Source: an uncultured Gammaproteobacteria bacterium (GTDB lineage: Bacteria; Pseudomonadota; Gammaproteobacteria; Steroidobacterales; Steroidobacteraceae). Taken from it: a stretch of DNA of 64,000 nt. Made by a program: the position numbers and the translations under genes. The stretch covers positions 11,609 through 75,608 of the forward strand of contig CAVVKU010000017.1 in assembly GCA_963748995.1 (NCBI GenBank), written 5' to 3'. How positions within the stretch are numbered: the first letter of the stretch is position 1; each line of letters begins with the position of its first letter. The notes beneath the pieces are model-generated. The model did not search any database. It was given only the letters and a program-made list of their open reading frames with translations, and had not been told where the DNA came from. Positions 1-64,000 of this stretch are shown here, piece by piece.

Positions 1-799
1 CGATGCCGAAGATCAACGATCCGGTGACGGTCGCGGCGCCGGTCGAGGCGACCGAGGGCAACGTGATGATGGTGCCGTTGTTGTCGGTGGCGAACAGCGT
101 GACCGGGTTCTGAACCTGGGCGGTTAGCGGCACGAGCGTGCCGGTGCATGCCGTGGCGGTCGTGCACCCATAGTACGCGATGGGCTCGGGAATGCTCGAC
201 GCGCAAACGCTGCCGCAGTCCTGTACGAATGGTCCAATACCGAGAATGCCGTTGGCGCCGAACTCGGCGACGGTGTTCTCGGGCGCGGGGTTGAGCGCGG
301 TCGTGCAGTCGGTCGGCGCGGTTGGATAGCGTGAATCGCCGATCAGCTGCACGGGTACGTTGTTCGCCGACTCACCCGAGATTTGCAGGTCCACCAGGGC
401 CACCGGGCCCCAGCTATAACCGTCTTCGAACAGGGTGCACTCCACCAGACCGCCTCCGCTCGCGGCCGTGGCGACGGGCAAGGTGAGCGAGAGCGCGCCG
501 GCAATAAGTCTCAGCCCGTAGGAACCGGTATCCACCTGGATATTATCGATGGTCTGACAAGTCGTGGTGTTGGGCACGCATACCGTCACGGTCGTATACA
601 GGGTGTTGATCGCGTTCACTCCGGCGGGTCCGGCGCCCACCGTCACGCTCACGACGTTGGCGCTCGGTGTGACCGTACCCGTTCCGCCCGACGTGGAACT
701 CAAGCTGGGGGAATCGCCGCCGCCACCGCCGCACGACATCAGCGCAAGACACAGAAGCAAGGCGCAGCCCCGAAACGCGGGTGCCAATAATGTGCTCAT
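1..799 (-). CDS. DUF3443-like lipoprotein with a pepsin-like DTGS motif (3' end lies beyond the window)
   Basis: Absent from the ORF track because there is no stop inside the window. My minus-strand translation from the ATG at 799 gives MSTLLAPAFRGCALLLCLALMSCGGGGGDSPS... (lipobox LMSC). It stays open to position 1 (...TCQTIDNIQVDTGSYGLRLIAG...NGILGIGPF...). The ATG overlaps the upstream stop (ATGA). Confidence 0.7.
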   Translation of the reverse strand, partial: MSTLLAPAFRGCALLLCLALMSCGGGGGDSPSLSSTSGGTGTVTPSANVVSVTVGAGPAGVNAINTLYTTVTVCVPNTTTCQTIDNIQVDTGSYGLRLIAGALSLTLPVATAASGGGLVECTLFEDGYSWGPVALVDLQISGESANNVPVQLIGDSRYPTAPTDCTTALNPAPENTVAEFGANGILGIGPFVQDCGSVCASSIPEPIAYYGCTTATACTGTLVPLTAQVQNPVTLFATDNNGTIITLPSVASTGAATVTGSLIFGI

Positions 800-1251
800 T
801 GCAGGTCCCCGACGGAGACGCCGCTGGGAAGGGCCTGCGGCAAGTAAGCGATTCCGTGATGAGCCCTCATGTGGCCGGCCGACTCGACTACCAGATCGGG
901 CTGGCGAACCAGGAGATGCTTGCGGGTGCCGTGCGCGGCGGGGGCCGCAGCCGAAAACTCGGCGAAGTAGCCGCCAAGGGATTGCTTCAGATTCGGGATG
1001 AAAGGGCCGTTCCAGGTGACCGCGAAAACTTTGCCGTCGACTGCTGCGTACTCGCGCAGCACGGTGCCGGAGGGGAGCTGCATCTCATGGACGCGATAAG
1101 AGCCGTGATCCGACTCCTTGAGGGACGCTCGATTCAGCTGGGTTTCCGCCGTCAGGGAGGTTTCCGGCTCGCCCAGGGTGGCGCAGGCAACGGCCGACCA
1201 TAGTGCGCCGATCAGTACCGTACCCGACGCGAAGCCCAGTTTTCGTAGCAT
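796..1251 (-). CDS. DUF2844-like small secreted protein
   Basis: ORF 796..1287. Likely start is M13 (MLRKLGFASGTVLIGALWSAVACA signal peptide). There is a 4-nt overlap with the downstream DUF3443-like gene. The family assignment is from memory of this pairing. Confidence 0.6.
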   Translation of the reverse strand: MLRKLGFASGTVLIGALWSAVACATLGEPETSLTAETQLNRASLKESDHGSYRVHEMQLPSGTVLREYAAVDGKVFAVTWNGPFIPNLKQSLGGYFAEFSAAAPAAHGTRKHLLVRQPDLVVESAGHMRAHHGIAYLPQALPSGVSVGDLQ

Positions 1252-1493
1252 GCTTTGTTCCATGTGAGGTCTTTGTTGTAACCCCAATTGGAACGATTAT
1301 CTGTAATTTGGTTCACGAAACGCCCTCTGTCGTTTGTTGGAGACAGCGCGGCGAGGGACCGGTTACCATGGCACGGAGAGCACTGAGACCGCCTATACAC
1401 TTCTTTACGCAGCCTTCTCGCGAACTGCGGAATGATTCGCGGCGGTCATGGTCTGTAGCTGGGCGATGCCGCAAGCGGCCTTTGGGTGACATC

Positions 1494-2840
1494 ATGAAAA
1501 CAATCGGCTCCGTAAGAATCATCGTTCGAGGTGGACTCCTGACGGCCGCCGCAGCCCTTGCGGTGGCGGCGTGCCACGTCGGCGGCGGCTACACCGTCGG
1601 CGGGACCGTCACCGGGGTGCGCGGCACGGGCCTCGTCCTGCAGAACAACTCCGGTGACAGTTTGACCGTCACCGGAAACGGATCCTTCGCGTTTTCGTCA
1701 GGCATCGATCAGGGCGGCGCGTACTCGGTCACGGTCCGCAGCCAACCGTCCAATCCCGCGCAGACCTGCGTCGTGCACAACGGCTCGGGCACGATCGGCA
1801 CCGCCGACATCAACAATGTGATCGTCAGCTGCTCGCAGGCCGGGCGATTTGCGTACGTGCCGAACGAGACATCCAACACGATCTCCGCTTTTTCCATCGA
1901 CGCCTCGACGGGCGCGCTGACGCCGGTCGCGGGCTCACCCTTCGCCTCGACCGGGACGACGCCGGTGGCGGCGGTGGTAGACCCGAACGGCGCTTATCTG
2001 TACGTCGCCAACAATGGCTCCGCCGACGTGTCGGTTTACGCCATCGACAACAGCACGGGGGCGCTCACGGCGACGGGAGGGGCGATCGGCGCCGGCAACG
2101 GACCGTTCGCCATACTGGTCGAGCCCTCTGATCAATTCCTCTACGTGGCCAACAAGACCGACAACACCGTGTCGGTATACGTGATCGAAAGCGGCGGTGG
2201 CTTGACCCAGATCACCGGCTCGCCCTTCGCGGTGGGCGACGAGCCCACCTCGCTGAAGACCGATCCCGGCGGCAACTTCCTCTACGTCACGGACTATGCC
2301 GCCGGCGCCGTCGCCGCCTTCTCCATCGAGCCCGGCGGCGGAACCTTGGCCGCCATCGGCGGCTCGCCCTTCGCGGCGGGCGCCGGCGCTCTGACACTCG
2401 CCGTCGATCCCACGGGAACCTTCGCCTACGTCGCGAATGAGACGGCGCACACCATTTCGATGTATTCCATCAACACGGGCACGGGTACCCTGGCGGCGCT
2501 GTCCGGTTCTCCGTTGTCCACCGGCACCAGCCCGGAATCCCTGGCGATCGACCCGGCGGGCCGTTTCCTTTACGCCGCCAACGTCACGGGCACGAACGAA
2601 GTTACGAGCTATTCCATCACCCCGTCGACCGGCGCGCTGACCGCGGCATCGAGCACCGGGTCGGGCACGTTTCCCCTGAACATCGTCATCGACCCTGCCG
2701 GACTGTTTGCTTACGTGGCGAACGAGAACTCCAACGACATCTCGGTCTATGCCCTCAATTCGACCACCGGTGCGTTGACGCAGGTTGCCGGCTCGCCTTT
2801 CGGTGCGGGAGTCAATCCGCGGGCCGTCGCCATCGACTGA
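1494..2840 (+). CDS. beta-propeller (lactonase/YncE-like repeat) lipoprotein
   Basis: In ORF 1203..2840. Start chosen at MKTIGSVRIIVRGGLLTAAAALAVAACHVGG (lipobox). It has repeated blades of the type FAYVPNETSNTISAFSID / YLYVANNGSADVSVYAID / FLYVANKTDNTVSVYVIE. Confidence 0.75.
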   Translation: MKTIGSVRIIVRGGLLTAAAALAVAACHVGGGYTVGGTVTGVRGTGLVLQNNSGDSLTVTGNGSFAFSSGIDQGGAYSVTVRSQPSNPAQTCVVHNGSGTIGTADINNVIVSCSQAGRFAYVPNETSNTISAFSIDASTGALTPVAGSPFASTGTTPVAAVVDPNGAYLYVANNGSADVSVYAIDNSTGALTATGGAIGAGNGPFAILVEPSDQFLYVANKTDNTVSVYVIESGGGLTQITGSPFAVGDEPTSLKTDPGGNFLYVTDYAAGAVAAFSIEPGGGTLAAIGGSPFAAGAGALTLAVDPTGTFAYVANETAHTISMYSINTGTGTLAALSGSPLSTGTSPESLAIDPAGRFLYAANVTGTNEVTSYSITPSTGALTAASSTGSGTFPLNIVIDPAGLFAYVANENSNDISVYALNSTTGALTQVAGSPFGAGVNPRAVAID

Positions 2841-2904
2841 GAGTCGCGTCACTGTACCTGCCGCATTCCGGGCGGCCGCGGGTGCTTGAGGCTAAACTTC
2901 CTGG

Positions 2905-4617
2905 GTGAGCACCCCGGTACCGGACATCGCGTCACCGCCGACCCGTTTCGGCTTGACGGCGCGGCTCGGCGTCATCGTGGCCGTGCTGGCGGCCGAAACC
3001 GTGCTCGCCAGCTACTTCATTCAAGCGAATTTTCTGAGCTCGCTCAGCGATGGTGCGGAGGTCGTCCACACCGTCCAGCATTGGCTGTTCCGGTTCATCA
3101 TCGCGTACGGCATATCGTTGGCGATGCTCGCGTATCTGCGAGCACCTGTGTACGCAGCGGCCGCGGCGGCGGCTGACCGTGCCCCCGTACGTTCGCACTG
3201 GGGGTGCGTTCACATCGCGCTCGTCGTCCCGTTCGTGTACCTCTCCTCACGAATTTATGCGGGTTCGGCGGTCGGCGGTTCGCCCGACACCGCCTTCGCG
3301 GTTTTGGCCATCGCCTGGCATGCGTGTGCGCTCGCGGCCGTGCTGGCGCTGTTTGCGGCGCTGGCGCCATTCGACGTTTGGAGGCGCGTCGTCCACCAGA
3401 CGCAGGGACTGCCCTTCTTCGCCGTGTTGCCGGCGGCCGCCGCCGTCGCCGCCATCAAGGCCAGTCAACTGCTCTGGGGACCCGCTGCAGAGATCACCTT
3501 TCGCATCGTCAGAATCTTGTTGCAGCCGCTGCTGCCGGACCTTCACAGCGATCCCGGGAGCCTGGTGCTCGGCACCCCACGGTTCGCCGTGCAGATTGCC
3601 GAGATCTGTTCCGGCCTCGAGGGCATTGGGCTGCTCCTCGCATTCTGTGCGGGATGGCTTTGGCTGTTCCGCCGCGATTATTTTTTCCCGCGGGCGCTCT
3701 TGATCGTTCCCGTGGGCGTGATCGTGATATTCCTGTTGAACGCAGTCCGCATCGCGGCGATCGTGCTGATCGGCAACGCGGGCTATGAGCGCGTGGCGCT
3801 GTTGGGCTTCCACTCCCAGGCGGGATGGATCGCCTTCAACCTCACCGCTTTCGGCATCGCGGTGCTCGCCCACAACACCCCCTGGGTGAGCCGCGTAGCG
3901 CATCGCACCCGCAGCGGGTCCTCCGCCGCCGCGGCGGCGAGCGGGGCGGCGGCGGCGGCGGGCCCGGTCCCCGCGGTCAATCCGACGGCCGCCTACCTGA
4001 TGCCGCTGCTGGCGATTCTCGCGGCCGGCATGGTCTCGCACGCCTTGTCGGCGGGATTCGAATACCTATATCCGCTGCGGTTCTTGGCGGCACTGGCCGT
4101 CCTGTGGGTTTTCCGCCAAAGCTACGGGGGCGCCAATTTGGGCTTCAGCTGGCGAGGGCCGGCGGTGGGCGCAGCCGTGTTTTGCCTCTGGCTCGGAGCC
4201 GCCGCCGTCCTCGCACAGCCGCCGGGCGCTTCGGCCGGAGCCGCCCCGGAGGCCCTGGCGATGCTGCCCGAGCCGCTGCGGATCCTGTGGATCGTGTGCC
4301 GGGTGCTCGCCGCGGTGGGCACCGTACCGCTGGCCGAGGAACTCGCTTATCGGGGTTATCTGATGCGAAGGCTGGTCAGCCGGCGGTTCGAGACGGTACC
4401 CTTCTCTGCGGCCCGGTGGCCGGCGCTCGTGGTGAGCGCGCTGGCGTTCGGCCTGATGCACGGGGCTCTATGGCTGCCGGGCATTGCTGCCGGCCTGGCC
4501 TACGGGGCGCTCGCGATGCGCACCGGCAAGCTCGGCGAGTCCATTGCGGCGCATGGCACCACCAATGCGCTGCTTGCCGCCTATGTGCTGATATTCGACC
4601 GGTGGCAACTTTGGTAA
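2905..4617 (+). CDS. exosortase fused to a CPBP (CAAX-type) intramembrane protease
   Basis: Exosortase Cys/Arg/His motifs are present: IAEICSGLEG, LNAVRIAAIVLIG, GFHSQAGW. The C-terminal part carries CPBP motifs: PLAEELAYRGYL, FGLMHG, AAHGTTNALL. The architecture resembles the exosortase E/protease fusions. The subtype is not resolved. Confidence 0.8.
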   Translation: MSTPVPDIASPPTRFGLTARLGVIVAVLAAETVLASYFIQANFLSSLSDGAEVVHTVQHWLFRFIIAYGISLAMLAYLRAPVYAAAAAAADRAPVRSHWGCVHIALVVPFVYLSSRIYAGSAVGGSPDTAFAVLAIAWHACALAAVLALFAALAPFDVWRRVVHQTQGLPFFAVLPAAAAVAAIKASQLLWGPAAEITFRIVRILLQPLLPDLHSDPGSLVLGTPRFAVQIAEICSGLEGIGLLLAFCAGWLWLFRRDYFFPRALLIVPVGVIVIFLLNAVRIAAIVLIGNAGYERVALLGFHSQAGWIAFNLTAFGIAVLAHNTPWVSRVAHRTRSGSSAAAAASGAAAAAGPVPAVNPTAAYLMPLLAILAAGMVSHALSAGFEYLYPLRFLAALAVLWVFRQSYGGANLGFSWRGPAVGAAVFCLWLGAAAVLAQPPGASAGAAPEALAMLPEPLRILWIVCRVLAAVGTVPLAEELAYRGYLMRRLVSRRFETVPFSAARWPALVVSALAFGLMHGALWLPGIAAGLAYGALAMRTGKLGESIAAHGTTNALLAAYVLIFDRWQLW

Positions 4618-4645
4618 TAAAAATTATTCGGAGAATGACACACAG

Positions 4646-5197
4646 ATGAGCATCAACAACGTGACGGCCGGCGATCGGCTGCCCGGGGAATTCAACGTGA
4701 TCATCGAGATTCCCATGAACGCTGACCCCGTGAAGTACGAAGTCGACAAGGACTCCGGCGCGCTTTTCGTGGATCGGTTCATGATGACGGCGATGCACTA
4801 TCCCGCCAACTACGGCTACGTCCCTCAGACGATCTCAGAAGACGAGGATCCGGTGGATGTGCTGGTGCACACTCCGTTTCCGTTGCTGCCCGGTGTGGTC
4901 GTGCGCTGCCGCGCGCTCGGCTTGCTGCGCATGGACGACGAATCCGGCGGCGATGCCAAGGTTCTTGCCGTGGCTACCGACGACATCTGCCCGCTGTTCA
5001 GCTACTGGAAGTCGATCGACGACGTGCCCGAAATGCGTCTCAAACAAATCCAGCATTTCTTCGAGCATTACAAGGATCTCGAACCGGGCAAGTGGGTGCG
5101 TGTGGTGGGTTGGGCCGGCGTGGACGCTGCGCACCGGGAAATCATGGACGGCGTGGCGCGTCACGCCGCGGAAAAAGCGCGCCCGACCTCGCCGTGA
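4646..5197 (+). CDS. ppa: inorganic pyrophosphatase
   Basis: FNVIIEIPMNADPVKYEVDKDSGALFVDRFMMTAMHYPANYGYVPQT...DPVDVLV is typical of a family I PPase. Confidence 0.92.
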   Translation: MSINNVTAGDRLPGEFNVIIEIPMNADPVKYEVDKDSGALFVDRFMMTAMHYPANYGYVPQTISEDEDPVDVLVHTPFPLLPGVVVRCRALGLLRMDDESGGDAKVLAVATDDICPLFSYWKSIDDVPEMRLKQIQHFFEHYKDLEPGKWVRVVGWAGVDAAHREIMDGVARHAAEKARPTSP

Positions 5198-5236
5198 CCC
5201 GACCGGTCCCCTCGGCGAGGCGGGGCGCGACCACGC

Positions 5237-5575
5237 TCAACCCTTCCCCGACGCGCTGTCGTGAATCGCCGCGAGTCTCGAGTTGTTGATTTTCATCACC
5301 GCTGCTGCGATCGCCTGCGCGCGGCATTCCTGAACGGCCCCGCTCAATATGAGACTGCCGGGATTGGCCGGGCATACTGCTTCGGCCGCGTAGACGATTT
5401 TTCGGTACACGACATGCGCACCGGTATCCGTCAGCAGACTGGCCGAGTCGTATTTCACGGTCTGGTTGGGGACCTCCTCGTCCTGTGTGGCGGCGCCGGC
5501 GGCGGCCATGCCCGCCGCGCTGACGATGCCGCAGAGAATCATCGCGAGGGTAACCTTGGGGGCTTGGGGGTTCAT
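5237..5575 (-). CDS. UrcA-family small periplasmic protein
   Basis: Signal peptide, then VKYDSASLLTDTGAHVVYRKIVYAAEAVCP...QECRAQAIAAAV. This is the two-Cys UrcA-like pattern. Confidence 0.55.
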   Translation of the reverse strand: MNPQAPKVTLAMILCGIVSAAGMAAAGAATQDEEVPNQTVKYDSASLLTDTGAHVVYRKIVYAAEAVCPANPGSLILSGAVQECRAQAIAAAVMKINNSRLAAIHDSASGKG

Positions 5576-5738
5576 AACGTAATCTCCTGAGTGTGGTTGC
5601 CGACAGCGCTATGAAACGCCTGGTGGGGGTCCGTAGTCTGCGGGCCGCCCTCGAAGTCGTCCCTCGCAACCACGGATTCGTCCCCTGCCGGGCCCCGCCT
5701 CTCCTCGCAGACCCCGGGTTTGCGCTAGGCTGGCGCCC

Positions 5739-6926
5739 ATGAACGGAGATCCCGAGACCGACGGGGAACGCTTTTCCGCGGAGCGCTACGCTTCCGGCCT
5801 CAGCCGGTGCCAGTTCTTCACGCTGGTGTTCGTGTTCTGGGCGTACGTCACGCTCTCGAACGTGCTCTACGCCTATGGCATGCGGACGGGCATTGCGAAG
5901 GTCACGGACCTGGCATTGTTCGCGCCTTGGGATGCGCGTGTGCTGCAGCATTTGCTGCTGTTGCCGCTCGTGATCATCTCCTACCAGGCCTCCCTCAAGA
6001 TCCAGTGGCGTCCGGTGCTGATCGCCGTACCTCTGCAGGCGGTCCTCGGCTTCGTCTTCGCCGCACTCGCCTACCCGGCGATGATCGTGGCCGAGTACAT
6101 CGTCGGCGACTCGCCATTCCATCAGCAGGCGGGCGGCCACGGTCCCTTCAGCGATCCCATGATGCTGTCGCTGTGGCTCGCGAGCTTCGTGAGTTTCATT
6201 CCGACGTATGGATTCGGCCTCGCGCTGGTGACGGGCTCGTCGCTGTATACGCGGTTCCGCAATCTGGAATTGCAGCGCAGCGCGCTCGAACGCGAATGGA
6301 GCGCGGCGCGCCTGGCGGCCCTGCGCATGCAACTCTCCCCGCATACGCTGTTCAACCTGTTGCACACGATCCGCGGGCTCATCGAATGGGACCCCAAATC
6401 CGCCCAGGCCATGGTCGTGCAGCTGGCGGATTTGTTGCGCCGATTGCTGAACGCCGGCGAGCGCGACTTCTCCCGGCTCGCCGATGAGCTGCAGTTCGTG
6501 CGCCTGTACCTGGAGCTGCAGCAGAAGCGCTTCGCCGACCGCCTGACGATCAAGCTGCCGCCCGCGGAGGATATCGTCGATGCCTGGGTGCCGAGCCTGA
6601 TCCTGCAGCCGCTGGTGGAGAACGCGGTGGTTCACGGCCTCGCCGGGCATCAGGGCCCGGTCGAGGTGCGGATCGCGGTGATCAGGACCGACGAGTCCCT
6701 GATCCTCAAGCTGAGCAACACCATCGCCGCCGGCAAACAGGCCGGCACCGAGAGCATCGGTCTCAATAACGTGCGCGAGCGGCTGGCCGTTCAGTTCGAG
6801 GGCCGCGCCCGGCTCGTCGCGGGACCCTCCGGCAGGGAATGGGTCAGCGAGATCACGATGCCCTGGATGCGCGCCGCGCCCGATCGCCGCAGCGCGGCCC
6901 GTCTCGCGTCGCGGGAAGCCGCGTAG
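5739..6926 (+). CDS. LytS/YehU-type sensor histidine kinase
   Basis: N-terminal TM segments, a His_kinase (PF06580-like) box LRMQLSPHTLFNLLHTI, and an ATPase part LILQPLVENAVVHG...GLNNVRERL. Confidence 0.85.
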   Translation: MNGDPETDGERFSAERYASGLSRCQFFTLVFVFWAYVTLSNVLYAYGMRTGIAKVTDLALFAPWDARVLQHLLLLPLVIISYQASLKIQWRPVLIAVPLQAVLGFVFAALAYPAMIVAEYIVGDSPFHQQAGGHGPFSDPMMLSLWLASFVSFIPTYGFGLALVTGSSLYTRFRNLELQRSALEREWSAARLAALRMQLSPHTLFNLLHTIRGLIEWDPKSAQAMVVQLADLLRRLLNAGERDFSRLADELQFVRLYLELQQKRFADRLTIKLPPAEDIVDAWVPSLILQPLVENAVVHGLAGHQGPVEVRIAVIRTDESLILKLSNTIAAGKQAGTESIGLNNVRERLAVQFEGRARLVAGPSGREWVSEITMPWMRAAPDRRSAARLASREAA

Positions 6927-7709
6927 TGAACGTCATCATCGTCGATGACGAACCGGCCGCACGCCGGGTGCTGCGCGAATTTTGCGAGGCGGAGGCGGAC
7001 CTCGAGGTGGTCGGCGAGTACGCCGACGGCGAGACCGCTCTCGCGGGAATCCGCGCCAAGCGGCCGCATCTCCTGTTTCTCGACATTCAAATGGATCCAT
7101 TGAACGGCATCGACCTCGCGCGCGCCCTCGAGCCCGAGCATATGCCCTCGCTCGTGTTCGTGACCGCCTACGACACTTATGCGCTCGAGGCCTTCGAGGT
7201 GTGCGCGGTGGATTATCTGTTGAAGCCGTTCGACCAGGAGCGCTTCCGCAAGACGCTCGCGCGAATACGGCCGAAGCATCTCGAAGAGCGATGTGGAAGA
7301 GCGTCAGGCAGTCCTCGCCGGGCTGCTCGCGCAACTCGAGCGCGGAACTCGCGCGGTGCCCGAGGATCGGCCGCGCCTGCTGGCGGAATTCAATGGCAAG
7401 CTGCACGTCATCGATGTGCCCCAGGTCGAGATGATCGAAGCCGACCGCAATTACGTCAGCATCCGCGTGGGCAGGGACAACTTCCACGCGCGCAGCACGC
7501 TGACCCAGGCCGAGCAGGCGCTCAAGTCGCAGCCGATGCTGCGGATCAGCCGCTCGTGCCTCGTCAACATGAACTACGTGCGCGAGGTGAACCGTACACT
7601 GCGCGGCGACTTCATCCTGGTGCTCGCCGGGGGCGCCACGGTAACCAGCAGCGAGGGATTCCGCGCCAAGGTCAAGGATTACCTGGCGACATTGCGCATC
7701 ACGCCGTAG
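6926..7709 (+). pseudogene. LytR/AlgR-family (receiver + LytTR) response regulator, interrupted by a 13-bp insertion
   Basis: The receiver domain (VNVIIVDDEPAARRVL...FLDIQMDPLNG...VDYLLKPF) is in the frame of ORF 6839..7780. The LytTR domain (ORF 7293..7709, ...RNYVSIRVGRDNFHARSTL...RISRSCLVNMNYV) is in another frame. Removing 13 nt at 7291-7303 joins them as ...RPKHLEERQAVLAGLL (771 nt, 256 aa). Confidence 0.8.
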
Positions 7710-7721
7710 GGGCGCCCGCGC

Positions 7722-9230
7722 CTAGAGCAGCTTCTCCGGCGCGAACGGGGCGAGCAGCTCCAAGGAAATGCGTTGCATAGGCGTCGTTTCCGGGTCGGTA
7801 TGCCAGGTGCGCACGGCATCGCCTTCGCCGAAGGACCACACGATGTGCCCGCTGCCATCGAGCGACAGCCTGTAGCTGCCTTCCTCGGTGAGGTCATCCA
7901 TCAGGGCGGTCACCTGCTTCGCGATCTCGGGGCTGCGCATCACCAGCCCGAGCTCGCTGTTGAAGCGCGCCGACCGTCCGTCCATGTTCAAGGATCCGAT
8001 GAACACGGTTCGCTGATCGATGACCAGCGCCTTCGCGTGCAGACTCGCGTTCGAGCTTTTGAACGGATGGAATCTCAGCCGCTTCTGGCCGAGCTTCGGC
8101 CGCACTTCGTAGAGCTCCACCCCCATCTTGAGGAGCGCGATCCGGTAGCGCGAATAGCCGATGTGGACGAGCGGCGAATCGGTGGAGGCGAGCGAGTTGG
8201 TGAGAATGCGGATATGCACCCCGCGGCCGATCAGGCCGCGCATCAGTTCGACGCCCTCCTCGCCGGGGACGAAATACGGCGAGATCACCAGCACCTCGTG
8301 CTGCGCCGAGCGCATGAGCTCGGATATGTTGTTGGCGATCGTGACCTCTTCGTCGGGCGAGGTATCGCTCGCGATCTTGGCCGGCCGGTCCGCGAGCACC
8401 GTCGCGGGCACCCAGTCCAGTTGAAGCGTCCCGGCGTCGAGCTCCCGCCCGAGCCAATTGGCATCGTCGTTCGACGCGGCGGGAGGCGGCGGCTGGGCGG
8501 CATTGTCGACGCCGTCCGCCGAAGCCAGCGACGCGATCGGGTAGGCATACTTGCTGTTCCAGAATGCGTCGAACGACGCCGACAACTGCGCCACGAGGGG
8601 CCCGGCGACCACCACATCGAGATCGATGAAATTGCTGCGCTTGTCGAGGGTGAAGTATTCGTCACCGATGTTTCGTCCGCCGGTGATGGCCAACTCGTTG
8701 TCGGCGACGAACAGCTTGTTGTGCATGCGGTGGTTGATTCTGGGAATGTCCGAGATCGAAGTGAGGATGCGGCTCCAGGTCGCAGACCGGCCGCCGGGAA
8801 AGGGATTGAAGACACGCACCTCGATGTTGGCGTGATGGCCCAGATGCAGGAATCGCCGGTCCTCCCCCGCCGTATTGAGATCGTCCACCAGGACCCGCAC
8901 CCGCACGCCGCGATCCGCGGCCTCGCGCACGTGTTCGAGGAGGATGCGGGCGGACTCGTCCTGATGAATGATGTAGTACTGGATATCGAGGGTGCGCTGG
9001 GCGTGGTCGGCCAGCGCGATCAGGCTGTCGAGCGCCTCCTCGCCCGATGCCAGCAATCGGATGCCCGAGAGGTTTTTGCTGGTGCCGTCCTCGCTCCGCT
9101 GCACGACCCGGGCGAGCTCGGTGTTCTGCGGCGTCTGCAGCGCGACGCTCGGATACTTCTTGACGTGCTGCGGCAGCCCCGCGCAACCCGCGAGGATCAG
9201 GATCGCTCCCGCCAGCCAGGTTTTGCGCAT
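7722..9230 (-). CDS. phospholipase D / cardiolipin-synthase-family lipoprotein
   Basis: Lipobox AILILAGCAG. Two HKD motifs: HRMHNKLFVADN and SLHAKALVIDQ. Confidence 0.85.
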   Translation of the reverse strand: MRKTWLAGAILILAGCAGLPQHVKKYPSVALQTPQNTELARVVQRSEDGTSKNLSGIRLLASGEEALDSLIALADHAQRTLDIQYYIIHQDESARILLEHVREAADRGVRVRVLVDDLNTAGEDRRFLHLGHHANIEVRVFNPFPGGRSATWSRILTSISDIPRINHRMHNKLFVADNELAITGGRNIGDEYFTLDKRSNFIDLDVVVAGPLVAQLSASFDAFWNSKYAYPIASLASADGVDNAAQPPPPAASNDDANWLGRELDAGTLQLDWVPATVLADRPAKIASDTSPDEEVTIANNISELMRSAQHEVLVISPYFVPGEEGVELMRGLIGRGVHIRILTNSLASTDSPLVHIGYSRYRIALLKMGVELYEVRPKLGQKRLRFHPFKSSNASLHAKALVIDQRTVFIGSLNMDGRSARFNSELGLVMRSPEIAKQVTALMDDLTEEGSYRLSLDGSGHIVWSFGEGDAVRTWHTDPETTPMQRISLELLAPFAPEKLL

Positions 9231-9261
9231 GAATCGATGATATCAGGCAGACTTCTCACCC

Positions 9262-9945
9262 ATGCATGCACCACGCCGCATTCGCAGCTTCGTGTTACGC
9301 GCCGGACGGGTGACCCAGGCGCAGGAACGGGCCTTGGCCGACCTGTGGCCGATCTTCGGCGTGGATTTCGACGGGCGGGCGCTCGACCTGGACAAGGTCT
9401 TCGGCCGGTCCGCACCGCGCTGTCTCGAGATCGGTTTCGGCACCGGGGAGGTCATCGGGTCGCTGGCCAGGGCGCATCCCGAGACCGACCATCTGGGAAT
9501 CGAGGTGCATCGATCGGGGGTCGGGAGGCTTTTGTTACAGGCCCGGGAGCAAACCCTGTCCAACTTGCGCATCGTTTGCCACGATGCCGTCGAGGTCTTG
9601 ACCAGCAGCGTCGCGGATCGCTCGTTCGACACCATCCTCGTCTTCTTTCCCGATCCCTGGCACAAGAAGCGCCACCATAAACGCCGCTTGATCGACGCCG
9701 CTTTCGTCGAGACGCTGGCCAACAAGCTTCGGACCGGCGGCATGCTGCGGCTCGCGACGGACTGGCAGGAGTATGCCGAACAGATGCGTACCGTCTGCAA
9801 CGGCTGCGGAGCGCTGGTCTCGCAAAGCGCCGACGGCGGCTATGTGCAAAGACCCGATTTCCGTCCTCCGACGCGGTTCGAACGCCGCGGCGAGCGCCTC
9901 GGGCACGGCGTCTGGGATCTCGCCTACGTCAAGACCGGGCGATAG
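9262..9945 (+). CDS. trmB: tRNA (guanine46-N7)-methyltransferase
   Basis: LEIGFGTGE ... FFPDPWHKKRHHKRRL ... ATDWQEYAE. Confidence 0.9.
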   Translation: MHAPRRIRSFVLRAGRVTQAQERALADLWPIFGVDFDGRALDLDKVFGRSAPRCLEIGFGTGEVIGSLARAHPETDHLGIEVHRSGVGRLLLQAREQTLSNLRIVCHDAVEVLTSSVADRSFDTILVFFPDPWHKKRHHKRRLIDAAFVETLANKLRTGGMLRLATDWQEYAEQMRTVCNGCGALVSQSADGGYVQRPDFRPPTRFERRGERLGHGVWDLAYVKTGR

Positions 9946-9972
9946 CCGGCGCCCAGCCGCAGATCGGCGGTC

Positions 9973-10647
9973 TCAGGAAAGGAAACTGCCGCGGATGCCG
10001 TCGGTGATGAACTGCACCGCAAGCGCCGCGAGAATCACGCCCGACAGGCGATTCATGACGGCCGCGCCGGTGACCCCGAGTACGTTCATGAGCCGGGGCG
10101 CGGCCAGCATCACGGCGAGACACACCGCGATCACGAGCGCGACCACCCCCAAAAATCCGGCGAACAGCACGGGTCTCCCCCCGACCTCGCCTGCGGTCAA
10201 CAAAATGGTCGCAAGCGCGCCCGGTCCGGCGATGAACGGAAACGCGAGGGGAAACACCGAGATGTCCTCGCGTTTCATGGATTCTTCGTGCTCGGGCGTG
10301 GTCGATCGCGTCCCCGACGTGCGCGCAAATACCATGTCGAGCGAGATCAAGAAGAGGAGCGTGCCCCCGGCGATGCGGAAGGAGTTAAGGGAAATCCCCA
10401 TGACGTCGAGAAACTTTGCCCCCACCAGGGCGAACAGGATGCAGATCCCGAGGGAGATCGCCGACGCCTTGAAGGCCATGAGCCGCTTATAGGCTTGGTT
10501 CGCCCCTTCCGTCAGACCCGCGAACAACGGGATGAGCGAGACCGGCTCCACCACGACGAAAAAGACCACGAAGAATTTTATGAATTGCTGGATCAAGTTC
10601 AGAGTTGTTGCTTCGCGCAAAATTTTCCGATTGCGCGAAGGATTCAT
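9973..10647 (-). CDS. MarC-family (UPF0056) integral membrane protein
   Basis: FVVFFVVVEPVSLIPLFAGLT plus multiple TM segments. The start is uncertain: ATG 10647, or TTG 10596 which fits the family N-terminus better. Confidence 0.7.
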   Translation of the reverse strand: MNPSRNRKILREATTLNLIQQFIKFFVVFFVVVEPVSLIPLFAGLTEGANQAYKRLMAFKASAISLGICILFALVGAKFLDVMGISLNSFRIAGGTLLFLISLDMVFARTSGTRSTTPEHEESMKREDISVFPLAFPFIAGPGALATILLTAGEVGGRPVLFAGFLGVVALVIAVCLAVMLAAPRLMNVLGVTGAAVMNRLSGVILAALAVQFITDGIRGSFLS

Positions 10648-10689
10648 TGGGAGTTGAATGGAGTCGAGCATAACAGACGGAGACGGCCC

Positions 10690-10992
10690 ATGAACGTTGT
10701 GAAGCCGATCGTAGGTCAGTGGTATCGCGGCAATACCAACGAGCTGTTCGAAGTGGTCGCCATCGACGAAGAGGATGAGACCATCGAAATCCAATTTTTC
10801 GACGGCAGCGTCACCGAAGTCGAATTCGATTCCTGGAATGAACAGCTGCTCGACGAACTCATCGACATGGCGAACGCTCCTGAAGATTGGTCGGGCGCCA
10901 TCGATGTGGAGACCGAGGATCTGGACCGGGAATTCGAGGACACCGGGCGTACCGCCTGGTCGGTCCCTCAGGATCGGTCGCTGCGCCGCTGA
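10690..10992 (+). CDS. small acidic hypothetical protein (100 aa)
   Basis: ATG at 10690 inside ORF 10288..10992: MNVVKPIVGQWYRGNTNELFEVVAIDEEDETIEIQFFDGS... Family not recognised. Confidence 0.5.
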   Translation: MNVVKPIVGQWYRGNTNELFEVVAIDEEDETIEIQFFDGSVTEVEFDSWNEQLLDELIDMANAPEDWSGAIDVETEDLDREFEDTGRTAWSVPQDRSLRR

Positions 10993-11031
10993 AGTCCGGC
11001 TTGCCGGCGCACCGGGCCCTGTCGTCGCGCT

Positions 11032-12300
11032 CTAGGCGCCGCTCCGTGCCGTGTCGCGCGCGGCGAGCTCGTTCAAGGGCCGCCGCATGAAGATCAGCAA
11101 AATGAGTCCGGGCGTCGCCGCGAGGCAGGTGATGATGAAGAAGCGCGCCCATCCGACGACGGGAACGAGAACGCCCGCCGCCGCGCCCGAGAGATTCCGC
11201 GGCAGGGTGCCGATCGCCGAGAGCAACGCATACTGCATGGCGCTGTAATTGGTCGAACAGAGCGACATCAAGAACGCCACGAAGGCGGCCTGACCCATGC
11301 CGCCGACCATGGTGTCGACCGACGTGGCGAGCACCAGCAGCCACACCTTGCGGCCCGCCAGCGCGAGCCACATATAGAGCAGATTGGTGAGCGCCTGGGC
11401 GATGCCGAATATCAGCAGCGAGCGAAACGTCCCCCATCGTATGTACATGAGGCCGCCGAACGTCGTGCCTATGATGGTGGACACGGTCATGTTCAGCTTG
11501 CCGGCGATGCCGAGCTCGTCCAGCGAGAAGCCCATGCCGCGCAGCATGAACGTGCTGTAGAGGCTGAGAGCAAGCGCGTCGCCCACCTTGTAGAGCAGCA
11601 CCAGCGCCAGGAATCCCCACATGATCTTGGCGCCGAACAGCTCGCGCAGCGGATGCCAGATGGCATCGATCAGGGTACGCGGCGGATGGCTCGGCACGCG
11701 CGGCGCCGGTGCCCAGAAGGTCATGAACAGGGTGGCGGCCATGAGCGCGGCCACCAGGAGGAAAGCGACCCGCCACCCCAGATGGCCGGCGATGACCACG
11801 AGCACGGTGCCGGCCAGCATCGCCGCCGTGCGATAGCCGAATGTGGTCGCGGCGGCGGCAAGGGCGCGCTCGCTCGCGGGAATCGTGTCCACTTGATAGG
11901 CATTGATGACGATGTCCTGCGAGGCGGATAAGAACGCCACGCCGAACGCGACCGCGGCCAGCACGTACAGGCCGGTCGTTGGAGAACAGAACCCCATGGC
12001 GCCGATGCAGATCGCAAGGCATGCCTGGAAAACCACGATCCAGCCGCGCCGCCGATCCAGGAACGGTGGTACGTAGCGGTCGAGGAACGGGGCCCATAAG
12101 AACTTGAAGTTATAAGGCAATGCGACGAGCGACAGAAAACCGATGGTCTTGACCGCGAGACCGGAAGACGCAAGCCACGCCTGCAGGCTGAAATTGGTCA
12201 GATTGTAGGGCAGGCCGGACGCAAAGCTCAGGAACAATACGGCTGTCATGCGCTTGTCGCCGAGCGCTTGGAGCAGGGTTGGTTTCGCAGGATGCGTCAA
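11032..12300 (-). CDS. ampG: AmpG-family muropeptide MFS permease
   Basis: MTAVLFLSFASGLPYNLTNFSLQAWL..., FLDRRRGW, about 12 TM segments. Confidence 0.85.
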   Translation of the reverse strand: MTHPAKPTLLQALGDKRMTAVLFLSFASGLPYNLTNFSLQAWLASSGLAVKTIGFLSLVALPYNFKFLWAPFLDRYVPPFLDRRRGWIVVFQACLAICIGAMGFCSPTTGLYVLAAVAFGVAFLSASQDIVINAYQVDTIPASERALAAAATTFGYRTAAMLAGTVLVVIAGHLGWRVAFLLVAALMAATLFMTFWAPAPRVPSHPPRTLIDAIWHPLRELFGAKIMWGFLALVLLYKVGDALALSLYSTFMLRGMGFSLDELGIAGKLNMTVSTIIGTTFGGLMYIRWGTFRSLLIFGIAQALTNLLYMWLALAGRKVWLLVLATSVDTMVGGMGQAAFVAFLMSLCSTNYSAMQYALLSAIGTLPRNLSGAAAGVLVPVVGWARFFIITCLAATPGLILLIFMRRPLNELAARDTARSGA

Positions 12301-12403
12301 AGAATCTGGGCGCGGTTGCGGGTGCGGGTGATGAGCATCGCGCGCGATGATACCAGGCGCGGCCCTTGCGAAGCGCGACCTGCCTTGCGAGACTGCCGGC
12401 GGT

Positions 12404-13054
12404 ATGACTCTCCCCTATCAAAGCGACTTCATCGAACTGTGCACGCGCTTGGGCGTGCTGAAGTTCGGCAGCTTCAAGTTGAAGTCGGGCCGCGAGAGCC
12501 CGTATTTCTTCAACGCCGGGCTGTTCAGCTCGGGGGCCGCCATCGCGGCGGTGGGCAAAGCGTATGCCGATGCCATCGTGGCTTCGGACATCCGCTTCGA
12601 CATGCTGTTCGGGCCGGCCTACAAGGGAATCCCCCTGGTAACCGCGGCCTCAGCGGCGCTCGCCGAACATCACAGCATCGATCTGCCGTTCGCCTTCAAC
12701 CGCAAGGAGTCGAAGGATCACGGCGAGGGTGGACAGATCGTCGGCAGTCCCCTGCACGGTCGGGTCCTGATCGTCGATGACGTGATCACCGCCGGAACCG
12801 CCATCCGCGACTCGATCGAGATCATCCGGACCGCCGGCGCCCACCCCGCCGGGGTGCTGCTGGCCCTCGACCGGCAAGAGCGCGGGGCGGTGAGCCCTTT
12901 GTCCGCGGTCCAAGAGGTACGCGAGCAATTCGGCATGCCGGTGGTGGCGGTCATCAGTCTGTCGGACCTGATGCAGCACATGCGCATCCTCGGACGCGAG
13001 GCGGATCTCGCCGGCATGGAAGCCTACCGGGACCGCTATGGCCTCACAGATTGA
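12404..13054 (+). CDS. pyrE: orotate phosphoribosyltransferase
   Basis: [39 protein letters not shown] ... [13 protein letters not shown]. Confidence 0.92.
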
Positions 13055-13144
13055 GCAATACGCCCTGGAAAACGGAGGTTGCGCGGCTCAAAATGGCGCG
13101 CGGTCTCGAGGGGGTATGCGTTTGAAACAGCTCATCTGGCTCCT

Positions 13145-13753
13145 ATGCGCGGGCTTGTCGCTGCGGCGGCGGCGCCCGCGGGCTCTGCATCGTCGTCTGG
13201 TTCCGACCGGAAGGTATATGAATGGCAGGACGAGCAGGGCGTAACCCATTACGGCGATCGCATCCCGCCTGAATACGCCACCCAGGAGCACCGGGTCATC
13301 AACGGCCACGGGATCGAGATCGAGCACACGGACGCTCAGAAGACTCCGGACCAGGTGGCGGATGAGGACCAGAAAAGAGCCGATGCGGCACAGCGCGCGA
13401 GCCGTGACAAGAACCTGCTCGCCTCCTACGTCTCGGTCCAGGAAATCGAACATTTGCGCGATCAGCGCATCGCGCTGCTTTCGGACCAAATCAAGGTGAC
13501 CGGTCAGTTCCTCGATACGCTGAACAAGAAAATGACCGGCCTGCGGGGCGCCAGCGCCCGTTTCAAGCCTTACAGCTCCGACCCGAATGCGCCGCCCATG
13601 ACCGACCAATTGGCCGAAGACCTGGTGCGAGTCAGCAGCGACATCATCACGCAGGAAGAGAACCTTCGCGAGAAGCGCTCGGAAGCGGCGGCCATGAGCC
13701 GCCAATTCGATAGCGATATCTCACGTTTCAAAGAGCTGAAGGGCATCCATTGA
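13145..13753 (+). CDS. DUF4124 domain protein
   Basis: KVYEWQDEQGVTHYGDRIPPEY motif followed by a coiled-coil tail. The start is uncertain: 13079, 13145, or a frameshifted start at 13116 (see findings). Confidence 0.65.
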   Translation: MRGLVAAAAAPAGSASSSGSDRKVYEWQDEQGVTHYGDRIPPEYATQEHRVINGHGIEIEHTDAQKTPDQVADEDQKRADAAQRASRDKNLLASYVSVQEIEHLRDQRIALLSDQIKVTGQFLDTLNKKMTGLRGASARFKPYSSDPNAPPMTDQLAEDLVRVSSDIITQEENLREKRSEAAAMSRQFDSDISRFKELKGIH

Positions 13754-15030
13754 CAGCCAGAACCCGCATCCTGCTGGGCGTCACCGGCGGGATTGCCGTC
13801 TATAAAAGCCCCGATCTCGTACGCCGGCTGATTGAAAAAGGCGCCGAGGTCCAGGTGGTGATGACCGAGGCCGCGCAGAAATTCGTGAGCCCAATGACCT
13901 TTCAAGCCGTTTCCGGGCGCCCGGTCCGGGTCGGGTTGTGGGACGAGGCGGCCGAGGCCGCCATGGGCCATATCGAGCTTGCCCGCTGGGCAGAGCTCGT
14001 GCTGATCGCACCGGCCACCGCCGATTTCATTGCCCGGCTCGCCGGGGGCCGGGCGGATGATCTTCTGACCACGCTTTGTTTGGCGACCGAGGCACCGGTG
14101 GTGATCGCGCCGGCGATGAACCGTGTGATGTGGGCCAATAAGGCGACGCAGTCCAATGTCGGCGTCCTGGAATCGCGGGGTATCCGCATTCTAGGACCTG
14201 CGGCGGGCAATCAGGCGTGCGGGGAGGTCGGCGTCGGGCGCATGTGGGAGCCCAACGTCCTCGCAAGCACGCTCTTGGAGCCGCCGGCCAATGCGGGCCT
14301 GTTGGCCGGGGTCAATCTCCTGATCACCGCCGGACCCACCCGCGAGCGGCTGGATCCGGTGCGCTACCTGACCAACCGCAGTTCCGGAAAAATGGGCTTC
14401 GCGGTCGCGGCGGCCGCGCGCGAAGCAGGCGCTCACGTCACGTTGATCACCGGACCGGTGCACCTGCCGACACCTGCGGGCATCACGCGCATCAACGTCG
14501 AGAGCGCCCGAGAAATGTATGCCGCGGTGCATCGCCATGTGGCCGAGGCGGACGTGTTCGTCGCCGCCGCGGCAGTGGCCGATTTTCAGCCGGTCGCCGT
14601 CGCCAAGCAGAAGATCAAGAAACAGGGCGCCGCGCTCACGCTCGATCTCGAACCCGCGCCCGATATCGTCAAGTCGGTCGCCGAAATGAGCAAGCGCCCG
14701 CTGGTGGTCGGCTTCGCGGCCGAGACCAACGATGTCGAAGAGAACGCCAGAGCCAAGCTGAAGCGCAAGAAGCTCGACATGATTGCCGCCAACCAGGTGG
14801 GCGATGGGCTCGCCTTCGATTGCGACGACAATGCTCTGACCGTCATCTGGCCGGGCGGCAAACTCGAGATCGCCCGCGCGCCGAAGCTCACCGTCGCCCG
14901 CGAGCTGATCGCGCAGATTGCCAAGCGCCTTCCCCCCTCCGACGGCGCCCCCCGGCGCGGATCGCGCAAGCGCCGCAGCGCCACGGCGGACCAGCGCGGC
15001 CGCCTGCGCACCCGGCGAATCCGCCGCTGA
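13750..15030 (+). CDS. coaBC: bifunctional phosphopantothenoylcysteine decarboxylase / phosphopantothenate-cysteine ligase
   Basis: TTG start. [55 protein letters not shown]. There is an unusually basic C-terminal tail of about 35 aa. Confidence 0.9.
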
Positions 15031-15488
15031 TGCCGCACAAGATCAAGCTCAAGATTCTCGATCCGCGGATCGGGCGGGAGTTTCCATTGCCCCAGCACGC
15101 AACGGCCGGCTCGGCCGGCATGGATTTGCGCGCCTGCCTGGCGGGACCTTTGGTGCTCCCGCCGGGCGCGGCCGAACTGATACCGACCGGCGTGTCGATC
15201 TATGTCGAGGACCCGCAGCTCGCGGCGTTGCTGCTGCCGCGATCGGGTTTGGGTCACAAGAACGGGATCGTTCTTGGCAACTTGGTGGGGTTGATCGATT
15301 CGGACTACCAGGGACCGCTGATGGTGTCGTGCTGGAACCGCGGCGCGACGCCATTCACCATCAATCCCGGCGACCGGATCGCGCAGATGGTGATCGTGCC
15401 GGTGGTGCGCGCGGAATTCGAAGTCGTCGAGGACTTCGATGCCACGACGCGCGGCGCCGGGGGGTTCGGCAGCTCGGGACACGCGTAG
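15030..15488 (+). CDS. dut: dUTP diphosphatase
   Basis: ATG overlaps the coaBC stop by 1 nt. [15 protein letters not shown]...[10 protein letters not shown]...GLIDSDYQG...[10 protein letters not shown]. Confidence 0.92.
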
Positions 15489-15555
15489 CCAATCTCCGCG
15501 CTCGCCCGCAAAATGCCGCTAGTGAAAAGGGCCGCGCACATCCATGCTCGCGTGC

Positions 15556-16230
15556 ATGGCGATTCGAGATTGGCCCCGCTCTGAACGGCCACGTGAGAAG
15601 CTGCTGGAGCGAGGCGCCGGTGCTCTCTCGGACGCCGAGCTGCTGGCCATCCTGCTGAGGAACGGCACCGCCGGGCAGTCCGCGCTGGATCTGGCCCGTT
15701 CGATCCTCGCCCACTTCGGATCGCTCCGGCACCTGCTGGCGGTCGACCGCGCGCGCTTTTGCGCCGGACCGGGTTTGGGGCTCGCTCGATATGCCGAAAT
15801 CCAGGCGGCCGCCGAGATCTCGCGCCGCCAGCTATCGGAGCCGCTGCGGGTGGGGCCGCTGCTCGGAAGCCCGAAAGCCACGCGCGATTATCTGAGCGCC
15901 CGGCTGCGCCACTTGGAGCATGAAGTCTTCTGCTGTCTATACCTCGACAAGCGTCATCGACTCATGCACTGCGAGGAGCTGTTCCGCGGCACCATCGACG
16001 GCGCGAGCGTGCATCCGCGCGAGATCGTCAAGCTGGCGCTGCAGAGAAACGCCGCCGCCGTCATCGTCGCGCACAACCACCCCTCGGGAATCGCAGAGCC
16101 GAGTCAGGCGGATGAGCTCATCACTCAGCGCGTGAAGGAGGCGCTCGCGCTGGTCGACATCCGGCTGCTGGACCATCTCATCGTCGGAGATGGGGCGTGC
16201 GTATCGCTGGCGGAGCGGGGGCTCATTTGA
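15556..16230 (+). CDS. radC: RadC-family JAB-domain protein
   Basis: [34 protein letters not shown]... and HNHPSG (JAMM motif). Confidence 0.88.
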
Positions 16231-16424
16231 GGGCTCCCGCTCACAGGCGGGATTTGCAAACGAATGTAGCGGGACCCTACAAAGTGTCCGAAGTTTGCGC
16301 GGAAACGTTGCAACCATGCCGAAAGCTCCGTTCCGCCGACGGGGTCGTAATACTGTTCATATGTCCAGTATTACAGAGGAACCACTCGTAGAAACAATGG
16401 ATTACCTCACTGGAAGGACCAGTG

Positions 16425-16682
16425 TCAGTGATGCCCAGCCTGCGTGCCAGGTGCGGTACCGTTGCCGGGCGACGCCTGCTTGGGGGCATCGCCTATGTTC
16501 TGTACGCGGACACGCGAGCCGTCGGGACAGACCCGATAGCAGTCGGGATAGCCGGCTCGGGCGGAGCAGCCGTTGGTGGCGTCCAGCCAACCGGATTCCA
16601 CATGGCAGCCGGCGGGCCACTGCGACTGGACGCAACCGTGGAGGACGCCGAGGAGCGCAATGCTGCCAAGTGGACCACGCAC
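16425..16682 (-). CDS. hypothetical small Cys-rich secreted protein or lipoprotein (85 aa)
   Basis: GTG start with AGG upstream. N-terminus MRGPLGSIALLGVLHGC, then 4 more Cys. Third-codon positions are GC-rich. There is a possible TTGTCC-16-TATGAT promoter in the AT-rich stretch 16690-16740. Competes with plus-strand ORF 16422..16754. Confidence 0.35.
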   Translation of the reverse strand: MRGPLGSIALLGVLHGCVQSQWPAGCHVESGWLDATNGCSARAGYPDCYRVCPDGSRVRVQNIGDAPKQASPGNGTAPGTQAGHH

Positions 16683-16810
16683 CGGCCTAACCTAATATAT
16701 TATTGTTACAAATCATATTCATACAGAAGAACTGGACAACGGCTTCGAACGTAGGATTGGCCTTGCGGGGCCGGCTTGCGCTGCGCCGATGCACGGCGCA
16801 GCGAGTGAGA

Positions 16811-16839
16811 TTGCTTCGCCGATCCCCTGCTGGTATAAA
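16811..16839 (+). promoter_or_regulatory. sigma70-type promoter candidate for rpmB-rpmG-mutM
   Basis: TTGCTT (16811-16816), 17-nt spacer, TATAAA (16834-16839), about 40 nt upstream of the rpmB ATG. Confidence 0.5.
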
Positions 16840-16877
16840 GCACGGCTCTTCTCGGCGTCCATCGTAAGGTCAAGATC

Positions 16878-17114
16878 ATGTCGCGAGTCTGCCAGGTCAC
16901 GGGCAAAGGCCCGAAAACCGGTAACACGGTGTCCCATGCGAACAATCGCAAGCGTCGCCGCTTTTTGCCGAATCTCCATACCCATCGGTTCTGGCTGGAA
17001 AGCGAGAAGCGTTTCGTGAGCCTCCGGGTGTCTACGCGCGGTCTTCGCACCATCGAGAAGCGCGGCATCGAGGTCGTCGTGGCGGATCTTCGCGCCGACG
17101 GCGTCAAGGTCTAA
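16878..17114 (+). CDS. rpmB: 50S ribosomal protein L28
   Basis: [33 protein letters not shown]... Confidence 0.95.
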
Positions 17115-17135
17115 AGGTCCAAGGGAGCATTCGTC

Positions 17136-17291
17136 ATGCGCGATAAGATCAAGCTCGTCTCCTCCGCCGGCACCGGTCATTACTACACGACCACCAAAAA
17201 CAAGCGCCTGCATCCGGACAAGATGGAGACCAAGAAATTCGATCCGGTCGTGCGCAAGCACGTCGCTTACAAAGAATCGAAGATCAAGTAA
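17136..17291 (+). CDS. rpmG: 50S ribosomal protein L33
   Basis: Below the ORF-track size cutoff. My translation is [51 protein letters not shown]. Confidence 0.93.
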
Positions 17292-17315
17292 CGCCGAGTA
17301 CGGAGCGGCCCGCTC

Positions 17316-18131
17316 CTGCCCGAGCTCCCTGAAGTAGAAACCACCCGCCGGGGCATTGCTCCCGGGCTCCTCGGGCGGCGCGTGATCGAGGCCGTGGTGC
17401 GCGAGCGCCGCTTACGCTGGCCGATCGAGAAGAAATTCGAATCCTGGCTCCGCGGCCAATCCATCCGCAGTATCGAGCGGCGCGCCAAATACATCCTGAT
17501 CGGTTTCGATTCCGGCACCGCGATCGTGCATCTCGGCATGTCGGGGAGTCTGCGCATGCTGCCCTCGGGCACGCCGCCGCGACCGCACGATCACTGGGAC
17601 CTGATCCTGGACTCTGGGAAGGTGCTTCGTTTCCACGACCCGCGGCGCTTCGGCAGCCTTCATTGGGTGGTGGGCGACCCGCTGCTGCATCCGCTGCTCG
17701 CAAAGCTTGGGCCCGAGCCCTTGTCGACGGACTTCGATGCGCAGTATCTGCACCGTGCCACGCGCAAACGCTCCGTGGCCATCAAGCATCTCATCATGAA
17801 TTCGCACATTGTGGTCGGTGTAGGAAACATCTACGCAAGCGAGGCTTTGTTCAGGGCCCGCATCTCGCCGCGGCGTGCGGCGCGCCGGATCACCCGCGAA
17901 GAGTCGAAGGCGTTGGTGCGCGCAATCAAAGAGGTGCTGTCCCAGGCCATCGAAATCGGCGGCACCACCTTGCGTGACTACGTCAACGCCGAAGGGACGC
18001 CCGGCTACTTCTCGCAGCAGCTTTTTGTCTACGAGCGGTCGAAACAGTCGTGCCGGATCTGCAAGTCGCCGATCAAGCAATTCACGCAGGGTCAGCGCTC
18101 GACCTATTGGTGTGCCGTCTGCCAGCGCTAG
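17316..18131 (+). CDS. mutM: formamidopyrimidine-DNA glycosylase (apparent CTG start)
   Basis: The track ORF starts at 17382. The conserved N-terminus PELPEVETTRRGIAPGLLGRRV is encoded from 17319 and is preceded by CTG at 17316. The C-terminal zinc finger is CRICKSPIKQFTQGQRSTYWCAVCQ. Confidence 0.8.
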   Translation: MPELPEVETTRRGIAPGLLGRRVIEAVVRERRLRWPIEKKFESWLRGQSIRSIERRAKYILIGFDSGTAIVHLGMSGSLRMLPSGTPPRPHDHWDLILDSGKVLRFHDPRRFGSLHWVVGDPLLHPLLAKLGPEPLSTDFDAQYLHRATRKRSVAIKHLIMNSHIVVGVGNIYASEALFRARISPRRAARRITREESKALVRAIKEVLSQAIEIGGTTLRDYVNAEGTPGYFSQQLFVYERSKQSCRICKSPIKQFTQGQRSTYWCAVCQR

Positions 18132-18132
18132 C

Positions 18133-19860
18133 CTAGTAAACCAGCCCCTCGCCCTCGCCGCGCGGATCCGAAGCGGCGGCCACTTTGCCGCTGCCGAAAT
18201 CCCAGGTGATGACCTCCATGTTGCCCCAACGGCGGTCGCCCTGTTCCAGCTCATGACCCATGGATTTGAGGCGCGCAATCTCATCGTCCGTCAGCGCGCC
18301 TTTTTCGTATTCGACCACGTCGGGCAGATATTGATGGTGGTAGCGAGGGTCCGCGACGATTTCCTGGGCGCTCATGCCGCTCAAATAATCGAGCGTCCCC
18401 AGGATCACCATGCTGATGATGTAGCTGCCGCCGGGAGTCCCGATGATCATGAGGCCCTTGGGGGTCTCGATGAAGCTCGGCGTCATGCTGGACAGCGGAC
18501 GCTTGTTGGCGGCGATGGCGTTCTCCGCGTTGCCGACCAGTCCGAACGTGTTCGGCGTGCCGGGCTTGATCGAAAAGTCATCCATGGTGTCGTTGAGCAG
18601 TACGCCGGTGTTCGGAATCATGTCGCCCGAGCCGAAGAACAGGTTGATCGACAGCGTCCCCGCAACGCGGTTGCCGGCAGCATCGAGAACGGAGAAGTGC
18701 GTCGTGTCCTGCCCGACCGGCGCGGTCTCGATGCCGGGAAGCATGTCGCTCGGCAGGGCCTTGTCCGGGCGGATGCTCGATCGCTGGCCGGCGGCATAAT
18801 CCTTGCTGACCAATTGCGCCACCGGCGTTTTCACGAAATCCGGATCGCCCAGATAGACCGCGCGATCCCGGTATGCGCGCTGCATGGCCGAGATGATCCA
18901 GTGTTTGCGCGTGGCCGAATCGCTGCTGCGCAGGTCGACTCCGGACAGGATATTGAGCGCGTCGAGCAACGCGACGCCCCCCGAGGAGGGCGGCGATGCG
19001 GACACGATGCGCGCTCCCCGGTACTCGCCGATCAGCGGCTTGCGCTCGACCACCCGGTAGTCGGCGAGATCCTTCAAGGTCCAGATGCCGCCGCCTGCGC
19101 GCACTCCGGTCACCAGATCCTCGGCGACCCGTCCCGAGTAAAAGCCGCTCGAACCCTTGTCGGCGAGCGCCTCGAGCGTCGCAGCGAGCTGCGGTTGCTT
19201 GATGATCGCGCCGAGCTCGGGCACCTTCCCGTCGGCGGTCAAGAACACCCTGGCCGCATCCGGTGAAAGCAGCAAACCTTCGCGTTTGTAGGAGATCGCA
19301 CTCTGCAGGCGCGCGTACAACGGGAAGCCCTCGCGCGCCAGCCGTATCGCGGGTGCGAGACTCACCTTCAGGGAAAGCTTGCCGAATTTTCGGGCGAGAT
19401 AGTCGAACGCCGCGGGCTCGCCGGGGATGCCGGCCGCCAACGCGCCCCTCGTGGACGCGTGCGCGATGGGGTTGCCCGAAGCATCGAGGTACATGTCGCG
19501 GGTTGCCGCGCCGGGAGCCTTCTCGCGTGCATCCACCATGGTCTCCAGGCCATCGGCCGCACGATGCAGCAGATAGAATCCGCCGCCGCCCAAGCCCGAG
19601 CTCGTGGGCTCGACCACCGCGAGCGCGGCGGACACGGCCACCGCGGCGTCGAAGGCATTGCCGCCGTGCGCGAGAATCTCCTGACCGGCCTCGCTCGCCA
19701 AGGGATAGGCGCTCGCGATGGCGCCCTTGTGCGCGACCGCGGGGGGAGTGATCGATCGGGCGGCGGACGGCGGCCGCCCCGTGTCATCTGCGTGCGATAG
19801 CGGCGCCCAAAGAAGCAGCGCGGCGAGACACGGTGCGAAGAACGCGGCGGAGCGGATCAA
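18133..19860 (-). CDS. ggt: gamma-glutamyltransferase
   Basis: Signal peptide. Autoprocessing site region [24 protein letters not shown]. Confidence 0.9.
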
Positions 19861-20342
19861 AGCTTGCGGTGCCGCTTCAATTCGACTTCCACCAGCGGAT
19901 GAACGAACTCGGACACGTTGCCGCCGAGCACCGCGATCTCGCGCACCAGGGTCGACGATATGAACGTGTATTGCTCTTGCGGCGTCATGAAGACCGATTC
20001 GATTTCCGGCGACAGGTGCCGGCTCATATTAGCCAACTGGAACTCGAATTCGAAGTCCGAGACCGCGCGCAGGCCGCGCACGATGACCGAGAGCCCGTTC
20101 TGTCTCGCGAAATCGACCGTCAGGCCCGCGTAGCCGCGCACGTCCACGTTGTGGACATCCTCGAGCACCCGCCGCGCCATGTCGACGCGTTGCTCGAGGG
20201 AGAACATCGGCGCCTTGTTGGGATTGGCGGCAATGGCGACGACCACCTTGTCGAAAATGCTGGCGGCACGGCGCACCAGATCACGGTGACCGTTGGTGAT
20301 CGGATCGAAGGTCCCCGGGTAGACGGCGGTTCTTTTATTCAT
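19857..20342 (-). CDS. coaD: pantetheine-phosphate adenylyltransferase
   Basis: [21 protein letters not shown]. Confidence 0.93.
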
Positions 20343-21069
20343 GGCGAATCTCGACGTTTGCGCGCGCCAAATGATACCCCACCTCGCCCGCGGACTTCGA
20401 TTTGACGAGCTCCCAATGAGCTGGAATGGCCGGCGGACCGGCCGAGCGCGGGTTCTCGAGGTAGATCCAGGCGCCGCTCGCCGCCCAGCCGCCGGCGTCG
20501 ATCAGCCGGGCATATTCCGGCAGCGCGTCGAAGCCGAACGGCGGGTCGAGGAATATGACGTCGAAGGCACGCGCGGAGGCGACGCCGGGCGCGCCGCCGG
20601 AGGCACCGCCGGGCGGATCACCGGCCGATTCTGCGGGCGTGGCAAGGAATCGTTCCGCGAACGTTTGGATGATGCTGCCGCTCGAACGTCCGGGAGCTCC
20701 GCCCTGGAGCCGCTTGAGCTCCGCGGCCAGCATCTGTGCGGGCGCGAATGCGGGCTCGACGAACACCACCTCCCGGGCCCCGCGCGACAGCGCCTCGAGG
20801 CCGAGCGCCCCCGAGCCGGCGAACAAGTCGAGGCAGCGCGTGCCGGCGATCGAATGCTGCAGCCAATTGAACAACGTCTCGCGCACCCGATCGGGTGTCG
20901 GCCGAAGCCCCGGCGAATCCGGAAAGTGCACTCGCCGTCCGCGCCACGTTCCACCGATGATGCGCACGGAGCCGAGGGCTGCGGGGCGGGAGTCGTCGGC
21001 TTTCCGGGGCTTGCCGGCGTTCCGATGTTTGTCGGTGTTCCGGGGTTTGTCGGTTTTGCGGGCTGTCAC
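20335..21069 (-). CDS. rsmD: 16S rRNA (guanine966-N2)-methyltransferase with a basic repeat N-terminal extension
   Basis: [43 protein letters not shown]. The N-terminus is [26 protein letters not shown]. Confidence 0.85.
20995..21066. repeat. imperfect 18-bp (9+9) tandem repeats inside the rsmD 5' end
   Basis: gtcggctttccgggg / cttgccggcgttccgatg / tttgtcggtgttccgggg / tttgtcggttttgcgggc. These encode hexapeptide-like [18 protein letters not shown] units. Confidence 0.6.
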
Positions 21070-21142
21070 TGCCGCATCATACCCCCGGGGTGGCGTGCCG
21101 CCGGGCTCGCCGCTCGGGGTCCTCTGTTAAGCTTCGCGACCT

Positions 21143-22093
21143 ATGACGAACGAAGCCGAAAAGCCCGGCGTGCGCGGCTTTTTCAAGCGACTGCGCGCCA
21201 AGTTGAACGTGGGCCCGGCGTGGCTCACCACGGATATCAAGGATTTACTGCCGGTCGGGCGCAAGATCGATGCGGAAATACTGGATGAGCTGGAGACTCG
21301 CCTCATCACCGCCGACGTGGGCATGGAGGCGACGACTCGCATCCTTCAGGATTTGCGCCGCCGGGTCGCACGCAAGGAACTGGGTGACGTGGACGCGTTG
21401 CTCGGCGCATTGAGCTCGGCCATGCTCGAGATCTTGCAGCCGGTCGAGCGGCCGCTGGTCATCGATGCCGCCATCAAGCCCTATGTGATCCTGGTGGTCG
21501 GCATCAACGGTGCGGGCAAGACCACCACCATCGGCAAATTGGCGCATCGACTTCTGGCCGAGGGCCGCACCGTGATGCTTGCCGCCGGGGACACCTTTCG
21601 CGCCGCCGCCAAGGAGCAGCTCACGATCTGGGCGGAGCGCAATCGCGTGCCCATCATCGCGCAGCATTCGGGGGCCGAGCCCGCCGCGGTGATCTTCGAC
21701 GGTCTGCAGGCGGCTCGAGCCCGGCACATCGACGTATTGATCGCCGACACCGCCGGGCGGCTCCACACGCAGACTCATCTGATGGACGAGCTCAAGAAGG
21801 TGAAGCGCGTGCTGGCGCGCCTCGATCCAGGAGCCCCTCACGAGGTGCTGCTGGTACTCGACGGCACCATCGGGCAGAACGCGGTCGCCCAGGCGACCGA
21901 ATTCCACAAGGGACTCGGAGTCACCGGGCTCGTGGTCACGAAGCTCGATGGCACCGCCAAGGGCGGCGTCGTGCTCGCCATCGCACAGAAACTGGGCATT
22001 CCCATCCGCTTCGTCGGGATCGGCGAGGACACCGAGGACTTCGGCGTGTTCAATGCGTCCGAATTCGTCTCGGCGCTGCTGAAGACCGGATGA
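21143..22093 (+). CDS. ftsY: signal recognition particle receptor
   Basis: GINGAGKTTTIGKLA, DTAGRLHT, TKLDGTAKGG. Confidence 0.93.
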   Translation: MTNEAEKPGVRGFFKRLRAKLNVGPAWLTTDIKDLLPVGRKIDAEILDELETRLITADVGMEATTRILQDLRRRVARKELGDVDALLGALSSAMLEILQPVERPLVIDAAIKPYVILVVGINGAGKTTTIGKLAHRLLAEGRTVMLAAGDTFRAAAKEQLTIWAERNRVPIIAQHSGAEPAAVIFDGLQAARARHIDVLIADTAGRLHTQTHLMDELKKVKRVLARLDPGAPHEVLLVLDGTIGQNAVAQATEFHKGLGVTGLVVTKLDGTAKGGVVLAIAQKLGIPIRFVGIGEDTEDFGVFNASEFVSALLKTG

Positions 22094-22740
22094 TCCGCTT
22101 CGATCAGGTCTACAAGCGCTATCCCAACGGGCGGGACGCCCTGGCGGGCGTGTCGTTCAACATCGAGGCGGGCGAGCTCGCCTTTCTCACCGGACACTCC
22201 GGCGCGGGCAAGAGCAGCATCCTGAAGCTGATCGCGCTCATCGAGCGTCCGACGCGCGGTCAGGTGTTCATCAACAATCAGAACACCTCCGCCCTGAAGG
22301 GCCGCGGCATCCCTAAGTTCCGTCAGCTCATCGGGGTGGTGTTCCAGGATCACAAGCTCCTCCACGACCGTCCTGTTTCGGAGAATGTCGCGTTGCCATT
22401 GATCGTTGCGGGAGTGCCCCGGCGCGAGATCGACAAGCGCATGCGCGCCGCGCTCGACCAGGTGGGGCTCCTCAGCAAGGAGAAAAGCCGCCCGCTGGAG
22501 CTCTCGACGGGCGAGCAGCAGCGGGTCGGCATCGCGCGCGCCATCGTGGCCAAGCCGATGCTGCTGATCGCCGACGAGCCCACGGGCAACCTCGACCCGG
22601 AACTCGCGCTCGAGATCATGCAGCTGTTCAAACGCCTCAACGATGTCGGCGTGACCGTATTGATCGCAACCCACGACCTGCAGCTGATCGATCATTTCGC
22701 CGCTCAGCGCATCGTGCTCGCGGAGGGCCGCGTGGTATGA
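22090..22740 (+). CDS. ftsE: cell-division ABC transporter ATP-binding protein
   Basis: GHSGAGKSS (Walker A), LSTGEQQRV (signature), [12 protein letters not shown]. Confidence 0.93.
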
Positions 22741-23661
22741 AGAGCGCTCTCGATGCCTGGCTGGCGCGGCATGCACAAACTCTCCTCGGATCGCTCGGCC
22801 GACTGGTCCGACATCCGCTGGCAACCGCCATGACCATCGCGGTCATCGCCGTCGCGCTGGCGCTGCCCCTGTTCTTCGCCGTGCTTCTGCAGAATACCCG
22901 GACCGCCACCGCCAACTGGAACCAGGCGTTCGAGCTGTCGGTCTACCTCACGCAGCAGGCGGATGCGGATCGGGCCAACGCCCTGGCCAAGCAGCTCCGG
23001 GCACGCCCGGACGTGGCCGCGGTCCGGGTCATCACCGCGGACCAAGCACTCGCAGAGTTCCGCAGTTCCTCGGGGTTCGGCAAGGCGCTCGATGCCCTCG
23101 AGGGCAACCCGCTGCCGAACACCCTCATCGTGACGCCCACGCTCGCGGCGAGCACCTCCGATGCGACGGTGGCGCTCAAGACCAGCATCGAGGCCGCGCC
23201 CGACGTGGACACGGTGCAGTTGGACACCGAATGGGTGCAGCGCCTGAACGCCATGCTCGATGTCATGCGACGGGTGCTTTGGCTCACGGCCGGCCTGCTT
23301 GGGATTGAGCGTGGTGCTCGTCGTCGGCAACACCATCCGGCTCGATATTTTGAACCGCCGCGATGAAATCGAGGTCATGAAGTTGGTGGGTGCGACCGAC
23401 GGATTTGCGCGCCGGCCGTTCCTCTACAGCGGGGTTTGGTACGGCCTCGGCGGCGGAATCGGTGCAGTTATCGTCGTGGCGATCGCCGTTGCGGTGTTGT
23501 CGCGGCCGCTTGGTCGCCTCGCTGCGTTGTACGGCAGCCAGTTCCAACTGACGGGCTTGAGATTTGGAGCCATCGTTCGCATCTTGGGTTTATCGGTCGC
23601 TCTGGGTTGGTTGGGCTCGTGGATTGCCGCAACGCGTCATATTCGCGCCATCGAGCCCTAA
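22737..23661 (+). pseudogene. ftsX: cell-division permease ftsX interrupted by a +1 frameshift (real, or a homopolymer error)
   Basis: The N-terminal 2/3 is in ORF 22737..23366 (...RRVLWLTAGLLGI). The C-terminal part is in ORF 23260..23661 (LSVVLVVGNTIRLDILNRRDEIEVMKLVGATDGF...). The total span of 925 nt equals 3n+1. The junction is at the GGG run 23301-23303. Confidence 0.75.
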
Positions 23662-23690
23662 GCATCTGTTCTACATACAGTTATAGGTCA

Positions 23691-23717
23691 GAACTTTTGA
23701 GGTCGTTAGCACTCTAA
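23691..23717 (+). promoter_or_regulatory. sigmaE (RpoE)-type promoter candidate for rpoH
   Basis: GAACTT (23691-23696), 16 nt, TCTAA (23713-23717). This has the same layout as E. coli rpoH P3 (GAACTT-16-TCTGA, from memory). Confidence 0.5.
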
Positions 23718-23731
23718 CGTTAGGAGTGCTA
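23707..23731. promoter_or_regulatory. near-perfect 25-bp palindrome overlapping the rpoH -10 region
   Basis: TAGCACTC-TAACGTTAG-GAGTGCTA. 8-bp arms, and the loop core TAACGTTA is itself palindromic. Confidence 0.5.
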
Positions 23732-23758
23732 TTATTGCCCCCTAGTCGGGAGACGTGT

Positions 23759-24631
23759 ATGAGTTCAAGTTCAGCCCTGGTCGCTAAACAAACCGGATTG
23801 GTGTTCGCCGGCCCCGTCGGGAGCCTGGATGGATACATCGACCGCGTATCGCAGATCCCCGTCCTCTCCAAGGAAGATGAGGTCGCGCTGGCCTCCCGCT
23901 TCCGGACCGAGGGGGACCTCGACGCCGCGCGGCAACTGGTGCTGTCGCACCTGCGGTTCGTCGTGCACATCGCGCGCGGCTACCTGGGATATGGGCTCCC
24001 AATGGGCGATCTCGTGCAAGAAGGCAATGTGGGCTTGATGAAGGCCGTGAAGCGCTTCGACCCCACGGTCGGCGTGCGGCTCGTGTCCTTCGCCGTGCAT
24101 TGGATCCGCGCCGAGATCCATGAATACGTGCTGCGCAACTGGCGGCTGGTGAAGGTCGCGACCACCAAGTCCCAGCGCAAGCTGTTCTTCAATCTGCGCC
24201 GCATGAAGAAGAACCTGGCGTGGCTGTCGGAGGAGGAAACTCAGGCGGTCGCCAAGGATCTCGGCGTCGAGGTGAGTGATGTGCGCGAGATGGAGCAGCG
24301 GCTCTCCGCGCGCGACATGTCCTTCGATCCCACGCCGGAGTCCGACGAGGAGGAAGCGTATTCCCCCGCCATGTACCTGCCTGCGAGCAACGCCGACCCG
24401 GCCATCGAGGTCGAGCGCGAAGAGTGGGAGGAGGATTCTGCGGATCGGCTGAGCATCGCCCTCGAGAAACTGGACGAGCGCAGCCGGAATATCCTCAAGC
24501 GCCGCTGGATGACCGACGACAAGGCCACGCTTCACGAGCTTGCCGACGAGTACGGCATTTCCGCGGAGCGCGTGCGCCAGGTCGAGAGCAATGCCATCAG
24601 CAAGTTGAAGGGGTTGATGGCCGCGGCCTGA
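23759..24631 (+). CDS. rpoH: RNA polymerase sigma-32 (heat-shock sigma factor)
   Basis: RpoH box QRKLFFNLR. Region 2 is [43 protein letters not shown]. Confidence 0.93.
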
Positions 24632-24696
24632 TTGAAGATTTGGCAGGCGATACGACACTGATAGACTTCCGCGGTTGACTGGCCGCAGCGGAATTC

Positions 24697-25374
24697 TTGT
24701 TGGGGCTCCTATCGAATAATAATCAGCCGGCCGATGACACCTCCTCTGCCAAGCGGTGGGGCCGATGGGGAGTGGTCGCCGGATTGTTCGTGGGCTATGC
24801 GCTGCTCTCGCAGTACAGCGCGTCGTCTGCCAACCCGCATGCCAGGACCTTGGGCGCCGTCCTCTCCATCGGTCCGGTTCTCCTGATCGGCCTTTTGATG
24901 ATGTGGCTCTGGAGCTGGCGTGCCGCAGCGCTGATCGGCGCGCTATTGTCGGCGGCGCTGTTATATCTCACATGGCCGTTCATCGAGAGCCATTACGCAT
25001 GGTCGGACCTCGCGCAGCAATGCGGCATCTACGGTCTGGTGGCTCTGTTCTTCGCCCGATCCCTGTTCGGTTCCCGCGTCCCCGTTTGTGCGCAATTGGC
25101 CCACCAAATGTACGGCGCGCTCACGCCGGATGAGATCGCCTATATGCGCCGTGCCACCCTGGCATGGGCGATTTTTTATTGTCTGCTGGCGACGGCGATC
25201 CTGGTCTTGTTCTTTGTCGCGCCGCTGCGCGTTTGGTCCGTCTTCGCGAATTTCGTAACGTGGGGACTCATGGTGCTCGCGGGGTTTTTGGATCACGCGC
25301 TGCGCCGCATGGTGTTGCCGCGCCATCGGGAGGGCGGGATCTTGACGCTGATCCGTCGAGCGCTTGCCACCTGA
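24697..25374 (+). CDS. hypothetical integral membrane protein
   Basis: TTG start. About 5-6 hydrophobic segments (VVAGLFVGYALL, LSIGPVLLIGLLMMWLWSW, ...). Family not recognised. Confidence 0.5.
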   Translation: MLGLLSNNNQPADDTSSAKRWGRWGVVAGLFVGYALLSQYSASSANPHARTLGAVLSIGPVLLIGLLMMWLWSWRAAALIGALLSAALLYLTWPFIESHYAWSDLAQQCGIYGLVALFFARSLFGSRVPVCAQLAHQMYGALTPDEIAYMRRATLAWAIFYCLLATAILVLFFVAPLRVWSVFANFVTWGLMVLAGFLDHALRRMVLPRHREGGILTLIRRALAT

Positions 25375-25403
25375 GGCACGCGCGGCGATCAGCGCTCGCC
25401 TGG

Positions 25404-26309
25404 TCAGGCGTTCGCGCCGCGCTCGAAGGCCACCGCTTCGCGAAATACATGCGCATGCAGTTCGGCCGTGCGGGCGGGACTCGACGCATACCCTCCCGCC
25501 AATACGATCACGAGGGGCACGCCGCGGGCGCGCACCTCGCGGATGACCAGCCGGTCACGGCGGCGGATACCCTCTTCTGTCAGCGCCAGCTTTCCGTAGC
25601 GGTCTCCGGCCGCCACATCGACGCCGGCCAGGTAAAAGGCCAGGTCCGCGCCGGCCCGGTCGAGCACTGACGGCAGATGCCGGCCGAGCAAGTCGAGATA
25701 GTCGGCATCTCCCGTCCCGTCTGGCAGCGCCACGTCCAACGTGGACCGCATTTTGGCGGTTGGATAGTTGCGCTCCCCGTGCATCGAGAAAGTGAAGATC
25801 TCGGGTACCGCCTCGAAAACCGCTGCCGTTCCATTGCCCTGGTGCACGTCCAGATCGATCACCGCCGCCCGCGCGACAGCGCGCTCTGAACGCAGTTGCG
25901 CGATCGCGATCGCAACATCGTTCAGAATGCAAAAACCCTCGCCGTGGTCGGGAAACGCATGATGCGCGCCACCGGCGAGGTTGCCCGCCAGGCCGTCGGC
26001 GAGCGCAGTGCGCGCGGCGAGCATGGTTCCGCCCGAGGCGAGGCGCGAGCGCCGCCACAGCGCCTCGGACCAGGGGAGCCCAAGGCGGCGCAGCTCCGCG
26101 GCAGAAAGATTGCCGGATTGCAGCTTGTCCAGATATTCCCGCCGGTGCACCCGCAGGGCCACGTCGATGGCGATCGTCTCAGGCTCCAGAAGGTCGCCGC
26201 CCGCGAGGATGCCCTCGGCGAACAGGCGCTCTTTGAGCAGGGGATGTTTGCTCATCGGAAACCCGCCGGAAGGCGGGGCCTGGTAGTCGGGATGGTAGCT
26301 GCATCGCAT
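25404..26309 (-). CDS. histone deacetylase-family (acetoin utilisation/APAH-like) deacetylase
   Basis: Start chosen at MRCSYHPDYQ. GGAHHAFPDHGEGFCILNDVAIAI, IDLDVHQGNGT. Confidence 0.85.
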   Translation of the reverse strand: MRCSYHPDYQAPPSGGFPMSKHPLLKERLFAEGILAGGDLLEPETIAIDVALRVHRREYLDKLQSGNLSAAELRRLGLPWSEALWRRSRLASGGTMLAARTALADGLAGNLAGGAHHAFPDHGEGFCILNDVAIAIAQLRSERAVARAAVIDLDVHQGNGTAAVFEAVPEIFTFSMHGERNYPTAKMRSTLDVALPDGTGDADYLDLLGRHLPSVLDRAGADLAFYLAGVDVAAGDRYGKLALTEEGIRRRDRLVIREVRARGVPLVIVLAGGYASSPARTAELHAHVFREAVAFERGANA

Positions 26310-26416
26310 GGACAGATTTTGTGCGCATCTCGCCGACGTGTCACGGCACGGCTGTGGGCCTATCTGTGGCGGCGCTTGGGGGAGCCTGCTTGGACGCTCG
26401 ACAGGCTGCGATGAAA

Positions 26417-26461
26417 CTGTCATAAAACGGTCACGCGGCTGTACCGGCCGTCGCCTATCCT
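26417..26461 (+). promoter_or_regulatory. pho-box-type promoter (three 11-bp-phased repeats + 10 nt + -10)
   Basis: CTGTCAT AAAA CGGTCAC GCGG CTGTACC ggccgtcgcc TATCCT. The first 18 nt match CTGTCATA(A/T)A(T/A)CTGTCA(C/T) at 17/18 positions. It lies 27 nt upstream of the ATG at 26488. Confidence 0.65.
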
Positions 26462-26487
26462 TCGCGCCAATCGCGTCGTGCGCAGGG

Positions 26488-27207
26488 ATGATCATGCGAA
26501 TTAATTTCCGGCCGCTCGCCTTTCTGAGCGCCCTGGCGTTGGGAGTTGCCACGAGCCCGCTGTTGCACGCGTCCACTGTCGCGGACTACTACTTCAACGG
26601 TCCGATATCTTATTCAGCCGGCGGACAGACCTTGTCGGTGAACACCGGCAGCCAAGGGGCGGAGTTGATCAGTTCGACGGGCCTCCCCGCTCCGTTCGCC
26701 GTGGTCCCGACCGGACAGCCCGGAAGCAATATCGCGGGCAGCGAGGTGGTGCTATCGATGAGCCTGGTGGCGGGCAGCGTCAGCGATAACGGCTTCGCCA
26801 CGACAGCCTCGTTCACGACCCCCAACGGCTACCAGGCGGCGCTCTATTTGGGTAACGGGAGCGGCGGAACCGCCTCCTCGCCGGTGCTGACGGGCACGTT
26901 GAGCAATATGCAGATATCGGGATTCGACGGTGGTAATTCCGGCGTATTGACCGGATACCTGCACCCCACCGGCGGGCTTGCATATTCGTATTTTTCCGAT
27001 CCGTCGGACGTGATCGCGCTCGATTTCGACCTGTCGACCAATTTCTCGTCGACCATGTATCAGTCGTCGTTCAGCGGCCAAATCAACGGACAGGTGGAAT
27101 CGGCGACCACGCCGGTTCCGGTGCCGGCCTCGATGTCACTGCTGTTCTCCGGGCTTGCGGTGATCGGTGCCGCCACGTGGCGCCGCCGGCATCCGGCGGG
27201 TGCGTGA
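26488..27207 (+). CDS. PEP-CTERM-type sorting-domain protein (VPVPA variant)
   Basis: Signal peptide MIMRINFRPLAFLSALALGVATSPLLHA. C-terminus TPVPVPASMSLLFSGLAVIGAATWRRRHPAGA. Confidence 0.8.
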   Translation: MIMRINFRPLAFLSALALGVATSPLLHASTVADYYFNGPISYSAGGQTLSVNTGSQGAELISSTGLPAPFAVVPTGQPGSNIAGSEVVLSMSLVAGSVSDNGFATTASFTTPNGYQAALYLGNGSGGTASSPVLTGTLSNMQISGFDGGNSGVLTGYLHPTGGLAYSYFSDPSDVIALDFDLSTNFSSTMYQSSFSGQINGQVESATTPVPVPASMSLLFSGLAVIGAATWRRRHPAGA

Positions 27208-27264
27208 GCAAAATTTAGCCCAATTGTCATTGGGCGGTTACACAACGGGTTCTAACTGCATAGC

Positions 27265-27936
27265 ATGAATCGCACGACACTCAGCTCGATGATCGGCGCC
27301 GCCGTGGTCGGCGGCGGGCTGATGAGCGCCGCGGGCGCCGCCACGGTGAGCTACCCCTATATCGATGTGGTGCAGCAGGGCGCAGATCTGGGAGTCGTCG
27401 CCACGGGCGCGACACCGACGCTGACGATGCAGGGGACCGCGATCAGCATCATCAACGGCCCGGGCAACGTCACCAGTCTCGCAACGCCGGCCACCTTCAC
27501 GCTCACAGCCACCTACAGCGCGGCGCTCACGGCCGCCGACGGGCAGCCCAACACTTACGATTACACCGACGGAATCATCAGCATTGGCAACACGGGAAGC
27601 GCCCCCCTGGTGACCGCCACATTTACCGACCTGGTGATGCAGTCCTCCGGTACTTCACTGTTCAATTACGTGGTCGCCTCCAGTCCCCTCACCTACACCG
27701 GCGGCTCACTCGTCGGCGGCCTGACCGGCGGGGAAATCGTGGGCAGTTTCACCGTGACCGGGGCGAGTGCCTACACCTCGTCAGGCGCCGCGAATCTATC
27801 GCTGGGTTATGCGGGAGACAATCTCACCGCCAAGGTGGGAGCGGTGGTTCCTCTACCCGCAGCCGCATGGCTGCTGCTCTCGGGCATCGGCGGACTTGGG
27901 GCGCTGGCGCGCGGCCGCAGAGAAGCGCAATTCTGA
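27265..27936 (+). CDS. VPLPA-CTERM sorting-domain protein
   Basis: Signal peptide. C-terminus VVPLPAAAWLLLSGIGGLGALARGRRE. Confidence 0.8.
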   Translation: MNRTTLSSMIGAAVVGGGLMSAAGAATVSYPYIDVVQQGADLGVVATGATPTLTMQGTAISIINGPGNVTSLATPATFTLTATYSAALTAADGQPNTYDYTDGIISIGNTGSAPLVTATFTDLVMQSSGTSLFNYVVASSPLTYTGGSLVGGLTGGEIVGSFTVTGASAYTSSGAANLSLGYAGDNLTAKVGAVVPLPAAAWLLLSGIGGLGALARGRREAQF

Positions 27937-27956
27937 GACCGGCCGGCCCGAGAACC

Positions 27957-28640
27957 CTATCGGCCTGACCCCTGCGGAGCGGCCGGCGGAGCGGGCGTTC
28001 GCTTCTGCGTTCTGCTTTCCTGCGCGCGCTGCCGGTACTCGTCGGCAAGGTTTTCTATGCGGGTGCGCGTGATCCGCGTGAACGGCTCGGCGGCGCTCGC
28101 CTTGGTGAACAGGCCGACGTGCTCGTAACGGTCCAGCACCTCGGTGGTGATGTCGTAGAGCTGCGCATTACTGTCGGCACACTTGTCGAAGGCTGCATTG
28201 CGTTCGGCGAGATCCGTGGCTTTCTTGCTCCGATCCGATTCCACGTCCTTGAGTTTGGTCGCCAGGTCCCTATAACGGCCGATCAGCTCCTCGATGCGCT
28301 GCTTGTAAGCGCCAAGATTTTTCTCCGCAGCGTCCCGGGAGGCGGTGAGCTGGGCGACCTCGCCCGCGACCGCGGCCGAGGCGCCGACGCGAATCTTCAG
28401 CGCGTCGCGCTCTTTCCTGGTCGAGGCCAGGTCGGCCTGCGAGGCGGCAAGGTCCTTTTTCGTCTGCTCGAGCTGGGCGGCGAGCGCGGTTTTTTCGGCC
28501 GCGACTTGCTGATATTGCGCGATGATCCGCTGCGACTCGCTGCCGCCGCTGCGCTCGACTTGAGCACCGGCACCGAAGCACGCGAGCGAGGCTGCCGCGA
28601 GACACAGGGCGCGGGAGAATTGGGGATCTCGAATGGCCAT
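27957..28640 (-). CDS. secreted coiled-coil protein (last gene of the TPS/Ton block)
   Basis: Signal peptide ALCLAAASLACFGAGAQ. Long heptad-like Q/E/K/A-rich region. Lies 9 nt after the porin stop. Confidence 0.6.
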   Translation of the reverse strand: MAIRDPQFSRALCLAAASLACFGAGAQVERSGGSESQRIIAQYQQVAAEKTALAAQLEQTKKDLAASQADLASTRKERDALKIRVGASAAVAGEVAQLTASRDAAEKNLGAYKQRIEELIGRYRDLATKLKDVESDRSKKATDLAERNAAFDKCADSNAQLYDITTEVLDRYEHVGLFTKASAAEPFTRITRTRIENLADEYRQRAQESRTQKRTPAPPAAPQGSGR

Positions 28641-28649
28641 GGTCGCCCC

Positions 28650-30275
28650 TCAGAAGCTGGTGTTTAGATCGATTTGCAAAGTATCGATCCCCAATGTAGG
28701 ACCGTCGATCGCATTGGAGCTCAGATAGCGAAGCCGCATCCAGATGCGGTTCGCGAGACCGTAGTCGCCGACGAAGTACCAGCCCTTGGCATCCGTTCCG
28801 CCCCAGTGGAAATCGGAGTCCGTGTAAGCGTCGATTACCGCATCTCGCTGCAGATATCGATAGCCGAGCAGCGCGCGCCAGGCGCCTGGGGTGATCACGG
28901 CCGGTGTACCGAAGCTGAGCTCGCCTTGGTAGCCTTTCGTGCGCGGGGCAACGTAGCCACCCACATTGGCCGACACCTCGGCCGTGTTGTAAGCGAGGTT
29001 CCTCACCGCATCAGCCGTGGCCATGAACAGGAACGGTCCCGTTGGAAGCTGATAGGTCAAATTCAGATCCGCGAGCCGATATTTGGCTGCAAGCGCGAAC
29101 AGGAAATCAGACGAGTTGGGCGAGTTGATGATGTTGAAATAGGTGTTCCCCTGGCGCAGGAACTGCGGCGCGGTGTAGTCGTACAGAGGGTTGTCGAGCG
29201 GATTCATGCGCCCGGTCACATTGAAGTAATCGAAGAAGCCGGCATTGAGCAGCAGCCGCTGCCCTTCCGGGGTCAGGCGCAGATTCGCGCCAATCTGGCC
29301 GGCCACCAGATACTTGTCCTGGGTGGAGAGCTCAATGGCCTGCAGCGGGTGGGTGCCGAGCGTGACGAATAGGTGCGATTGCTCGGCACTCCCGTCCCCG
29401 AGCCCGAGCCGTCCGGTGACAGCGGCCCCTTCGAACGTCAAGTCCTTGTGGAAGATCAGGTCCGTCGGCGTTCCGTACGGATTCACGAACTTGCCTCCCA
29501 CCATTGAGAGCCACGGGAATTTTTGCGCGTTGCGCTCATCAAGGCGTATATAGAGCTCGTCGAGGCCGAAGGCGTATGGCGCGGTGCCGTCCAGCGTCTG
29601 AGTCTCGGATACCAGGTCCGAGGTATTGCCGGTCACGACGCGGAATCCAGCGCTGACCGAGTCGGAGATCGAGGAATCCACGCCGAGTCTGGCCCGGCCA
29701 CGAAAGCGTACCTGATCGACGTTCACGTCCTCATACGCATTGTATCCCGCCTGCTGGTAGCCTCCCGCCTGGTTGATCGCGTAATAATTCGGGTAAAAGT
29801 TCAGGACGTTATTCTTGGCGTAGATCACGTCCTCCTCGCGCAACGTCACATTGCCCGAGATGCGGGTGCGACCGAGCCAGTCCGCGAGCGCCCCGGGTAC
29901 GCCCCAGCCTTCCTGCTTCGCATCCTTGACGACGCTGGCCACCACGTCCGGCTTCACCTGGTCGGCGACCTGCTTGGCGATCTCGTCCTTGACGATCTGC
30001 GGCACGTACGGCACGCGCACCGCACCCTCATCGCTCTTTGCGACGGCTGCGGCATCGGCCGCAGCCTTGTCCTGGGCCGCCTTGACCATCTGCTGCGCCT
30101 TGTCGCGCGAGATCACCCCCTGATCGACCAGCGCCTGGAGGAGATTGACGACGGTATTGCGCAGCTCCTCGAGCGATTGCCGCTCGTCCGCCGCATGGCA
30201 GGCAAGCGCGGGCGCCACGGCAAGCGCGACGGATGCCGTCATCGCCCGTACGAGCTTGGCGGTGAACATGTTCAT
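28650..30275 (-). CDS. putative outer-membrane porin with an N-terminal helical region
   Basis: Signal peptide ...LACHA. Helical LEELRNTVVNLLQALVDQGVISRDKAQQMV. Then alternating beta-strand pattern ending ...LQIDLNTSF (aromatic terminus). Confidence 0.65.
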   Translation of the reverse strand: MNMFTAKLVRAMTASVALAVAPALACHAADERQSLEELRNTVVNLLQALVDQGVISRDKAQQMVKAAQDKAAADAAAVAKSDEGAVRVPYVPQIVKDEIAKQVADQVKPDVVASVVKDAKQEGWGVPGALADWLGRTRISGNVTLREEDVIYAKNNVLNFYPNYYAINQAGGYQQAGYNAYEDVNVDQVRFRGRARLGVDSSISDSVSAGFRVVTGNTSDLVSETQTLDGTAPYAFGLDELYIRLDERNAQKFPWLSMVGGKFVNPYGTPTDLIFHKDLTFEGAAVTGRLGLGDGSAEQSHLFVTLGTHPLQAIELSTQDKYLVAGQIGANLRLTPEGQRLLLNAGFFDYFNVTGRMNPLDNPLYDYTAPQFLRQGNTYFNIINSPNSSDFLFALAAKYRLADLNLTYQLPTGPFLFMATADAVRNLAYNTAEVSANVGGYVAPRTKGYQGELSFGTPAVITPGAWRALLGYRYLQRDAVIDAYTDSDFHWGGTDAKGWYFVGDYGLANRIWMRLRYLSSNAIDGPTLGIDTLQIDLNTSF

Positions 30276-30296
30276 GGATCTCCCTTCGATCTCAGG

Positions 30297-30950
30297 TCAA
30301 CTTCTGGAAACGATCTTCAAACTGACCGGTTGCGGCATCTCGAGCGGCGGCGAGTCGGAGAGCTTCAAGAGGGAGCTCAAGTCCGACTCGATCGCCTTGT
30401 CGAGCGTCCCGTCTCCGGTGCTGCTCGACAACTTCACCTGCTTGATGCGCCCGTCCGCCTCGATCCAGACGCGTACCGACAGCGAGAATCTCTTCTGTCC
30501 GAGGCGCGTGTCGGCGGACAGCTTCTCGACAATCACGTCCTTCAGCCGATTCGTGTACCAGGCAAAGGCCGCGTTGCCGTTGCCGCCGACCAGGTCGCTG
30601 CCTCCCGCGCGCGCCGCGAGGCCAAAGGCATCCTCCCCGGCGCCGCCCTGCGCATCGAGCCCGAGGGGTCCGGCCGGCGGCGGTGAGTTGTCGGGCGGCG
30701 GCTCGTCCGGGTTGTCCTTCGGCAGCGCCTCCTCGGTTTTTTCCGGCGGCGGCGGTGGCGGCGGCTGGTCCGGAGGGGGCGGTGGCGGCGGGCGGATGAT
30801 CTGCACGGTCTGAATCTGCCGGTCGGGCTTGCCGGTCTTTGCCGCCATCATGGTGCGCACAAACCACACGAATCCCACCAGCAGCAAGAGCGCGAGCGCC
30901 CCGCCGACGAGGCGCGCGAGGTAGCGTCGTTCCCTGCCCTTGCCGGCCAT
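30297..30950 (-). CDS. TonB-family energy transducer
   Basis: N-terminal TM anchor, proline-rich spacer IIRPPPPPPPDQPPPPPPPEKTEE, and a C-terminal TonB_C-like domain. Confidence 0.8.
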   Translation of the reverse strand: MAGKGRERRYLARLVGGALALLLLVGFVWFVRTMMAAKTGKPDRQIQTVQIIRPPPPPPPDQPPPPPPPEKTEEALPKDNPDEPPPDNSPPPAGPLGLDAQGGAGEDAFGLAARAGGSDLVGGNGNAAFAWYTNRLKDVIVEKLSADTRLGQKRFSLSVRVWIEADGRIKQVKLSSSTGDGTLDKAIESDLSSLLKLSDSPPLEMPQPVSLKIVSRS

Positions 30951-30956
30951 GCGGCG

Positions 30957-31370
30957 CTACTTGACGATGCGCTGGGTGACTAGCCCAAGCTGGGTGATGT
31001 CGAGCTTGCCGACCACATCGAGCACGTCGATCACCTTCTGATATGACACCGTCGAATCAGCCTTGACGATGACCGGAAGCGCCGGATTAACCGCCTTGTA
31101 CTGGCGCAGCAAGTCCTCGAGCTCGGGCAGCGTGACCGGATAGGTGTCGAGGTACATGGTGCCGTCCGCCGTGATGGTGATCGCCTTGGTCTGCGGCTTC
31201 GCGAGCGAGGGGGTGTCGCTCGCCTTCGGCAGATTCACCTTGATGCCCTGCACCGAGGCGGTGGTCATGATGATGAAGATCACCATGAGCACGTAGGCGA
31301 GATCCAGCATGGGGGTGATGTTGATGTCGTCGTAGACATCCTTGTCGCCGCCGTCGATGGATCCGGACAC
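30957..31370 (-). CDS. exbD: ExbD/TolR-family biopolymer transport protein
   Basis: GTG start 10 nt after the exbB-like stop, with AGGAG overlapping that stop. DINITPMLDLAYVLMVIFIIM... Confidence 0.85.
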   Translation of the reverse strand: MSGSIDGGDKDVYDDINITPMLDLAYVLMVIFIIMTTASVQGIKVNLPKASDTPSLAKPQTKAITITADGTMYLDTYPVTLPELEDLLRQYKAVNPALPVIVKADSTVSYQKVIDVLDVVGKLDITQLGLVTQRIVK

Positions 31371-31380
31371 GATGGCGCTC

Positions 31381-33189
31381 CTAGCTGTACTGCTCGGCGA
31401 GCCGCGTGACGAACTCGTCGACGAACACACGGTTGTCCGCGCCGATGCCCTTGATGCGTGTGTTCAGCCAGTTGTAGCCGAACAGCGCGGGGATGGCCAC
31501 GGACAGGCCCGCAACCGTCGCGGCGAGCGCGGCCGCGGTGCCCGGCGCAATGGCGTTGATGTTGACGTCGCCCGAGAGCGCGATGGCGGCGAAAGTGATC
31601 ATGACACCGATGACGGTGCCGAGCAGTCCCAGGAACGGGCCGCCGGAGATCGCAATGGTCAGGAGCACCATCTGACTCGAGAGGCGTTGCTGCAAGCGCG
31701 TCTGGGTCGCATCCATGGTCGCGCGGATGGCGTCGATGGACTGCGGGGACAGCACGGCGAGGTGCGCGGCGCTCACGGTCTGCCCGGCAACGCGCTTCTG
31801 CGCTTCCCGCACGCCTTGATGGTAAAGCCGATACAGGGTCGAAGCGCCGTACTTTCCCTTGTTCGAGGACAACTCGGGCGCCCCATCAAGATCCTCCTCG
31901 GCGCCCTCGCCCGGGTTGTCGAGCGCCGTGGCATCGCCGCTCAGCTTGTGAAAATCGGCGAGAAACCGCCGATTGGCGCGCTCGACCCGCGACAGAAAAA
32001 ACGCCTTGATGACCATGATGATGAGCGCGATCACCAGCATCGCCATGCAGATGCCGATCACCACCCAGCCGTCGACGGTCAGATTCTTGGCGATGGTCAC
32101 GAAGTAGGAGCCCTGTCCGCCGCTCTCACGCTGGCCGTCGGCGCCGTAGACCAACAGGTTGCCGTCCATCCCCTGACTGCGCGCGCCCGCCTTGATCCAA
32201 TCCGCGGAGCGCGCCGTCTTGGACACCTCGACCTCGTCGATCTCGCCGGTGAAAAACCGGGCGCCGGCCGCCGCACCGATGGTCAACTCGCCGCCAAGCT
32301 CTACGGGCGTGACCGGCGCGCTTCCCGCGAGTGCACCGTCGACGTACAGCGTGAGCTTGCCGTTGCCGACGCTTAACGCGACGTGGTGCCACTGCCCGAA
32401 ACTCAAGTCGGCGCCCTGCGTCACCGTCACCGGCACCCCGCCGAAATTCGCGCGCGCGACGACGCGCGCCCCGTCCAGCGCGAGCTCGAGCGATTTCCCC
32501 TGCTCGCTCAGCGCGATGAGCACGGCCTGTTGCGCCTGGGCGGCACGCACCCATGCAGATGCCGTGAACCCCTGGCTCGGCACGAGGCGCAGCGACGCGC
32601 TCGCCGGCACCGTGATGCTCTCCTTGCCGGAGAACTTGGCCTCGCCACCGATCAGACCGGCCGGCGAAAGTTCTGCGGTGGAAGCCGAGGGGTCGTTCTT
32701 GTACGCGGTCGAGTCCTTCGGCGGGCTCGAGGCGTCGGAGAAGGAGAGCACCAGCGTTTGCGCGACATCGTAGGTACCGGCCACGTCGGCACCGGGCGGC
32801 GCATCGGTGTTGCCATAGTAGGCGTAAATCTTGTCGCTCTTCGCACCGCCGGCCAGTTGCGGCACGCGCACCCACAACAGCGCCATCTGATCCTGCGGGT
32901 CGTACTTCTCGAAATGGTATTTGAGCGGTGTCTTGTCGTCGCCGCCGACCAGGCGAAAGTCGGAGCCGTCGGGCTTGGTGTCGTTGAAGTAGCCAAAGTT
33001 CGCGAGCGAGAGCCGCACGAGCGCCGGTGCGTCCTGCACCGGGCCCGCGATGTCGGCGCCCGTCGGCGACAGATCGAAGCTGATCTCCTTGCGGTACTTC
33101 CAGTCATTGTTCCACCACGAGCCGGCGGCAAGCGCCAACACGGGCGCGAGCATCATCGCTATCGCAGCTCTACGAGCCCAACGGTTCAT
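31381..33189 (-). CDS. DUF2341 + LamG-like + MotA/TolQ/ExbB proton-channel fusion protein (602 aa)
   Basis: Start at MNRWARRAAIAMMLAPVLALA (signal). WKYRKEISFDL...LWVRVPQL...IYAYYGNTDA (DUF2341-like). GQWHHVALSVGNGKLTLYVDG...FTGEIDEVEVS (LamG-like). C-terminal ExbB core GGPFLGLLGTVIGVMITF... Confidence 0.8.
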   Translation of the reverse strand: MNRWARRAAIAMMLAPVLALAAGSWWNNDWKYRKEISFDLSPTGADIAGPVQDAPALVRLSLANFGYFNDTKPDGSDFRLVGGDDKTPLKYHFEKYDPQDQMALLWVRVPQLAGGAKSDKIYAYYGNTDAPPGADVAGTYDVAQTLVLSFSDASSPPKDSTAYKNDPSASTAELSPAGLIGGEAKFSGKESITVPASASLRLVPSQGFTASAWVRAAQAQQAVLIALSEQGKSLELALDGARVVARANFGGVPVTVTQGADLSFGQWHHVALSVGNGKLTLYVDGALAGSAPVTPVELGGELTIGAAAGARFFTGEIDEVEVSKTARSADWIKAGARSQGMDGNLLVYGADGQRESGGQGSYFVTIAKNLTVDGWVVIGICMAMLVIALIIMVIKAFFLSRVERANRRFLADFHKLSGDATALDNPGEGAEEDLDGAPELSSNKGKYGASTLYRLYHQGVREAQKRVAGQTVSAAHLAVLSPQSIDAIRATMDATQTRLQQRLSSQMVLLTIAISGGPFLGLLGTVIGVMITFAAIALSGDVNINAIAPGTAAALAATVAGLSVAIPALFGYNWLNTRIKGIGADNRVFVDEFVTRLAEQYS

Positions 33190-33257
33190 GCCATCCTTCT
33201 TGAGTGGAAATTTGGATGAGTTTGTCCGGCCATTGTGGCCGCGATGCGTGATTGTTT

Positions 33258-33283
33258 TGTTACACATCTGTCTGTTACACATC
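33258..33283 (-). repeat. 11-bp direct repeat (15-bp period) in the tpsA / exbB-like intergenic region
   Basis: The plus strand reads tgttacacatc at 33258-33268 and again at 33273-33283. The coding strand reads GATGTGTAACA x2. Flanked by small hairpins CCGGC-T-GCCGG and GGCCA-CAA-TGGCC. Confidence 0.6.
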
Positions 33284-33307
33284 GATTCACGCCGGCAGCC
33301 GGTTGTC

Positions 33308-36300
33308 TCATTGCGGCCGCGCCTTCGTGCCTTCGTGTTTGAGGCACTCGAGGTCATCCGGCTTGCAATCCGCTTCGCCGAGGCCGGTGACGAAGACGTT
33401 TAGCCAGCCGATCGCCGCGTCAGCCACCGGCGTGCCGCCGGAATTTCCGGACGAGGCATTGAAGTTCTCCGCCGCGGCCGCGGTCGATCCTGCCGTCGAG
33501 GAGGCCCCGGCGAAGTTCGCGCCGAGTGCAGGCGGCGCGAGCGGCACGCCGACCGAAGTGCCGGAGACGGTGATGTTGTTCGCGCCGATGACCGCCGTCG
33601 CCGCGACCGTCAGATTGCCGGCAACGATGCCGGCATCCCCGGCATTGACCACCCCGCGCGGCGCGAACAGGTACACATTCCCGGGGCTCACGCCGGGCGT
33701 GGCCGCGAGCGCTTCGATACCGCTGCCCGCGATCGCCGCCCGCAGGCTCGTGGTCGGCTGTCCGTTGCTGTCGTAGGCGATGTTGACCTCGGGCGCGGAG
33801 ATCGAGGTTTTTGCGCCGGCCCCGGCATCGATGTTGCCGTCGGTGCTCCACACGGTGATGTCGCCGCCATTGGCCGCGAACAGGCGCGACTGGTCGATCT
33901 GCAGGTCTCCGTAGGTGAAGGTGCTGACGTTACCCGTGGTCGCCGCGACGATGCCGAGCTGATCGGGCTGCTTGTCGATGCCGAAGCTCGCCGGTGCCAG
34001 CGCGAGTCCTGCGTCGATGCCGCCGCCGGGAGCGAGCAGGGAAACGTTGCCACCCTGCTCGGTGTAAATCTGGCTGAAGTAGAGGTTGATATTGCCCTGG
34101 TAGGGGTTGGTCGACCCGGCCGCCGGGTTGGCGCCCGGGAACAGCTTGCTGATCGCCGCGAACGCGCCGCTGAAATCGCCGTTCCCGGACGCGGCCTCCT
34201 TGCTGCCGTAGTATTGCAACAGGTCGAAGAACAGGTCCTCGACGTAGACGCGCTGCAGCTCGGGACCGATCGCATTGAAGATCCGCTTCGCCTGTGCGGC
34301 CGTCAGGCCGCTGAGGTTGTCGATGCTCTCGATGTAGGAAGTCAGATTCGAATCGAACTGGCTCGAATTGTCGATGTAAGTATTGATGAAGGCAGCATAT
34401 TGCGCGGGCGACGCGGCGCCGATGCCGGCTTGTACGCTGATGTTCGCACCCGTCGAAGGCAGGACCGGATTCACGAGATTGGCGCGGGTGATGATGCCGT
34501 TCGAGGTGCCCAGGTTCACGTTGCCGCCGGCGGTGAGCTCGAGCTCGCCCGGTCCGTCGATCGCGATGCCGCTCGCGTCCGCCAGCACCTGCCCGCTCGC
34601 CACGCGCTCCTGTGGGTAGGTGACGTTGCCGCCGGCGAGGATCGAGGTGACATCCGATGAGCTCAGATTCTGCGCGACGAGATTGAGGCCCGAGATGTCC
34701 CCGCCCGCGACGATCTGTACGGGCTTAGCGGCCCAGATTCCATCGGGCGTACCGGTGCTCAACGGGAAATCGATGCTGCCGTTCAGCGCAACGATGCGCA
34801 CCGGCTGAAGAGTGCCCGCTGCATCGGCGGCGGCGTAGATGGGGACCGCAGCGTGCTGATCGGGCAGAGTCAAAGACAGCGCGCCCTCGATATCGCTATA
34901 GATGCCGAGTCCGTTCTGATTGACAGGGGAGCCCGCGGAGGGAAGGCCGCGCGGATCCGCGTCCGGGACGATCAGCACGTCGGCACTGCCAACCGTGATG
35001 TTCTGATTCGCAAAAACCTGCAGATTACCGCTCGACGACGGCGACGTGACGAGGCTGCGGCTTATATTGACGTTGCCGCTGAGCGCCACCAGATTGACCG
35101 AGGACGGCAGCGTGTCGAGCACGCCCCCGCCGCCGGGGGGGAACGGCTGCACGCCATTTGCCGAGAGAAATGAGCTCGAGATCGCGTTCCCGACGGCAAT
35201 CGACTCATCATCGAGCGTCACGCTGCCGCCGACCGCCGTCAAATTCGCCGAGGAGTCCGCGCCATAGGTCGAGAAATATACGGGAGCGGGGGTGACCGGT
35301 TGAAAGATGCCCTGCGCGAGCAAGGTGGGATTGAAGATTTCGGCCACCTGCACGTTGCCGCGTGCCGTGACCGCGAGACTCGCATCGCCGAGGCCGATGA
35401 TGGGCGCCGCCCCTGCCGTGCCGCCGTTGAGGGTCGCGGGTGTCGGGCCCACGTCCGCACCGGCGATCAAGCTCAGTTGACCCCGGCCCACATCGTAGCT
35501 GCCTCCGAGGATCGAGCCGCCCGCGGCGACGATGAGATTGCCGCCGCCGAACACCTCCGGCGCACTCACGCCCGCAATGGCCCCCCCGACCGGCACGCCG
35601 ACCGTGGCGATGGACACCGAGAGATTGTCGATGTCACCGCCGGCTCGGATCGCGACGTTGCCGCCGGCCAGGGCGCCGATGCCCTGCTGGAAATCCTGGA
35701 AATTGGTGGTCCAGGACGTCGCCAGGGCGGGAGCGATGCCATCGTTGACCGCCGAGCCCAGGCGCCACTGCCAGGCATTCACGAATTGATCGGTGGGCGC
35801 ACCGAGCACATCCCCGGCGACGCTCACCTGGATGTCGCCGCCGCCGATCGGATAGGCAAGCGGCGGCGCACTGCCGCGGCCCAAGCGGCCGGTGGAGAAC
35901 ATCACCCCCGGCTCGGCGACGCCGGCCGTGTAGAGCAGCGCCGCCTGGCTGCCGAGAACCAGATCTCCCGACGCGCTCACGTCGATGAACCCATCGCCGG
36001 TTCGCACCATCGTGGGCGCATAGTCGCGGCTCGTGACGGCGCTCGTTGCACCGATCGATGCCGCGCAGAGCGCGTCACAAAGGGTCACGGTGCCCGGATT
36101 CGCGGCATTCGGTGCGAGCACCGCCTGCGGATCCGCTGCCGTGAAGTCCGCACCCGCGACGATGCGATAGGACCACGAATCCGATGCCGTGGTCGGCAGG
36201 GTGAATGCGCCGGTCCCGGAGGTCGCGGCGAACCCGTCGGAGAGCGAGGCATCGAATGTGATCCCGCCCTGCGCGCGCAAGGTCAAGACTCCCGGCACGT

Positions 36301-39300
36301 TGTCCGCGCCGAAGCGCCAGGTATAAAGATTCCAGGGGGTGTTCAGGGTCAGGGCACCGGTGGGATTCGCCGCACTTACCGCCGCGTCGATCTCGACGCC
36401 GGGCTCGAGCTCGAAGCCGCAATTGCAGGCGCTCGCGGCCGCCGCGGTGATCGCTGCAGCGGGCCCTGTCGAGGCGGCCGTCATGAACGCCGTTGCGTCG
36501 GACTGATACGTGCTCATGTCCTGACTCTCGATCACCCCACTCGTATTTTGATATACGTGATTTGCCACCAGGGCGGTGCGGCTCGCGCCCGCGATCCGAC
36601 CTGCCAGCGCTATTCCGCCGGTGCCGTCGAGCCAGCTCTGCACGGTGGCGAGCGGGGCGCTCAGCAAGACGCTCCCGCCCGCGCCGGCGGCGCCGTCCGC
36701 GCTCGGACCCGCGCCGCTCACGTTGATCGTCGAGCCGGCGTTGACGAGGATCTGGCTCGTGCCGCTGCCGGCCGCGGCGTCCCCGCTTTCGAGCGTCACG
36801 GTGCCGCCGCCTTGGCCCGCGAGCGTCGCATGCGCATCGATGCTGCCGTTGACGATCACGTTGTTCGCGGCTGCCAGCACGACCTGGCCGCCATGGGCGC
36901 CGGAGGCATCGATCAGGGCGCCCGCATTTACGAGCACGCTACCCTGGTCGGCCTCGAGCTCGACCTGCGAGGCGGTGACCGCATTGGCATCGTTGCTGCC
37001 GGCCGCAAGAACCTCCAAGTCCCCGGGCCCGCGTAGGCGCGCCGTGCGGGCGCCGGTGAAGCCGCCGGCGTTGAGCAGTAAATTGAGTGCATCGAAATCG
37101 AACGCCCGAGCGTCGATGCTGAAGGATCCGCCCTCGCCTGCGGTGCCTGACCCCGCCAGGTTGCCCGCCACCACGACGCTGCCCCCCGTTCCGCCGGTTC
37201 CAGGCGCGGACAATGAGAGCGAGCCGGCCTCGCCGCCCTTGCCGGCGCTGACATCGATGCTGCTGCCGCTTGCGAGCGTGATATTGCCGGCAGATGCGAG
37301 CAATACGGACCCGCCGGGGCTCGCGACCGACACGCCGTCGTACTGCTGAACAACTCCGGCGACATTGATCGAGCCACCGCTCTCGATCGACAGATCCCCG
37401 CTCGTCGAGGTCAGGCCCACACGCCCGGAGGGCAGCTCGATCTCCGTGGCCACGTCGATGCTGGAGCCCGTCACGCTCAAGGAACCACCGAGAGCCGCCG
37501 CCGCAAGCGCCGTGCGCTTTGCCGGCGCCAGCAGCGATACCGCGCCGTTTGCCGTCATTGAGAGCGAAACGTCGGCTGCGGTGGTGATCTGTGAAGCGCT
37601 CAGCGACAGGCTCCCGGCGGTGCCCAACGCGCTGCTGGCGGTGGCCGTCAATGCGTCGGTGGCGCGCAGGACGACCAGATCGAATCCGCTCGCCGTCACC
37701 GACCCGCCGTTGAGAATGATATTTGCTGCGTCCAGCCGCAGCGTCCCCGTGCCCGCGCTGCCGGCTGCGAAACTCGTTCCTTGGCTGTTCTGCAGCGTGA
37801 TCGACTTGCTTGCGTTGAGCGTCGCCACATCGTTGGTGCCGACATCGACGAACCCCGGCGCATCCACGATGATGTCCGAGGCATTGGCCGTCACGCTGCC
37901 GTTCATGTCGATCGGCGCCGCGCTTACCAGCAACAGGCTGCGCAGGCTCGCGCTGCCCAGCAGCGCCGAGCTCAGCAGCGTACCCGTCGTGTTGGGCACG
38001 GCGTTGCCGAGGAGAATGCCCGAGGATTGCACCGCGAGATCCCCGCCGGCGAGCGACAAATGGCCCGCCGTCGCCACGTTGTCCGTGGCCTCGAGGTACA
38101 CCGAGCCGCCCGGAGCGGCGAGCGTCGAGCCGGCGGCGAGATCCAGGATGCCAGCCTGGCCTGCGGGGTTTACTCGCGTAACCGTACTCTGCAGCCCAGC
38201 GCTCACATTCAGGAATGCGCCATCGCCGGTAAGCGAAAAGATTTGGGAGCCAGGCGCCGATCCAGCCGCGGTGACGGAAGCGCCGCCCTCGACGGTCACC
38301 TGGTTCAGCGCCGTGAGTATCACATCGGGTGCGGTTAGGGCGGCGCCGGAGCCGATCTGCACAGTCTGGGCTGTCGTCGTGATGGAACCGGCGTTGTTCA
38401 AGCCGCCGAGGAGCAACGTCTGTGCGCCGAGGGCGTCGAGGCTCCCTGCGGTCAACACGATCTGCCCGGCCTGGCCGGCTACGGCGGTCGGTGCGACCAG
38501 GATATCGGCGCTCGAGATGTCCACCTCGGCGCCAAGGCCGCCCTTCGGCGCCGTCGTGTCGAGCGCTCCGCCCAGCGTCAGTGCGTCGCTCGCGACCAGC
38601 GCAAGCACGCCGCTGTCGAGCGGCAGGCGCGGCGACGACACGTGGGCGCTTTGCGCCTGATTCGCGAAGAACTCATTCGCGCTCGTGATCGTGTACTGCG
38701 CCTGTTGAAGTACGATGGAGGCTGGAACGACCTCGAAACCGCCAGTCCGCGATTCGCCGTATGAGCCGCCGAACGGCGTGCCCGCGACCGTCTGGTATCC
38801 GGAAATGATGTCGCCGCCGCCCAGCACCGGTATCACCTGACTGCTCTGGATATCCTGATAGCCGGAAGCCTGGGTCACGAGGAACGCGCCGGGCAGCAGC
38901 GCATAGCGCGCCGGCAGCAGCGTGTAGACTCCGGCGGCCAGTCCCTGCATCCCCGAGAGATAGACCGAATCCCCGACCTGCAGGGTCGTGCCGTTGGAGA
39001 TGTTCGGATCGTATGGCGACACCCCGCCGCGCAAGCTCGGCAGGATCGCGAATTGTCCGGGGCGGCCCCCGTTCGTGGAGCTATTCGACAGCACGTCATT
39101 CGTGCCGCCGGTGCCGTCGACCCATTCATAAGCCTCGAGGTCACCGCCGCCCGCCACGTCGATGGTGGCGCCCTTGTTTACATTGACTTTCGCGCCTCGC
39201 AAGGTGACCTGCTGAGACGGCGGGGCGATGCCGTCCGTGCCGTAAATCACGGAGTTGCCATTCGGCAGCGGGTATACCCAGTCGATGCCGCCTTGGGTGG

Positions 39301-42300
39301 TGCCGAAGGGGATGCTGAGGCCGCTGGCGGAGGTCGAGGTGAGACTGCCGGCGCCAAGGACCAAGGAGGCGGCGTCCACGGTGATATCGCCGAAGGGCGC
39401 CCGCAGCACACCGTCTTGGATAACCGTGCCGGCGCTCAAGGTCAAGGCGCCGCCGGCCGATAGCGGCGTGGCCGCGGTCCCGGCGCTCGCGTTCACGGTG
39501 ATCACGTTGACCGTGGGCGCGGTAACGCTGCTGGGGTCCGCCGAAATCACGAACTGCGACAACGTGGTCGGATAGATCTGCTGCGCCGTCAGATTGAGAT
39601 TGCCATCGGTGAAGAGCGCGCCGTCGAAGGTGGTGGCCGTGTCGCTCGTGCTGGTCAAAAGTCCCCGGACCCGCAAGTCGCCGCTGGAGCTGAAGCTTGC
39701 CGTGCCGATTCCCTGCAGCGCGCTGGTGCCGTACAGCTCGATGAAGTGTCCGCTCACATCGAGTGTCCCACCGGTCGGGGCGCCGGGGGCACCGATGGCG
39801 TTCGCGGCAGTGACGTTGTTCAGGAACGTTACATTCGAATCGCCGAACTCGACGTACGGCGCAGTCACCCGGGCAGTCGACCCGGGGCTGACCGAATACA
39901 CGCCGGCGTCGAGCGTGATGGATTCGGCGGCACTCAGGGTCACGTTGCCGACGAAGTCGATGCGCCCCGGCAACGGTGCGTAATCGGAGAAGATTGAGAG
40001 CGGCGTCGCCTTGAGGTTGACGATGTCGAAGCCCGCGGCCGCGAGAGCGCTCGCCGATACATAGGCGTTTTCCGCGAGCGCATTCGGGATGCCGAGACCC
40101 GGATCGATGACGATGGGCGGTTGCGCGGCGCTCACGATGATCTGGCTCGAGGTGATGCCGGCATAGCCGGGGAACGAGGTGCTCCCGCCATATAGGCCCG
40201 GGGCGGTCGCGCCGAGATCATTGCGGCCGCTCGTGTCGAGGGTGAGGCTGAAAGTGCCGCCCGACGGCTGCGGCAATCCAGGGCCCGCCTTGCCGGCGGC
40301 CGCCTCGAGCTGGCCGCCGAGCTCGGCGCCATCGGATGCAGTCAAATCGATCAGGCCGCCCCCGGAGGCGACTTGCTCGCTGCGCAGCGCGCCGCCGCCG
40401 GGAGGCGTCTCGGCAATCACCCCCGCGGAGCCCGCCACGTCGATCAGAGAGCCCGGCAACAGTTCGATGAAGCCTCGGGACGCAGTCAAGGTCACAGTCC
40501 CGCCAGGCAATATCTCCCCGGTCTGTTGTCCGAGGCTATTGGGGAAGATCCTCGGCACCCCGGCTGCATTGAGCACCGCCTGCGGGCCGAGCCAAATCGC
40601 CTGGGTGTTGTTGTAGGTGGCTTCCGGTTGACTCGCAAGCAGCGAGAGAGAGATGGTCCCCCCGGGAGCGCTGAGCGTACCATCCTCGATGATGCGGACA
40701 TCGGACGAGAGGGAAAGGCTCGCGAGCGGATCCGCCAGGATTTGCGATCCGGCGCCTATGGTCAGCGAGGGCGTCGCGTTCGTGACGTTGAAATAATTGA
40801 CGCCGTTGACGCTTGCGGTGCTGGTCTCGCCGACCTGGCTGAGCGACAGGCTCACCGGTTGCCGGAGCTGATCCGGAAGCGTGGCAATTCCCGCGGTCCC
40901 GATCAACGATGTCATATTCCGGAGGCCGGCATACCCTGCGGGCAGTACCAGGTTGCTCTGCCGGAGGGTGACCGTGGTGTCGTCCGCGAGCGTGATGCCG
41001 CCTTGATCGGCAGTAAGTGCATAGTCACTGAAGCCGCCTGAGGCGAGCTGCGCGGGCGTCATCCAGAGAGTCGCGGAGTTTCCTCCGCGGCAGTTGGCGG
41101 CAGCGATACATACCGCAGAATCGGTGAGATCGAGCGTGCCGCCCTCATATATTCCATAGCCCGTGAGCGTGGCGCCCATCGCGATGCTCGGAGTGCCGCC
41201 CTGAAGCGGATCACCTTGCAATCCCGCGCCAATGCTGATCGTGCCGCCGGCACCCGCATTCAACCCGCCGCCGGTGGTGATCTGCCCACCGCCGGAGACG
41301 TCGATGCGGCTGCCGGGCGCAAGCTCCACGCCAGGGTTCGCGCTATTGATGGAAACGGCGGCAAGCGAGACATTACCTCCGTTGATGAAGAGCGGCACGG
41401 TATTGCCGGTGGGATAGAGCAGCGGATTGTCGTTGACCCATTCGCCGTCCGCGGATAGCGAAGCCTTCGGACCGAGGATGAGCGCGAAGGGCTCGGCCAG
41501 CGCCGCTCCGGCCGTCGGCTCTGCGAATGCGGTGATGTTTCCCCCGGGCGCAGTGATCTGGCCCTCGATGTCGATCGCACTCGCGGTCACGCTGAAGTTG
41601 CCGCCCGCGGGAAGCTCCACGGCGACCGAGGCCGGCAAGAGGATCTTGCCATTGGCATAGATGGTGACCGACCCAAACCCGCCTGTGCCGAGCAGCTCGG
41701 GCCGCAGCACAGAGGCCGTGTAGCTCGCCGGCAGCGGATCGCTCGACGGATTGAGGGCGGTGCCGTTGGCATTGAGGAGGGTCGGCAGCACCAGGCCGGG
41801 GGTCACCGTGACATTGTCGACCACGAAGTCCGCGTTGGCCTCGCCGGGCGTGCCGATGACGAGCGAGGCGGGCAGCGGCACTTGGTTATACGGCTGATAG
41901 GTGTTGGTATCGTAGGGCGCATTGATCGCGGCAACCGCCGTATCCGGATTGCGCTGATACAAGCCGCTTTGCACACTGGCGTCCACCGTCGAGTCGAGCA
42001 CGAACTGGCGTGCCGACACGCTGAGGCTTCCACCATTCTTACCCTCGATGTAACCGGGGGACCAGGTTGGTTGGAGCGCCTCGTAGGCGGTCGATGTGCC
42101 CCACTTGGGGTCACTCAGAGTCGCCGAGTTGGCGATGCCGACGTACGACACATTCGGGTTTGCCGAGCCAATCGGCACCACCTGCCCGGTGGTCGTGAGC
42201 AGATCGGTCGTCTTCAAGTATCCGCCCGTATACTGGATTTGCCCGCCCGCCACATCGACGGTCGAGCCCGGTGCCAGAATCGCATCCCCGGCGGAGTTAA

Positions 42301-43777
42301 TTGCGATGGTGCCGCCGTTCAAGTTTCGCTCGACCACGTTGTAGCCGATGGCCGCGACCTCGCCGCTGATGTTGGCGAGGGGCGTGCCGGTGCGGATGTC
42401 CACGTACACCGTCTGGCTGCGCAAAGGCCCGTTCTGCTGCAACGGGCTGTCCGCGAGCTCGTAGCCGCGCAGCTGCACCGGAATGACATTGTCGCTCACC
42501 GGCAGCACGATGCTCGCGCCCGACACGTCCAGGTCGGCGCCCGAGGCGACATAGACGCGGCTGCCGTCGGGACTTGCCGTGTATACGCCGGGGGACTGTG
42601 CAGCCGTGATGCTGAGCTGCCCGCCGGTCGCGCGGGTGACGCTGTCCGACAGGATCTGCACCCTCGCGCCGGTCATCGCAATTCGCGAGGGCAGCTGCGG
42701 AACGCTGTTGACGGTGGTCGCGGAACTCGCATCGAGAGTGACTTCGGTTTCGCTGTTCGCGCCCAGAGTGAGCTGTCCGCCGGTCCCGTCCTGGGGCGTT
42801 CCGTTGGTTTGACTGAGAGTGCCGCTCACGCCGGCAGCGCCCGACGGACCGATGGTGCCGTGGTCGACCGCCTGCAGGTAGATGCTGCCGTTCTCGTTGA
42901 TGCTGGTCGTCGCCGACACCCGGCCCAGCTGATTGACGGCAAGGCCGGCGAGGGTCACGTTGCCATCGGTGGCGAGGATCTGGCCGACCAGTTGTTCGGG
43001 TGACTTGACGGCCGAGTTGCTCGCCGCACCGTTCGTCACGGCCCCGCCCGTGCCTCCGACCTGTACCAGAAGGCCGCGCAGCGACGGATCCGATTGCGTC
43101 GCAAGGTAGATGGTATCGCCTGCGGCAAGCATGGTTTGGCCGCCCGGCGTGCTGATCGAGCCCTCATTGGTGATGCTCGGTGCGAAGATCAGGATCTGCC
43201 CCCCGGAGGCCGTCTGGAGGCTCGCGCGCGGGGAGATGGTCACGCCGCCCGTCGTTCCGGTCGAGAATGCCTGGAACGCGGGATTGCCGTTCGAGCCCGG
43301 GGCGATGAGCCCGCCGGATACCGCCGCGTTGGCAATGTCCAGCGTGGAGGCAAGCAGCCCGCCAACGTTCACTTGGGCGCCGCTCCCGAACACGATGCCG
43401 TTCTGATTGATGAGGAAGACCCGGCCGTTCGCGTTGAGGGCGCCGAAGATCTGGCTCGGATTCACATCGTTGATCTGGTTCAGGGCCACGGCCGAGGCGC
43501 TCGGCTGCACGAATTGCACCGTGCCGTTGGCCGAGATGTTGAAGCTCTGCCAGTTCAAGGTCACGTTGCTGGAGGTCTGGTTCACCGTGAGCTTGGAACC
43601 CGACTGAGTGGCGGTCGCCGTGCCCGCACTCACGAAACCCGCGGCACCGAATTTGCTGTTGATGCAGGCGCTCGCGGCGCACGGCACCGGCAGGGCAGTC
43701 CCCGCCGATGCCGCGGACCACGCGAACGGCAGGCAGGCGACGTTCAGGAAGGTGAAAAAGCGGGGTCGTTCGCGCAC
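33308..43777 (-). CDS. giant two-partner-secretion exoprotein (TpsA, filamentous-haemagglutinin family, 3489 aa)
   Basis: GTG start at 43777 with GGGAGGA upstream, 13 nt after the tpsB stop. Signal FFTFLNVACLPFAWSAASA. TPS domain LNWQSFNISANGTVQFVQPSASAVALNQINDVNPSQIFGALNANGRVFLINQNGIVFG. Thousands of residues of G/A/S/T-rich beta-helix-like repeats. The C-terminal region resembles DUF3739 (...GGDITVWSTDGNIDAGAGAKT...). Confidence 0.9.
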   Translation of the reverse strand: MRERPRFFTFLNVACLPFAWSAASAGTALPVPCAASACINSKFGAAGFVSAGTATATQSGSKLTVNQTSSNVTLNWQSFNISANGTVQFVQPSASAVALNQINDVNPSQIFGALNANGRVFLINQNGIVFGSGAQVNVGGLLASTLDIANAAVSGGLIAPGSNGNPAFQAFSTGTTGGVTISPRASLQTASGGQILIFAPSITNEGSISTPGGQTMLAAGDTIYLATQSDPSLRGLLVQVGGTGGAVTNGAASNSAVKSPEQLVGQILATDGNVTLAGLAVNQLGRVSATTSINENGSIYLQAVDHGTIGPSGAAGVSGTLSQTNGTPQDGTGGQLTLGANSETEVTLDASSATTVNSVPQLPSRIAMTGARVQILSDSVTRATGGQLSITAAQSPGVYTASPDGSRVYVASGADLDVSGASIVLPVSDNVIPVQLRGYELADSPLQQNGPLRSQTVYVDIRTGTPLANISGEVAAIGYNVVERNLNGGTIAINSAGDAILAPGSTVDVAGGQIQYTGGYLKTTDLLTTTGQVVPIGSANPNVSYVGIANSATLSDPKWGTSTAYEALQPTWSPGYIEGKNGGSLSVSARQFVLDSTVDASVQSGLYQRNPDTAVAAINAPYDTNTYQPYNQVPLPASLVIGTPGEANADFVVDNVTVTPGLVLPTLLNANGTALNPSSDPLPASYTASVLRPELLGTGGFGSVTIYANGKILLPASVAVELPAGGNFSVTASAIDIEGQITAPGGNITAFAEPTAGAALAEPFALILGPKASLSADGEWVNDNPLLYPTGNTVPLFINGGNVSLAAVSINSANPGVELAPGSRIDVSGGGQITTGGGLNAGAGGTISIGAGLQGDPLQGGTPSIAMGATLTGYGIYEGGTLDLTDSAVCIAAANCRGGNSATLWMTPAQLASGGFSDYALTADQGGITLADDTTVTLRQSNLVLPAGYAGLRNMTSLIGTAGIATLPDQLRQPVSLSLSQVGETSTASVNGVNYFNVTNATPSLTIGAGSQILADPLASLSLSSDVRIIEDGTLSAPGGTISLSLLASQPEATYNNTQAIWLGPQAVLNAAGVPRIFPNSLGQQTGEILPGGTVTLTASRGFIELLPGSLIDVAGSAGVIAETPPGGGALRSEQVASGGGLIDLTASDGAELGGQLEAAAGKAGPGLPQPSGGTFSLTLDTSGRNDLGATAPGLYGGSTSFPGYAGITSSQIIVSAAQPPIVIDPGLGIPNALAENAYVSASALAAAGFDIVNLKATPLSIFSDYAPLPGRIDFVGNVTLSAAESITLDAGVYSVSPGSTARVTAPYVEFGDSNVTFLNNVTAANAIGAPGAPTGGTLDVSGHFIELYGTSALQGIGTASFSSSGDLRVRGLLTSTSDTATTFDGALFTDGNLNLTAQQIYPTTLSQFVISADPSSVTAPTVNVITVNASAGTAATPLSAGGALTLSAGTVIQDGVLRAPFGDITVDAASLVLGAGSLTSTSASGLSIPFGTTQGGIDWVYPLPNGNSVIYGTDGIAPPSQQVTLRGAKVNVNKGATIDVAGGGDLEAYEWVDGTGGTNDVLSNSSTNGGRPGQFAILPSLRGGVSPYDPNISNGTTLQVGDSVYLSGMQGLAAGVYTLLPARYALLPGAFLVTQASGYQDIQSSQVIPVLGGGDIISGYQTVAGTPFGGSYGESRTGGFEVVPASIVLQQAQYTITSANEFFANQAQSAHVSSPRLPLDSGVLALVASDALTLGGALDTTAPKGGLGAEVDISSADILVAPTAVAGQAGQIVLTAGSLDALGAQTLLLGGLNNAGSITTTAQTVQIGSGAALTAPDVILTALNQVTVEGGASVTAAGSAPGSQIFSLTGDGAFLNVSAGLQSTVTRVNPAGQAGILDLAAGSTLAAPGGSVYLEATDNVATAGHLSLAGGDLAVQSSGILLGNAVPNTTGTLLSSALLGSASLRSLLLVSAAPIDMNGSVTANASDIIVDAPGFVDVGTNDVATLNASKSITLQNSQGTSFAAGSAGTGTLRLDAANIILNGGSVTASGFDLVVLRATDALTATASSALGTAGSLSLSASQITTAADVSLSMTANGAVSLLAPAKRTALAAAALGGSLSVTGSSIDVATEIELPSGRVGLTSTSGDLSIESGGSINVAGVVQQYDGVSVASPGGSVLLASAGNITLASGSSIDVSAGKGGEAGSLSLSAPGTGGTGGSVVVAGNLAGSGTAGEGGSFSIDARAFDFDALNLLLNAGGFTGARTARLRGPGDLEVLAAGSNDANAVTASQVELEADQGSVLVNAGALIDASGAHGGQVVLAAANNVIVNGSIDAHATLAGQGGGTVTLESGDAAAGSGTSQILVNAGSTINVSGAGPSADGAAGAGGSVLLSAPLATVQSWLDGTGGIALAGRIAGASRTALVANHVYQNTSGVIESQDMSTYQSDATAFMTAASTGPAAAITAAAASACNCGFELEPGVEIDAAVSAANPTGALTLNTPWNLYTWRFGADNVPGVLTLRAQGGITFDASLSDGFAATSGTGAFTLPTTASDSWSYRIVAGADFTAADPQAVLAPNAANPGTVTLCDALCAASIGATSAVTSRDYAPTMVRTGDGFIDVSASGDLVLGSQAALLYTAGVAEPGVMFSTGRLGRGSAPPLAYPIGGGDIQVSVAGDVLGAPTDQFVNAWQWRLGSAVNDGIAPALATSWTTNFQDFQQGIGALAGGNVAIRAGGDIDNLSVSIATVGVPVGGAIAGVSAPEVFGGGNLIVAAGGSILGGSYDVGRGQLSLIAGADVGPTPATLNGGTAGAAPIIGLGDASLAVTARGNVQVAEIFNPTLLAQGIFQPVTPAPVYFSTYGADSSANLTAVGGSVTLDDESIAVGNAISSSFLSANGVQPFPPGGGGVLDTLPSSVNLVALSGNVNISRSLVTSPSSSGNLQVFANQNITVGSADVLIVPDADPRGLPSAGSPVNQNGLGIYSDIEGALSLTLPDQHAAVPIYAAADAAGTLQPVRIVALNGSIDFPLSTGTPDGIWAAKPVQIVAGGDISGLNLVAQNLSSSDVTSILAGGNVTYPQERVASGQVLADASGIAIDGPGELELTAGGNVNLGTSNGIITRANLVNPVLPSTGANISVQAGIGAASPAQYAAFINTYIDNSSQFDSNLTSYIESIDNLSGLTAAQAKRIFNAIGPELQRVYVEDLFFDLLQYYGSKEAASGNGDFSGAFAAISKLFPGANPAAGSTNPYQGNINLYFSQIYTEQGGNVSLLAPGGGIDAGLALAPASFGIDKQPDQLGIVAATTGNVSTFTYGDLQIDQSRLFAANGGDITVWSTDGNIDAGAGAKTSISAPEVNIAYDSNGQPTTSLRAAIAGSGIEALAATPGVSPGNVYLFAPRGVVNAGDAGIVAGNLTVAATAVIGANNITVSGTSVGVPLAPPALGANFAGASSTAGSTAAAAENFNASSGNSGGTPVADAAIGWLNVFVTGLGEADCKPDDLECLKHEGTKARPQ

Positions 43778-43790
43778 GTCGTCCTCCCGG

Positions 43791-45515
43791 TCAGAAGCTG
43801 TAGCGCAAGGAAAAATCGATGCGCGAATCGTCTTTGAGTGTCCGTACGCCGGCGCGCTCGGGCACCGCGTAGTCCAGATAGCCGCTGATGCCCTGCGGAT
43901 TATCGAGCCGCACGCCGAAACCACGGCTCCACAGGGTGATGTTCTCGTGCTGCCCCGGCAGCGCATCGATCAGCGTGGCCACTCCGCCGTCGACGAACAC
44001 GAAAAAATACAGCGGCGCGAAAAAACTGCCGACGTGCGGGCCGAGCGGGGGACTGTGCAGTTCCACTCCGCCCGTGGCTCCCGAGTCACCGAGTGCCTCG
44101 GCCTCGAGGTAGCCCCGCACCGTGTCGACACCTCCCAGGGAGAATTGCTCATTGTTGACCAGCGGACTGTCCGACCACTGCGCGCTGAGCCGCTCCTGGA
44201 AGGCGAGTCCCCAGGGGAGCGGCTGCGTGGCGCCAAATCCCATACGCACATAAAAATAGTTGGGGTATGCGTTGTAGCGAGCATTCTCGAATTGATCGCT
44301 GCTGTTGATGAGCCCTCTGACGCCGACGTTGAAGCCGAGCGAGGCCGAGTAGAGAAAGGCGCCGCGGGCCCGGTTACCCGAGTAGACCGCCGACCAGTTG
44401 ACGTACTTGACGGGGGCCGTCACCGCTCCCGGGGTCGTGCTGCTCGCGCTGCCGTTGCTGTCCGGCAGCACCGAGGTGAGCACATCCTTGTAATCCGCGC
44501 CGAGGTTCAAGTTCTGGGAGCCGGTCGCGGAGCTGTCGATGGGCTTGAGCCAGTGCGCTCCATAGATCGAACCCTTGCCGAGCACGCCCAAGGTACCGAG
44601 CGCGAGCACATTGCTATAGGTTCGCGTATAGGAGAGCGCGGCCTCGCTGTCGCCCGAGCCGATGTGCCCGAGATAGTTGGCGATCAGCACTTCGGCATCG
44701 CTCGTGTTCGCGGGCGCCGTCTGATACATGAGCCCGAACGTATCCTGGCGCCCCCACAAATTGTCGTAGCTCAGACCCACCGTGGCGCGATTGGGTGTCG
44801 TGTCCGCCGTGTGCCGGTCGTCGTAGCTCACGAATCCCTGCAGAGGGAGCTTGTCCTTCACATCGAGGTCGACGTCGACGGAGCCGGGCTCCGAGCCCGC
44901 CTTGAGCACCGGAGTCACCACCCGATCGGGGGTCCGCGCGTTCAATTCCGTCAGCTCCTTCTGAAGCGCCGGAAACGACGGTGAGCTGCCCTGCTCGAGA
45001 GCCGGAAGGGCCGCGAGGATCTGGCGGCGCGAATAGTAGCGCTCGCCGCGCACATGCACGCTCTCGAGCTTGCCCTCCGTGACCTTCAGCCGCACGAGCC
45101 CGTCGGCCACTTGCTGCTCGGGAATATCGACGAATACGGCGCTGTAACCCGCGTCCTTGTAGGCCTTCTCGAGCGCATCGGCCGCCTGTTTCACGGTCTC
45201 GATGGTGCGATTCGGACCGAGGAACGGGTACACGGCCTTCTCGATCGCGGTCTGCGGCAGCACCTTCGTCCCGAGAACGCGAAACTCGGTGATGTCGAAC
45301 GTCGCCTCAGCTTTGGCCGCCGGTGGCGCCACGGGCGGCCCAGCCGCTTCGGCACCCTTCGACTGGCCGGTTGCGGCGAACGAAGAGACGCTGATGACCA
45401 TTCCGAGCATTCCCCTGAGGACTCGATGCTTGCCGCGCAAATTGTTGTCTCTGACCAAATAAAATGCAGATAACCGGGTGTTCGACCGGAAGATCCGCCG
45501 AGTCTTTGCATCCAC
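43791..45515 (-). CDS. ShlB/FhaC/HecB-family TpsB outer-membrane transporter
   Basis: POTRA region FDITEFRVLGTKVLPQTAIEKAVYPFLGP...LEKAYKDAGYSAVFVDIPEQ, then a beta-barrel ending ...IDFSLRYSF. Maximal ORF is given. Codon usage suggests the real start is TTG 45440 or ATG 45410/45401. Confidence 0.88.
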   Translation of the reverse strand: MDAKTRRIFRSNTRLSAFYLVRDNNLRGKHRVLRGMLGMVISVSSFAATGQSKGAEAAGPPVAPPAAKAEATFDITEFRVLGTKVLPQTAIEKAVYPFLGPNRTIETVKQAADALEKAYKDAGYSAVFVDIPEQQVADGLVRLKVTEGKLESVHVRGERYYSRRQILAALPALEQGSSPSFPALQKELTELNARTPDRVVTPVLKAGSEPGSVDVDLDVKDKLPLQGFVSYDDRHTADTTPNRATVGLSYDNLWGRQDTFGLMYQTAPANTSDAEVLIANYLGHIGSGDSEAALSYTRTYSNVLALGTLGVLGKGSIYGAHWLKPIDSSATGSQNLNLGADYKDVLTSVLPDSNGSASSTTPGAVTAPVKYVNWSAVYSGNRARGAFLYSASLGFNVGVRGLINSSDQFENARYNAYPNYFYVRMGFGATQPLPWGLAFQERLSAQWSDSPLVNNEQFSLGGVDTVRGYLEAEALGDSGATGGVELHSPPLGPHVGSFFAPLYFFVFVDGGVATLIDALPGQHENITLWSRGFGVRLDNPQGISGYLDYAVPERAGVRTLKDDSRIDFSLRYSF

Positions 45516-45597
45516 TCAATCCGGCACGACGATGGTCGGCCGATTATTTTTGATGGAAGTCGCTCCGGCAGAATGCCTGCGGGTCGACAGGGGGTGG

Positions 45598-45653
45598 ATC
45601 ATCTTGGGTGCGGGTGTCACTGGTGTGATTGAAGTGTGACAATTCAGTAACAT
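45598..45653 (-). promoter_or_regulatory. conserved promoter element copy 1 (upstream of tpsB): three phased repeats + 10 nt + GATGAT
   Basis: The coding strand reads TGTTACTGAAT TTGTCAC ACTT CAATCAC ACCA GTGACAC ccgcacccaa GATGAT. It is about 85% identical over about 50 nt to copy 2 at 48491-48546. Confidence 0.6.
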
Positions 45654-45737
45654 GGCGTTCCATTCCCGAAGAAAGGGCGGCACCCGGAACGCCGCCTGCA
45701 TGGCTTGGGAACGAGCCTAAGTCCGGCGTTCGATGCG

Positions 45738-45774
45738 CCAAAAAGCGGGCCACCAGGTTGCCCTGGTGGCCCGC
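45738..45774 (-). terminator. rho-independent terminator after the PstS-like gene
   Basis: The coding strand reads GCGGGCCACCAGG-GCAA-CCTGGTGGCCCGC followed by TTTTTGG. A second weaker hairpin GGCGGC-N9-GCCGCC + CTTTCTT lies at 45676-45696. Confidence 0.8.
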
Positions 45775-45819
45775 TCGAGTCCTCGTGGACCCGATCCGAA
45801 GTGCCTGGAATTGCCGCGA

Positions 45820-47454
45820 TTAGTTGTTCACGTCGGTCGTGCCCAACAGCTTCTTCTCCGGGGAAGTCGCCGGCAGGTCGGTCGAATCGAACACCGGATA
45901 ATCGCAGTTGTTCACCGTCAAGCTCGCGCTCTTCGTGTACACGTTGACCGGGTTGGTCGCCGCGTAGGCGCTGGTCGACGGAATCGTCGTCACCGGATTG
46001 CTCGCCAGGTATAGACCCGCCGGCGACGCATCGCCCGCCGACAAGCTGCCCTTGTCGGACAGGCTGCCACCGCTCCAAGGAGCAACACCGGTGTAGCCGG
46101 AATTGCTGACGGCGGTGAAGGCAGGATGCCCCAGCTTCGCGAGCAGCGCGCTCGCGACCAGCTTCGGGTTGCCCGAGGGAACCCCGGTGCCCGTCTTGAT
46201 GCTGTAGGCGACGCCGGTGCTGAAGTACGGGTAGACCCCGTTCTGCACGTTCGCCACCGTCGGACCCGACCCGTCGATCGCGATGGCCCGGAACGAGTCG
46301 TTCGCACCGGAGAGGTTGGACGCGGAGATCTCGGCGTTGTTGATGCCGATCGCGAACTGGCTGCCCGGCTCGGCCACGGGGGTATTCTGCCCGGGAAGCG
46401 CCGGAGTGTCGGTGCCCGGCACGTAGTACGGAGTGATGCTGCCGCCCGAGAAAAACGCCTGCAGGCATCCACGGACGCCGCTGCCGCTGCCCGCTGCGAA
46501 CACGTACTGGCCGTCTTCGACCGGAATGTTCTCAGACGGAAGGGTGCTGCAACGCTGGCCGAAATATTCGGACTCGAAGGAGGCCTCGGTGCCCGAGCCG
46601 AAGTCCCGACGGCACAGGTAGACGTTGTTGTCGGCGGGTGAGCTGACGCCGAGCTGGCTCCAGCTGACGATATTCGCACTCAGGAGGCTGGCAACCTGCT
46701 CCTTCGACAGCGACGGAGCATTGGCGGGGCTGTCGGAGGGCGATGTGTAGCCTTCCGCGGCCTGCAGGGCGTAATACGCGTTCTTCGTCAACAGGACGGT
46801 CCAGATCTGATCGAGCGTGCCCACCTTGCTCAGGTAGGTATTGGTGGCCGACGCATTGACCGTGCCGTTGGTGGGCGTGCGCAGAATCTCCGCCTCGACG
46901 TCCGCAAATCCGGCGGTCGGATTCGCATTGATCGTGGCGGTCGCGGGGCAACCGGAATGGTTGGTATAGGCGCCGAGCTTGGTGGTGGCGGCCACGGTCG
47001 CCACCGTTGCGCAATTGGAGTCGGTGATCGCCGCCGGATTGATGAAGCTCAGACCGTTGGCCTGCCCTTGGGCGGTCAGGTACAGCGGTGTAACACCGTT
47101 CACGGATCCGACGTTGGACTCCTTGAAGATCGCGATCGGCGTGCCCGCCGTGAGCGTCCCCGCGCTCGAGGTCACTGCGCCCGAGGCTGAGCAGAAGATC
47201 ATGCGATTGGTGTACGAGGAAGCCGTGCCGATGTAGTACACATCGACGCTGCCGGCGGCGCACAGACCGGTCGGGGCGACCGTGGCGATCAGGCTGTTGA
47301 GGATCGTGCCGTCGACCGCGGTGGATCCGCTCAGATAGACGTTCACGACACTCGAATTGTAGGCGCTGATGTCCAGTGCCGAGGCGGATTGCACGCCCGC
47401 GGTCGCCACCGACAGCGCCAGCGCTGCACGGATGGAATGCTTGAGAATTGACAT
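45820..47454 (-). CDS. secreted PstS-like (type-2 periplasmic-binding fold) protein, 544 aa
   Basis: Signal peptide ...AGVQSASA. YLSGSTAVDG. CRRDFGSGTEASF resembles the E. coli PstS phosphate-clamp segment RRADGSGTSF (from memory). It is much longer than PstS and Cys-rich. Confidence 0.55.
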   Translation of the reverse strand: MSILKHSIRAALALSVATAGVQSASALDISAYNSSVVNVYLSGSTAVDGTILNSLIATVAPTGLCAAGSVDVYYIGTASSYTNRMIFCSASGAVTSSAGTLTAGTPIAIFKESNVGSVNGVTPLYLTAQGQANGLSFINPAAITDSNCATVATVAATTKLGAYTNHSGCPATATINANPTAGFADVEAEILRTPTNGTVNASATNTYLSKVGTLDQIWTVLLTKNAYYALQAAEGYTSPSDSPANAPSLSKEQVASLLSANIVSWSQLGVSSPADNNVYLCRRDFGSGTEASFESEYFGQRCSTLPSENIPVEDGQYVFAAGSGSGVRGCLQAFFSGGSITPYYVPGTDTPALPGQNTPVAEPGSQFAIGINNAEISASNLSGANDSFRAIAIDGSGPTVANVQNGVYPYFSTGVAYSIKTGTGVPSGNPKLVASALLAKLGHPAFTAVSNSGYTGVAPWSGGSLSDKGSLSAGDASPAGLYLASNPVTTIPSTSAYAATNPVNVYTKSASLTVNNCDYPVFDSTDLPATSPEKKLLGTTDVNN

Positions 47455-47496
47455 GATTTTTTCCTGTTTAAAGTTGAGGTAAACGGATACCGGAGT

Positions 47497-48351
47497 TCAG
47501 GCGGCCGCGCGACGGCGCGCGATGCCCGCCATGCCGAGCAAGCCGCTGCCGAGGAGCCAGATCGCGGCAGGAAGCGGAACCGGCGCGGTGCCACCGGAGG
47601 CGATGTTGTAGGTCAGATCGCCCGTGCTGGAGAGAAACCAGAAGCCGGTGCCGTTCGCGTTCGAATAGCCATTGATGCTGTCCTGATTGCGACCGGTGGA
47701 CACCACGTTGTAGAAGCCGACGGCCTGACCGACGGTCTGCGAATAGTTCGATCCCGCCAGCAAAGTGCCGTTGGACAGAACGCCGGACTCCACGCTGAAC
47801 GTGGCCGAGCCGGTCGTATCGATCAGGTCACCGGTGGTCGGTGCCGCGGACACCCAGGAGGAGATTTCGCTGTTGATTTTTCCCTGCACGCCGCCCAGGG
47901 CGTTGCCCGAGATGACCGGCGTCGAGGAATCCGTCACCACCATGCCGCCACCCGTGAGCGTGCTGGCGCCGAGCACCATGTAGCTGTCATTCGCGACGCT
48001 CGAGCCGCCGAAAATGTTGCCGCCCGCAGCGGTGAAGCCGGCGACCTGGCCGAAGTTGAGCTGCAGAACGTTGCCGCTCGCGCCCGTCGGATTGGTGGCA
48101 AGCGCGAACGCCACGTTCGGCGCGGTCGGCGTGAGCGCGCCGCTCGCGCTGGTGACTTGCGAGTAGTTCACACCCAGGTTGACGACTTCCGTCGTATTGG
48201 CCGCGGTGTTGAACACCGCCAGGTAGAGACCCTGTGAGCCAGGAGGGGATCCCTCGTTGATGGCGACAGGGCCGGTCAACTGGGCATGTGCGGCGACGGA
48301 GGCCAGCGCCAGCGTCACGCCGGCGGCGATGGATTTATTGAGCAACTTCAT
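47497..48351 (-). CDS. VPLPA-CTERM sorting-domain protein
   Basis: Signal MKLLNKSIAAGVTLALASVAAHA. C-terminus TAPVPLPAAIWLLGSGLLGMAGIARRRAAA. Confidence 0.8.
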   Translation of the reverse strand: MKLLNKSIAAGVTLALASVAAHAQLTGPVAINEGSPPGSQGLYLAVFNTAANTTEVVNLGVNYSQVTSASGALTPTAPNVAFALATNPTGASGNVLQLNFGQVAGFTAAGGNIFGGSSVANDSYMVLGASTLTGGGMVVTDSSTPVISGNALGGVQGKINSEISSWVSAAPTTGDLIDTTGSATFSVESGVLSNGTLLAGSNYSQTVGQAVGFYNVVSTGRNQDSINGYSNANGTGFWFLSSTGDLTYNIASGGTAPVPLPAAIWLLGSGLLGMAGIARRRAAA

Positions 48352-48490
48352 GTGTTCTCCCGAACTGTTAAGTGAGTTAGAGGCTTAAAGCTTCACGAAC
48401 CCGAGCGGACAGCCGCGTCATCCCGAATCTGTGATCGATCTCCACTTTGGGACCCTTGAGAAGGAGACCTCCGTCGTGGAATTGCTGGGC

Positions 48491-48546
48491 ATGATCCGGG
48501 GAGCGAGTGTCAACGATGTGATTGAAGTGTGAATATTCAGCAACAC
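48491..48546 (-). promoter_or_regulatory. conserved promoter element copy 2 (upstream of the VPLPA-CTERM / PstS-like operon)
   Basis: The coding strand reads TGTTGCTGAAT TATTCAC ACTT CAATCAC ATCG TTGACAC tcgctccccg GATCAT. The geometry is identical to copy 1. Confidence 0.6.
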
Positions 48547-48698
48547 CGCTCGACGCCGGGCACGCATGCAACTGAGCGGGTGAGTTGCGCCCGAAGCGGC
48601 GAACGCTTCGTAAAACCGTAGCAATTGCGCCTTACGATTCGCCACCTACGCGCCTCGACGAGCGGCGTGCCACGATCTCTGCGAGGGAATACGAACGT

Positions 48699-49805
48699 AT
48701 GACAAACCGCACCGTTGTGCCGACATCCACCCGACGCCGCTCAGGGCAGGCCCTGTTGACCGTATTTCTGGCGTTCGGGGCCGGTTGCGCAATGACGCTG
48801 CAGCCCGCCCGGTCGCAGAGCGCCCACGATGCCGCTCCCATCGCCACCGTCGGTTCCGAACCGATCACCGAAACAATCATCGTGCAGGCAGATCAAGCCG
48901 CATTTGACCAGCTGCGATGGGAGCTCGAGGCCCAGCAGCATCAACTGCAGTTCAAGTACGAGAAGGCTCGCCATGACCTGTTAAAGCGGCAACTGGATCA
49001 GCGGCTGGACGAGGCGGCCGTGGCGGACGAGGCCAAAGCCCGCGGTGTGAGCAGCGAGGCCGTGCTCGGGGATCCGAAGGCCGGCGCGCCCACCGATGAG
49101 GAGGTCCGTGCCTTCTACGATCGGAACCGTGATCGCATCCGGGAGCCCTACGAGCAGATGGCACCGAAAATGCGCGAGTACCTGGCGGATCAGCGCAAGC
49201 AGACCGCGGCGCGGGAGTTCTACGATGCACTCCGTGCCAAGCATGGCATCAAGTCGTTTCTCGGCCCGTTCCGCATCGCCGTCGCAGCCACGGGCCCCGC
49301 CCGCGGTCCGGCGACGGCGCCGATCACCATCGTCGAGTTCGCGGATTTTCAATGTCCCTACTGCAAGCGCGCGGAGTCATCCCTGCATGTGCTCCTCGAC
49401 CAATACCCGGACAAGGTGCGTCTCGTGTTTCGTAATCTGCCGCTGACCCAGATTCATCCGCAGGCCCAGGGCGCCGCGGAGGCAGCCGTGTGTGCAGATC
49501 GACAGGGCAAGTTCTGGGAGATGCACGACGCGATGTATGCCGACCAAGCCTCGCTCGCGCCTGATGCGCTCAAGGACACCGCCCAGCGGCTGGGATTGGA
49601 TGTCGGCCAATTTTCGGCGTGCCTCAGCGGCGGCGCCCCCGTCGCGACACTCGGTTCGGACGCCAAGGCGGCCCAGGAGCTGGGCCTTTCCGGCACACCG
49701 TATTTTTTCATCAATGGTCGCCCGCTCGACGGCAATGTGCCGCTGGAGAAATTCCAGAGCATCATCGCCGAGGAGCTGCGCGCGAACGGCTCGGACCGCG
49801 GCTGA
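48699..49805 (+). CDS. DsbA-family thiol:disulfide oxidoreductase with a long helical N-terminal region
   Basis: Start at MTNRTVV... with a signal/TM segment. Thioredoxin motif FADFQCPYCKR. ...GTPYFFINGRPL. Confidence 0.75.
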   Translation: MTNRTVVPTSTRRRSGQALLTVFLAFGAGCAMTLQPARSQSAHDAAPIATVGSEPITETIIVQADQAAFDQLRWELEAQQHQLQFKYEKARHDLLKRQLDQRLDEAAVADEAKARGVSSEAVLGDPKAGAPTDEEVRAFYDRNRDRIREPYEQMAPKMREYLADQRKQTAAREFYDALRAKHGIKSFLGPFRIAVAATGPARGPATAPITIVEFADFQCPYCKRAESSLHVLLDQYPDKVRLVFRNLPLTQIHPQAQGAAEAAVCADRQGKFWEMHDAMYADQASLAPDALKDTAQRLGLDVGQFSACLSGGAPVATLGSDAKAAQELGLSGTPYFFINGRPLDGNVPLEKFQSIIAEELRANGSDRG

Positions 49806-49850
49806 GCCGCGATTCGCCAATCAATCTGTCATTCCCCGGGAGTCAAATCG

Positions 49851-50351
49851 ATGAGTCGAAATTTTAAGGGCTTTGAAATTCTGTCGGGTTCGGCGGCGTT
49901 GCTCGCCTTGGCTGCCGCGCTGGTATCGGAGCCTGTTTCCGCAAGTTCCATCGATGCGTGCAGTTTGTTGACGCGGTCCCAGGTGTCAGCCGCTCTCGGC
50001 ATTCGCGTGGAAGCGGGAGTGCGGCCACTCGCCTCCGAACCGGGCATGTGCAACTGGAGAGAAAGCAACAAGCCCACCGGTCCTGGTCGAAACGTGTTGT
50101 TGACCATCATCACCGCACAGGAGTTCGACAAGCTGAGGACCCTGCCGATGGCGGCATCCGAAAAGGGCATTGGAGACGACGCGATCGTGACGCATCCGAT
50201 GCGTGTGCCGCCGCTGCTGACCGTCAAGGTTGGGACGCATTATTTCCAAATTCTGGTGAGATCGGATCTCGTCCCATCTGAAGAGGTGGATGCGCGCAAT
50301 CAGGCTCTCGAGAAGACGCTGGCCGCGAAGGTCATAGAGAAGCTCGGATAG
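49851..50351 (+). CDS. hypothetical secreted protein (166 aa)
   Basis: Signal peptide ...ALVSEPVSASS, then IDACSLLTRSQVSAALG...MCNW. Family not recognised. Confidence 0.5.
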   Translation: MSRNFKGFEILSGSAALLALAAALVSEPVSASSIDACSLLTRSQVSAALGIRVEAGVRPLASEPGMCNWRESNKPTGPGRNVLLTIITAQEFDKLRTLPMAASEKGIGDDAIVTHPMRVPPLLTVKVGTHYFQILVRSDLVPSEEVDARNQALEKTLAAKVIEKLG

Positions 50352-50389
50352 CCGGCACCGGGTCCCGAAGCAGGCGCGACGTCCGGCTT

Positions 50390-52378
50390 TCAGCTGCGTG
50401 CAGCGGCGCGCGCACTCCGCCCGCTTCGGGCCGCGCGGGCGATGAAGAGCAGCGCAAGCGCTGCGATCGCGGCGGGGTCGAGCGAGCCTCCACCCCCGGA
50501 GGAAGTCACGGCGGCCGTGGCCGTCACCGTCACGCTCTTCGAGGCGGAGCCGCCCGGGCCGGTACAGCTCAGCGTGTAAGTCGTGGTCGTGGCCACCGAG
50601 ACGGCGATGCTCCCAGAGCCGGTGGCCTGACTGCCGGTGAACGTGCCGCCGCTGCCGGTACAGGCGGTGGCACCGGTCGTGGTCCAAGTCAGGGTGGCCG
50701 CGCCGCCCGCGGTCACCGATGCCGGCGAGGCCGACAGCGTGACAGTGGGCGGTGCGTTGACGACCGACAGCCCGTATAGGCCGTACTGCTGCGAGGACGC
50801 GGGGATCGCGACGACGGTGAGTTGGTAATCGCCTGGCGTGGCGGTGATCGGGAAGGTTCCACCGCCGAAGATCTTGCCGAGCACGTTACCCGCGCTCGAA
50901 CCCACCAGCGCCAACGTGGAGAACGCCGCGGGTGTCTTCAGGTCCGTCAAGGTGACGTTGTAGTTTCCAGAGGTTCCAAGGGTGATCGGCTGGGAGATGA
51001 AGCCGCTGACGGGGCTCACCGTCTGGATCTGATCGAACGCCACGGCGCTCGAGCTGTTCTGCACATTGATGTCGAACAGGCCGTTGACGCCGGCGGCGGG
51101 CGCGGCGGCGGCAAGGAGCACCACGCGACCGGCGGCCGCGGTGAAGCTCACCGACCCTGCGGCGCTCGATTGCTTGAGGACAGCATGGTTCTGAGCGACC
51201 GCGAACGCGAGGCTCGACAGCGGGGCCGGGAACTGGAAATCGCTGGCCGTTGCCCGGTAGCTGCCGGCCGCGAGCGGGCTCGACGGCACGAAGGCGTACG
51301 CATAGGAGCCGGTGACGTTCACACCGGCGGCGGACTGCAGCACGCTGGCGGTCGTGGAGGCGAGATCGACCTCATAAGTCCCAGCCGCCGTTCCCGCGGC
51401 GCCGTAACTCCACACCTGCAGCGCTGCGCCGGCCGGGGCTGCCGTCAATGTTGCGGCGCCGGCGGCCGCCGATGCCATTCCGAGCGAAGAGCCGCCGGCG
51501 GTGACCAGCGCGCTCGCGCTCGCGAGCGCGGCCGGGAATGCGAAGTCTGTGACCGTCAAGGTGAGCGACTGGGCGCCGGGATTTTTCACGGTCGTGCCGG
51601 GCTGCATCTGTCCGACCGGATAGGTTGCGCTCAACAGCGGCGCGATACCCGCCGGACCCGTGACCGTGACGCTATACAACCCCGCTTTCGCCGTCGGGTC
51701 GGCCTGCGCAACTATGAAAAGCGTATACACGCCCGCGGGCAGGCTGGGAAGCGCGGCGGGCGATGCGGGAAGCGGCACCGCGCCGGTGACGGGCTGGCTA
51801 CCCTGGAAGAGCGCGAGACTGAAAGTTCCCGCCGCCAGCGGCGCGGGAAATTGGTCGTCCGCATAGTTAAACGTGTAGGTCCCCGCGGTGTTCACCGTTA
51901 CGGTGATCACATTCGTCGACACGGTCGGGTTGGCCGGCGTGGACTGCTCCGTGATATTGCCCGCGATGGAAGCACTCTGAATGCAGGCCGAGGGACTCGA
52001 CGTCGGCGCAACGCACACGTTGAATGTTCCGACACCGCTGGTGCTATTCGGGGTTCCGATTACACGCAAGGTATATGCCCCGACCGCTCCCGGCAGCGCC
52101 AGTGAGGCGGTGGAGGCCGGGGACGACATGGTCGCCGTGCCCACGAGCGTGGACCCCTGGGTGACCACGATGGTGGCGGTGGTAAGCGGTGCCGGTATCT
52201 TGAAATCTGTGAACGTCACCGTCAAATTCTGCGCCGTCGCGATGGTGAAGGTCTCCTCCGTCGGCGCCGGGGCGCCACTCACCGCAACCAAATTCGTGGC
52301 CGGAGGCACGGGGTCGGAGACCTGCGCCTTTGCCCACAGGGGCAGACACAAACCGACCACGAATAGACCCCGCAGCAT
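50390..52378 (-). CDS. secreted five-module repeat protein with a C-terminal GlyGly-CTERM-like / divergent PEP-CTERM-like anchor
   Basis: Start at MLRGLFVVGLCLPLWAKAQ. Five modules of about 100 aa, each with D(F/L)x(F/I/T)PA(P/A)(L/F). An Ig-like module PPTVTLSASPASVTAGGAATLTWTTTGATAC. Tail SSGGGGSLDPAAIAALALLFIARAARSGR. Confidence 0.7.
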   Translation of the reverse strand: MLRGLFVVGLCLPLWAKAQVSDPVPPATNLVAVSGAPAPTEETFTIATAQNLTVTFTDFKIPAPLTTATIVVTQGSTLVGTATMSSPASTASLALPGAVGAYTLRVIGTPNSTSGVGTFNVCVAPTSSPSACIQSASIAGNITEQSTPANPTVSTNVITVTVNTAGTYTFNYADDQFPAPLAAGTFSLALFQGSQPVTGAVPLPASPAALPSLPAGVYTLFIVAQADPTAKAGLYSVTVTGPAGIAPLLSATYPVGQMQPGTTVKNPGAQSLTLTVTDFAFPAALASASALVTAGGSSLGMASAAAGAATLTAAPAGAALQVWSYGAAGTAAGTYEVDLASTTASVLQSAAGVNVTGSYAYAFVPSSPLAAGSYRATASDFQFPAPLSSLAFAVAQNHAVLKQSSAAGSVSFTAAAGRVVLLAAAAPAAGVNGLFDINVQNSSSAVAFDQIQTVSPVSGFISQPITLGTSGNYNVTLTDLKTPAAFSTLALVGSSAGNVLGKIFGGGTFPITATPGDYQLTVVAIPASSQQYGLYGLSVVNAPPTVTLSASPASVTAGGAATLTWTTTGATACTGSGGTFTGSQATGSGSIAVSVATTTTYTLSCTGPGGSASKSVTVTATAAVTSSGGGGSLDPAAIAALALLFIARAARSGRSARAAARS

Positions 52379-52478
52379 GTACCGGCACACCGCGACCGGC
52401 TCGCGTTGATCAAGCCACCGCATAAGTCATCCCCTCCGATCTCGCACGAAAATCTCTTCTGGCCTGTTCGGATCGCGC

Positions 52479-54908
52479 TCAGCTCTGCGGACTCGAGTCG
52501 GCTGCCGGCGGCTTCGAGATCTTGACCAGGGTCGCCCGCGCCTCGTCCAGACCGGTGAACTGCGCACCGGACTTGACCGCGCGTGTCAGGTTGTCGCGCG
52601 CGTCGGTGGCATCTCCCGCCGCCGACTGGGCCATGCCGAGGTGGTAGCGGGACAGGGGCGCGTCGGGGACCGCGGCGACAACCTTCGTCAGTACCGGCAC
52701 CGAGCCTGCGGTATCGCCGCGCTTGTAGAGCACCCAGCCGTAGGTGTCGAGATACGAAGGGTTTGGCGAATTTGCAAAGCGCGCCGACAGTTCCTTGGCG
52801 CGGTCGAGGTCCGCCCGATCCGTGCGATAGGTGGCGAGCAGCATTGCCAGATTGTTGGCGGCCACCTCGGATTGCGGATCCTTCTGGATGACCTCCTCGT
52901 ACTGCTGCATGGCTTCATCCTGCTTGCCGGAGTTCTCGAGAACCGCGGCAAGCTGCAACACCAGCTGCTCGTTCTGATCGACCAGTGGCATTGCGCCGCG
53001 CAATGTGGCGATGGCGACGGCAGAATCCTCCTTGTTGGCGAGCTGCGCGGCGGCAAGCCCTCGATACGGCGGCCACCATTTGGGCGTCCGCGCGATAGCC
53101 TGCTTGAATACATCCTTGGCCTCGGTAGTGCGTGCCGCCCGCAGCAGCAATTCCCCCTTGATCACCAGCGCGAACGAGCTCGACGGATAGGCCGACGCCG
53201 ACTCATCCAGCCGCTTGATCGCGTCCGGAACCCGCTTCATGTTGACCAGCACGCGCACCACCGCTTCGAGCGGCTCGGTCGCATCCGGCTGGAGTTTCGC
53301 GGCCTGATCGAACAGGCGCAGCGCCTCCTCGTCGTGCTTTCTTGCCTCGGCGACCATGCCTTGGTACAGGTAGCCGCCCGCCTGCATCGGCCGCAGTGTC
53401 ACCAGCGCATCTGCCGCCGCCGCCGCCGCGTCGAGATCCCGGGTTGCCATTGCCATCTGGTACTGCGCATCGCGCGCCGCGATATCGTCCGGATGGCGCT
53501 TCACCAGTTCCGCAATGATCGGCTTCGCCTGCTCGGCCTTGCCGAGCTGGGCGAGGAGCTGTGCAAAATCAAGCTGTAGCGAGGCATTGCCTGGATCGGC
53601 CTCGGTGGCGCGGCGAATCGTCTCCTCGGCCAGGGCGGGCTCCCCGTTGGCGAGATGCGCGCGCGCGAGCGTGCGCACCACCCCTTCCGCGTTTGGCTGG
53701 TCGCGCAGCACCGCTCGAAGATCCGCGATCGCGGCCCGCGGGTCCTTCCGGGCGAGCGCAATGTTGCCGCGGACCATCAACGCATCGTCGTCGCGCGGGC
53801 TCTTCGCGAGCACCTGGTTGGCGAGAGCGAGCGCGCCGGCAACGTCGCCCTGCTGCAGTCTGATGCCCGCGAGCCGGTCGCGGGCGGTGAGTGCCGGGGG
53901 CGCAAGACCTTCCTTGTCGATGATGCCCTGATAGACGGCCTTGGCCTTCTCCGGCTCCTTGCCGTCCTGGTAAAAAGATGCGAGGGCAAATTGCAGCTCG
54001 AAATCCTCGGGAGCCGCGGCGATCATGCCGCGGAGTTCCTGCTCCGCGACATCGCGACTGCGCCGGCCTGCGAGGAAACTGACCAGCGAGAGCTTGAGAT
54101 CGCGCTCGTCGGGCATGTCCTTGACCGCCTGGCGAAGGACCTTTTCGGCCGCCTCCACCTGATTCTGCTGCGCATAGAACTGCGCGAGCCGCACGCGGTG
54201 CGCTTTCTCGCGCGGCTGCAACACGACCAGCTTCAGGAGCTGCGCCTCGGCATCGGCTGGACGCTTCTCCTGCAGGTAGATCTGCGCGAGCACCAGGCGC
54301 AGATCCACGGTGGCGGGAATCTTCTGCACCGATTGCTCGAGGAGCGATTGCGCCTTGTCAGTCTCGTTCTGTGCCCGATAAATGCCGGCGAGCACTGCAA
54401 CGGCATCCTCGCTGTTCGGATCGAGCATCACCGCGCGCTGCCCGTCGGCGACCGCGTCATCGAGGTTATTCTGCTGCACACGAACTGCCGCACGCACCGT
54501 CAGCAACGACGCGTCATCGGGATGTTTCTCGAGGGCCGGCCGGATCAATTCCAGCGCCTGATCCGGCGCGGCGGAGAACAAGTACAGCCGGGCGAGCCGC
54601 GCGCGCGCCTGAACATCGTCCGGGTTCACATCGATGACACCCTGATAGAACTGTGCGGCCTCGCGCGGCTTGCCGAGCTTCTCGTCGACCATGCCCATGT
54701 CGAGGCGCGCCTTCGGGCTCTTCGGTGCGATCTGCAAGGCGTTCTGAAATTCGATCCGGGCTTTGTCGAGATTGCCGCCGGCGAGGAACGCCTCGCCCTT
54801 TTCCAGATGTCGCGCGAAGCGCGCCTCTGCGCCACCGCAGCCCGCAACCGACAAGACAGCCGGGCCGAGCAGCAGCAACAGGGGCCTTACGAGTGAACGC
54901 ACCGACAT
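52479..54908 (-). CDS. prsT: PEP-CTERM-system TPR-repeat lipoprotein (PrsT-like)
   Basis: Lipobox LSVAGCGG. About 800 aa of TPR repeats. Sits next to the exosortase/EPS locus. Confidence 0.7.
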   Translation of the reverse strand: MSVRSLVRPLLLLLGPAVLSVAGCGGAEARFARHLEKGEAFLAGGNLDKARIEFQNALQIAPKSPKARLDMGMVDEKLGKPREAAQFYQGVIDVNPDDVQARARLARLYLFSAAPDQALELIRPALEKHPDDASLLTVRAAVRVQQNNLDDAVADGQRAVMLDPNSEDAVAVLAGIYRAQNETDKAQSLLEQSVQKIPATVDLRLVLAQIYLQEKRPADAEAQLLKLVVLQPREKAHRVRLAQFYAQQNQVEAAEKVLRQAVKDMPDERDLKLSLVSFLAGRRSRDVAEQELRGMIAAAPEDFELQFALASFYQDGKEPEKAKAVYQGIIDKEGLAPPALTARDRLAGIRLQQGDVAGALALANQVLAKSPRDDDALMVRGNIALARKDPRAAIADLRAVLRDQPNAEGVVRTLARAHLANGEPALAEETIRRATEADPGNASLQLDFAQLLAQLGKAEQAKPIIAELVKRHPDDIAARDAQYQMAMATRDLDAAAAAADALVTLRPMQAGGYLYQGMVAEARKHDEEALRLFDQAAKLQPDATEPLEAVVRVLVNMKRVPDAIKRLDESASAYPSSSFALVIKGELLLRAARTTEAKDVFKQAIARTPKWWPPYRGLAAAQLANKEDSAVAIATLRGAMPLVDQNEQLVLQLAAVLENSGKQDEAMQQYEEVIQKDPQSEVAANNLAMLLATYRTDRADLDRAKELSARFANSPNPSYLDTYGWVLYKRGDTAGSVPVLTKVVAAVPDAPLSRYHLGMAQSAAGDATDARDNLTRAVKSGAQFTGLDEARATLVKISKPPAADSSPQS

Positions 54909-54938
54909 GATTTATGGTCCGGAGGGGAGCGGAGCGAC

Positions 54939-54972
54939 AGGCTACGAACTTCACATGACGAACGTGTGACGA
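54939..54972 (-). promoter_or_regulatory. phased-repeat promoter candidate upstream of prsT
   Basis: The coding strand reads TCGTCAC ACGT TCGTCAT gtgaagttcg TAGCCT (7-4-7, 10 nt, TAnnnT). Confidence 0.45.
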
Positions 54973-55013
54973 ACCGCCATACGCGGTGTCCTCACGGCGG
55001 CCTCGGATCGGAC

Positions 55014-56648
55014 CTACAGCAAGGAGCGCGCGACCAGGCTGACCAACAAGGTCGAAGCGATGATCCGCAGCCACAGCACCGGCAGATCGAGGCGGTTCAC
55101 GAGCACCTCCATCGCGTAGAACAGCACCACGAGCTTGGCTATCCCAAGCGCCCCGCCATCCGGCAGTCCAAGCGTGTCCGGCAGGCTCGGCACCACCAGT
55201 GCGACGAACAGCACGAGCAGATCCAGAGGAGTCAGGACAAAGCGCCGATCGCCGCAAAACTGCAGGCGCACCAGGGTCCCCACCGCCATGACCAGGATGG
55301 CGACCCAGGCGGCGGCATGCAACGACGGCCCGCCTTGCACGGAGCTGCTGTCCAGGTAAACGAGCACCGCTCCGGTCGTGTACAGCACGGCCTTTTCCAC
55401 CGTGATCAGGGGTCTTTGCCGAAGTGCCGCGAAACCGGCGGCCGCCACGGCGAGCAGGGCCACGAGGAGAAGGCGCACGTCGCGGCTCACATTCGCGGTC
55501 TCGGCGATGACGATGAGCGCATATCCCCAGATCGCCACGCCAATGATGGCGTATGACCAGCGGGGCAGTCCCTGCGGCTGGCGCAAGGTCTTGATCATTC
55601 TCACGAGCGGGGAGTCCTGCGCCGCCGTACGCGCGGAGCGAAAGCGCCAGCGCCGGCGCGTGGCCACCTGCAGCAGCATGATGGTGCCCACGAAGAACAG
55701 CGAAACCACCGCCAGGATGGTCAGATCCGATTCATAGCGCATCCAGTACGCGAGCAGGAACAGATCGGCCTGGATGGCGTAGATGACCATCACCGCCTCA
55801 TGGTGGTCGAACCCGAAGGATAGGAGTTTATGGTGAATGTGATTCTTGTCCGCGCTGAACGGCGAGCGTCCCTCGCTGATCCGCTGGGTCATCACGTTGA
55901 GGGTGTCGAGGATCGGGAGGGCGAGCAGCAGCACGGGAATCGCGGCGCTGATCATGCTGTTGCCGCTCTGTGTCGCGCGCAGGCTCAGCACCCCGACGGC
56001 GAAGCCCAGCAGCTGACTGCCGGCATCGCCCATGAAGATGCTGGCCGGGAAGGTGTTGAAGCGCAAAAAGCCGAGTATTGCTCCGGCAAAGGCCAGCGCG
56101 AGCGCCGCGCACGAGACCTGACCGCTGTGATAGGCAAGAATCGCGAGCGCGCACAGGCACAAGAACGTCGTGCCGCCGGCCAGCCCGTCGAGCCCGTCGA
56201 CCAGATTGATCGCATTGGTGATGCCGACCAGGAAGAAATAGGTCAGGGGAACCGAGATCCATGCCGGCAGAAACACCCGATCGTCGAGGGTGACCGAGTG
56301 GATCTGGATATCACCGCCCAGAATGACGATTCCCGCGGCAATGAACTGGCCGAGAAATTTGATCCGCGGGTCCAGATCGAAGCGATCGTCCAGATAGCCG
56401 AATACGGTGAGCACGGCGGCCGCCAGCAGGAAATAGCGCTCGTGGCTTCCCAACGGTATGGACAGTAGTGCGGCGATCAGCACGCCGATCGCCATGGCGA
56501 GTCCGCCGATGCGCGGGATCGGCGCGGCGTGCACTTTGCGGGCCCCCGGATGGTCCACTACGCGCCAACGGGACGCGAGCTTCGCGAATACCGGCATCCA
56601 GGCCATGGTCACCACCATGGCCACGATGAAAGGCATGACGAACAACAT
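55014..56648 (-). CDS. MraY/WecA-family polyprenyl-phosphate N-acetylhexosamine-1-phosphate transferase with an extended C-terminal membrane domain
   Basis: FGYLDDRFDLDPRIKFLGQ, NAINLVDGLDGLAGG, FMGDAGSQLLGF. 544 aa. Confidence 0.8.
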   Translation of the reverse strand: MLFVMPFIVAMVVTMAWMPVFAKLASRWRVVDHPGARKVHAAPIPRIGGLAMAIGVLIAALLSIPLGSHERYFLLAAAVLTVFGYLDDRFDLDPRIKFLGQFIAAGIVILGGDIQIHSVTLDDRVFLPAWISVPLTYFFLVGITNAINLVDGLDGLAGGTTFLCLCALAILAYHSGQVSCAALALAFAGAILGFLRFNTFPASIFMGDAGSQLLGFAVGVLSLRATQSGNSMISAAIPVLLLALPILDTLNVMTQRISEGRSPFSADKNHIHHKLLSFGFDHHEAVMVIYAIQADLFLLAYWMRYESDLTILAVVSLFFVGTIMLLQVATRRRWRFRSARTAAQDSPLVRMIKTLRQPQGLPRWSYAIIGVAIWGYALIVIAETANVSRDVRLLLVALLAVAAAGFAALRQRPLITVEKAVLYTTGAVLVYLDSSSVQGGPSLHAAAWVAILVMAVGTLVRLQFCGDRRFVLTPLDLLVLFVALVVPSLPDTLGLPDGGALGIAKLVVLFYAMEVLVNRLDLPVLWLRIIASTLLVSLVARSLL

Positions 56649-56724
56649 ACCCGCGCTCAGTTGGACACGTGTCGCGCGGGCGGCGCGATCCGGGTCAGGA
56701 CCATTGGCAACAAGGCGGGCGCGG

Positions 56725-56778
56725 CGACGGACATGGCGGCGAAGATCGCAAGTTCATGTTGCGAGGCCGTGACATGCG
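56725..56778. repeat. 54-nt repeat, copy A (leader of the wecA-like gene)
   Basis: cgacggacatggcGgcgaagatcgcaaGttcatgttGcGAggccgtgacatgcg matches copy B at 49/54 positions. Confidence 0.8.
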
Positions 56779-56792
56779 GCTGAGACGGCAGG

Positions 56793-57368
56793 TCAGGCTC
56801 TCGAGACGGCTCCATTCGGGCCGCGCTTAAACCTCGGCCGGTCTCCCCGCACCGTCGCCGGCGATCCTGCCACCACCATCCACGGCGCCACATCCTTGGT
56901 AACCGTGGAACGGGCGCCGACGATCGCGCCCTCGCCGATCCGCACACCAGGACCGACGAATACGGCAGCCGCGACCCAGGCATCCGCCTCGATCACGATC
57001 GGTGCGGCGACCATGGGAAGGGTCGGTACCCGGTAGTCGTGGCTCGCCGAGCACAGGTGGGAGTATTGGCTGACGGTGGCGTGGGCGCCGATGGTGATGT
57101 GCGCCACCGAGTAGCAATCGACGTGATCCGAGAGGCAGCTCGAGACCTCCATGGTCAAGTTCCAGGGCGCCCAGATCTTCGCAGCCGGATAGGGATGCGC
57201 GCCGGCGGCGATGTGTGCCCCGAATAGCCTGAGGATCATGCGTCTCCAGGCATGCATGGGACGCGGTGTAGGCCGGTACAGCAATCCCCAGCAAATGCCC
57301 CATAAAACACGCAGCGCCCGGTTCGACATCGTCACCGTGGCCGGTTGCAGGGTAAAAGCGCGAGTCAT
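56793..57368 (-). CDS. WcaF-like hexapeptide-repeat O-acetyltransferase
   Basis: WRRMILRLFGAHIAAGAHPYPAAKIWAPWNLTM ... left-handed beta-helix repeats IGEGAIVGARSTV. Confidence 0.75.
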   Translation of the reverse strand: MTRAFTLQPATVTMSNRALRVLWGICWGLLYRPTPRPMHAWRRMILRLFGAHIAAGAHPYPAAKIWAPWNLTMEVSSCLSDHVDCYSVAHITIGAHATVSQYSHLCSASHDYRVPTLPMVAAPIVIEADAWVAAAVFVGPGVRIGEGAIVGARSTVTKDVAPWMVVAGSPATVRGDRPRFKRGPNGAVSRA

Positions 57369-57394
57369 GGGGCGCAGGCGCCGTGTACCCGCGC

Positions 57395-58987
57395 TCAGTT
57401 GGGTACGTATCGCGGCAGGCTCGGCGCGATACGCGCCGCGAAGTCCACCAGTTCACGATCCGCGGCTGCCCGATCGCCTCCCGGCGGGATCGGCGCAATC
57501 AATCGCACCAGCGCGCCGTCCGTTCGATGACGCGTCAATGCGTCCCAGAACAGATACCACTTCACGGCGAACTCGTCGGTAATCACGCGTCCGCGCTGCT
57601 GGAACCAATAGTAAACCAGCTCGCGCTGGTCGCCGAGTGTGATCAGCGTGCGGTTGACGCGCAGCGGTTCGCCCGCGACGCGGGCGTCGAGCGTGCGTTG
57701 GCCGAACTCCTCCATCTGCCATCCGCCGCCCGGCAGACAGGAGCGCGGGGAATGCACGGCCTCGCCCTTGCGCTGCGAGTCGTAGTAGGCGATGTACAGG
57801 TTGATGGGATGGCCCGCGGAATTCGCATAGTCGGCCATCAGGTAATCGTCCAGATTCAAGGCATCGAGGTACAGGCCGGCCAGGGGCTCCGGCCTGCCGG
57901 TCCAGCTCCCAAGATCCATCGGATAGGTCGCGAAGCTCTCGCGCTTTGGAAAGATCTCCGCCGGCCGGGGGAACGCCAGCGTCATGACGGCAAAGGCGAG
58001 CAGCATTCCGCAGGCGGCGAGAAACGGTTTGGACAAGGTGCGCCTTTCAATGGGCGCGCCGCGCGGCGAGTGGGCGGGGAACTCGATGCCGAACAGCTGC
58101 CGCCAGGTTCCCGGCTCCCGGCCGATGCGGTTCAACAGGGCTATCTCGCCGAGCATCAGCCCAGCGCTTGCCATGAAGACCGCCCAGCCCTGAAACTCGT
58201 GCAGGAAGCCCTCGGCCATGCCGATGCCCCAGTTCTCCACCATCACCCCGATGGTGCCGACGCGGAAACTGTTCATCAGGACGGTGATGGGGATGCTGGA
58301 GAGGAACAGGGCGATGCGTTTCCATGTCGCGCCCTTGTAAAAGTAGGCCATCAAAAAACCGAGTGTCATCAGCGGAAACAGGTAGCGCAGCCCGTTGCAG
58401 GCCTCGGCCACCTGCAGCTTGTATCCGCCGAGGTCGATCACATTGCCCTCGAGATACACGCTGATGTCGAACAACCGCATGAACAAAACGCCGAGCTTCG
58501 AGGACAGGAGTTGCAGCTTGATGGACAGGTTGGCAAGCACGAACTGCGGCAGCGGCACCATGAACAGCAGAATGAATAGCGGCATGAACAGCAGCCGGAA
58601 CGCTGCCGGACCGGTGAGGGCAAGCACCAGACCGAACACGGTCACCAGATAGGCATACTGGATCAGCGTGTAGACCGTCCCCAGTTGACCCATGACCAGC
58701 AGCGCACCGCCGAGGGTCACCAGCAACACGCCCCACCAGCTTCCGCTGAAGCTGACGCGCTCCAGGCGATCCTTCTGCTGCCAGATGAGGAATGCGGCAA
58801 TGGGCGGAATCAGCAGCGCATGGCTGTACTCCGGGCTGTCGATCCACCAGCCCCACATCCGCGATAGCCCGTCCCAGAAGACACACAGCGAGAGCGCAAA
58901 CGCGGCGCAGACCGCGGCTACCACCGCGGAGGAAAGTCTCCACACCGTGCCGGGAGGCACGGGCGGTGCGAGGGCTTCGACGGACAT
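57395..58987 (-). CDS. exosortase (XrtA/EpsH-like) fused to an EpsI domain
   Basis: EYSHALLIPP, VAEACNGLRYL, LMNSFRVGTIGV, FLHEFQGW. The C-terminal EpsI-like domain has INLYIAYYDSQRKGEAVHSP. Start taken at MSVEAL (ATG 58987). GTG 59074 is possible. Confidence 0.8.
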   Translation of the reverse strand: MSVEALAPPVPPGTVWRLSSAVVAAVCAAFALSLCVFWDGLSRMWGWWIDSPEYSHALLIPPIAAFLIWQQKDRLERVSFSGSWWGVLLVTLGGALLVMGQLGTVYTLIQYAYLVTVFGLVLALTGPAAFRLLFMPLFILLFMVPLPQFVLANLSIKLQLLSSKLGVLFMRLFDISVYLEGNVIDLGGYKLQVAEACNGLRYLFPLMTLGFLMAYFYKGATWKRIALFLSSIPITVLMNSFRVGTIGVMVENWGIGMAEGFLHEFQGWAVFMASAGLMLGEIALLNRIGREPGTWRQLFGIEFPAHSPRGAPIERRTLSKPFLAACGMLLAFAVMTLAFPRPAEIFPKRESFATYPMDLGSWTGRPEPLAGLYLDALNLDDYLMADYANSAGHPINLYIAYYDSQRKGEAVHSPRSCLPGGGWQMEEFGQRTLDARVAGEPLRVNRTLITLGDQRELVYYWFQQRGRVITDEFAVKWYLFWDALTRHRTDGALVRLIAPIPPGGDRAAADRELVDFAARIAPSLPRYVPN

Positions 58988-59031
58988 GGCCGCGAAGATC
59001 GCAATTTCATGTTTCAGGGCCGTGACATGCG
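58978..59031. repeat. 54-nt repeat, copy B (spans the exosortase start codon)
   Basis: cgacggacatggcCgcgaagatcgcaaTttcatgttTcAGggccgtgacatgcg. Confidence 0.8.
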
Positions 59032-59100
59032 CCAACGCGGGGCTGAATCGACGCTCAGGTAAGATCCTTGTCACGCACGTCGATCAGACTGGCGGCTCAA

Positions 59101-60327
59101 ATGTTGCAAATAACCCTGGGGCCGACCGCCTCCCTAAAGCCCGCTCCGGCCGTCCGGCGGCTTCGCATTCTCCACGTCGTGCCGACGTACTTTCCGGCCG
59201 TCAGATACGGCGGACCCATCCGCTCGGTGCATGCCCTCGCAAAGGCCACCGCACAGCGCGGTCACGAGGTGCATGTCTACACCTCGTCCGTGGATGGTTC
59301 CGGCGATCTCGACGTGCCGTACGGCAACTCGGTCGATCTGGACGGCGTCCGGGTCCGCTATTTCCGTGTACCCTTCATGCGCCGGTTGTATTGGTGTCCC
59401 TCCCTGGCGAATGCGCTTCGAGAGGAGATCTCGACCTTCGATCTCGTGCACCTGCATTCCACGTTTCTCTGGCCCACCTGGGCCGCGGCGCGCATCGCCT
59501 TCCGCGCCGGCGTCCCTTATCTCCTATCTCCCCGCGGCATGCTCGGCGCCGAGGTGATCCGGCGCAAGAGCCGGCTGGCGAAATCGCTCTGGATACGCCT
59601 GATCGAGCAGCGCACCATCCGACAGTCGGCCGGCCTGCATGTGACCGCAGAGATCGAACGAACGGAAATCGTGGGCCTCGGATTGAGCACGCCGAAGATC
59701 CGTTCCATCCCGAACGGCGTTGGCTGGCCGTCGAACCACAGCGCGCTGGCAGCAGGCCCGTTTGCCGACATCAGCAAACCATATGCATTGTTCTTGAGCC
59801 GGATCGACGCAAAGAAGGGACTGGACCGGCTGATTGCGGCCTGGAAGTGGGTGCCCGAACTGACCCTGATCATCGCCGGCAACGACGAGAACGGCTACCG
59901 GAGCGAGCTCGAAAGACTGGCCATCGACAACCGGGTGCAGGGCCGCATCCGGTTCGTCGGCATGGTCTCGGACGATCATAAATGGGCGTTGTACGAGAAT
60001 GCCGCCTTGTTCGTCTTGCCGTCCTACTCGGAGAATTTCGGCAACGTCGTGGCCGAAGCGATGGCGATGGGTTGCCCGGTCGTCGTCACCGCGCAGGTCG
60101 GATTGGCAAGCCTGGTTGCCGAGTCCGGCGCCGGTGTCGTTGTGGACGGCGCTCCAAGAATCCTTGCGGAGGCCATCCGGGCGTTGCTGCACGATCCGGC
60201 TCGAAGACGGCTGATGGGGGAGCGCGGACGTTTCACCGCGCGCCGGGAACTTTCCTGGGACGGTGTCGCATTACAAATGGAAACCCTCTACCGGGAGATC
60301 GCCGCCACGTTGCCATGCGCGCTGTGA
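59101..60327 (+). CDS. GT4-family (GT-B) glycosyltransferase
   Basis: LRILHVVPTYFPAVRYGGPIRSVHALA, and the C-terminal EX7E-type region PSYSENFGNVVAEAMAMGCPVV. Confidence 0.85.
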   Translation: MLQITLGPTASLKPAPAVRRLRILHVVPTYFPAVRYGGPIRSVHALAKATAQRGHEVHVYTSSVDGSGDLDVPYGNSVDLDGVRVRYFRVPFMRRLYWCPSLANALREEISTFDLVHLHSTFLWPTWAAARIAFRAGVPYLLSPRGMLGAEVIRRKSRLAKSLWIRLIEQRTIRQSAGLHVTAEIERTEIVGLGLSTPKIRSIPNGVGWPSNHSALAAGPFADISKPYALFLSRIDAKKGLDRLIAAWKWVPELTLIIAGNDENGYRSELERLAIDNRVQGRIRFVGMVSDDHKWALYENAALFVLPSYSENFGNVVAEAMAMGCPVVVTAQVGLASLVAESGAGVVVDGAPRILAEAIRALLHDPARRRLMGERGRFTARRELSWDGVALQMETLYREIAATLPCAL

Positions 60328-61970
60328 TGATCGACCTGAATCGGCACGTCATGCCGCGCGAACAGCGTTTCGACGTGTGCGTGGTCGGCGCCGGGGCCGC
60401 CGGCATTTCGCTGACGATCGAGCTCGCGCGACGCGGAATTAGGGTGGCGTTGCTCGAGGCGGGCGGCAAGCGCTTCGAGGCTCGATCCCAGGCCGACTAT
60501 GCCGGCGAATCCGTCGGTTTGCCCTTCACGGGACTGTACAACGGACGCTCCCGGGTGTTCGGCGGCACCACCACCCAGTGGGGCGGACAGGTGCTCGAGA
60601 TAGACGAGCACGTCTTCAGGGAGCGGCCCGGCGTCGCCGGCGGCGCCTGGCCGTTTTGCGCCGCTGACCTGTCCGGGGCGTACGCGCGCGCGCTGCAGCT
60701 CGAGGGCCTCCACACCGACCCGCCCGATCTCGACACCCTGTGGGCGGCACGCGGCTGGCCCCGGCCGGACCTCGGCAGCGAGCTGCACGCCGCGGTGTCG
60801 CGCTGGTGTCCCACCACCGATTTGGCGCGCCTGCACGCCGCATCGATCAGCCGCGACGCCAACATCTGCGTATTCCTGCATGCCGCCGTCTGCGAGATGA
60901 GCGTCGATGAGGGCGGCACGGTGCGCCGCGTGCGGACGCGCAACGCCGCCGGCGTGGAAACGGCGTTCCAGGCCGCAGCCGTGGTGCTTGCCATGGGCGG
61001 CATCGAAGTGTGCCGGCTGTTGTTGCAGCCATCGCGCCGCGGCGGTGGTACACCATGGGGCGCGAACGCGCTCCTGGGACGGCATTTTCAGGATCACATC
61101 ACGTGCATGGTTGCCACGCTCCGTCAGGCATCCCTGCCCGACCCGAAGTACCTGGATTATTTCGCGGCCCAGGGACTCCTGTACCAACCCAAGATGAAAT
61201 TGAACCGGGAGGTCCAGGCCCGCCATCAGACTCTCGACGTCTGCGGCACGGTGACGGCGACCCATGATGGCGTCGATGACCTGTGGAAGGCGTACGAGAC
61301 GTACCGCATGTGGCGGACGCGGCAGCTGCGGACGCTGTCTGCCGCGCGGATCGCGCACTTTGCCCGGCATGCGCCCACCCTGCTGTGGCACAAGATCCCC
61401 TATGCCCGTCATGCCATCGGCCGGACGGCGGTGCGTGAGCTGCGGCTGAGCGTGCAGTGCGAACAATCGCCCCGCTCCACCGGCACGATCGAGCTGACCG
61501 GCGAGCGCGACGCGAGCGGGTTGCTGCGTGCACGCGTCGCCTGGCGCACCGCTGCGCTGGAGCTGCACTCCATCCGCACCTTTCTCGCCGTCGCGCAGCG
61601 CGCCTTTCGGGCGCGCGGATTCGGGGAATGGGTCGCGGATCCCGACATCGAGCACGACGACGGCGAGCTCACCCGGCGCTTCCGCGAGAGCTATCATCAT
61701 ATCGGTGGCACCCGCATGGCCCGAAGCCGCACCGAGGGTGTGGTCGATCCGGATCTGCGGATTTTCGGCACCACGAACGCCTACGTGTGTTCGAGCTCGG
61801 TCTTTCCGAGCGCCGGCTTTGCCAATCCCACCCATACGGTGATCGCGTTGGCCGTGCGGCTTGCCGCTTGTCTCGACGCACGCGCACGTGCGCAGACGTT
61901 CATCGGCCGCGCACCAGAAGTGACAGCAACGCCGTCCCCTGCGTGCGCATCAATGCCAGCGAGCCCCTGA
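60315..61970 (+). CDS. GMC-family FAD-dependent oxidoreductase
   Basis: FDVCVVGAGAAGISLTIELARRGIRVALLEAGG (Rossmann), C-terminal HHIGGTRMA and NPTHTVIALA. The start (60315 or 60327) overlaps the GT stop. Confidence 0.75.
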   Translation: MRAVMIDLNRHVMPREQRFDVCVVGAGAAGISLTIELARRGIRVALLEAGGKRFEARSQADYAGESVGLPFTGLYNGRSRVFGGTTTQWGGQVLEIDEHVFRERPGVAGGAWPFCAADLSGAYARALQLEGLHTDPPDLDTLWAARGWPRPDLGSELHAAVSRWCPTTDLARLHAASISRDANICVFLHAAVCEMSVDEGGTVRRVRTRNAAGVETAFQAAAVVLAMGGIEVCRLLLQPSRRGGGTPWGANALLGRHFQDHITCMVATLRQASLPDPKYLDYFAAQGLLYQPKMKLNREVQARHQTLDVCGTVTATHDGVDDLWKAYETYRMWRTRQLRTLSAARIAHFARHAPTLLWHKIPYARHAIGRTAVRELRLSVQCEQSPRSTGTIELTGERDASGLLRARVAWRTAALELHSIRTFLAVAQRAFRARGFGEWVADPDIEHDDGELTRRFRESYHHIGGTRMARSRTEGVVDPDLRIFGTTNAYVCSSSVFPSAGFANPTHTVIALAVRLAACLDARARAQTFIGRAPEVTATPSPACASMPASP

Positions 61971-63309
61971 AATCGAGCAAGTCGCGCAGCATGCCTGAGG
62001 CCGGCCGGCCGAGCCAGCGTGCGGTCGCCGCGATCACCACCAGCGCATTCACGGCCTCGCCGCAAGCGCCCCCCACGATCATGCCGCCAATCCCCATCGA
62101 GCGCGCCAGCAGCGCTCCGCCGCCGATGGCGGCCGCAGCCGTGATCAACAGCGCGAACGAGATGCCGTACAGCCGATTGGTGCTGATCAGTGCGTGCAGG
62201 CTCACGCGGCCCAGCAGGTTGGCCGCCGAGAGGCCCATATACAGCCCCATCAGTGCATAGCTGAAGGGAATCCTGTCGGTGGTCCAGATGCGGAAAACCA
62301 ACGGGCCGAACAGCAGCAATCCGCACACCACCAGCAGATACATCGCCCAGGAAACATGTGTGCCCTTGATGATCAACGCGTAAATTCGCGCCAGCTCGCG
62401 CCGCCCCGCGCATTGCGCAATCTCGACCTCGAGCGGCAGCACCAGCGTCAGCAGCAGCTGATCGACGAAGCGCATGGCCGTGCCGTAGACCGCGTAGACC
62501 GCGACCGCCTGGCCGCCGAGCATGGCCCCGAGCACCACCCGCGGCCCCTGGCTCATGAGCCCGCCGGTCGCGAAATTGGACACCATGAAGCCGACGGCCG
62601 GCCGGACGTGCCGCGCAAGCCACGCCCGATCGAAGGCGAATGGATCGAAGCGCGCCCAGGCTGCGGCGCGACGCGCGCTGGCCGCGACGACGACGAGTTC
62701 GGCGAAAGCGGCGGTCGCGATCACCATGGCCGCCGCCGCCTGCGAGCCGGCAAAGCCCCCGACGATCACGGCGATGCCGGCGAGCTCGATGAGCTTGATG
62801 ACGCCCTGAACGTAATAGGCGAATGCGTACGAGCCGGCGGCGTACAGGGCTGCGACGTTCAATCCGCGCAGCGTCTGAAACCACAACGCCGCACCCATGC
62901 AGGCGATGATGGTGTACGCCGCGGACGGACCGATCTGCGTCAGGTGAAGTCCGCGGCCGACGTGCACCCGGCCGAGCACGAGCACCACGGCTGCAATGAT
63001 CGGCAATACGACGTACAGAGCCAGATTGATCGACACCTGGAAGGTTTGGCGCGCGCGCGCCTCGTCGCCGGCGCTGCTCGCGATCACCATCTCGTTGGCC
63101 GCCGTGGTCACCAGACCAAAATTCGACAGGCCCAGATAAGAGGTCAGCGCGGTCAAGGCGATCCACTGACCGTACCCCTCGAGGCCCCATGCACGGATCA
63201 GCAGGGGCACGAGCATGATGGTATAGGCGGCCTGGATGAGGCGGGAAAACGCCTGCCCTGACATGCCGACCGTCACCCGACCGAGAAAGCTTCGTTGCCG
63301 GATGGCCAT
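61900..63309 (-). CDS. Wzx/MOP-superfamily polysaccharide flippase
   Basis: Start at MAIRQRSFLGRV (ATG 63309, overlapping the upstream stop by 1 nt). About 12 TM segments. LLIRAWGLEGYGQWIAL is typical of polysaccharide biosynthesis proteins. Confidence 0.65.
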   Translation of the reverse strand: MAIRQRSFLGRVTVGMSGQAFSRLIQAAYTIMLVPLLIRAWGLEGYGQWIALTALTSYLGLSNFGLVTTAANEMVIASSAGDEARARQTFQVSINLALYVVLPIIAAVVLVLGRVHVGRGLHLTQIGPSAAYTIIACMGAALWFQTLRGLNVAALYAAGSYAFAYYVQGVIKLIELAGIAVIVGGFAGSQAAAAMVIATAAFAELVVVAASARRAAAWARFDPFAFDRAWLARHVRPAVGFMVSNFATGGLMSQGPRVVLGAMLGGQAVAVYAVYGTAMRFVDQLLLTLVLPLEVEIAQCAGRRELARIYALIIKGTHVSWAMYLLVVCGLLLFGPLVFRIWTTDRIPFSYALMGLYMGLSAANLLGRVSLHALISTNRLYGISFALLITAAAAIGGGALLARSMGIGGMIVGGACGEAVNALVVIAATARWLGRPASGMLRDLLDFRGSLALMRTQGTALLSLLVRGR

Positions 63310-64000
63310 CACTCGAGCGGTGATTGGGTTGCGGCCCATCGCTTCGCGAGGTCGACCAGGCGCAGGGCCGCGCCGGTCAGGTCGGTGTCGGTGACCATCC
63401 GGACGTTGTCGAGGATGCGCTGCGGTTGCGTTGAGGAGAACAAGATCATGGCCTCGGGCTGCAGCGCAGCCGCCGCATGCAACATGAGTCCGGCGGCCGC
63501 GCCGGGGGCGAGGTCGTGCCCGACCTCGTCGGACCAGCGCCGCCGCAGAGCTTCGTCCTCCGCGAGGGCGGCCTCCAACCGCTTCACCGCACCGCCGATG
63601 ACACGATAGAGCACCGTAAAGGAATCCGCATCGGAGCGCTTCGCTTCGATCGCGGTCCACTCGTATTGCAGCACACCGCCGAACTCCGGATGCCGGACGA
63701 GCAGCTCGTCCAGATGCCGCGCCGGGCCGCCGATACCGAACGCGCCGATCCGGCCGTCGGCGACCGCCGCACGCAGCACCTCGACGAGCTCCGGGTCGCG
63801 CAGGTCAGAGGCGACCGGCTCGTGCATCAAGAAGAGGTCGATCCGGGCGAGGCCGAGATTGCGCAGACTCAGCTGCAAGGAGTCGCGGGCATCCCGGCCG
63901 CGAAACGAGGCCCTGCGGGTCTGCAATGCGCTTACGGCGCTGAGCCGCTGGTCGAGTACGGGGCGGCGGCGAAGGCGGCGCACGACCGGCTTCAGCGCGC
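63309..64000 (-). CDS. aldo/keto reductase (5' end beyond the window)
   Basis: ...SLRNLGLARIDLFLMHEP...GRIGAFGIGG... The frame stays open to position 64000. Confidence 0.6.
   Translation of the reverse strand, partial: ALKPVVRRLRRRPVLDQRLSAVSALQTRRASFRGRDARDSLQLSLRNLGLARIDLFLMHEPVASDLRDPELVEVLRAAVADGRIGAFGIGGPARHLDELLVRHPEFGGVLQYEWTAIEAKRSDADSFTVLYRVIGGAVKRLEAALAEDEALRRRWSDEVGHDLAPGAAAGLMLHAAAALQPEAMILFSSTQPQRILDNVRMVTDTDLTGAALRLVDLAKRWAATQSPLE

Follow-up and report, generated by a model that had tools for sequence, protein, structure and literature searches.

A conserved seven-gene locus linking a two-partner secretion pair to an ExbB/TolQ-like motor and a predicted 16-strand porin

In a 64,000-nt stretch of gammaproteobacterial DNA (contig CAVVKU010000017.1; the window), a two-partner secretion (TPS) pair is followed by an ExbB-like, an ExbD-like and a TonB-like gene, a porin gene and a gene for a coiled-coil protein. 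This locus type recurs across several phyla, and it is already known, yet unexplained, from Pseudomonas aeruginosa. TPS (type Vb) export is thought to need no energy.

The seven genes are arranged head-to-tail on the minus strand, as shown by the ORFs of the window: tpsB (43791-45515), tpsA (GTG at 43777 to stop at 33308), the exbB-like gene (ATG at 33189 to 31381), the exbD-like gene (30957-31370), the tonB-like gene (30297-30950), the Porin_5 gene (28650-30275) and, as the last, the coiled-coil gene (27957-28640). The successive gaps are 13, 118, 10, 6, 21 and 9 nt. Genes, gaps and domains were as given in an earlier note on this DNA, except that the start codon of tpsB is uncertain (GTG at 45515 or a downstream ATG). 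The strong terminator that had been placed just 5' of tpsB was also borne out (45737..45776, minus strand; 15-bp stem followed by UUUUU; -38.8 kcal/mol, z = -5.7); it belongs to the preceding gene and forms the upstream boundary of the unit. The absence of a TonB-dependent receptor from the locus was likewise corroborated. The Pfam models Plug and TonB_dep_Rec had no match among the window ORFs of TonB-dependent-receptor size, and they were absent from the 25 most common Pfam families in 49 large ORFs neighbouring related loci.

TpsB is an Omp85-type TPS transporter with POTRA_2 (8e-17) and ShlB barrel (1e-21) matches in Pfam. Its substrate TpsA is an exoprotein of 3489 aa with a TPS domain (aa 56-306, DNA 42860-43612, minus strand; 3e-26) and a C-terminal DUF3739 (aa 3304-3412, DNA 33542-33868, minus strand; 8e-37). 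A search for tandem DNA repeats in tpsA found none. DUF3739 is followed by a low-complexity flexible linker of about 45 aa and then by a conserved terminal strand, which reads WLNVFVTGLGE in the window (aa 3458-3468, DNA 33374..33406, minus strand). The consensus [FLM][LIV][ST]V[ED]V[LIV]G[FL]G[DE], used as a regular expression, matched 30 of 34 sequences, the remaining 4 being near-matches, and in 10 of the 34 the strand was the very C-terminus.

The ExbB-like stator subunit (602 aa) combines a signal peptide with a periplasmic module, about 370 aa long and matched by DUF2341 (1e-14) and Laminin_G_3 (LamG; 8e-26), and with a MotA_ExbB channel domain (2e-23). The ExbD-like subunit was matched by the Pfam model ExbD (4e-28). 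Because the transmembrane Asp of ExbD was retained in at least 90% of 76 homologues and the Thr and Gly motifs of ExbB were conserved in the homologue comparison, the motor looks functional, as judged from its residues. The TonB-like protein has one transmembrane helix, which lacks a conserved Ser/His motif, and a proline-rich spacer, and its C-terminal domain is of the TonB_2 type (24.5 bits, with a Pfam cut-off of 22); its top NCBIfam match was the TonB-like GltJ, which was weak. The earlier note had spoken of a Ton motor. The set of ExbB-, ExbD- and TonB-like genes is indeed present, but the label "Ton" is too specific because the two stator subunits scored at least equally well against TolQ and TolR, both with NCBIfam models and with PDB chains. 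All Tol scores of the motor proteins were far under the curated NCBIfam cut-offs.

The outer-membrane protein was matched by Porin_5 over its full length (6e-128, Pfam). Its AlphaFold2 model (mean pLDDT 85.7) comprised a 16-strand barrel (aa 137-540) and three N-terminal periplasmic helices, and the nearest solved folds in Foldseek were OmpM1, which ranked at the top, MOMP, AlgE and OmpF. The modelled fold and these matches ruled out a conventional 22-strand TonB-dependent transporter, in line with the previous assignment as a porin. Conserved basic residues form an alternating Arg ladder (188, 190, 192, 194 and 196) and also occupy positions 144, 146 and 212, and an acidic loop is found at 478-488. 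This charged, conserved lumen argues for a specific channel. An arginine-lined lumen is also a feature of anion and polyanion channels of the OprP/AlgE type, and Veillonella OmpM1 shares the 16-strand porin fold as well as a periplasmic helical stalk; however, Porin_5 has only about 12% sequence identity to these proteins and no SLH domain, and its selectivity is a prediction from sequence and model.

The most conserved N-terminal segment of the porin family has the form VRVPYVPE (VRVPYVPQ in the window, aa 86-93, DNA 29997..30020, minus strand; R87, V88 and P92 are invariant). It sits in a low-confidence, predicted disordered coil between helices 2 and 3 of the AlphaFold2 model and is a candidate for a docking strand resembling a TonB box or a TolA box. 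The proposed search for such a strand thus yielded a candidate in Porin_5, whereas TpsB has no conserved N-terminal strand, the region ahead of POTRA1 being variable among homologues. The 227-aa periplasmic protein encoded by the last gene has a signal peptide and a conserved C-terminal region centred on a conserved Cys; it obtained only coiled-coil-type noise matches in Pfam, and by position it corresponds to PA0697 of P. aeruginosa.

Conservation of the linkage was quantified at 82 loci anchored on the DUF2341-LamG-ExbB protein, which came from Gamma-, Beta-, Alpha- and Deltaproteobacteria, Verrucomicrobia and Nitrospirae. The neighbourhood count suggested earlier was performed on the 62 evaluable loci, that is, those with at least 6 kb downstream of the anchor. 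ExbD and the TonB-like gene each followed it in 62/62, Porin_5 in 59 and a gene for the coiled-coil protein in 60. In 46 of the 47 fully flanked loci, which span four phyla, the cassette adjoined tpsA or tpsB; the adjacency, which might have been confined to close relatives, was therefore kept well beyond them. In the reciprocal test, the cassette was found on 3/3 contigs anchored on DUF3739. The linkage occurs in two different gene orders, and in several Alphaproteobacteria (L023, L037, L046, L058, L082) the stop of tpsB overlaps the start of exbB. Three loci (L026, L027, L068) have retained tpsB, the motor and the coiled-coil gene with no Porin_5 within 4-8 kb, and so the porin may not be the essential partner. 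One cassette (L031) had no TPS gene within 10 kb. In 9 loci, a PpiC-type chaperone gene is located 3' of the cassette. The operon of Thiobacillus denitrificans includes a 5'-nucleotidase gene.

The upstream regions of tpsB and exbB in the window have one Pho-box-like motif in common, which was defined from these two sites themselves, after both had been seen, so that its chance statistic is circular. The first, TGTCACACTTCAATCAC (45625..45641, minus strand), is situated about 110 nt 5' of tpsB and contains two 7-nt repeats 11 nt apart. The second, TGTAACAAAACAATCAC (33248..33264, minus strand), is located 59 nt 5' of the exbB ATG and is conserved in relatives, followed by a conserved CACAAT. 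As the 118-nt gap between tpsA and exbB contains this conserved operator and a -10-like element, an internal promoter probably precedes exbB. This qualifies the earlier proposal of one transcription unit: a single transcript is doubtful because the operator inside the locus is conserved. The strict E. coli Pho-box consensus had no match with up to 3 mismatches in the two window promoters. Pho-consensus sites were enriched 5' of the cassettes: at p<=0.05, 12 of the 88 regions had one, compared with 4.4 expected.

The parallel to P. aeruginosa pdtA/pdtB-exbB2-exbD2, which the earlier note had drawn, proved to be correct, and the literature still calls the system uncharacterised. The PUMA3/sigma-VreI regulon locus PA0690-PA0699 consists of pdtA, phdA, pdtB, exbB2, exbD2, tonB4, PA0696, PA0697, PA0698 and PA0699. 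Judged from its published description (TpsA, TpsB, ExbB, ExbD, TonB-like, putative porin, signal-peptide protein), its gene set is the same as that of the window. The genes from pdtA to PA0697 (pdtA-phdA-pdtB-exbB2-exbD2-tonB4-PA0696-PA0697) are induced by phosphate starvation, co-transcribed and PhoB-dependent, with a function "still uncharacterized". The promoter PphdA drives phdA-pdtB-exbB2D2-tonB4-PA0696-PA0701 as one operon and requires PhoB, pdtA has its own promoter, and PdtA and PA0696 are among the most enriched proteins in phosphate-limited cells. The seven-gene apparatus is probably switched on by phosphate limitation. Our Pseudomonas sp. loci (L069-L074) have the order tpsB-exbB-exbD-tonB-Porin_5-coiled-coil-PpiC-LysR, in agreement with the published order. 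In contrast, tpsB is followed in the window by tpsA and then by exbB. There is no phdA, no VreAIR-type ECF sigma/anti-sigma set, no Hxc secretion system and no nearby PpiC gene, and the host is an environmental Steroidobacteraceae-like gammaproteobacterium.

Our preferred reading, held tentatively and at less than even confidence, is that the seven genes form one conserved envelope apparatus in which the TonB-like rod gates Porin_5. The TpsB/TpsA pair would display a fibre some 3500 aa long at the cell surface, and a dedicated, proton-driven ExbB/TolQ-ExbD/TolR stator in the inner membrane would power the rod that spans the periplasm. We infer that the TonB-like protein may dock through its C-terminal domain, by strand addition, on VRVPYVPE in the periplasmic extension of Porin_5 and thereby gate the arginine-lined, plug-less 16-strand channel. 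Porin_5 would then import anionic and probably phosphorus-containing material that the fibre captures or releases. A role as scaffold or adaptor would fall to the coiled-coil protein and to the LamG-type module that ExbB carries in the periplasm. The conserved linkage, the conserved motor residues, the fold and charged lumen of Porin_5, the lack of a linked receptor and the signs of phosphate control, together with the 5'-nucleotidase gene of T. denitrificans, speak for this reading. The logic would be that of HxuA/HxuB/HxuC of Haemophilus influenzae, with a porin in place of the TonB-dependent receptor. There, TPS-secreted HxuA serves a co-encoded, TonB-energised outer-membrane uptake system, and HxuC, which depends on the general TonB of the cell, is a classical plugged receptor with 22 strands. 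The window differs in that it has no such receptor, its barrel is a 16-strand porin, its motor is private, and HxuA is about four times smaller than its TpsA. Several points count against this reading: three loci have the motor but no Porin_5 within 4-8 kb, the strict E. coli Pho-box consensus is not matched in the two window promoters, a 16-strand porin without a plug does not obviously need energy, and zebrafish virulence of P. aeruginosa was unchanged in single mutants of tpsA, tpsB, PA0695 and PA0696.

Only slightly less likely, in our view, is that the motor acts instead on the fibre. DUF3739 and the tethered terminal strand of TpsA would stay in the periplasm, like the FhaB prodomain or the arrested half of CdiA, where the TonB-like protein or else the LamG module of the ExbB-like protein would grip them; the proton-motive force would complete, arrest, release, tension or retract the fibre. 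The mutual linkage of TpsA and cassette (46/47 loci and 3/3 reciprocal contigs), translational coupling of tpsB and exbB in some lineages and the three loci with a motor and no Porin_5 are consistent with this, as is the PpiC-type chaperone gene in 9 loci, which fits handling of TpsA in the periplasm. So is the family-specific C-terminus of TpsA: at least 30 of 34 sequences have its strand, for example ..TVEVLGFG(D/E), which resembles TonB boxes (consensus D/E-T-x-V-V-T-A) in form. However, periplasmic retention of this C-terminus is an assumption, TpsB has no conserved docking strand, no evident role is left for Porin_5 and the coiled-coil protein, and TpsA proteins of similar size are exported elsewhere without a motor, as is established for type V secretion.

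Less probable still is a Tol-Pal-like tether, in which a TolQ/TolR/TolA-like motor would join the inner membrane to the stalked porin and, assisted by the CpoB-like coiled-coil protein, stabilise or organise the outer membrane where the huge fibre exits. Tol-Pal (TolQ-TolR-TolA-TolB-Pal-CpoB) provides the best sequence matches of both stator subunits, which score higher against TolQ/TolR than against ExbB/ExbD. Like the window, it has a periplasmic rod whose C-terminal domain is of the TolA/TonB type, and its last gene encodes a periplasmic coiled-coil protein. The order of the window genes resembles tolQ-tolR-tolA-(outer-membrane partner)-cpoB, and Porin_5 has a helical N-terminal extension and a tethering porin, OmpM1, as its best structural match. 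Yet the window has no TolB or Pal homologue, the scores remain well under the curated cut-offs, the ExbB-like protein has its DUF2341-LamG module and TPS genes accompany the set; furthermore, the strongly conserved charged lumen points to a specific channel, and phosphate regulation in P. aeruginosa suits acquisition better than housekeeping. We regard it as very improbable that shared regulation alone keeps the TPS pair together with the Ton-like set as two independent functions in phosphate starvation or stress, with the TonB-like protein energising TonB-dependent receptors encoded elsewhere. Separate promoters are likely, because an operator precedes exbB; pdtA has a promoter of its own in P. 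aeruginosa; and the L031 cassette has no TPS gene within 10 kb. Against this, linkage over four phyla in two gene orders far exceeds what co-regulation usually preserves, tpsB and exbB overlap in several loci, the cassettes have a TpsA subfamily of their own, and no receptor gene recurs nearby.

In Myxococcus (Agl-Glt/CglB) and Bacteroidota (GldLM/SprB), a proton-driven stator of the 5:2 type, TonB-like proteins in the periplasm and plug-less outer-membrane barrels control a surface adhesin. Homology to the window is seen only in the stator family and the proline-rich region, the adhesin of the window is a type Vb substrate, and no link to motility is known. If the motor did act on the fibre, the locus would represent energised type Vb secretion or a motor-coupled adhesin like these two. 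The seven-gene set itself suggests that TPS, thought to be energy-free, is coupled to an energy transducer.

Between 27957 and 45515, seven ORFs follow one another in the same direction on the minus strand, and their intergenic gaps of 13, 118, 10, 6, 21, and 9 nt agreed with the tight arrangement described in the earlier note. The first two genes encode both partners of a type Vb (two-partner) secretion system. TpsB, a transporter of the Omp85 type, combines POTRA domains (Pfam POTRA_2, 8e-17) with a ShlB/FhaC barrel (ShlB, 1e-21), and its gene adjoins tpsA, as expected for type Vb, across the 13-nt gap. TpsA, a protein of 3489 aa, carries the TPS domain PF05860 at aa 56-306 (3e-26; TIGR01901, 4e-23) and a C-terminal DUF3739 region; tandem repeats were sought in the tpsA DNA and none were found. 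The next gene encodes a 602-aa ExbB-like protein, in which DUF2341 and Laminin_G_3 are joined to a MotA_ExbB domain (2e-23), and it is followed by exbD (Pfam ExbD, 4e-28). The TonB-like protein has a proline-rich segment at aa 53-95 and a weak match to TonB_2 (24.5 bits, above the cut-off of 22), while its TonB_C score was below the cut-off. The porin matched Porin_5 (PF16930) over its full length (6e-128, model positions 1-535), and in the 227-aa product of the last gene nothing beyond a signal peptide and coiled-coil character was recognized.

The G+C content of the window is about 65%, and its closest relatives are annotated as Steroidobacteraceae. Close to the cassette, ftsY and an rpoH-like sigma factor gene were found at 21143-24631 on the plus strand, and the related locus L002 has ftsY-ftsE-ftsX-rpoH beside its cassette. 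This shared neighbourhood indicates that the cassette is chromosomally stable in the clade, with no obvious mobile element. An exosortase/polysaccharide region is also near the cassette: upstream of it lie an EpsH exosortase gene with DUF3485 (57395-59074, minus strand) together with TPR-protein and glycosyltransferase genes. The cassette is flanked by genes for three secreted proteins (47497-48351, minus strand; 27265-27936 and 26308-27207, plus strand), each ending in a tail that is a sorting signal of the PEP-CTERM/VPLPA-CTERM type (VPLPAA, a hydrophobic segment, and RRR), and their protein bodies had no Pfam match.

Conservation of the linkage was analyzed starting from the DUF2341-LamG-ExbB homologues, which form 1087 clusters (50% identity) at E <= 1e-30. 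A profile built from 40 diverse members led to at least 588 species genomes, and the best 80 loci (37-75% identity) were kept. They stem from Gamma-, Beta-, Alpha-, and Deltaproteobacteria, Verrucomicrobia, and Nitrospirae, and their six-frame ORFs were compared first to the proteins of the window and subsequently to family HMMs. Among the loci of this set with at least 6 kb downstream, ExbD and the TonB-like protein were present in 62 of 62, the coiled-coil protein in 60, and Porin_5 in 59. When the flanks were complete, tpsA and/or tpsB was directly adjacent in 46 of 47 cases. The adjacency is thus strongly conserved beyond close relatives and in several phyla, which was the test that the earlier note had set for itself. 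The reciprocal search, via the TpsA C-terminal domain, found the cassette adjoining in all three contigs, and a locus of Thiobacillus denitrificans, found via Porin_5, also carries the linkage of tpsA and the cassette.

Two gene orders were recurrent, namely the window type, tpsB-tpsA-exbB and so on, and tpsB-exbB-exbD-tonB-porin-coiled coil-(ppiC)-tpsA, which was found in Alphaproteobacteria, Verrucomicrobia, and Pseudomonas. In several loci of the latter order the tpsB stop overlaps the exbB start. A PpiC-type prolyl isomerase gene follows the coiled-coil gene in nine loci, and type II secretion genes and an ankyrin protein are further recurrent neighbours. ECF sigma/FecR pairs were present in about seven other related loci; none adjoins the window cassette.

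Several variants of the cassette were observed. Betaproteobacterial cassettes (L018, L030, L032, L038, L049, L050, L052, L055-L057, L067, L072, L075, L076, L078, and L079) contain two consecutive exbD paralogues, which suggests that the stator of these loci may contain a heterodimeric ExbD pair; four of the two-exbD cassettes have an ankyrin-repeat gene between the Porin_5 and coiled-coil genes. Three loci, L026 and L027 (Micropepsaceae) and L068, have retained the coiled-coil gene together with exbB, exbD, tonB and, where the flank is long enough to show it, tpsB, and Porin_5 was not found within the 4-8 kb available. In its place, a PpiC gene and the type II secretion genes GspE and GspF lie downstream in L026 and L027. 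In the locus of T. denitrificans ATCC 25259 (L083, 5093-7060), tpsA and the exbB-like gene are separated by an inserted 5'-nucleotidase gene (Metallophos and 5_nucleotid_C), an arrangement compatible with phosphorus scavenging. A phmmer search detected no homologue of this nucleotidase in the other loci, so the insertion is lineage-specific. The DUF2341-LamG module, which makes up the periplasmic part of the ExbB-like protein, also occurs in up to 22 tandem copies in giant proteins of up to 7867 aa (P0121, P0122, P0124, P0146, and others), and thus it also helps to build very large proteins, presumably located at the surface.

Among the window ORFs of the size of a TonB-dependent receptor, no Pfam match to Plug or TonB_dep_Rec was found, and the locus lacks the cognate receptor of a Ton system, a plugged barrel of 22 strands with a TonB box. 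Neither family was among the 25 most frequent Pfam families in 49 large unassigned ORFs neighbouring the related loci. The lack of a receptor, which had been noticed from the window sequence, thus characterizes the family as a whole and not just the window.

The motor itself looks active, as judged from its residues: at least 90% of 76 homologues share the transmembrane Asp of ExbD, and the channel motifs of ExbB are conserved as well. An ExbB-type channel domain, an ExbD with the transmembrane Asp, and a proline-rich spacer followed by a TonB C-terminal domain, the latter via the weak TonB_2 match, are all features of a Ton system. The transmembrane helices of E. coli TonB and TolA contain a Ser-x3-His motif. 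This motif was not found in the helix of the TonB-like protein, and no polar residue was conserved there among the 40 of 72 homologues in the alignment. The NCBIfam ExbB and ExbD equivalog scores were all below their cut-offs, and the TolQ and TolR models scored higher, again below the cut-offs (TolQ, 102 bits versus 221; TolR, 86 versus 127). TolB and Pal families were not found among the cassette genes; the cassette thus differs from a Tol-Pal system, which includes both and has TolQ, TolR, and TolA at their family cut-offs. On the basis of these scores, "Ton/Tol-like" is the honest label for the motor. The AlphaFold2 model of the ExbB-like protein, which was built on an alignment of close homologues only (at least 74% identical), had a pLDDT of 55.6, and the LamG part alone was confident.

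For Porin_5, an AlphaFold2 model built on 65 diverse sequences reached a pLDDT of 85.7. It has three periplasmic helices followed by a 16-strand barrel without a plug, in accordance with the beta-barrel fold of the PF16930 family, and the nearest solved folds were Veillonella OmpM1, a porin that has a stalk in the periplasm, and MOMP, AlgE, and OmpF. We therefore rejected the view that Porin_5 is a disguised TonB-dependent receptor, and the refuting case foreseen in the earlier note, a conventional TonB-dependent transporter, did not apply. Comparison of Porin_5 and the coiled-coil protein with PDB sequences yielded nothing meaningful. Strand 2 of the barrel carries basic residues at five alternating positions (188-196) that are 91-100% conserved, flanked by R144, R146, and R212, and an acidic loop, DAVxDAFTDSD at 478-488, is invariant. 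The alternation with hydrophobic partners implies that the arginines may form a lumen-facing ladder, which would resemble that of anion or polyanion channels.

The earlier note had suggested a search for a strand similar to a TonB box at the N-terminus of TpsB or the porin, and the outcome was divided. TpsB was ruled out as a carrier because its N-terminus is not conserved; no conserved segment precedes POTRA1. In Porin_5, in contrast, the most conserved N-terminal element is VRVPYVPE, with invariant R87, V88, and P92. In the model, this element is part of a coil of low confidence that connects helices 2 and 3, a signature expected of a strand that folds only on binding, and it is a candidate docking site comparable to a TonB box or to the TolA box of TolB. 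A second candidate docking strand was found in TpsA. Throughout the family, the beta-helix-like DUF3739 region leads via a low-complexity linker of about 45 residues to an amphipathic strand with the consensus [FLM][LIV][ST]V[ED]V[LIV]G[FL]G[DE]; at least 30 of 34 sequences have this strand, and it forms the extreme C-terminus in 10 of the 34. In the window TpsA this strand is WLNVFVTGLGE (aa 3458-3468).

Upstream of tpsB, the strong intrinsic terminator recognized previously was recovered (15-bp stem followed by U5, z = -5.7); it ends the preceding gene. The proposal of the earlier note that the cassette is one transcription unit is tempered by a conserved motif before exbB. Within the 64 kb of the window, the 17-nt pattern TGTMAC-N4-CAATCAC has exactly two copies, one at about 110 nt upstream of tpsB and one at 59 nt upstream of the exbB ATG; because it was derived from these same two sites, its estimated chance occurrence is not independent of them. 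The copy upstream of exbB and a downstream CACAAT are conserved in relatives. The pattern has the architecture of a Pho box, with two 7-nt repeats 11 nt apart and an A-rich spacer, whereas the strict E. coli Pho-box consensus (at most three mismatches) matched neither cassette promoter and its window-wide count was at chance level. Across related loci, the Pho consensus reached p <= 0.05 in 12 of 88 regions upstream of cassette genes, compared to 4.4 expected; a very good site is found, for example, in L031 (CTGTCATAAAAATGTCAA). These sequence patterns suggest an internal promoter before exbB and common, possibly PhoB-type, control. Three tandem half-sites similar to a Pho box (CTGCGAT-GAAA-CTGTCAT-AAAA-CGGTCAC) were also observed at 26406-26434 on the plus strand, between genes of the histone-deacetylase-like and PEP-CTERM types, 1.5 kb beyond the cassette.

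The parallel with P. aeruginosa drawn in the earlier note was confirmed by the literature. There, PA0690 to PA0695 are pdtA, phdA, pdtB, exbB2, exbD2, and tonB4, PA0696 is a putative porin, PA0697 a signal-peptide protein, and PA0699 a PpiC-type protein, and genes of PA0690-PA0699 belong to the sigma-VreI/PhoB regulon. PphdA drives phdA, pdtB, exbB2D2, tonB4, and PA0696-PA0701 as one transcript, and a Pho box and PhoB are necessary for both PpdtA and PphdA (PMC4971064). When phosphate is limiting, PdtA and PA0696 rank among the most enriched proteins (PMC9769906). Llamas et al. 2009 noted that homologues of the TPS genes, exbBD, and PA0696 co-travel in a few other Proteobacteria, and that single mutants had no virulence phenotype in zebrafish (PMC2729926). 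By published gene content, the core of this PUMA3-regulated locus type matches the window and the Pseudomonas sp. loci L069-L074. The window locus thus belongs to a type already described, and bare adjacency is not new. In keeping with the earlier note, no explanation of the coupling was found in the literature searched: it comprises regulon papers and a 2025 survey of stator evolution, which lists the DUF2341 appendage as unexplained (PMC12505986), and no proposal or test of a mechanism was found among these papers. New here are the scale of conservation, with a near-obligate seven-gene core in four phyla, the exclusion of a receptor, the porin fold with its charged lumen, two strands that are candidates for docking, the resemblance of the stator to Tol subunits, and the shared promoter motif.

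Taken together, the results reveal a conserved seven-gene module, in which an apparently functional proton-channel stator with a large periplasmic LamG-type module is combined with a TonB-like rod, a porin that lacks a plug, looks specific, and extends into the periplasm, a coiled-coil protein of the periplasm, and a dedicated TpsA subfamily; phosphate control has been shown in one species. The reading that we rank highest, albeit tentatively, is a TPS-assisted, motor-gated uptake system. The C-terminal domain of the TonB-like protein would dock on the Porin_5 strand, docking would open or activate the arginine-lined channel, and the cargo would be anionic phosphorus-containing material captured or liberated by the fibre. 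In its logic, such a system matches HxuABC; in Hxu-type uptake the ligand of TpsA passes to a TonB-dependent receptor, a gene for which is absent here.

Nearly as likely, and possible at best, is that the motor acts mechanically on the fibre via its tethered C-terminal strand, which is favoured by the TpsA-specific tail and by the retention of the motor, the coiled-coil gene, and TpsB in the three loci without Porin_5. The two models are not mutually exclusive. A specific form of the fibre model appears somewhat more doubtful: the motor would engage the periplasmic TpsA tail (DUF3739 and the tethered strand), the porin and the coiled-coil protein would serve as an outer-membrane/periplasmic stator or guide, and the proton-motive force would do mechanical work on the type V secreted filament, that is, controlled release, tensioning, rotation, or retraction. 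A Tol-like tethering role is unlikely and less consistent with the data, and the same holds, at a still lower probability, for the view that the genes are merely co-regulated.

In textbooks, type V secretion exemplifies export that has no energy source at the outer membrane, and Ton systems exemplify energy spent only on plugged receptors. The conserved set described here joins the two without a receptor in several phyla, and it includes a virulence-associated, phosphate-starvation-induced locus of P. aeruginosa. This species is a tractable model with transposon mutants already described; the mechanism is directly testable there, and the two candidate docking strands, the arginine-lined channel, and the periplasmic LamG module on the stator offer experimental handles. 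If the motor indeed works on the TpsA tail, the module would be without precedent as an energised type Vb secretion system and would represent a novel class of motor-driven surface organelles, present in at least four phyla. If uptake is correct, the module would provide a new energised path across a porin-type channel, of relevance to how phosphorus is scavenged in soil, in water, and during infection; the alternative outcome would be a motor-coupled secreted fibre.

Follow-up and report, generated by a model that had tools for sequence, protein, structure and literature searches.

The element under study lies in a block of minus-strand genes on a 64-kb stretch of DNA from a peat metagenome contig, the whole of which we refer to as the window. 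The upstream part of this block encodes, in order, an exosortase/EpsI fusion, a hexapeptide transferase, a WecA-like transferase, a PrsT-like TPR protein and a 677-aa unknown protein. A divergent pair of DsbA-like genes on the plus strand lies between this part and copy 2 of the element, beyond which follow four genes for a PEP-CTERM protein, a PstS-like protein, TpsB and the giant exoprotein TpsA (Table 1). The order PEP-CTERM, PstS-like, TpsB, TpsA is syntenic in every retrieved relative, down to a PstS-like identity of 43%, and those homologues that carry source names belong to Steroidobacteraceae or Gammaproteobacteria metagenome-assembled genomes (MAGs).

The PEP-CTERM gene product matches TIGR03370 with 32.5 bits (cut-off 25.35) and gives a weak match to floc_PepA. 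The PstS-like protein is ~200 aa longer than PstS, contains eight invariant Cys residues and resembles the solved PstS structures only around the RxxGSGT anion-binding loop (~80 residues), which suggests a disulfide-rich secreted anion-binding protein that may work together with the TPS fibre. In the window as well as in the relatives (P0001–P0099) its gene is always found between the PEP-CTERM gene and tpsBA, usually adjoining a DsbA-like gene. For tpsB, a longer GTG open reading frame extending to 45515 and crossing a terminator remnant is unlikely to be real. Directly downstream of tpsA, the region 31381–33357 encodes an ExbB/MotA protein fused to DUF2341 and LamG, followed by ExbD, a TonB-like protein and Porin_5; low-level RNA contigs were observed for the ExbB fusion and the porin.

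Further features were noted elsewhere in the window. At 2905–4617, far from the main XrtA-type exosortase/EpsI gene (57395–59074), there is a gene for a second exosortase-like protein that carries a fused CAAX/Rce1-type protease domain. Two minus-strand segments, 56715–56778 and 58968–59031, are identical at 49/54 nt (91%; CGCATGTCACGGCC..GAAACATGAA.TTGCGATCTTCGC.GCCATGTCCGTCG), one located in the spacer upstream of the WecA-like gene and the other across the start region of the exosortase/EpsI gene; the pair may have arisen by duplication of a leader with its start codon, or may be a further shared control element.

Table 1 Genes, terminators and predicted promoter features at the locus (window coordinates)
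Feature	Position	Strand	Remarks
PepA-like VPLPA/PEP-CTERM protein gene	47497..48351	(-)	284 aa; first gene downstream of copy 2
PstS-like periplasmic-binding-protein homologue	45820..47454	(-)	544 aa, Cys-rich
tpsB (POTRA_2 + ShlB)	43791..45401	(-)	536 aa from ATG at 45401
tpsA, giant TPS-domain exoprotein	33308..43777	(-)	~3489 aa; PF05860 TPS, DUF3739; syntenic in all relatives
Copy 2, putative core operator TGTTGCTGAATATTCACACTTCAATCACATCGTTGACAC	48507..48545	(-)	predicted -61 to -23
Copy 2, repeat unit 1 TCACACT	48526..48532	(-)	
Copy 2, repeat unit 2 TCACATC	48515..48521	(-)	
Copy 2, third related unit TGACACT	48506..48512	(-)	
Copy 2, spacer between operator and hexamer	48497..48506	(-)	10 nt, length fixed, sequence free
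Copy 2, predicted -10 hexamer GATCAT	48491..48496	(-)	
T1, strong intrinsic terminator after PstS-like gene	45743..45776	(-)	15-bp GC stem + UUUUU
T2, weak hairpin + CTTTCTTC	45666..45696	(-)	directly upstream of copy 1
Copy 1, putative core operator TGTTACTGAATTGTCACACTTCAATCACACCAGTGACAC	45614..45652	(-)	upstream of tpsB, lineage-specific
Copy 1, predicted -10 hexamer GATGAT	45598..45603	(-)	GATCAT in L017
Remnant of ancestral T1 and post-T1 sequence	45431..45505	(-)	inside tpsB leader, stem decayed

The two copies of the element and their layout

A repeat search of the window revealed two copies of the element on the minus strand, at 45598–45652 (copy 1) and 48491–48545 (copy 2), which on the coding strand read TGTTACTGAATTGTCACACTTCAATCACACCAGTGACAC-CCGCACCCAA-GATGAT and TGTTGCTGAATATTCACACTTCAATCACATCGTTGACAC-TCGCTCCCCG-GATCAT, respectively. 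Both contain the exact 16-mer TCACACTTCAATCACA (minus strand), which has no further match in the window at up to 3 mismatches (0.15 expected by chance). Likewise, position weight matrix (PWM) scans of the 64 kb with 39-nt, 28-nt and 18-nt versions, derived from 13 non-identical examples, yielded no third site, not even a weak one. The repeat search and the shared 16-mer confirm the position of both copies given in the original prediction; the identity between them, put there at about 85%, was measured as 80% (44/55 nt) over 55 nt, and in the copy strings quoted there one base at GAAT/TTGTCAC was counted twice, the rest being correct. The similarity extends from TGTT to 2 nt past the hexamer, indicating that the putative promoter was copied and the transcribed leader was not.

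The best internal repeat of the element is TCACACT-TCAA-TCACAYC, a 7-N4-7 direct repeat that is (nearly) invariant in 14 sequences. Three repeats phased by 11 bp on one helical face had been predicted, with starts at 45614/45625/45636 and 48507/48518/48529. These starts are right in the register chosen there and two of the repeats stand (TCACACT-N4-TCACAYC), whereas the third (TGACACY) fits better at 9 bp, where it matches the repeat unit at 6/7 positions; in the 11-bp register only CAC is common. The upstream TGTTGC shows little likeness to the repeat unit. Profile self-similarity gave z values of 2.9 at offset 9, 2.3 at offset 11 and 2.1 at offset 20, where the offset-11 signal, carried mainly by one unit pair among 22 offsets tested, would not survive correction.

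In both copies a gap of exactly 10 nt, as originally predicted, separates these repeats from the hexamer GAT(G/C)AT, a candidate -10 box. The third unit (TTGACA/NTGACA) equals the -35 consensus at 5–6 of 6 positions, yet with 11 nt between TGACA and the hexamer it is too close to act as its -35. The alignment of orthologs contains no TTGACA-like hexamer 16–18 nt upstream of the -10. Nor does any ortholog have a -10-like hexamer 16–19 nt downstream of TGACA, for which reason TTGACA was rejected as a true -35. Together, the short distance and the missing downstream hexamer point to a promoter layout that requires a protein positioned over the -35 region. This layout is that of a class II promoter, with A(-11) and T(-7) conserved, no -35 at 16–18 bp and the putative operator at a fixed distance, abutting the -35 position. 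The OmpR/PhoB-type arrangement of the original prediction, a -10-like hexamer fixed 10 nt from phased direct repeats and no usable -35, thus holds.

A simple sigma-70 consensus scan left the element uncalled, as the promoter would lack a -35, and flagged T2 alone. Sigma-54-type -24/-12 sites (TGGCAC-N5-TTGCW) were not found at up to 2 mismatches in 45402–45660 or 48352–48560. By eye, sigma-32, sigma-E and ECF promoters were rejected on account of wrong spacing and required bases that are not conserved, and a CRP-like site (TGTGA-N6-TCACA) was ruled out, the two TCACA units being direct rather than inverted.

Transcription is predicted to start near 48484 for copy 2 and near 45591 for copy 1, corresponding to leaders of ~133 nt to the ATG at 48351 and ~190 nt to the tpsB ATG at 45401, respectively. 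The PEP-CTERM leader contains a hairpin at 48393–48434 (minus strand; TCACAGATTCGG...CTCGGGTTCGTGA), ~50 nt downstream of the predicted start, with a nearly invariant TCAC/GTGA and two pairs showing compensatory change in nine species; it is absent from the tpsB leader. On the DsbA-like side of the divergent spacer, the block ATTGCTACRGTT (48611–48640, plus strand) is conserved in all relatives; distinct from the element, it probably serves the divergent DsbA-like gene as its -10 region (TAGCAAT, plus strand).

Conservation, terminators and the origin of copy 1

In all relatives with a PstS-like identity of 50% or more, the PEP-CTERM gene is preceded by a copy-2-type element. The compared species have PstS-like proteins 50–94% identical to that of the window. 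Across 10 species the 39-nt core shows a mean pairwise identity of 86%, compared with 30–37% for the 60 nt on either side, 52% for the 10-nt spacer and 71% for the hexamer. Within 14 sequences 27 of the 39 core columns are invariant, and the stretch from TGTT to the hexamer aligns without a gap. The 24 nt following the core (TGACA) hold three invariant columns only, two of which are A2 and T6 of the hexamer, the two most important positions of the sigma-70 -10 box. All orthologs conform to [GC]A[TA]N[AC]T, with GATCAT, GAACAT and GATGAT among the near relatives and CATCCT and CATTCT among the distant ones. Judged by this alignment, copy 2 marks a footprint with deep conservation. The element is unrecognisable in L038 (8708–9043), the most distant ortholog (43% PstS-like identity), with only the fragments ACTTCGTGACAC...ATTCTGGC left, which suggests that the promoter was remodelled in that branch; the divergent DsbA-like gene is missing there.

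Scanning 185,579 species genomes of GTDB with TCAYACTYCRATCAYNNNNNTGACA yielded 12 matches: four true ones, each from a different related MAG and located at the orthologous position, and eight chance matches in coding DNA of unrelated phyla. A scan of JGI metagenomes with the differently anchored pattern TGTTRCNNAANNNTCAYACTYCRATCA gave four matches, all orthologous or copy 1. On this evidence the element can be regarded as a real and strongly constrained promoter and operator module, specific to one conserved surface cassette.

Copy 1, by contrast with this depth, is present only in the window species, including its strain variants, and in a sister species at 94% (L017). It is absent from the PstS-like/TpsB spacer of eight species (L011, L013, L015, L018, L019, L036, L037 and L038), where this spacer measures 25–150 nt and contains the T1 hairpin only. 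A T1-equivalent hairpin is found in all relatives; in the window T1 folds with -39.6 kcal/mol (z -6.5), carries a U5 tail and lies ~90 nt upstream of copy 1. The T2 hairpin (45676–45696), with -12.6 kcal/mol and a z of +1.0, folds no better than shuffles and is absent in the strain variant L009 and in L017. In L009, a contig from one peat metagenome, a 74-nt indel (L009 4959–4962 versus window 45664–45737) removes T2, a strain-level polymorphism. The distance from the T2 tail to copy 1 is ~12 nt, leaving no room for another promoter. Of the strong terminator that the original prediction placed immediately upstream of copy 1, the strength applies to T1 and the adjacency to the weak T2.

In a BLAST search with the window spacer, the segment 45431–45505, which folds no better than shuffles, proved homologous to T1 and the sequence following it in L015 and L011. 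Since this tpsB-proximal part of the spacer corresponds to the T1 region of those relatives, the region between the stop codon of the PstS-like gene and the ancestral terminator gained an insertion of ~330 nt. It consists of a new copy of T1, T2 (in the window species), copy 1 and a further ~95 nt. The copy 1 core differs at 2/39 positions between the window and L017, compared with 84% identity over the whole spacer. By these spacer comparisons, copy 1 is a duplicated putative promoter that split an operon.

Contigs covering the PEP-CTERM and PstS-like genes were detected in six peat or wetland metatranscriptomes. In four runs the 3'-most PstS-like RNA contig ends at 45784–45810, shortly after the stop codon (45820) and ahead of T1, and no RNA contig crosses T1, T2 or copy 1. 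This is consistent with copy 1 beginning a new transcription unit, as originally predicted: T1 separates the upstream genes, and their RNA contigs stop there. For tpsB and tpsA (12 kb) only spurious partial matches were obtained in runs covering the PEP-CTERM and PstS-like genes, where assembled contigs cannot prove absence. As genuine tpsBA RNA contigs were lacking where PEP-CTERM/PstS-like RNA was present, copy 1 appears to be far less active than copy 2 or to have been uninduced in those samples. In the metatranscriptome search neither leader had a match in any indexed RNA run: the window RNA contigs reach only to 35 nt inside the PEP-CTERM open reading frame, and in the relative L032 an RNA contig ends 49 nt before the ATG, leaving 118 nt to the predicted start. 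The shared module and the conserved synteny make co-regulation of the fibre genes (tpsBA) with the PEP-CTERM/PstS-like pair plausible.

Candidate regulators and alternative readings

Head-to-tail 7-N4-7 repeats with a period of 10–11 bp are the signature of OmpR/PhoB-family operators, exemplified by TCACAGC-N4-TCACAGC for PhoP of M. tuberculosis, GTTCACC-N4-GTTCACC for PhoP of S. coelicolor and CTGTCAT-(A/T)4-CTGTCAT for PhoB of E. coli (PMC4832192, PMC4415409); for tri- and tetra-motif arrays a higher binding affinity is reported (PMC4832192). The element shares the 7-N4-7 layout, a TCACA/TTCAC core and extra phased or near-phased flanking units with these operators, but differs in its third unit, which is placed at a 9-bp instead of an 11-bp offset, and in having no cognate regulator gene nearby. 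It also resembles the cre tag of CreB/BlrA, TTCAC-N6-TTCAC (PMC13214185), to which TTCAC-ACTTCA-ATCAC corresponds at 9/10 specified positions, invariant across species; this is a resemblance only, and the conserved footprint of 39 bp is far larger than the cre tag. The PEP-CTERM pepA genes of Aquincola and Zoogloea are under sigma-54/PrsK-PrsR control, with an RpoN-dependent TGGCAC/CTGCTT promoter for Aquincola pepA (PMC9850573). The target is of the same kind here, a PepA-like PEP-CTERM gene next to a PrsT-like TPR gene and an exosortase, and a terminator likewise follows the PEP-CTERM unit. In contrast to those systems, TGGCAC-N5-TTGC is missing from both spacers, which indicates that the clade of the window uses a different promoter type.

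No Trans_reg_C protein is encoded in the 64-kb window. Searching with PhoB by tblastn gave no OmpR-type regulator in the window or the orthologous loci, nor within 10 kb of the cassette in relatives. For OmpR/PhoB-family operators a nearby cognate regulator is common and not obligatory. The only two-component genes of the window, 38 kb from the element, are those of a LytS-type kinase and a LytTR response regulator. The region in question (5739–7780) encodes the LytS-type histidine kinase (5739–6926) followed by the response regulator, whose receiver (6839–7780) and LytTR domain (7293–7709) lie in different frames; the split is due to either a frameshift or an assembly error.

Could the operator be a Pho box at which phosphorylated PhoB activates both units under phosphate limitation, as the original prediction had it? 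We give this a small chance. In E. coli phoA and pstS the last Pho box unit ends 10 nt before the hexamer; the element has exactly this distance, together with phased units that replace the -35. Copy 1 starts with TTGTCAC (CTGTCAC in L017), a 6–7/7 match to CTGTCAY, and a PstS-like gene belongs to the operon here too, as its second gene, with the PstS-type RxxGSGT anion-binding loop. Against these points, the units of the ancestral copy 2 match CTGTCAT at 4–5/7 each, the invariant core being TCACA and not TGTCA, and the spacers ACTT and AYCN are not restricted to A/T. Taken with the 7-N4-7 layout, this makes the family-level reading reasonable and leaves PhoB in particular unsupported, all the more as no OmpR-type regulator was found in the window or within 10 kb in relatives, and phoBR or pst genes are not nearby. 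The strict motif occurs once per genome in the four related MAGs and not across a regulon; at that stringency it does not behave as a regulon box, and the predicted regulon did not emerge from the genome scan. The likeness of the 544-aa, Cys-rich PstS-like protein to PstS over ~80 residues makes it a weak argument for phosphate control. A somewhat greater, still minor, chance falls to a regulator of another family, activator or repressor, for instance of the LytTR type (6839–7780), or to TTGACA being, after all, the true -35 to an unrecognised -10. The kinase and regulator pair as the only two-component genes of the window, the near-consensus match of the third unit and the self-similarity peaks at offsets 9 and 20 would all fit. 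The alignment of orthologs, read directly, contradicts the -35 variant as described above. The LytTR gene lies far off and is split over two reading frames, and LytTR sites have a layout of 9 bp/12–13 bp, which the clean 7-N4-7 repeat does not resemble.

Two further readings concern the function of the copies rather than their ligand. In one of them, to which we also assign a low probability, only copy 2 would function, with copy 1 left as a neutral relic of a segmental insertion, and tpsBA would still be expressed through read-through or from another start. The youth of copy 1, confined to two species, and the lack of tpsBA RNA contigs where the upstream genes are covered agree with this. Against a neutral relic speak the core of copy 1, better preserved than the spacer around it, and A2 and T6 of its hexamer, which were kept in both species despite a changed middle. 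Read-through is at odds with the strength of T1, where the RNA contigs stop, and the decayed stem of the old terminator beyond copy 1 is what one would expect of a sequence that copy 1 transcripts have to cross. The other reading, a structured RNA leader or a dispersed or mobile repeat, would account for a repeated non-coding sequence in two leaders but is hardly credible. The element has no Rfam match at gathering or permissive thresholds, its single strands fold no better than shuffles (z -0.7 and +1.7), and alifold (-6.3 kcal/mol, positive covariation term) gave no conserved structure. Nor does it behave as a dispersed repeat, being confined to this one locus, with two copies in the window and a single one in each related genome; here the original prediction held, the true matches of the genome and metagenome scans all being orthologous sites or copy 1.

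Our preferred reading, with a probability of roughly 60%, is that the element is an activator-dependent sigma-70-type promoter module that was duplicated to split an operon, its regulator being most likely of the OmpR/PhoB family. A weak -10 (GATSAT in the window, CATTCT in distant relatives) would be placed exactly 10 nt downstream of a 39-bp operator, with no usable -35. The operator would consist of the 7-N4-7 repeat (TCACACT-TCAA-TCACAYC), TGACACY over the -35 position and the conserved upstream TGTTGC..AA block. A tandemly bound factor, most likely a winged-helix response regulator of the OmpR/PhoB family encoded elsewhere in the genome, would recruit RNA polymerase. The conservation, the geometry, the duplication history, the termination at T1 and the lack of further copies are shown by the data, and we infer the start sites, the activation and the identity of the regulator. 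The ancestral copy 2 would drive the PepA-like PEP-CTERM and PstS-like genes, and in the relatives tpsBA would depend solely on read-through of T1. In the ancestor shared by the window species and its 94% sister, the ~330-nt insertion set a second copy of the putative promoter between the old T1, since decayed, and a re-created one, and tpsBA would thereby have gained its own start while still under the same regulator. Several observations speak against this model: with no T at position 1 the hexamer makes a poor -10, the third repeat does not keep to the 11-bp phase, genuine tpsB/tpsA RNA contigs are missing over 12 kb where the PEP-CTERM and PstS-like genes are covered, and an OmpR-type regulator is absent from the 64-kb window and from the 10 kb around the cassette in any relative.

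Meaning for the surface cassette

A response-regulator-type class II promoter is a textbook mechanism, so the value of the element lies in annotation and evolution rather than in concept. As a tentative synthesis, which we hold at somewhat less than even odds, the 39-bp operator with its -10 may be a module dedicated to the single locus of a four-gene surface cassette in Steroidobacteraceae-like bacteria of peat and soil. The window would then capture a recent copy-and-paste of this promoter, in which the operon was split by a duplicated terminator and both halves stayed on the same response regulator. The window offers a clean and datable case of operon splitting through promoter duplication combined with duplication and decay of a terminator. 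The 39-bp operator, the predicted -10 and the two predicted starts provide a testable cis-regulatory handle on a conserved, uncharacterised cassette, whose hosts are abundant uncultured Gammaproteobacteria of peat and soil. The element further indicates that sigma-54/PrsR does not always control PEP-CTERM 'floc' genes, and, if the regulator were PhoB, phosphate scarcity in peat would be linked to floc and fibre formation.
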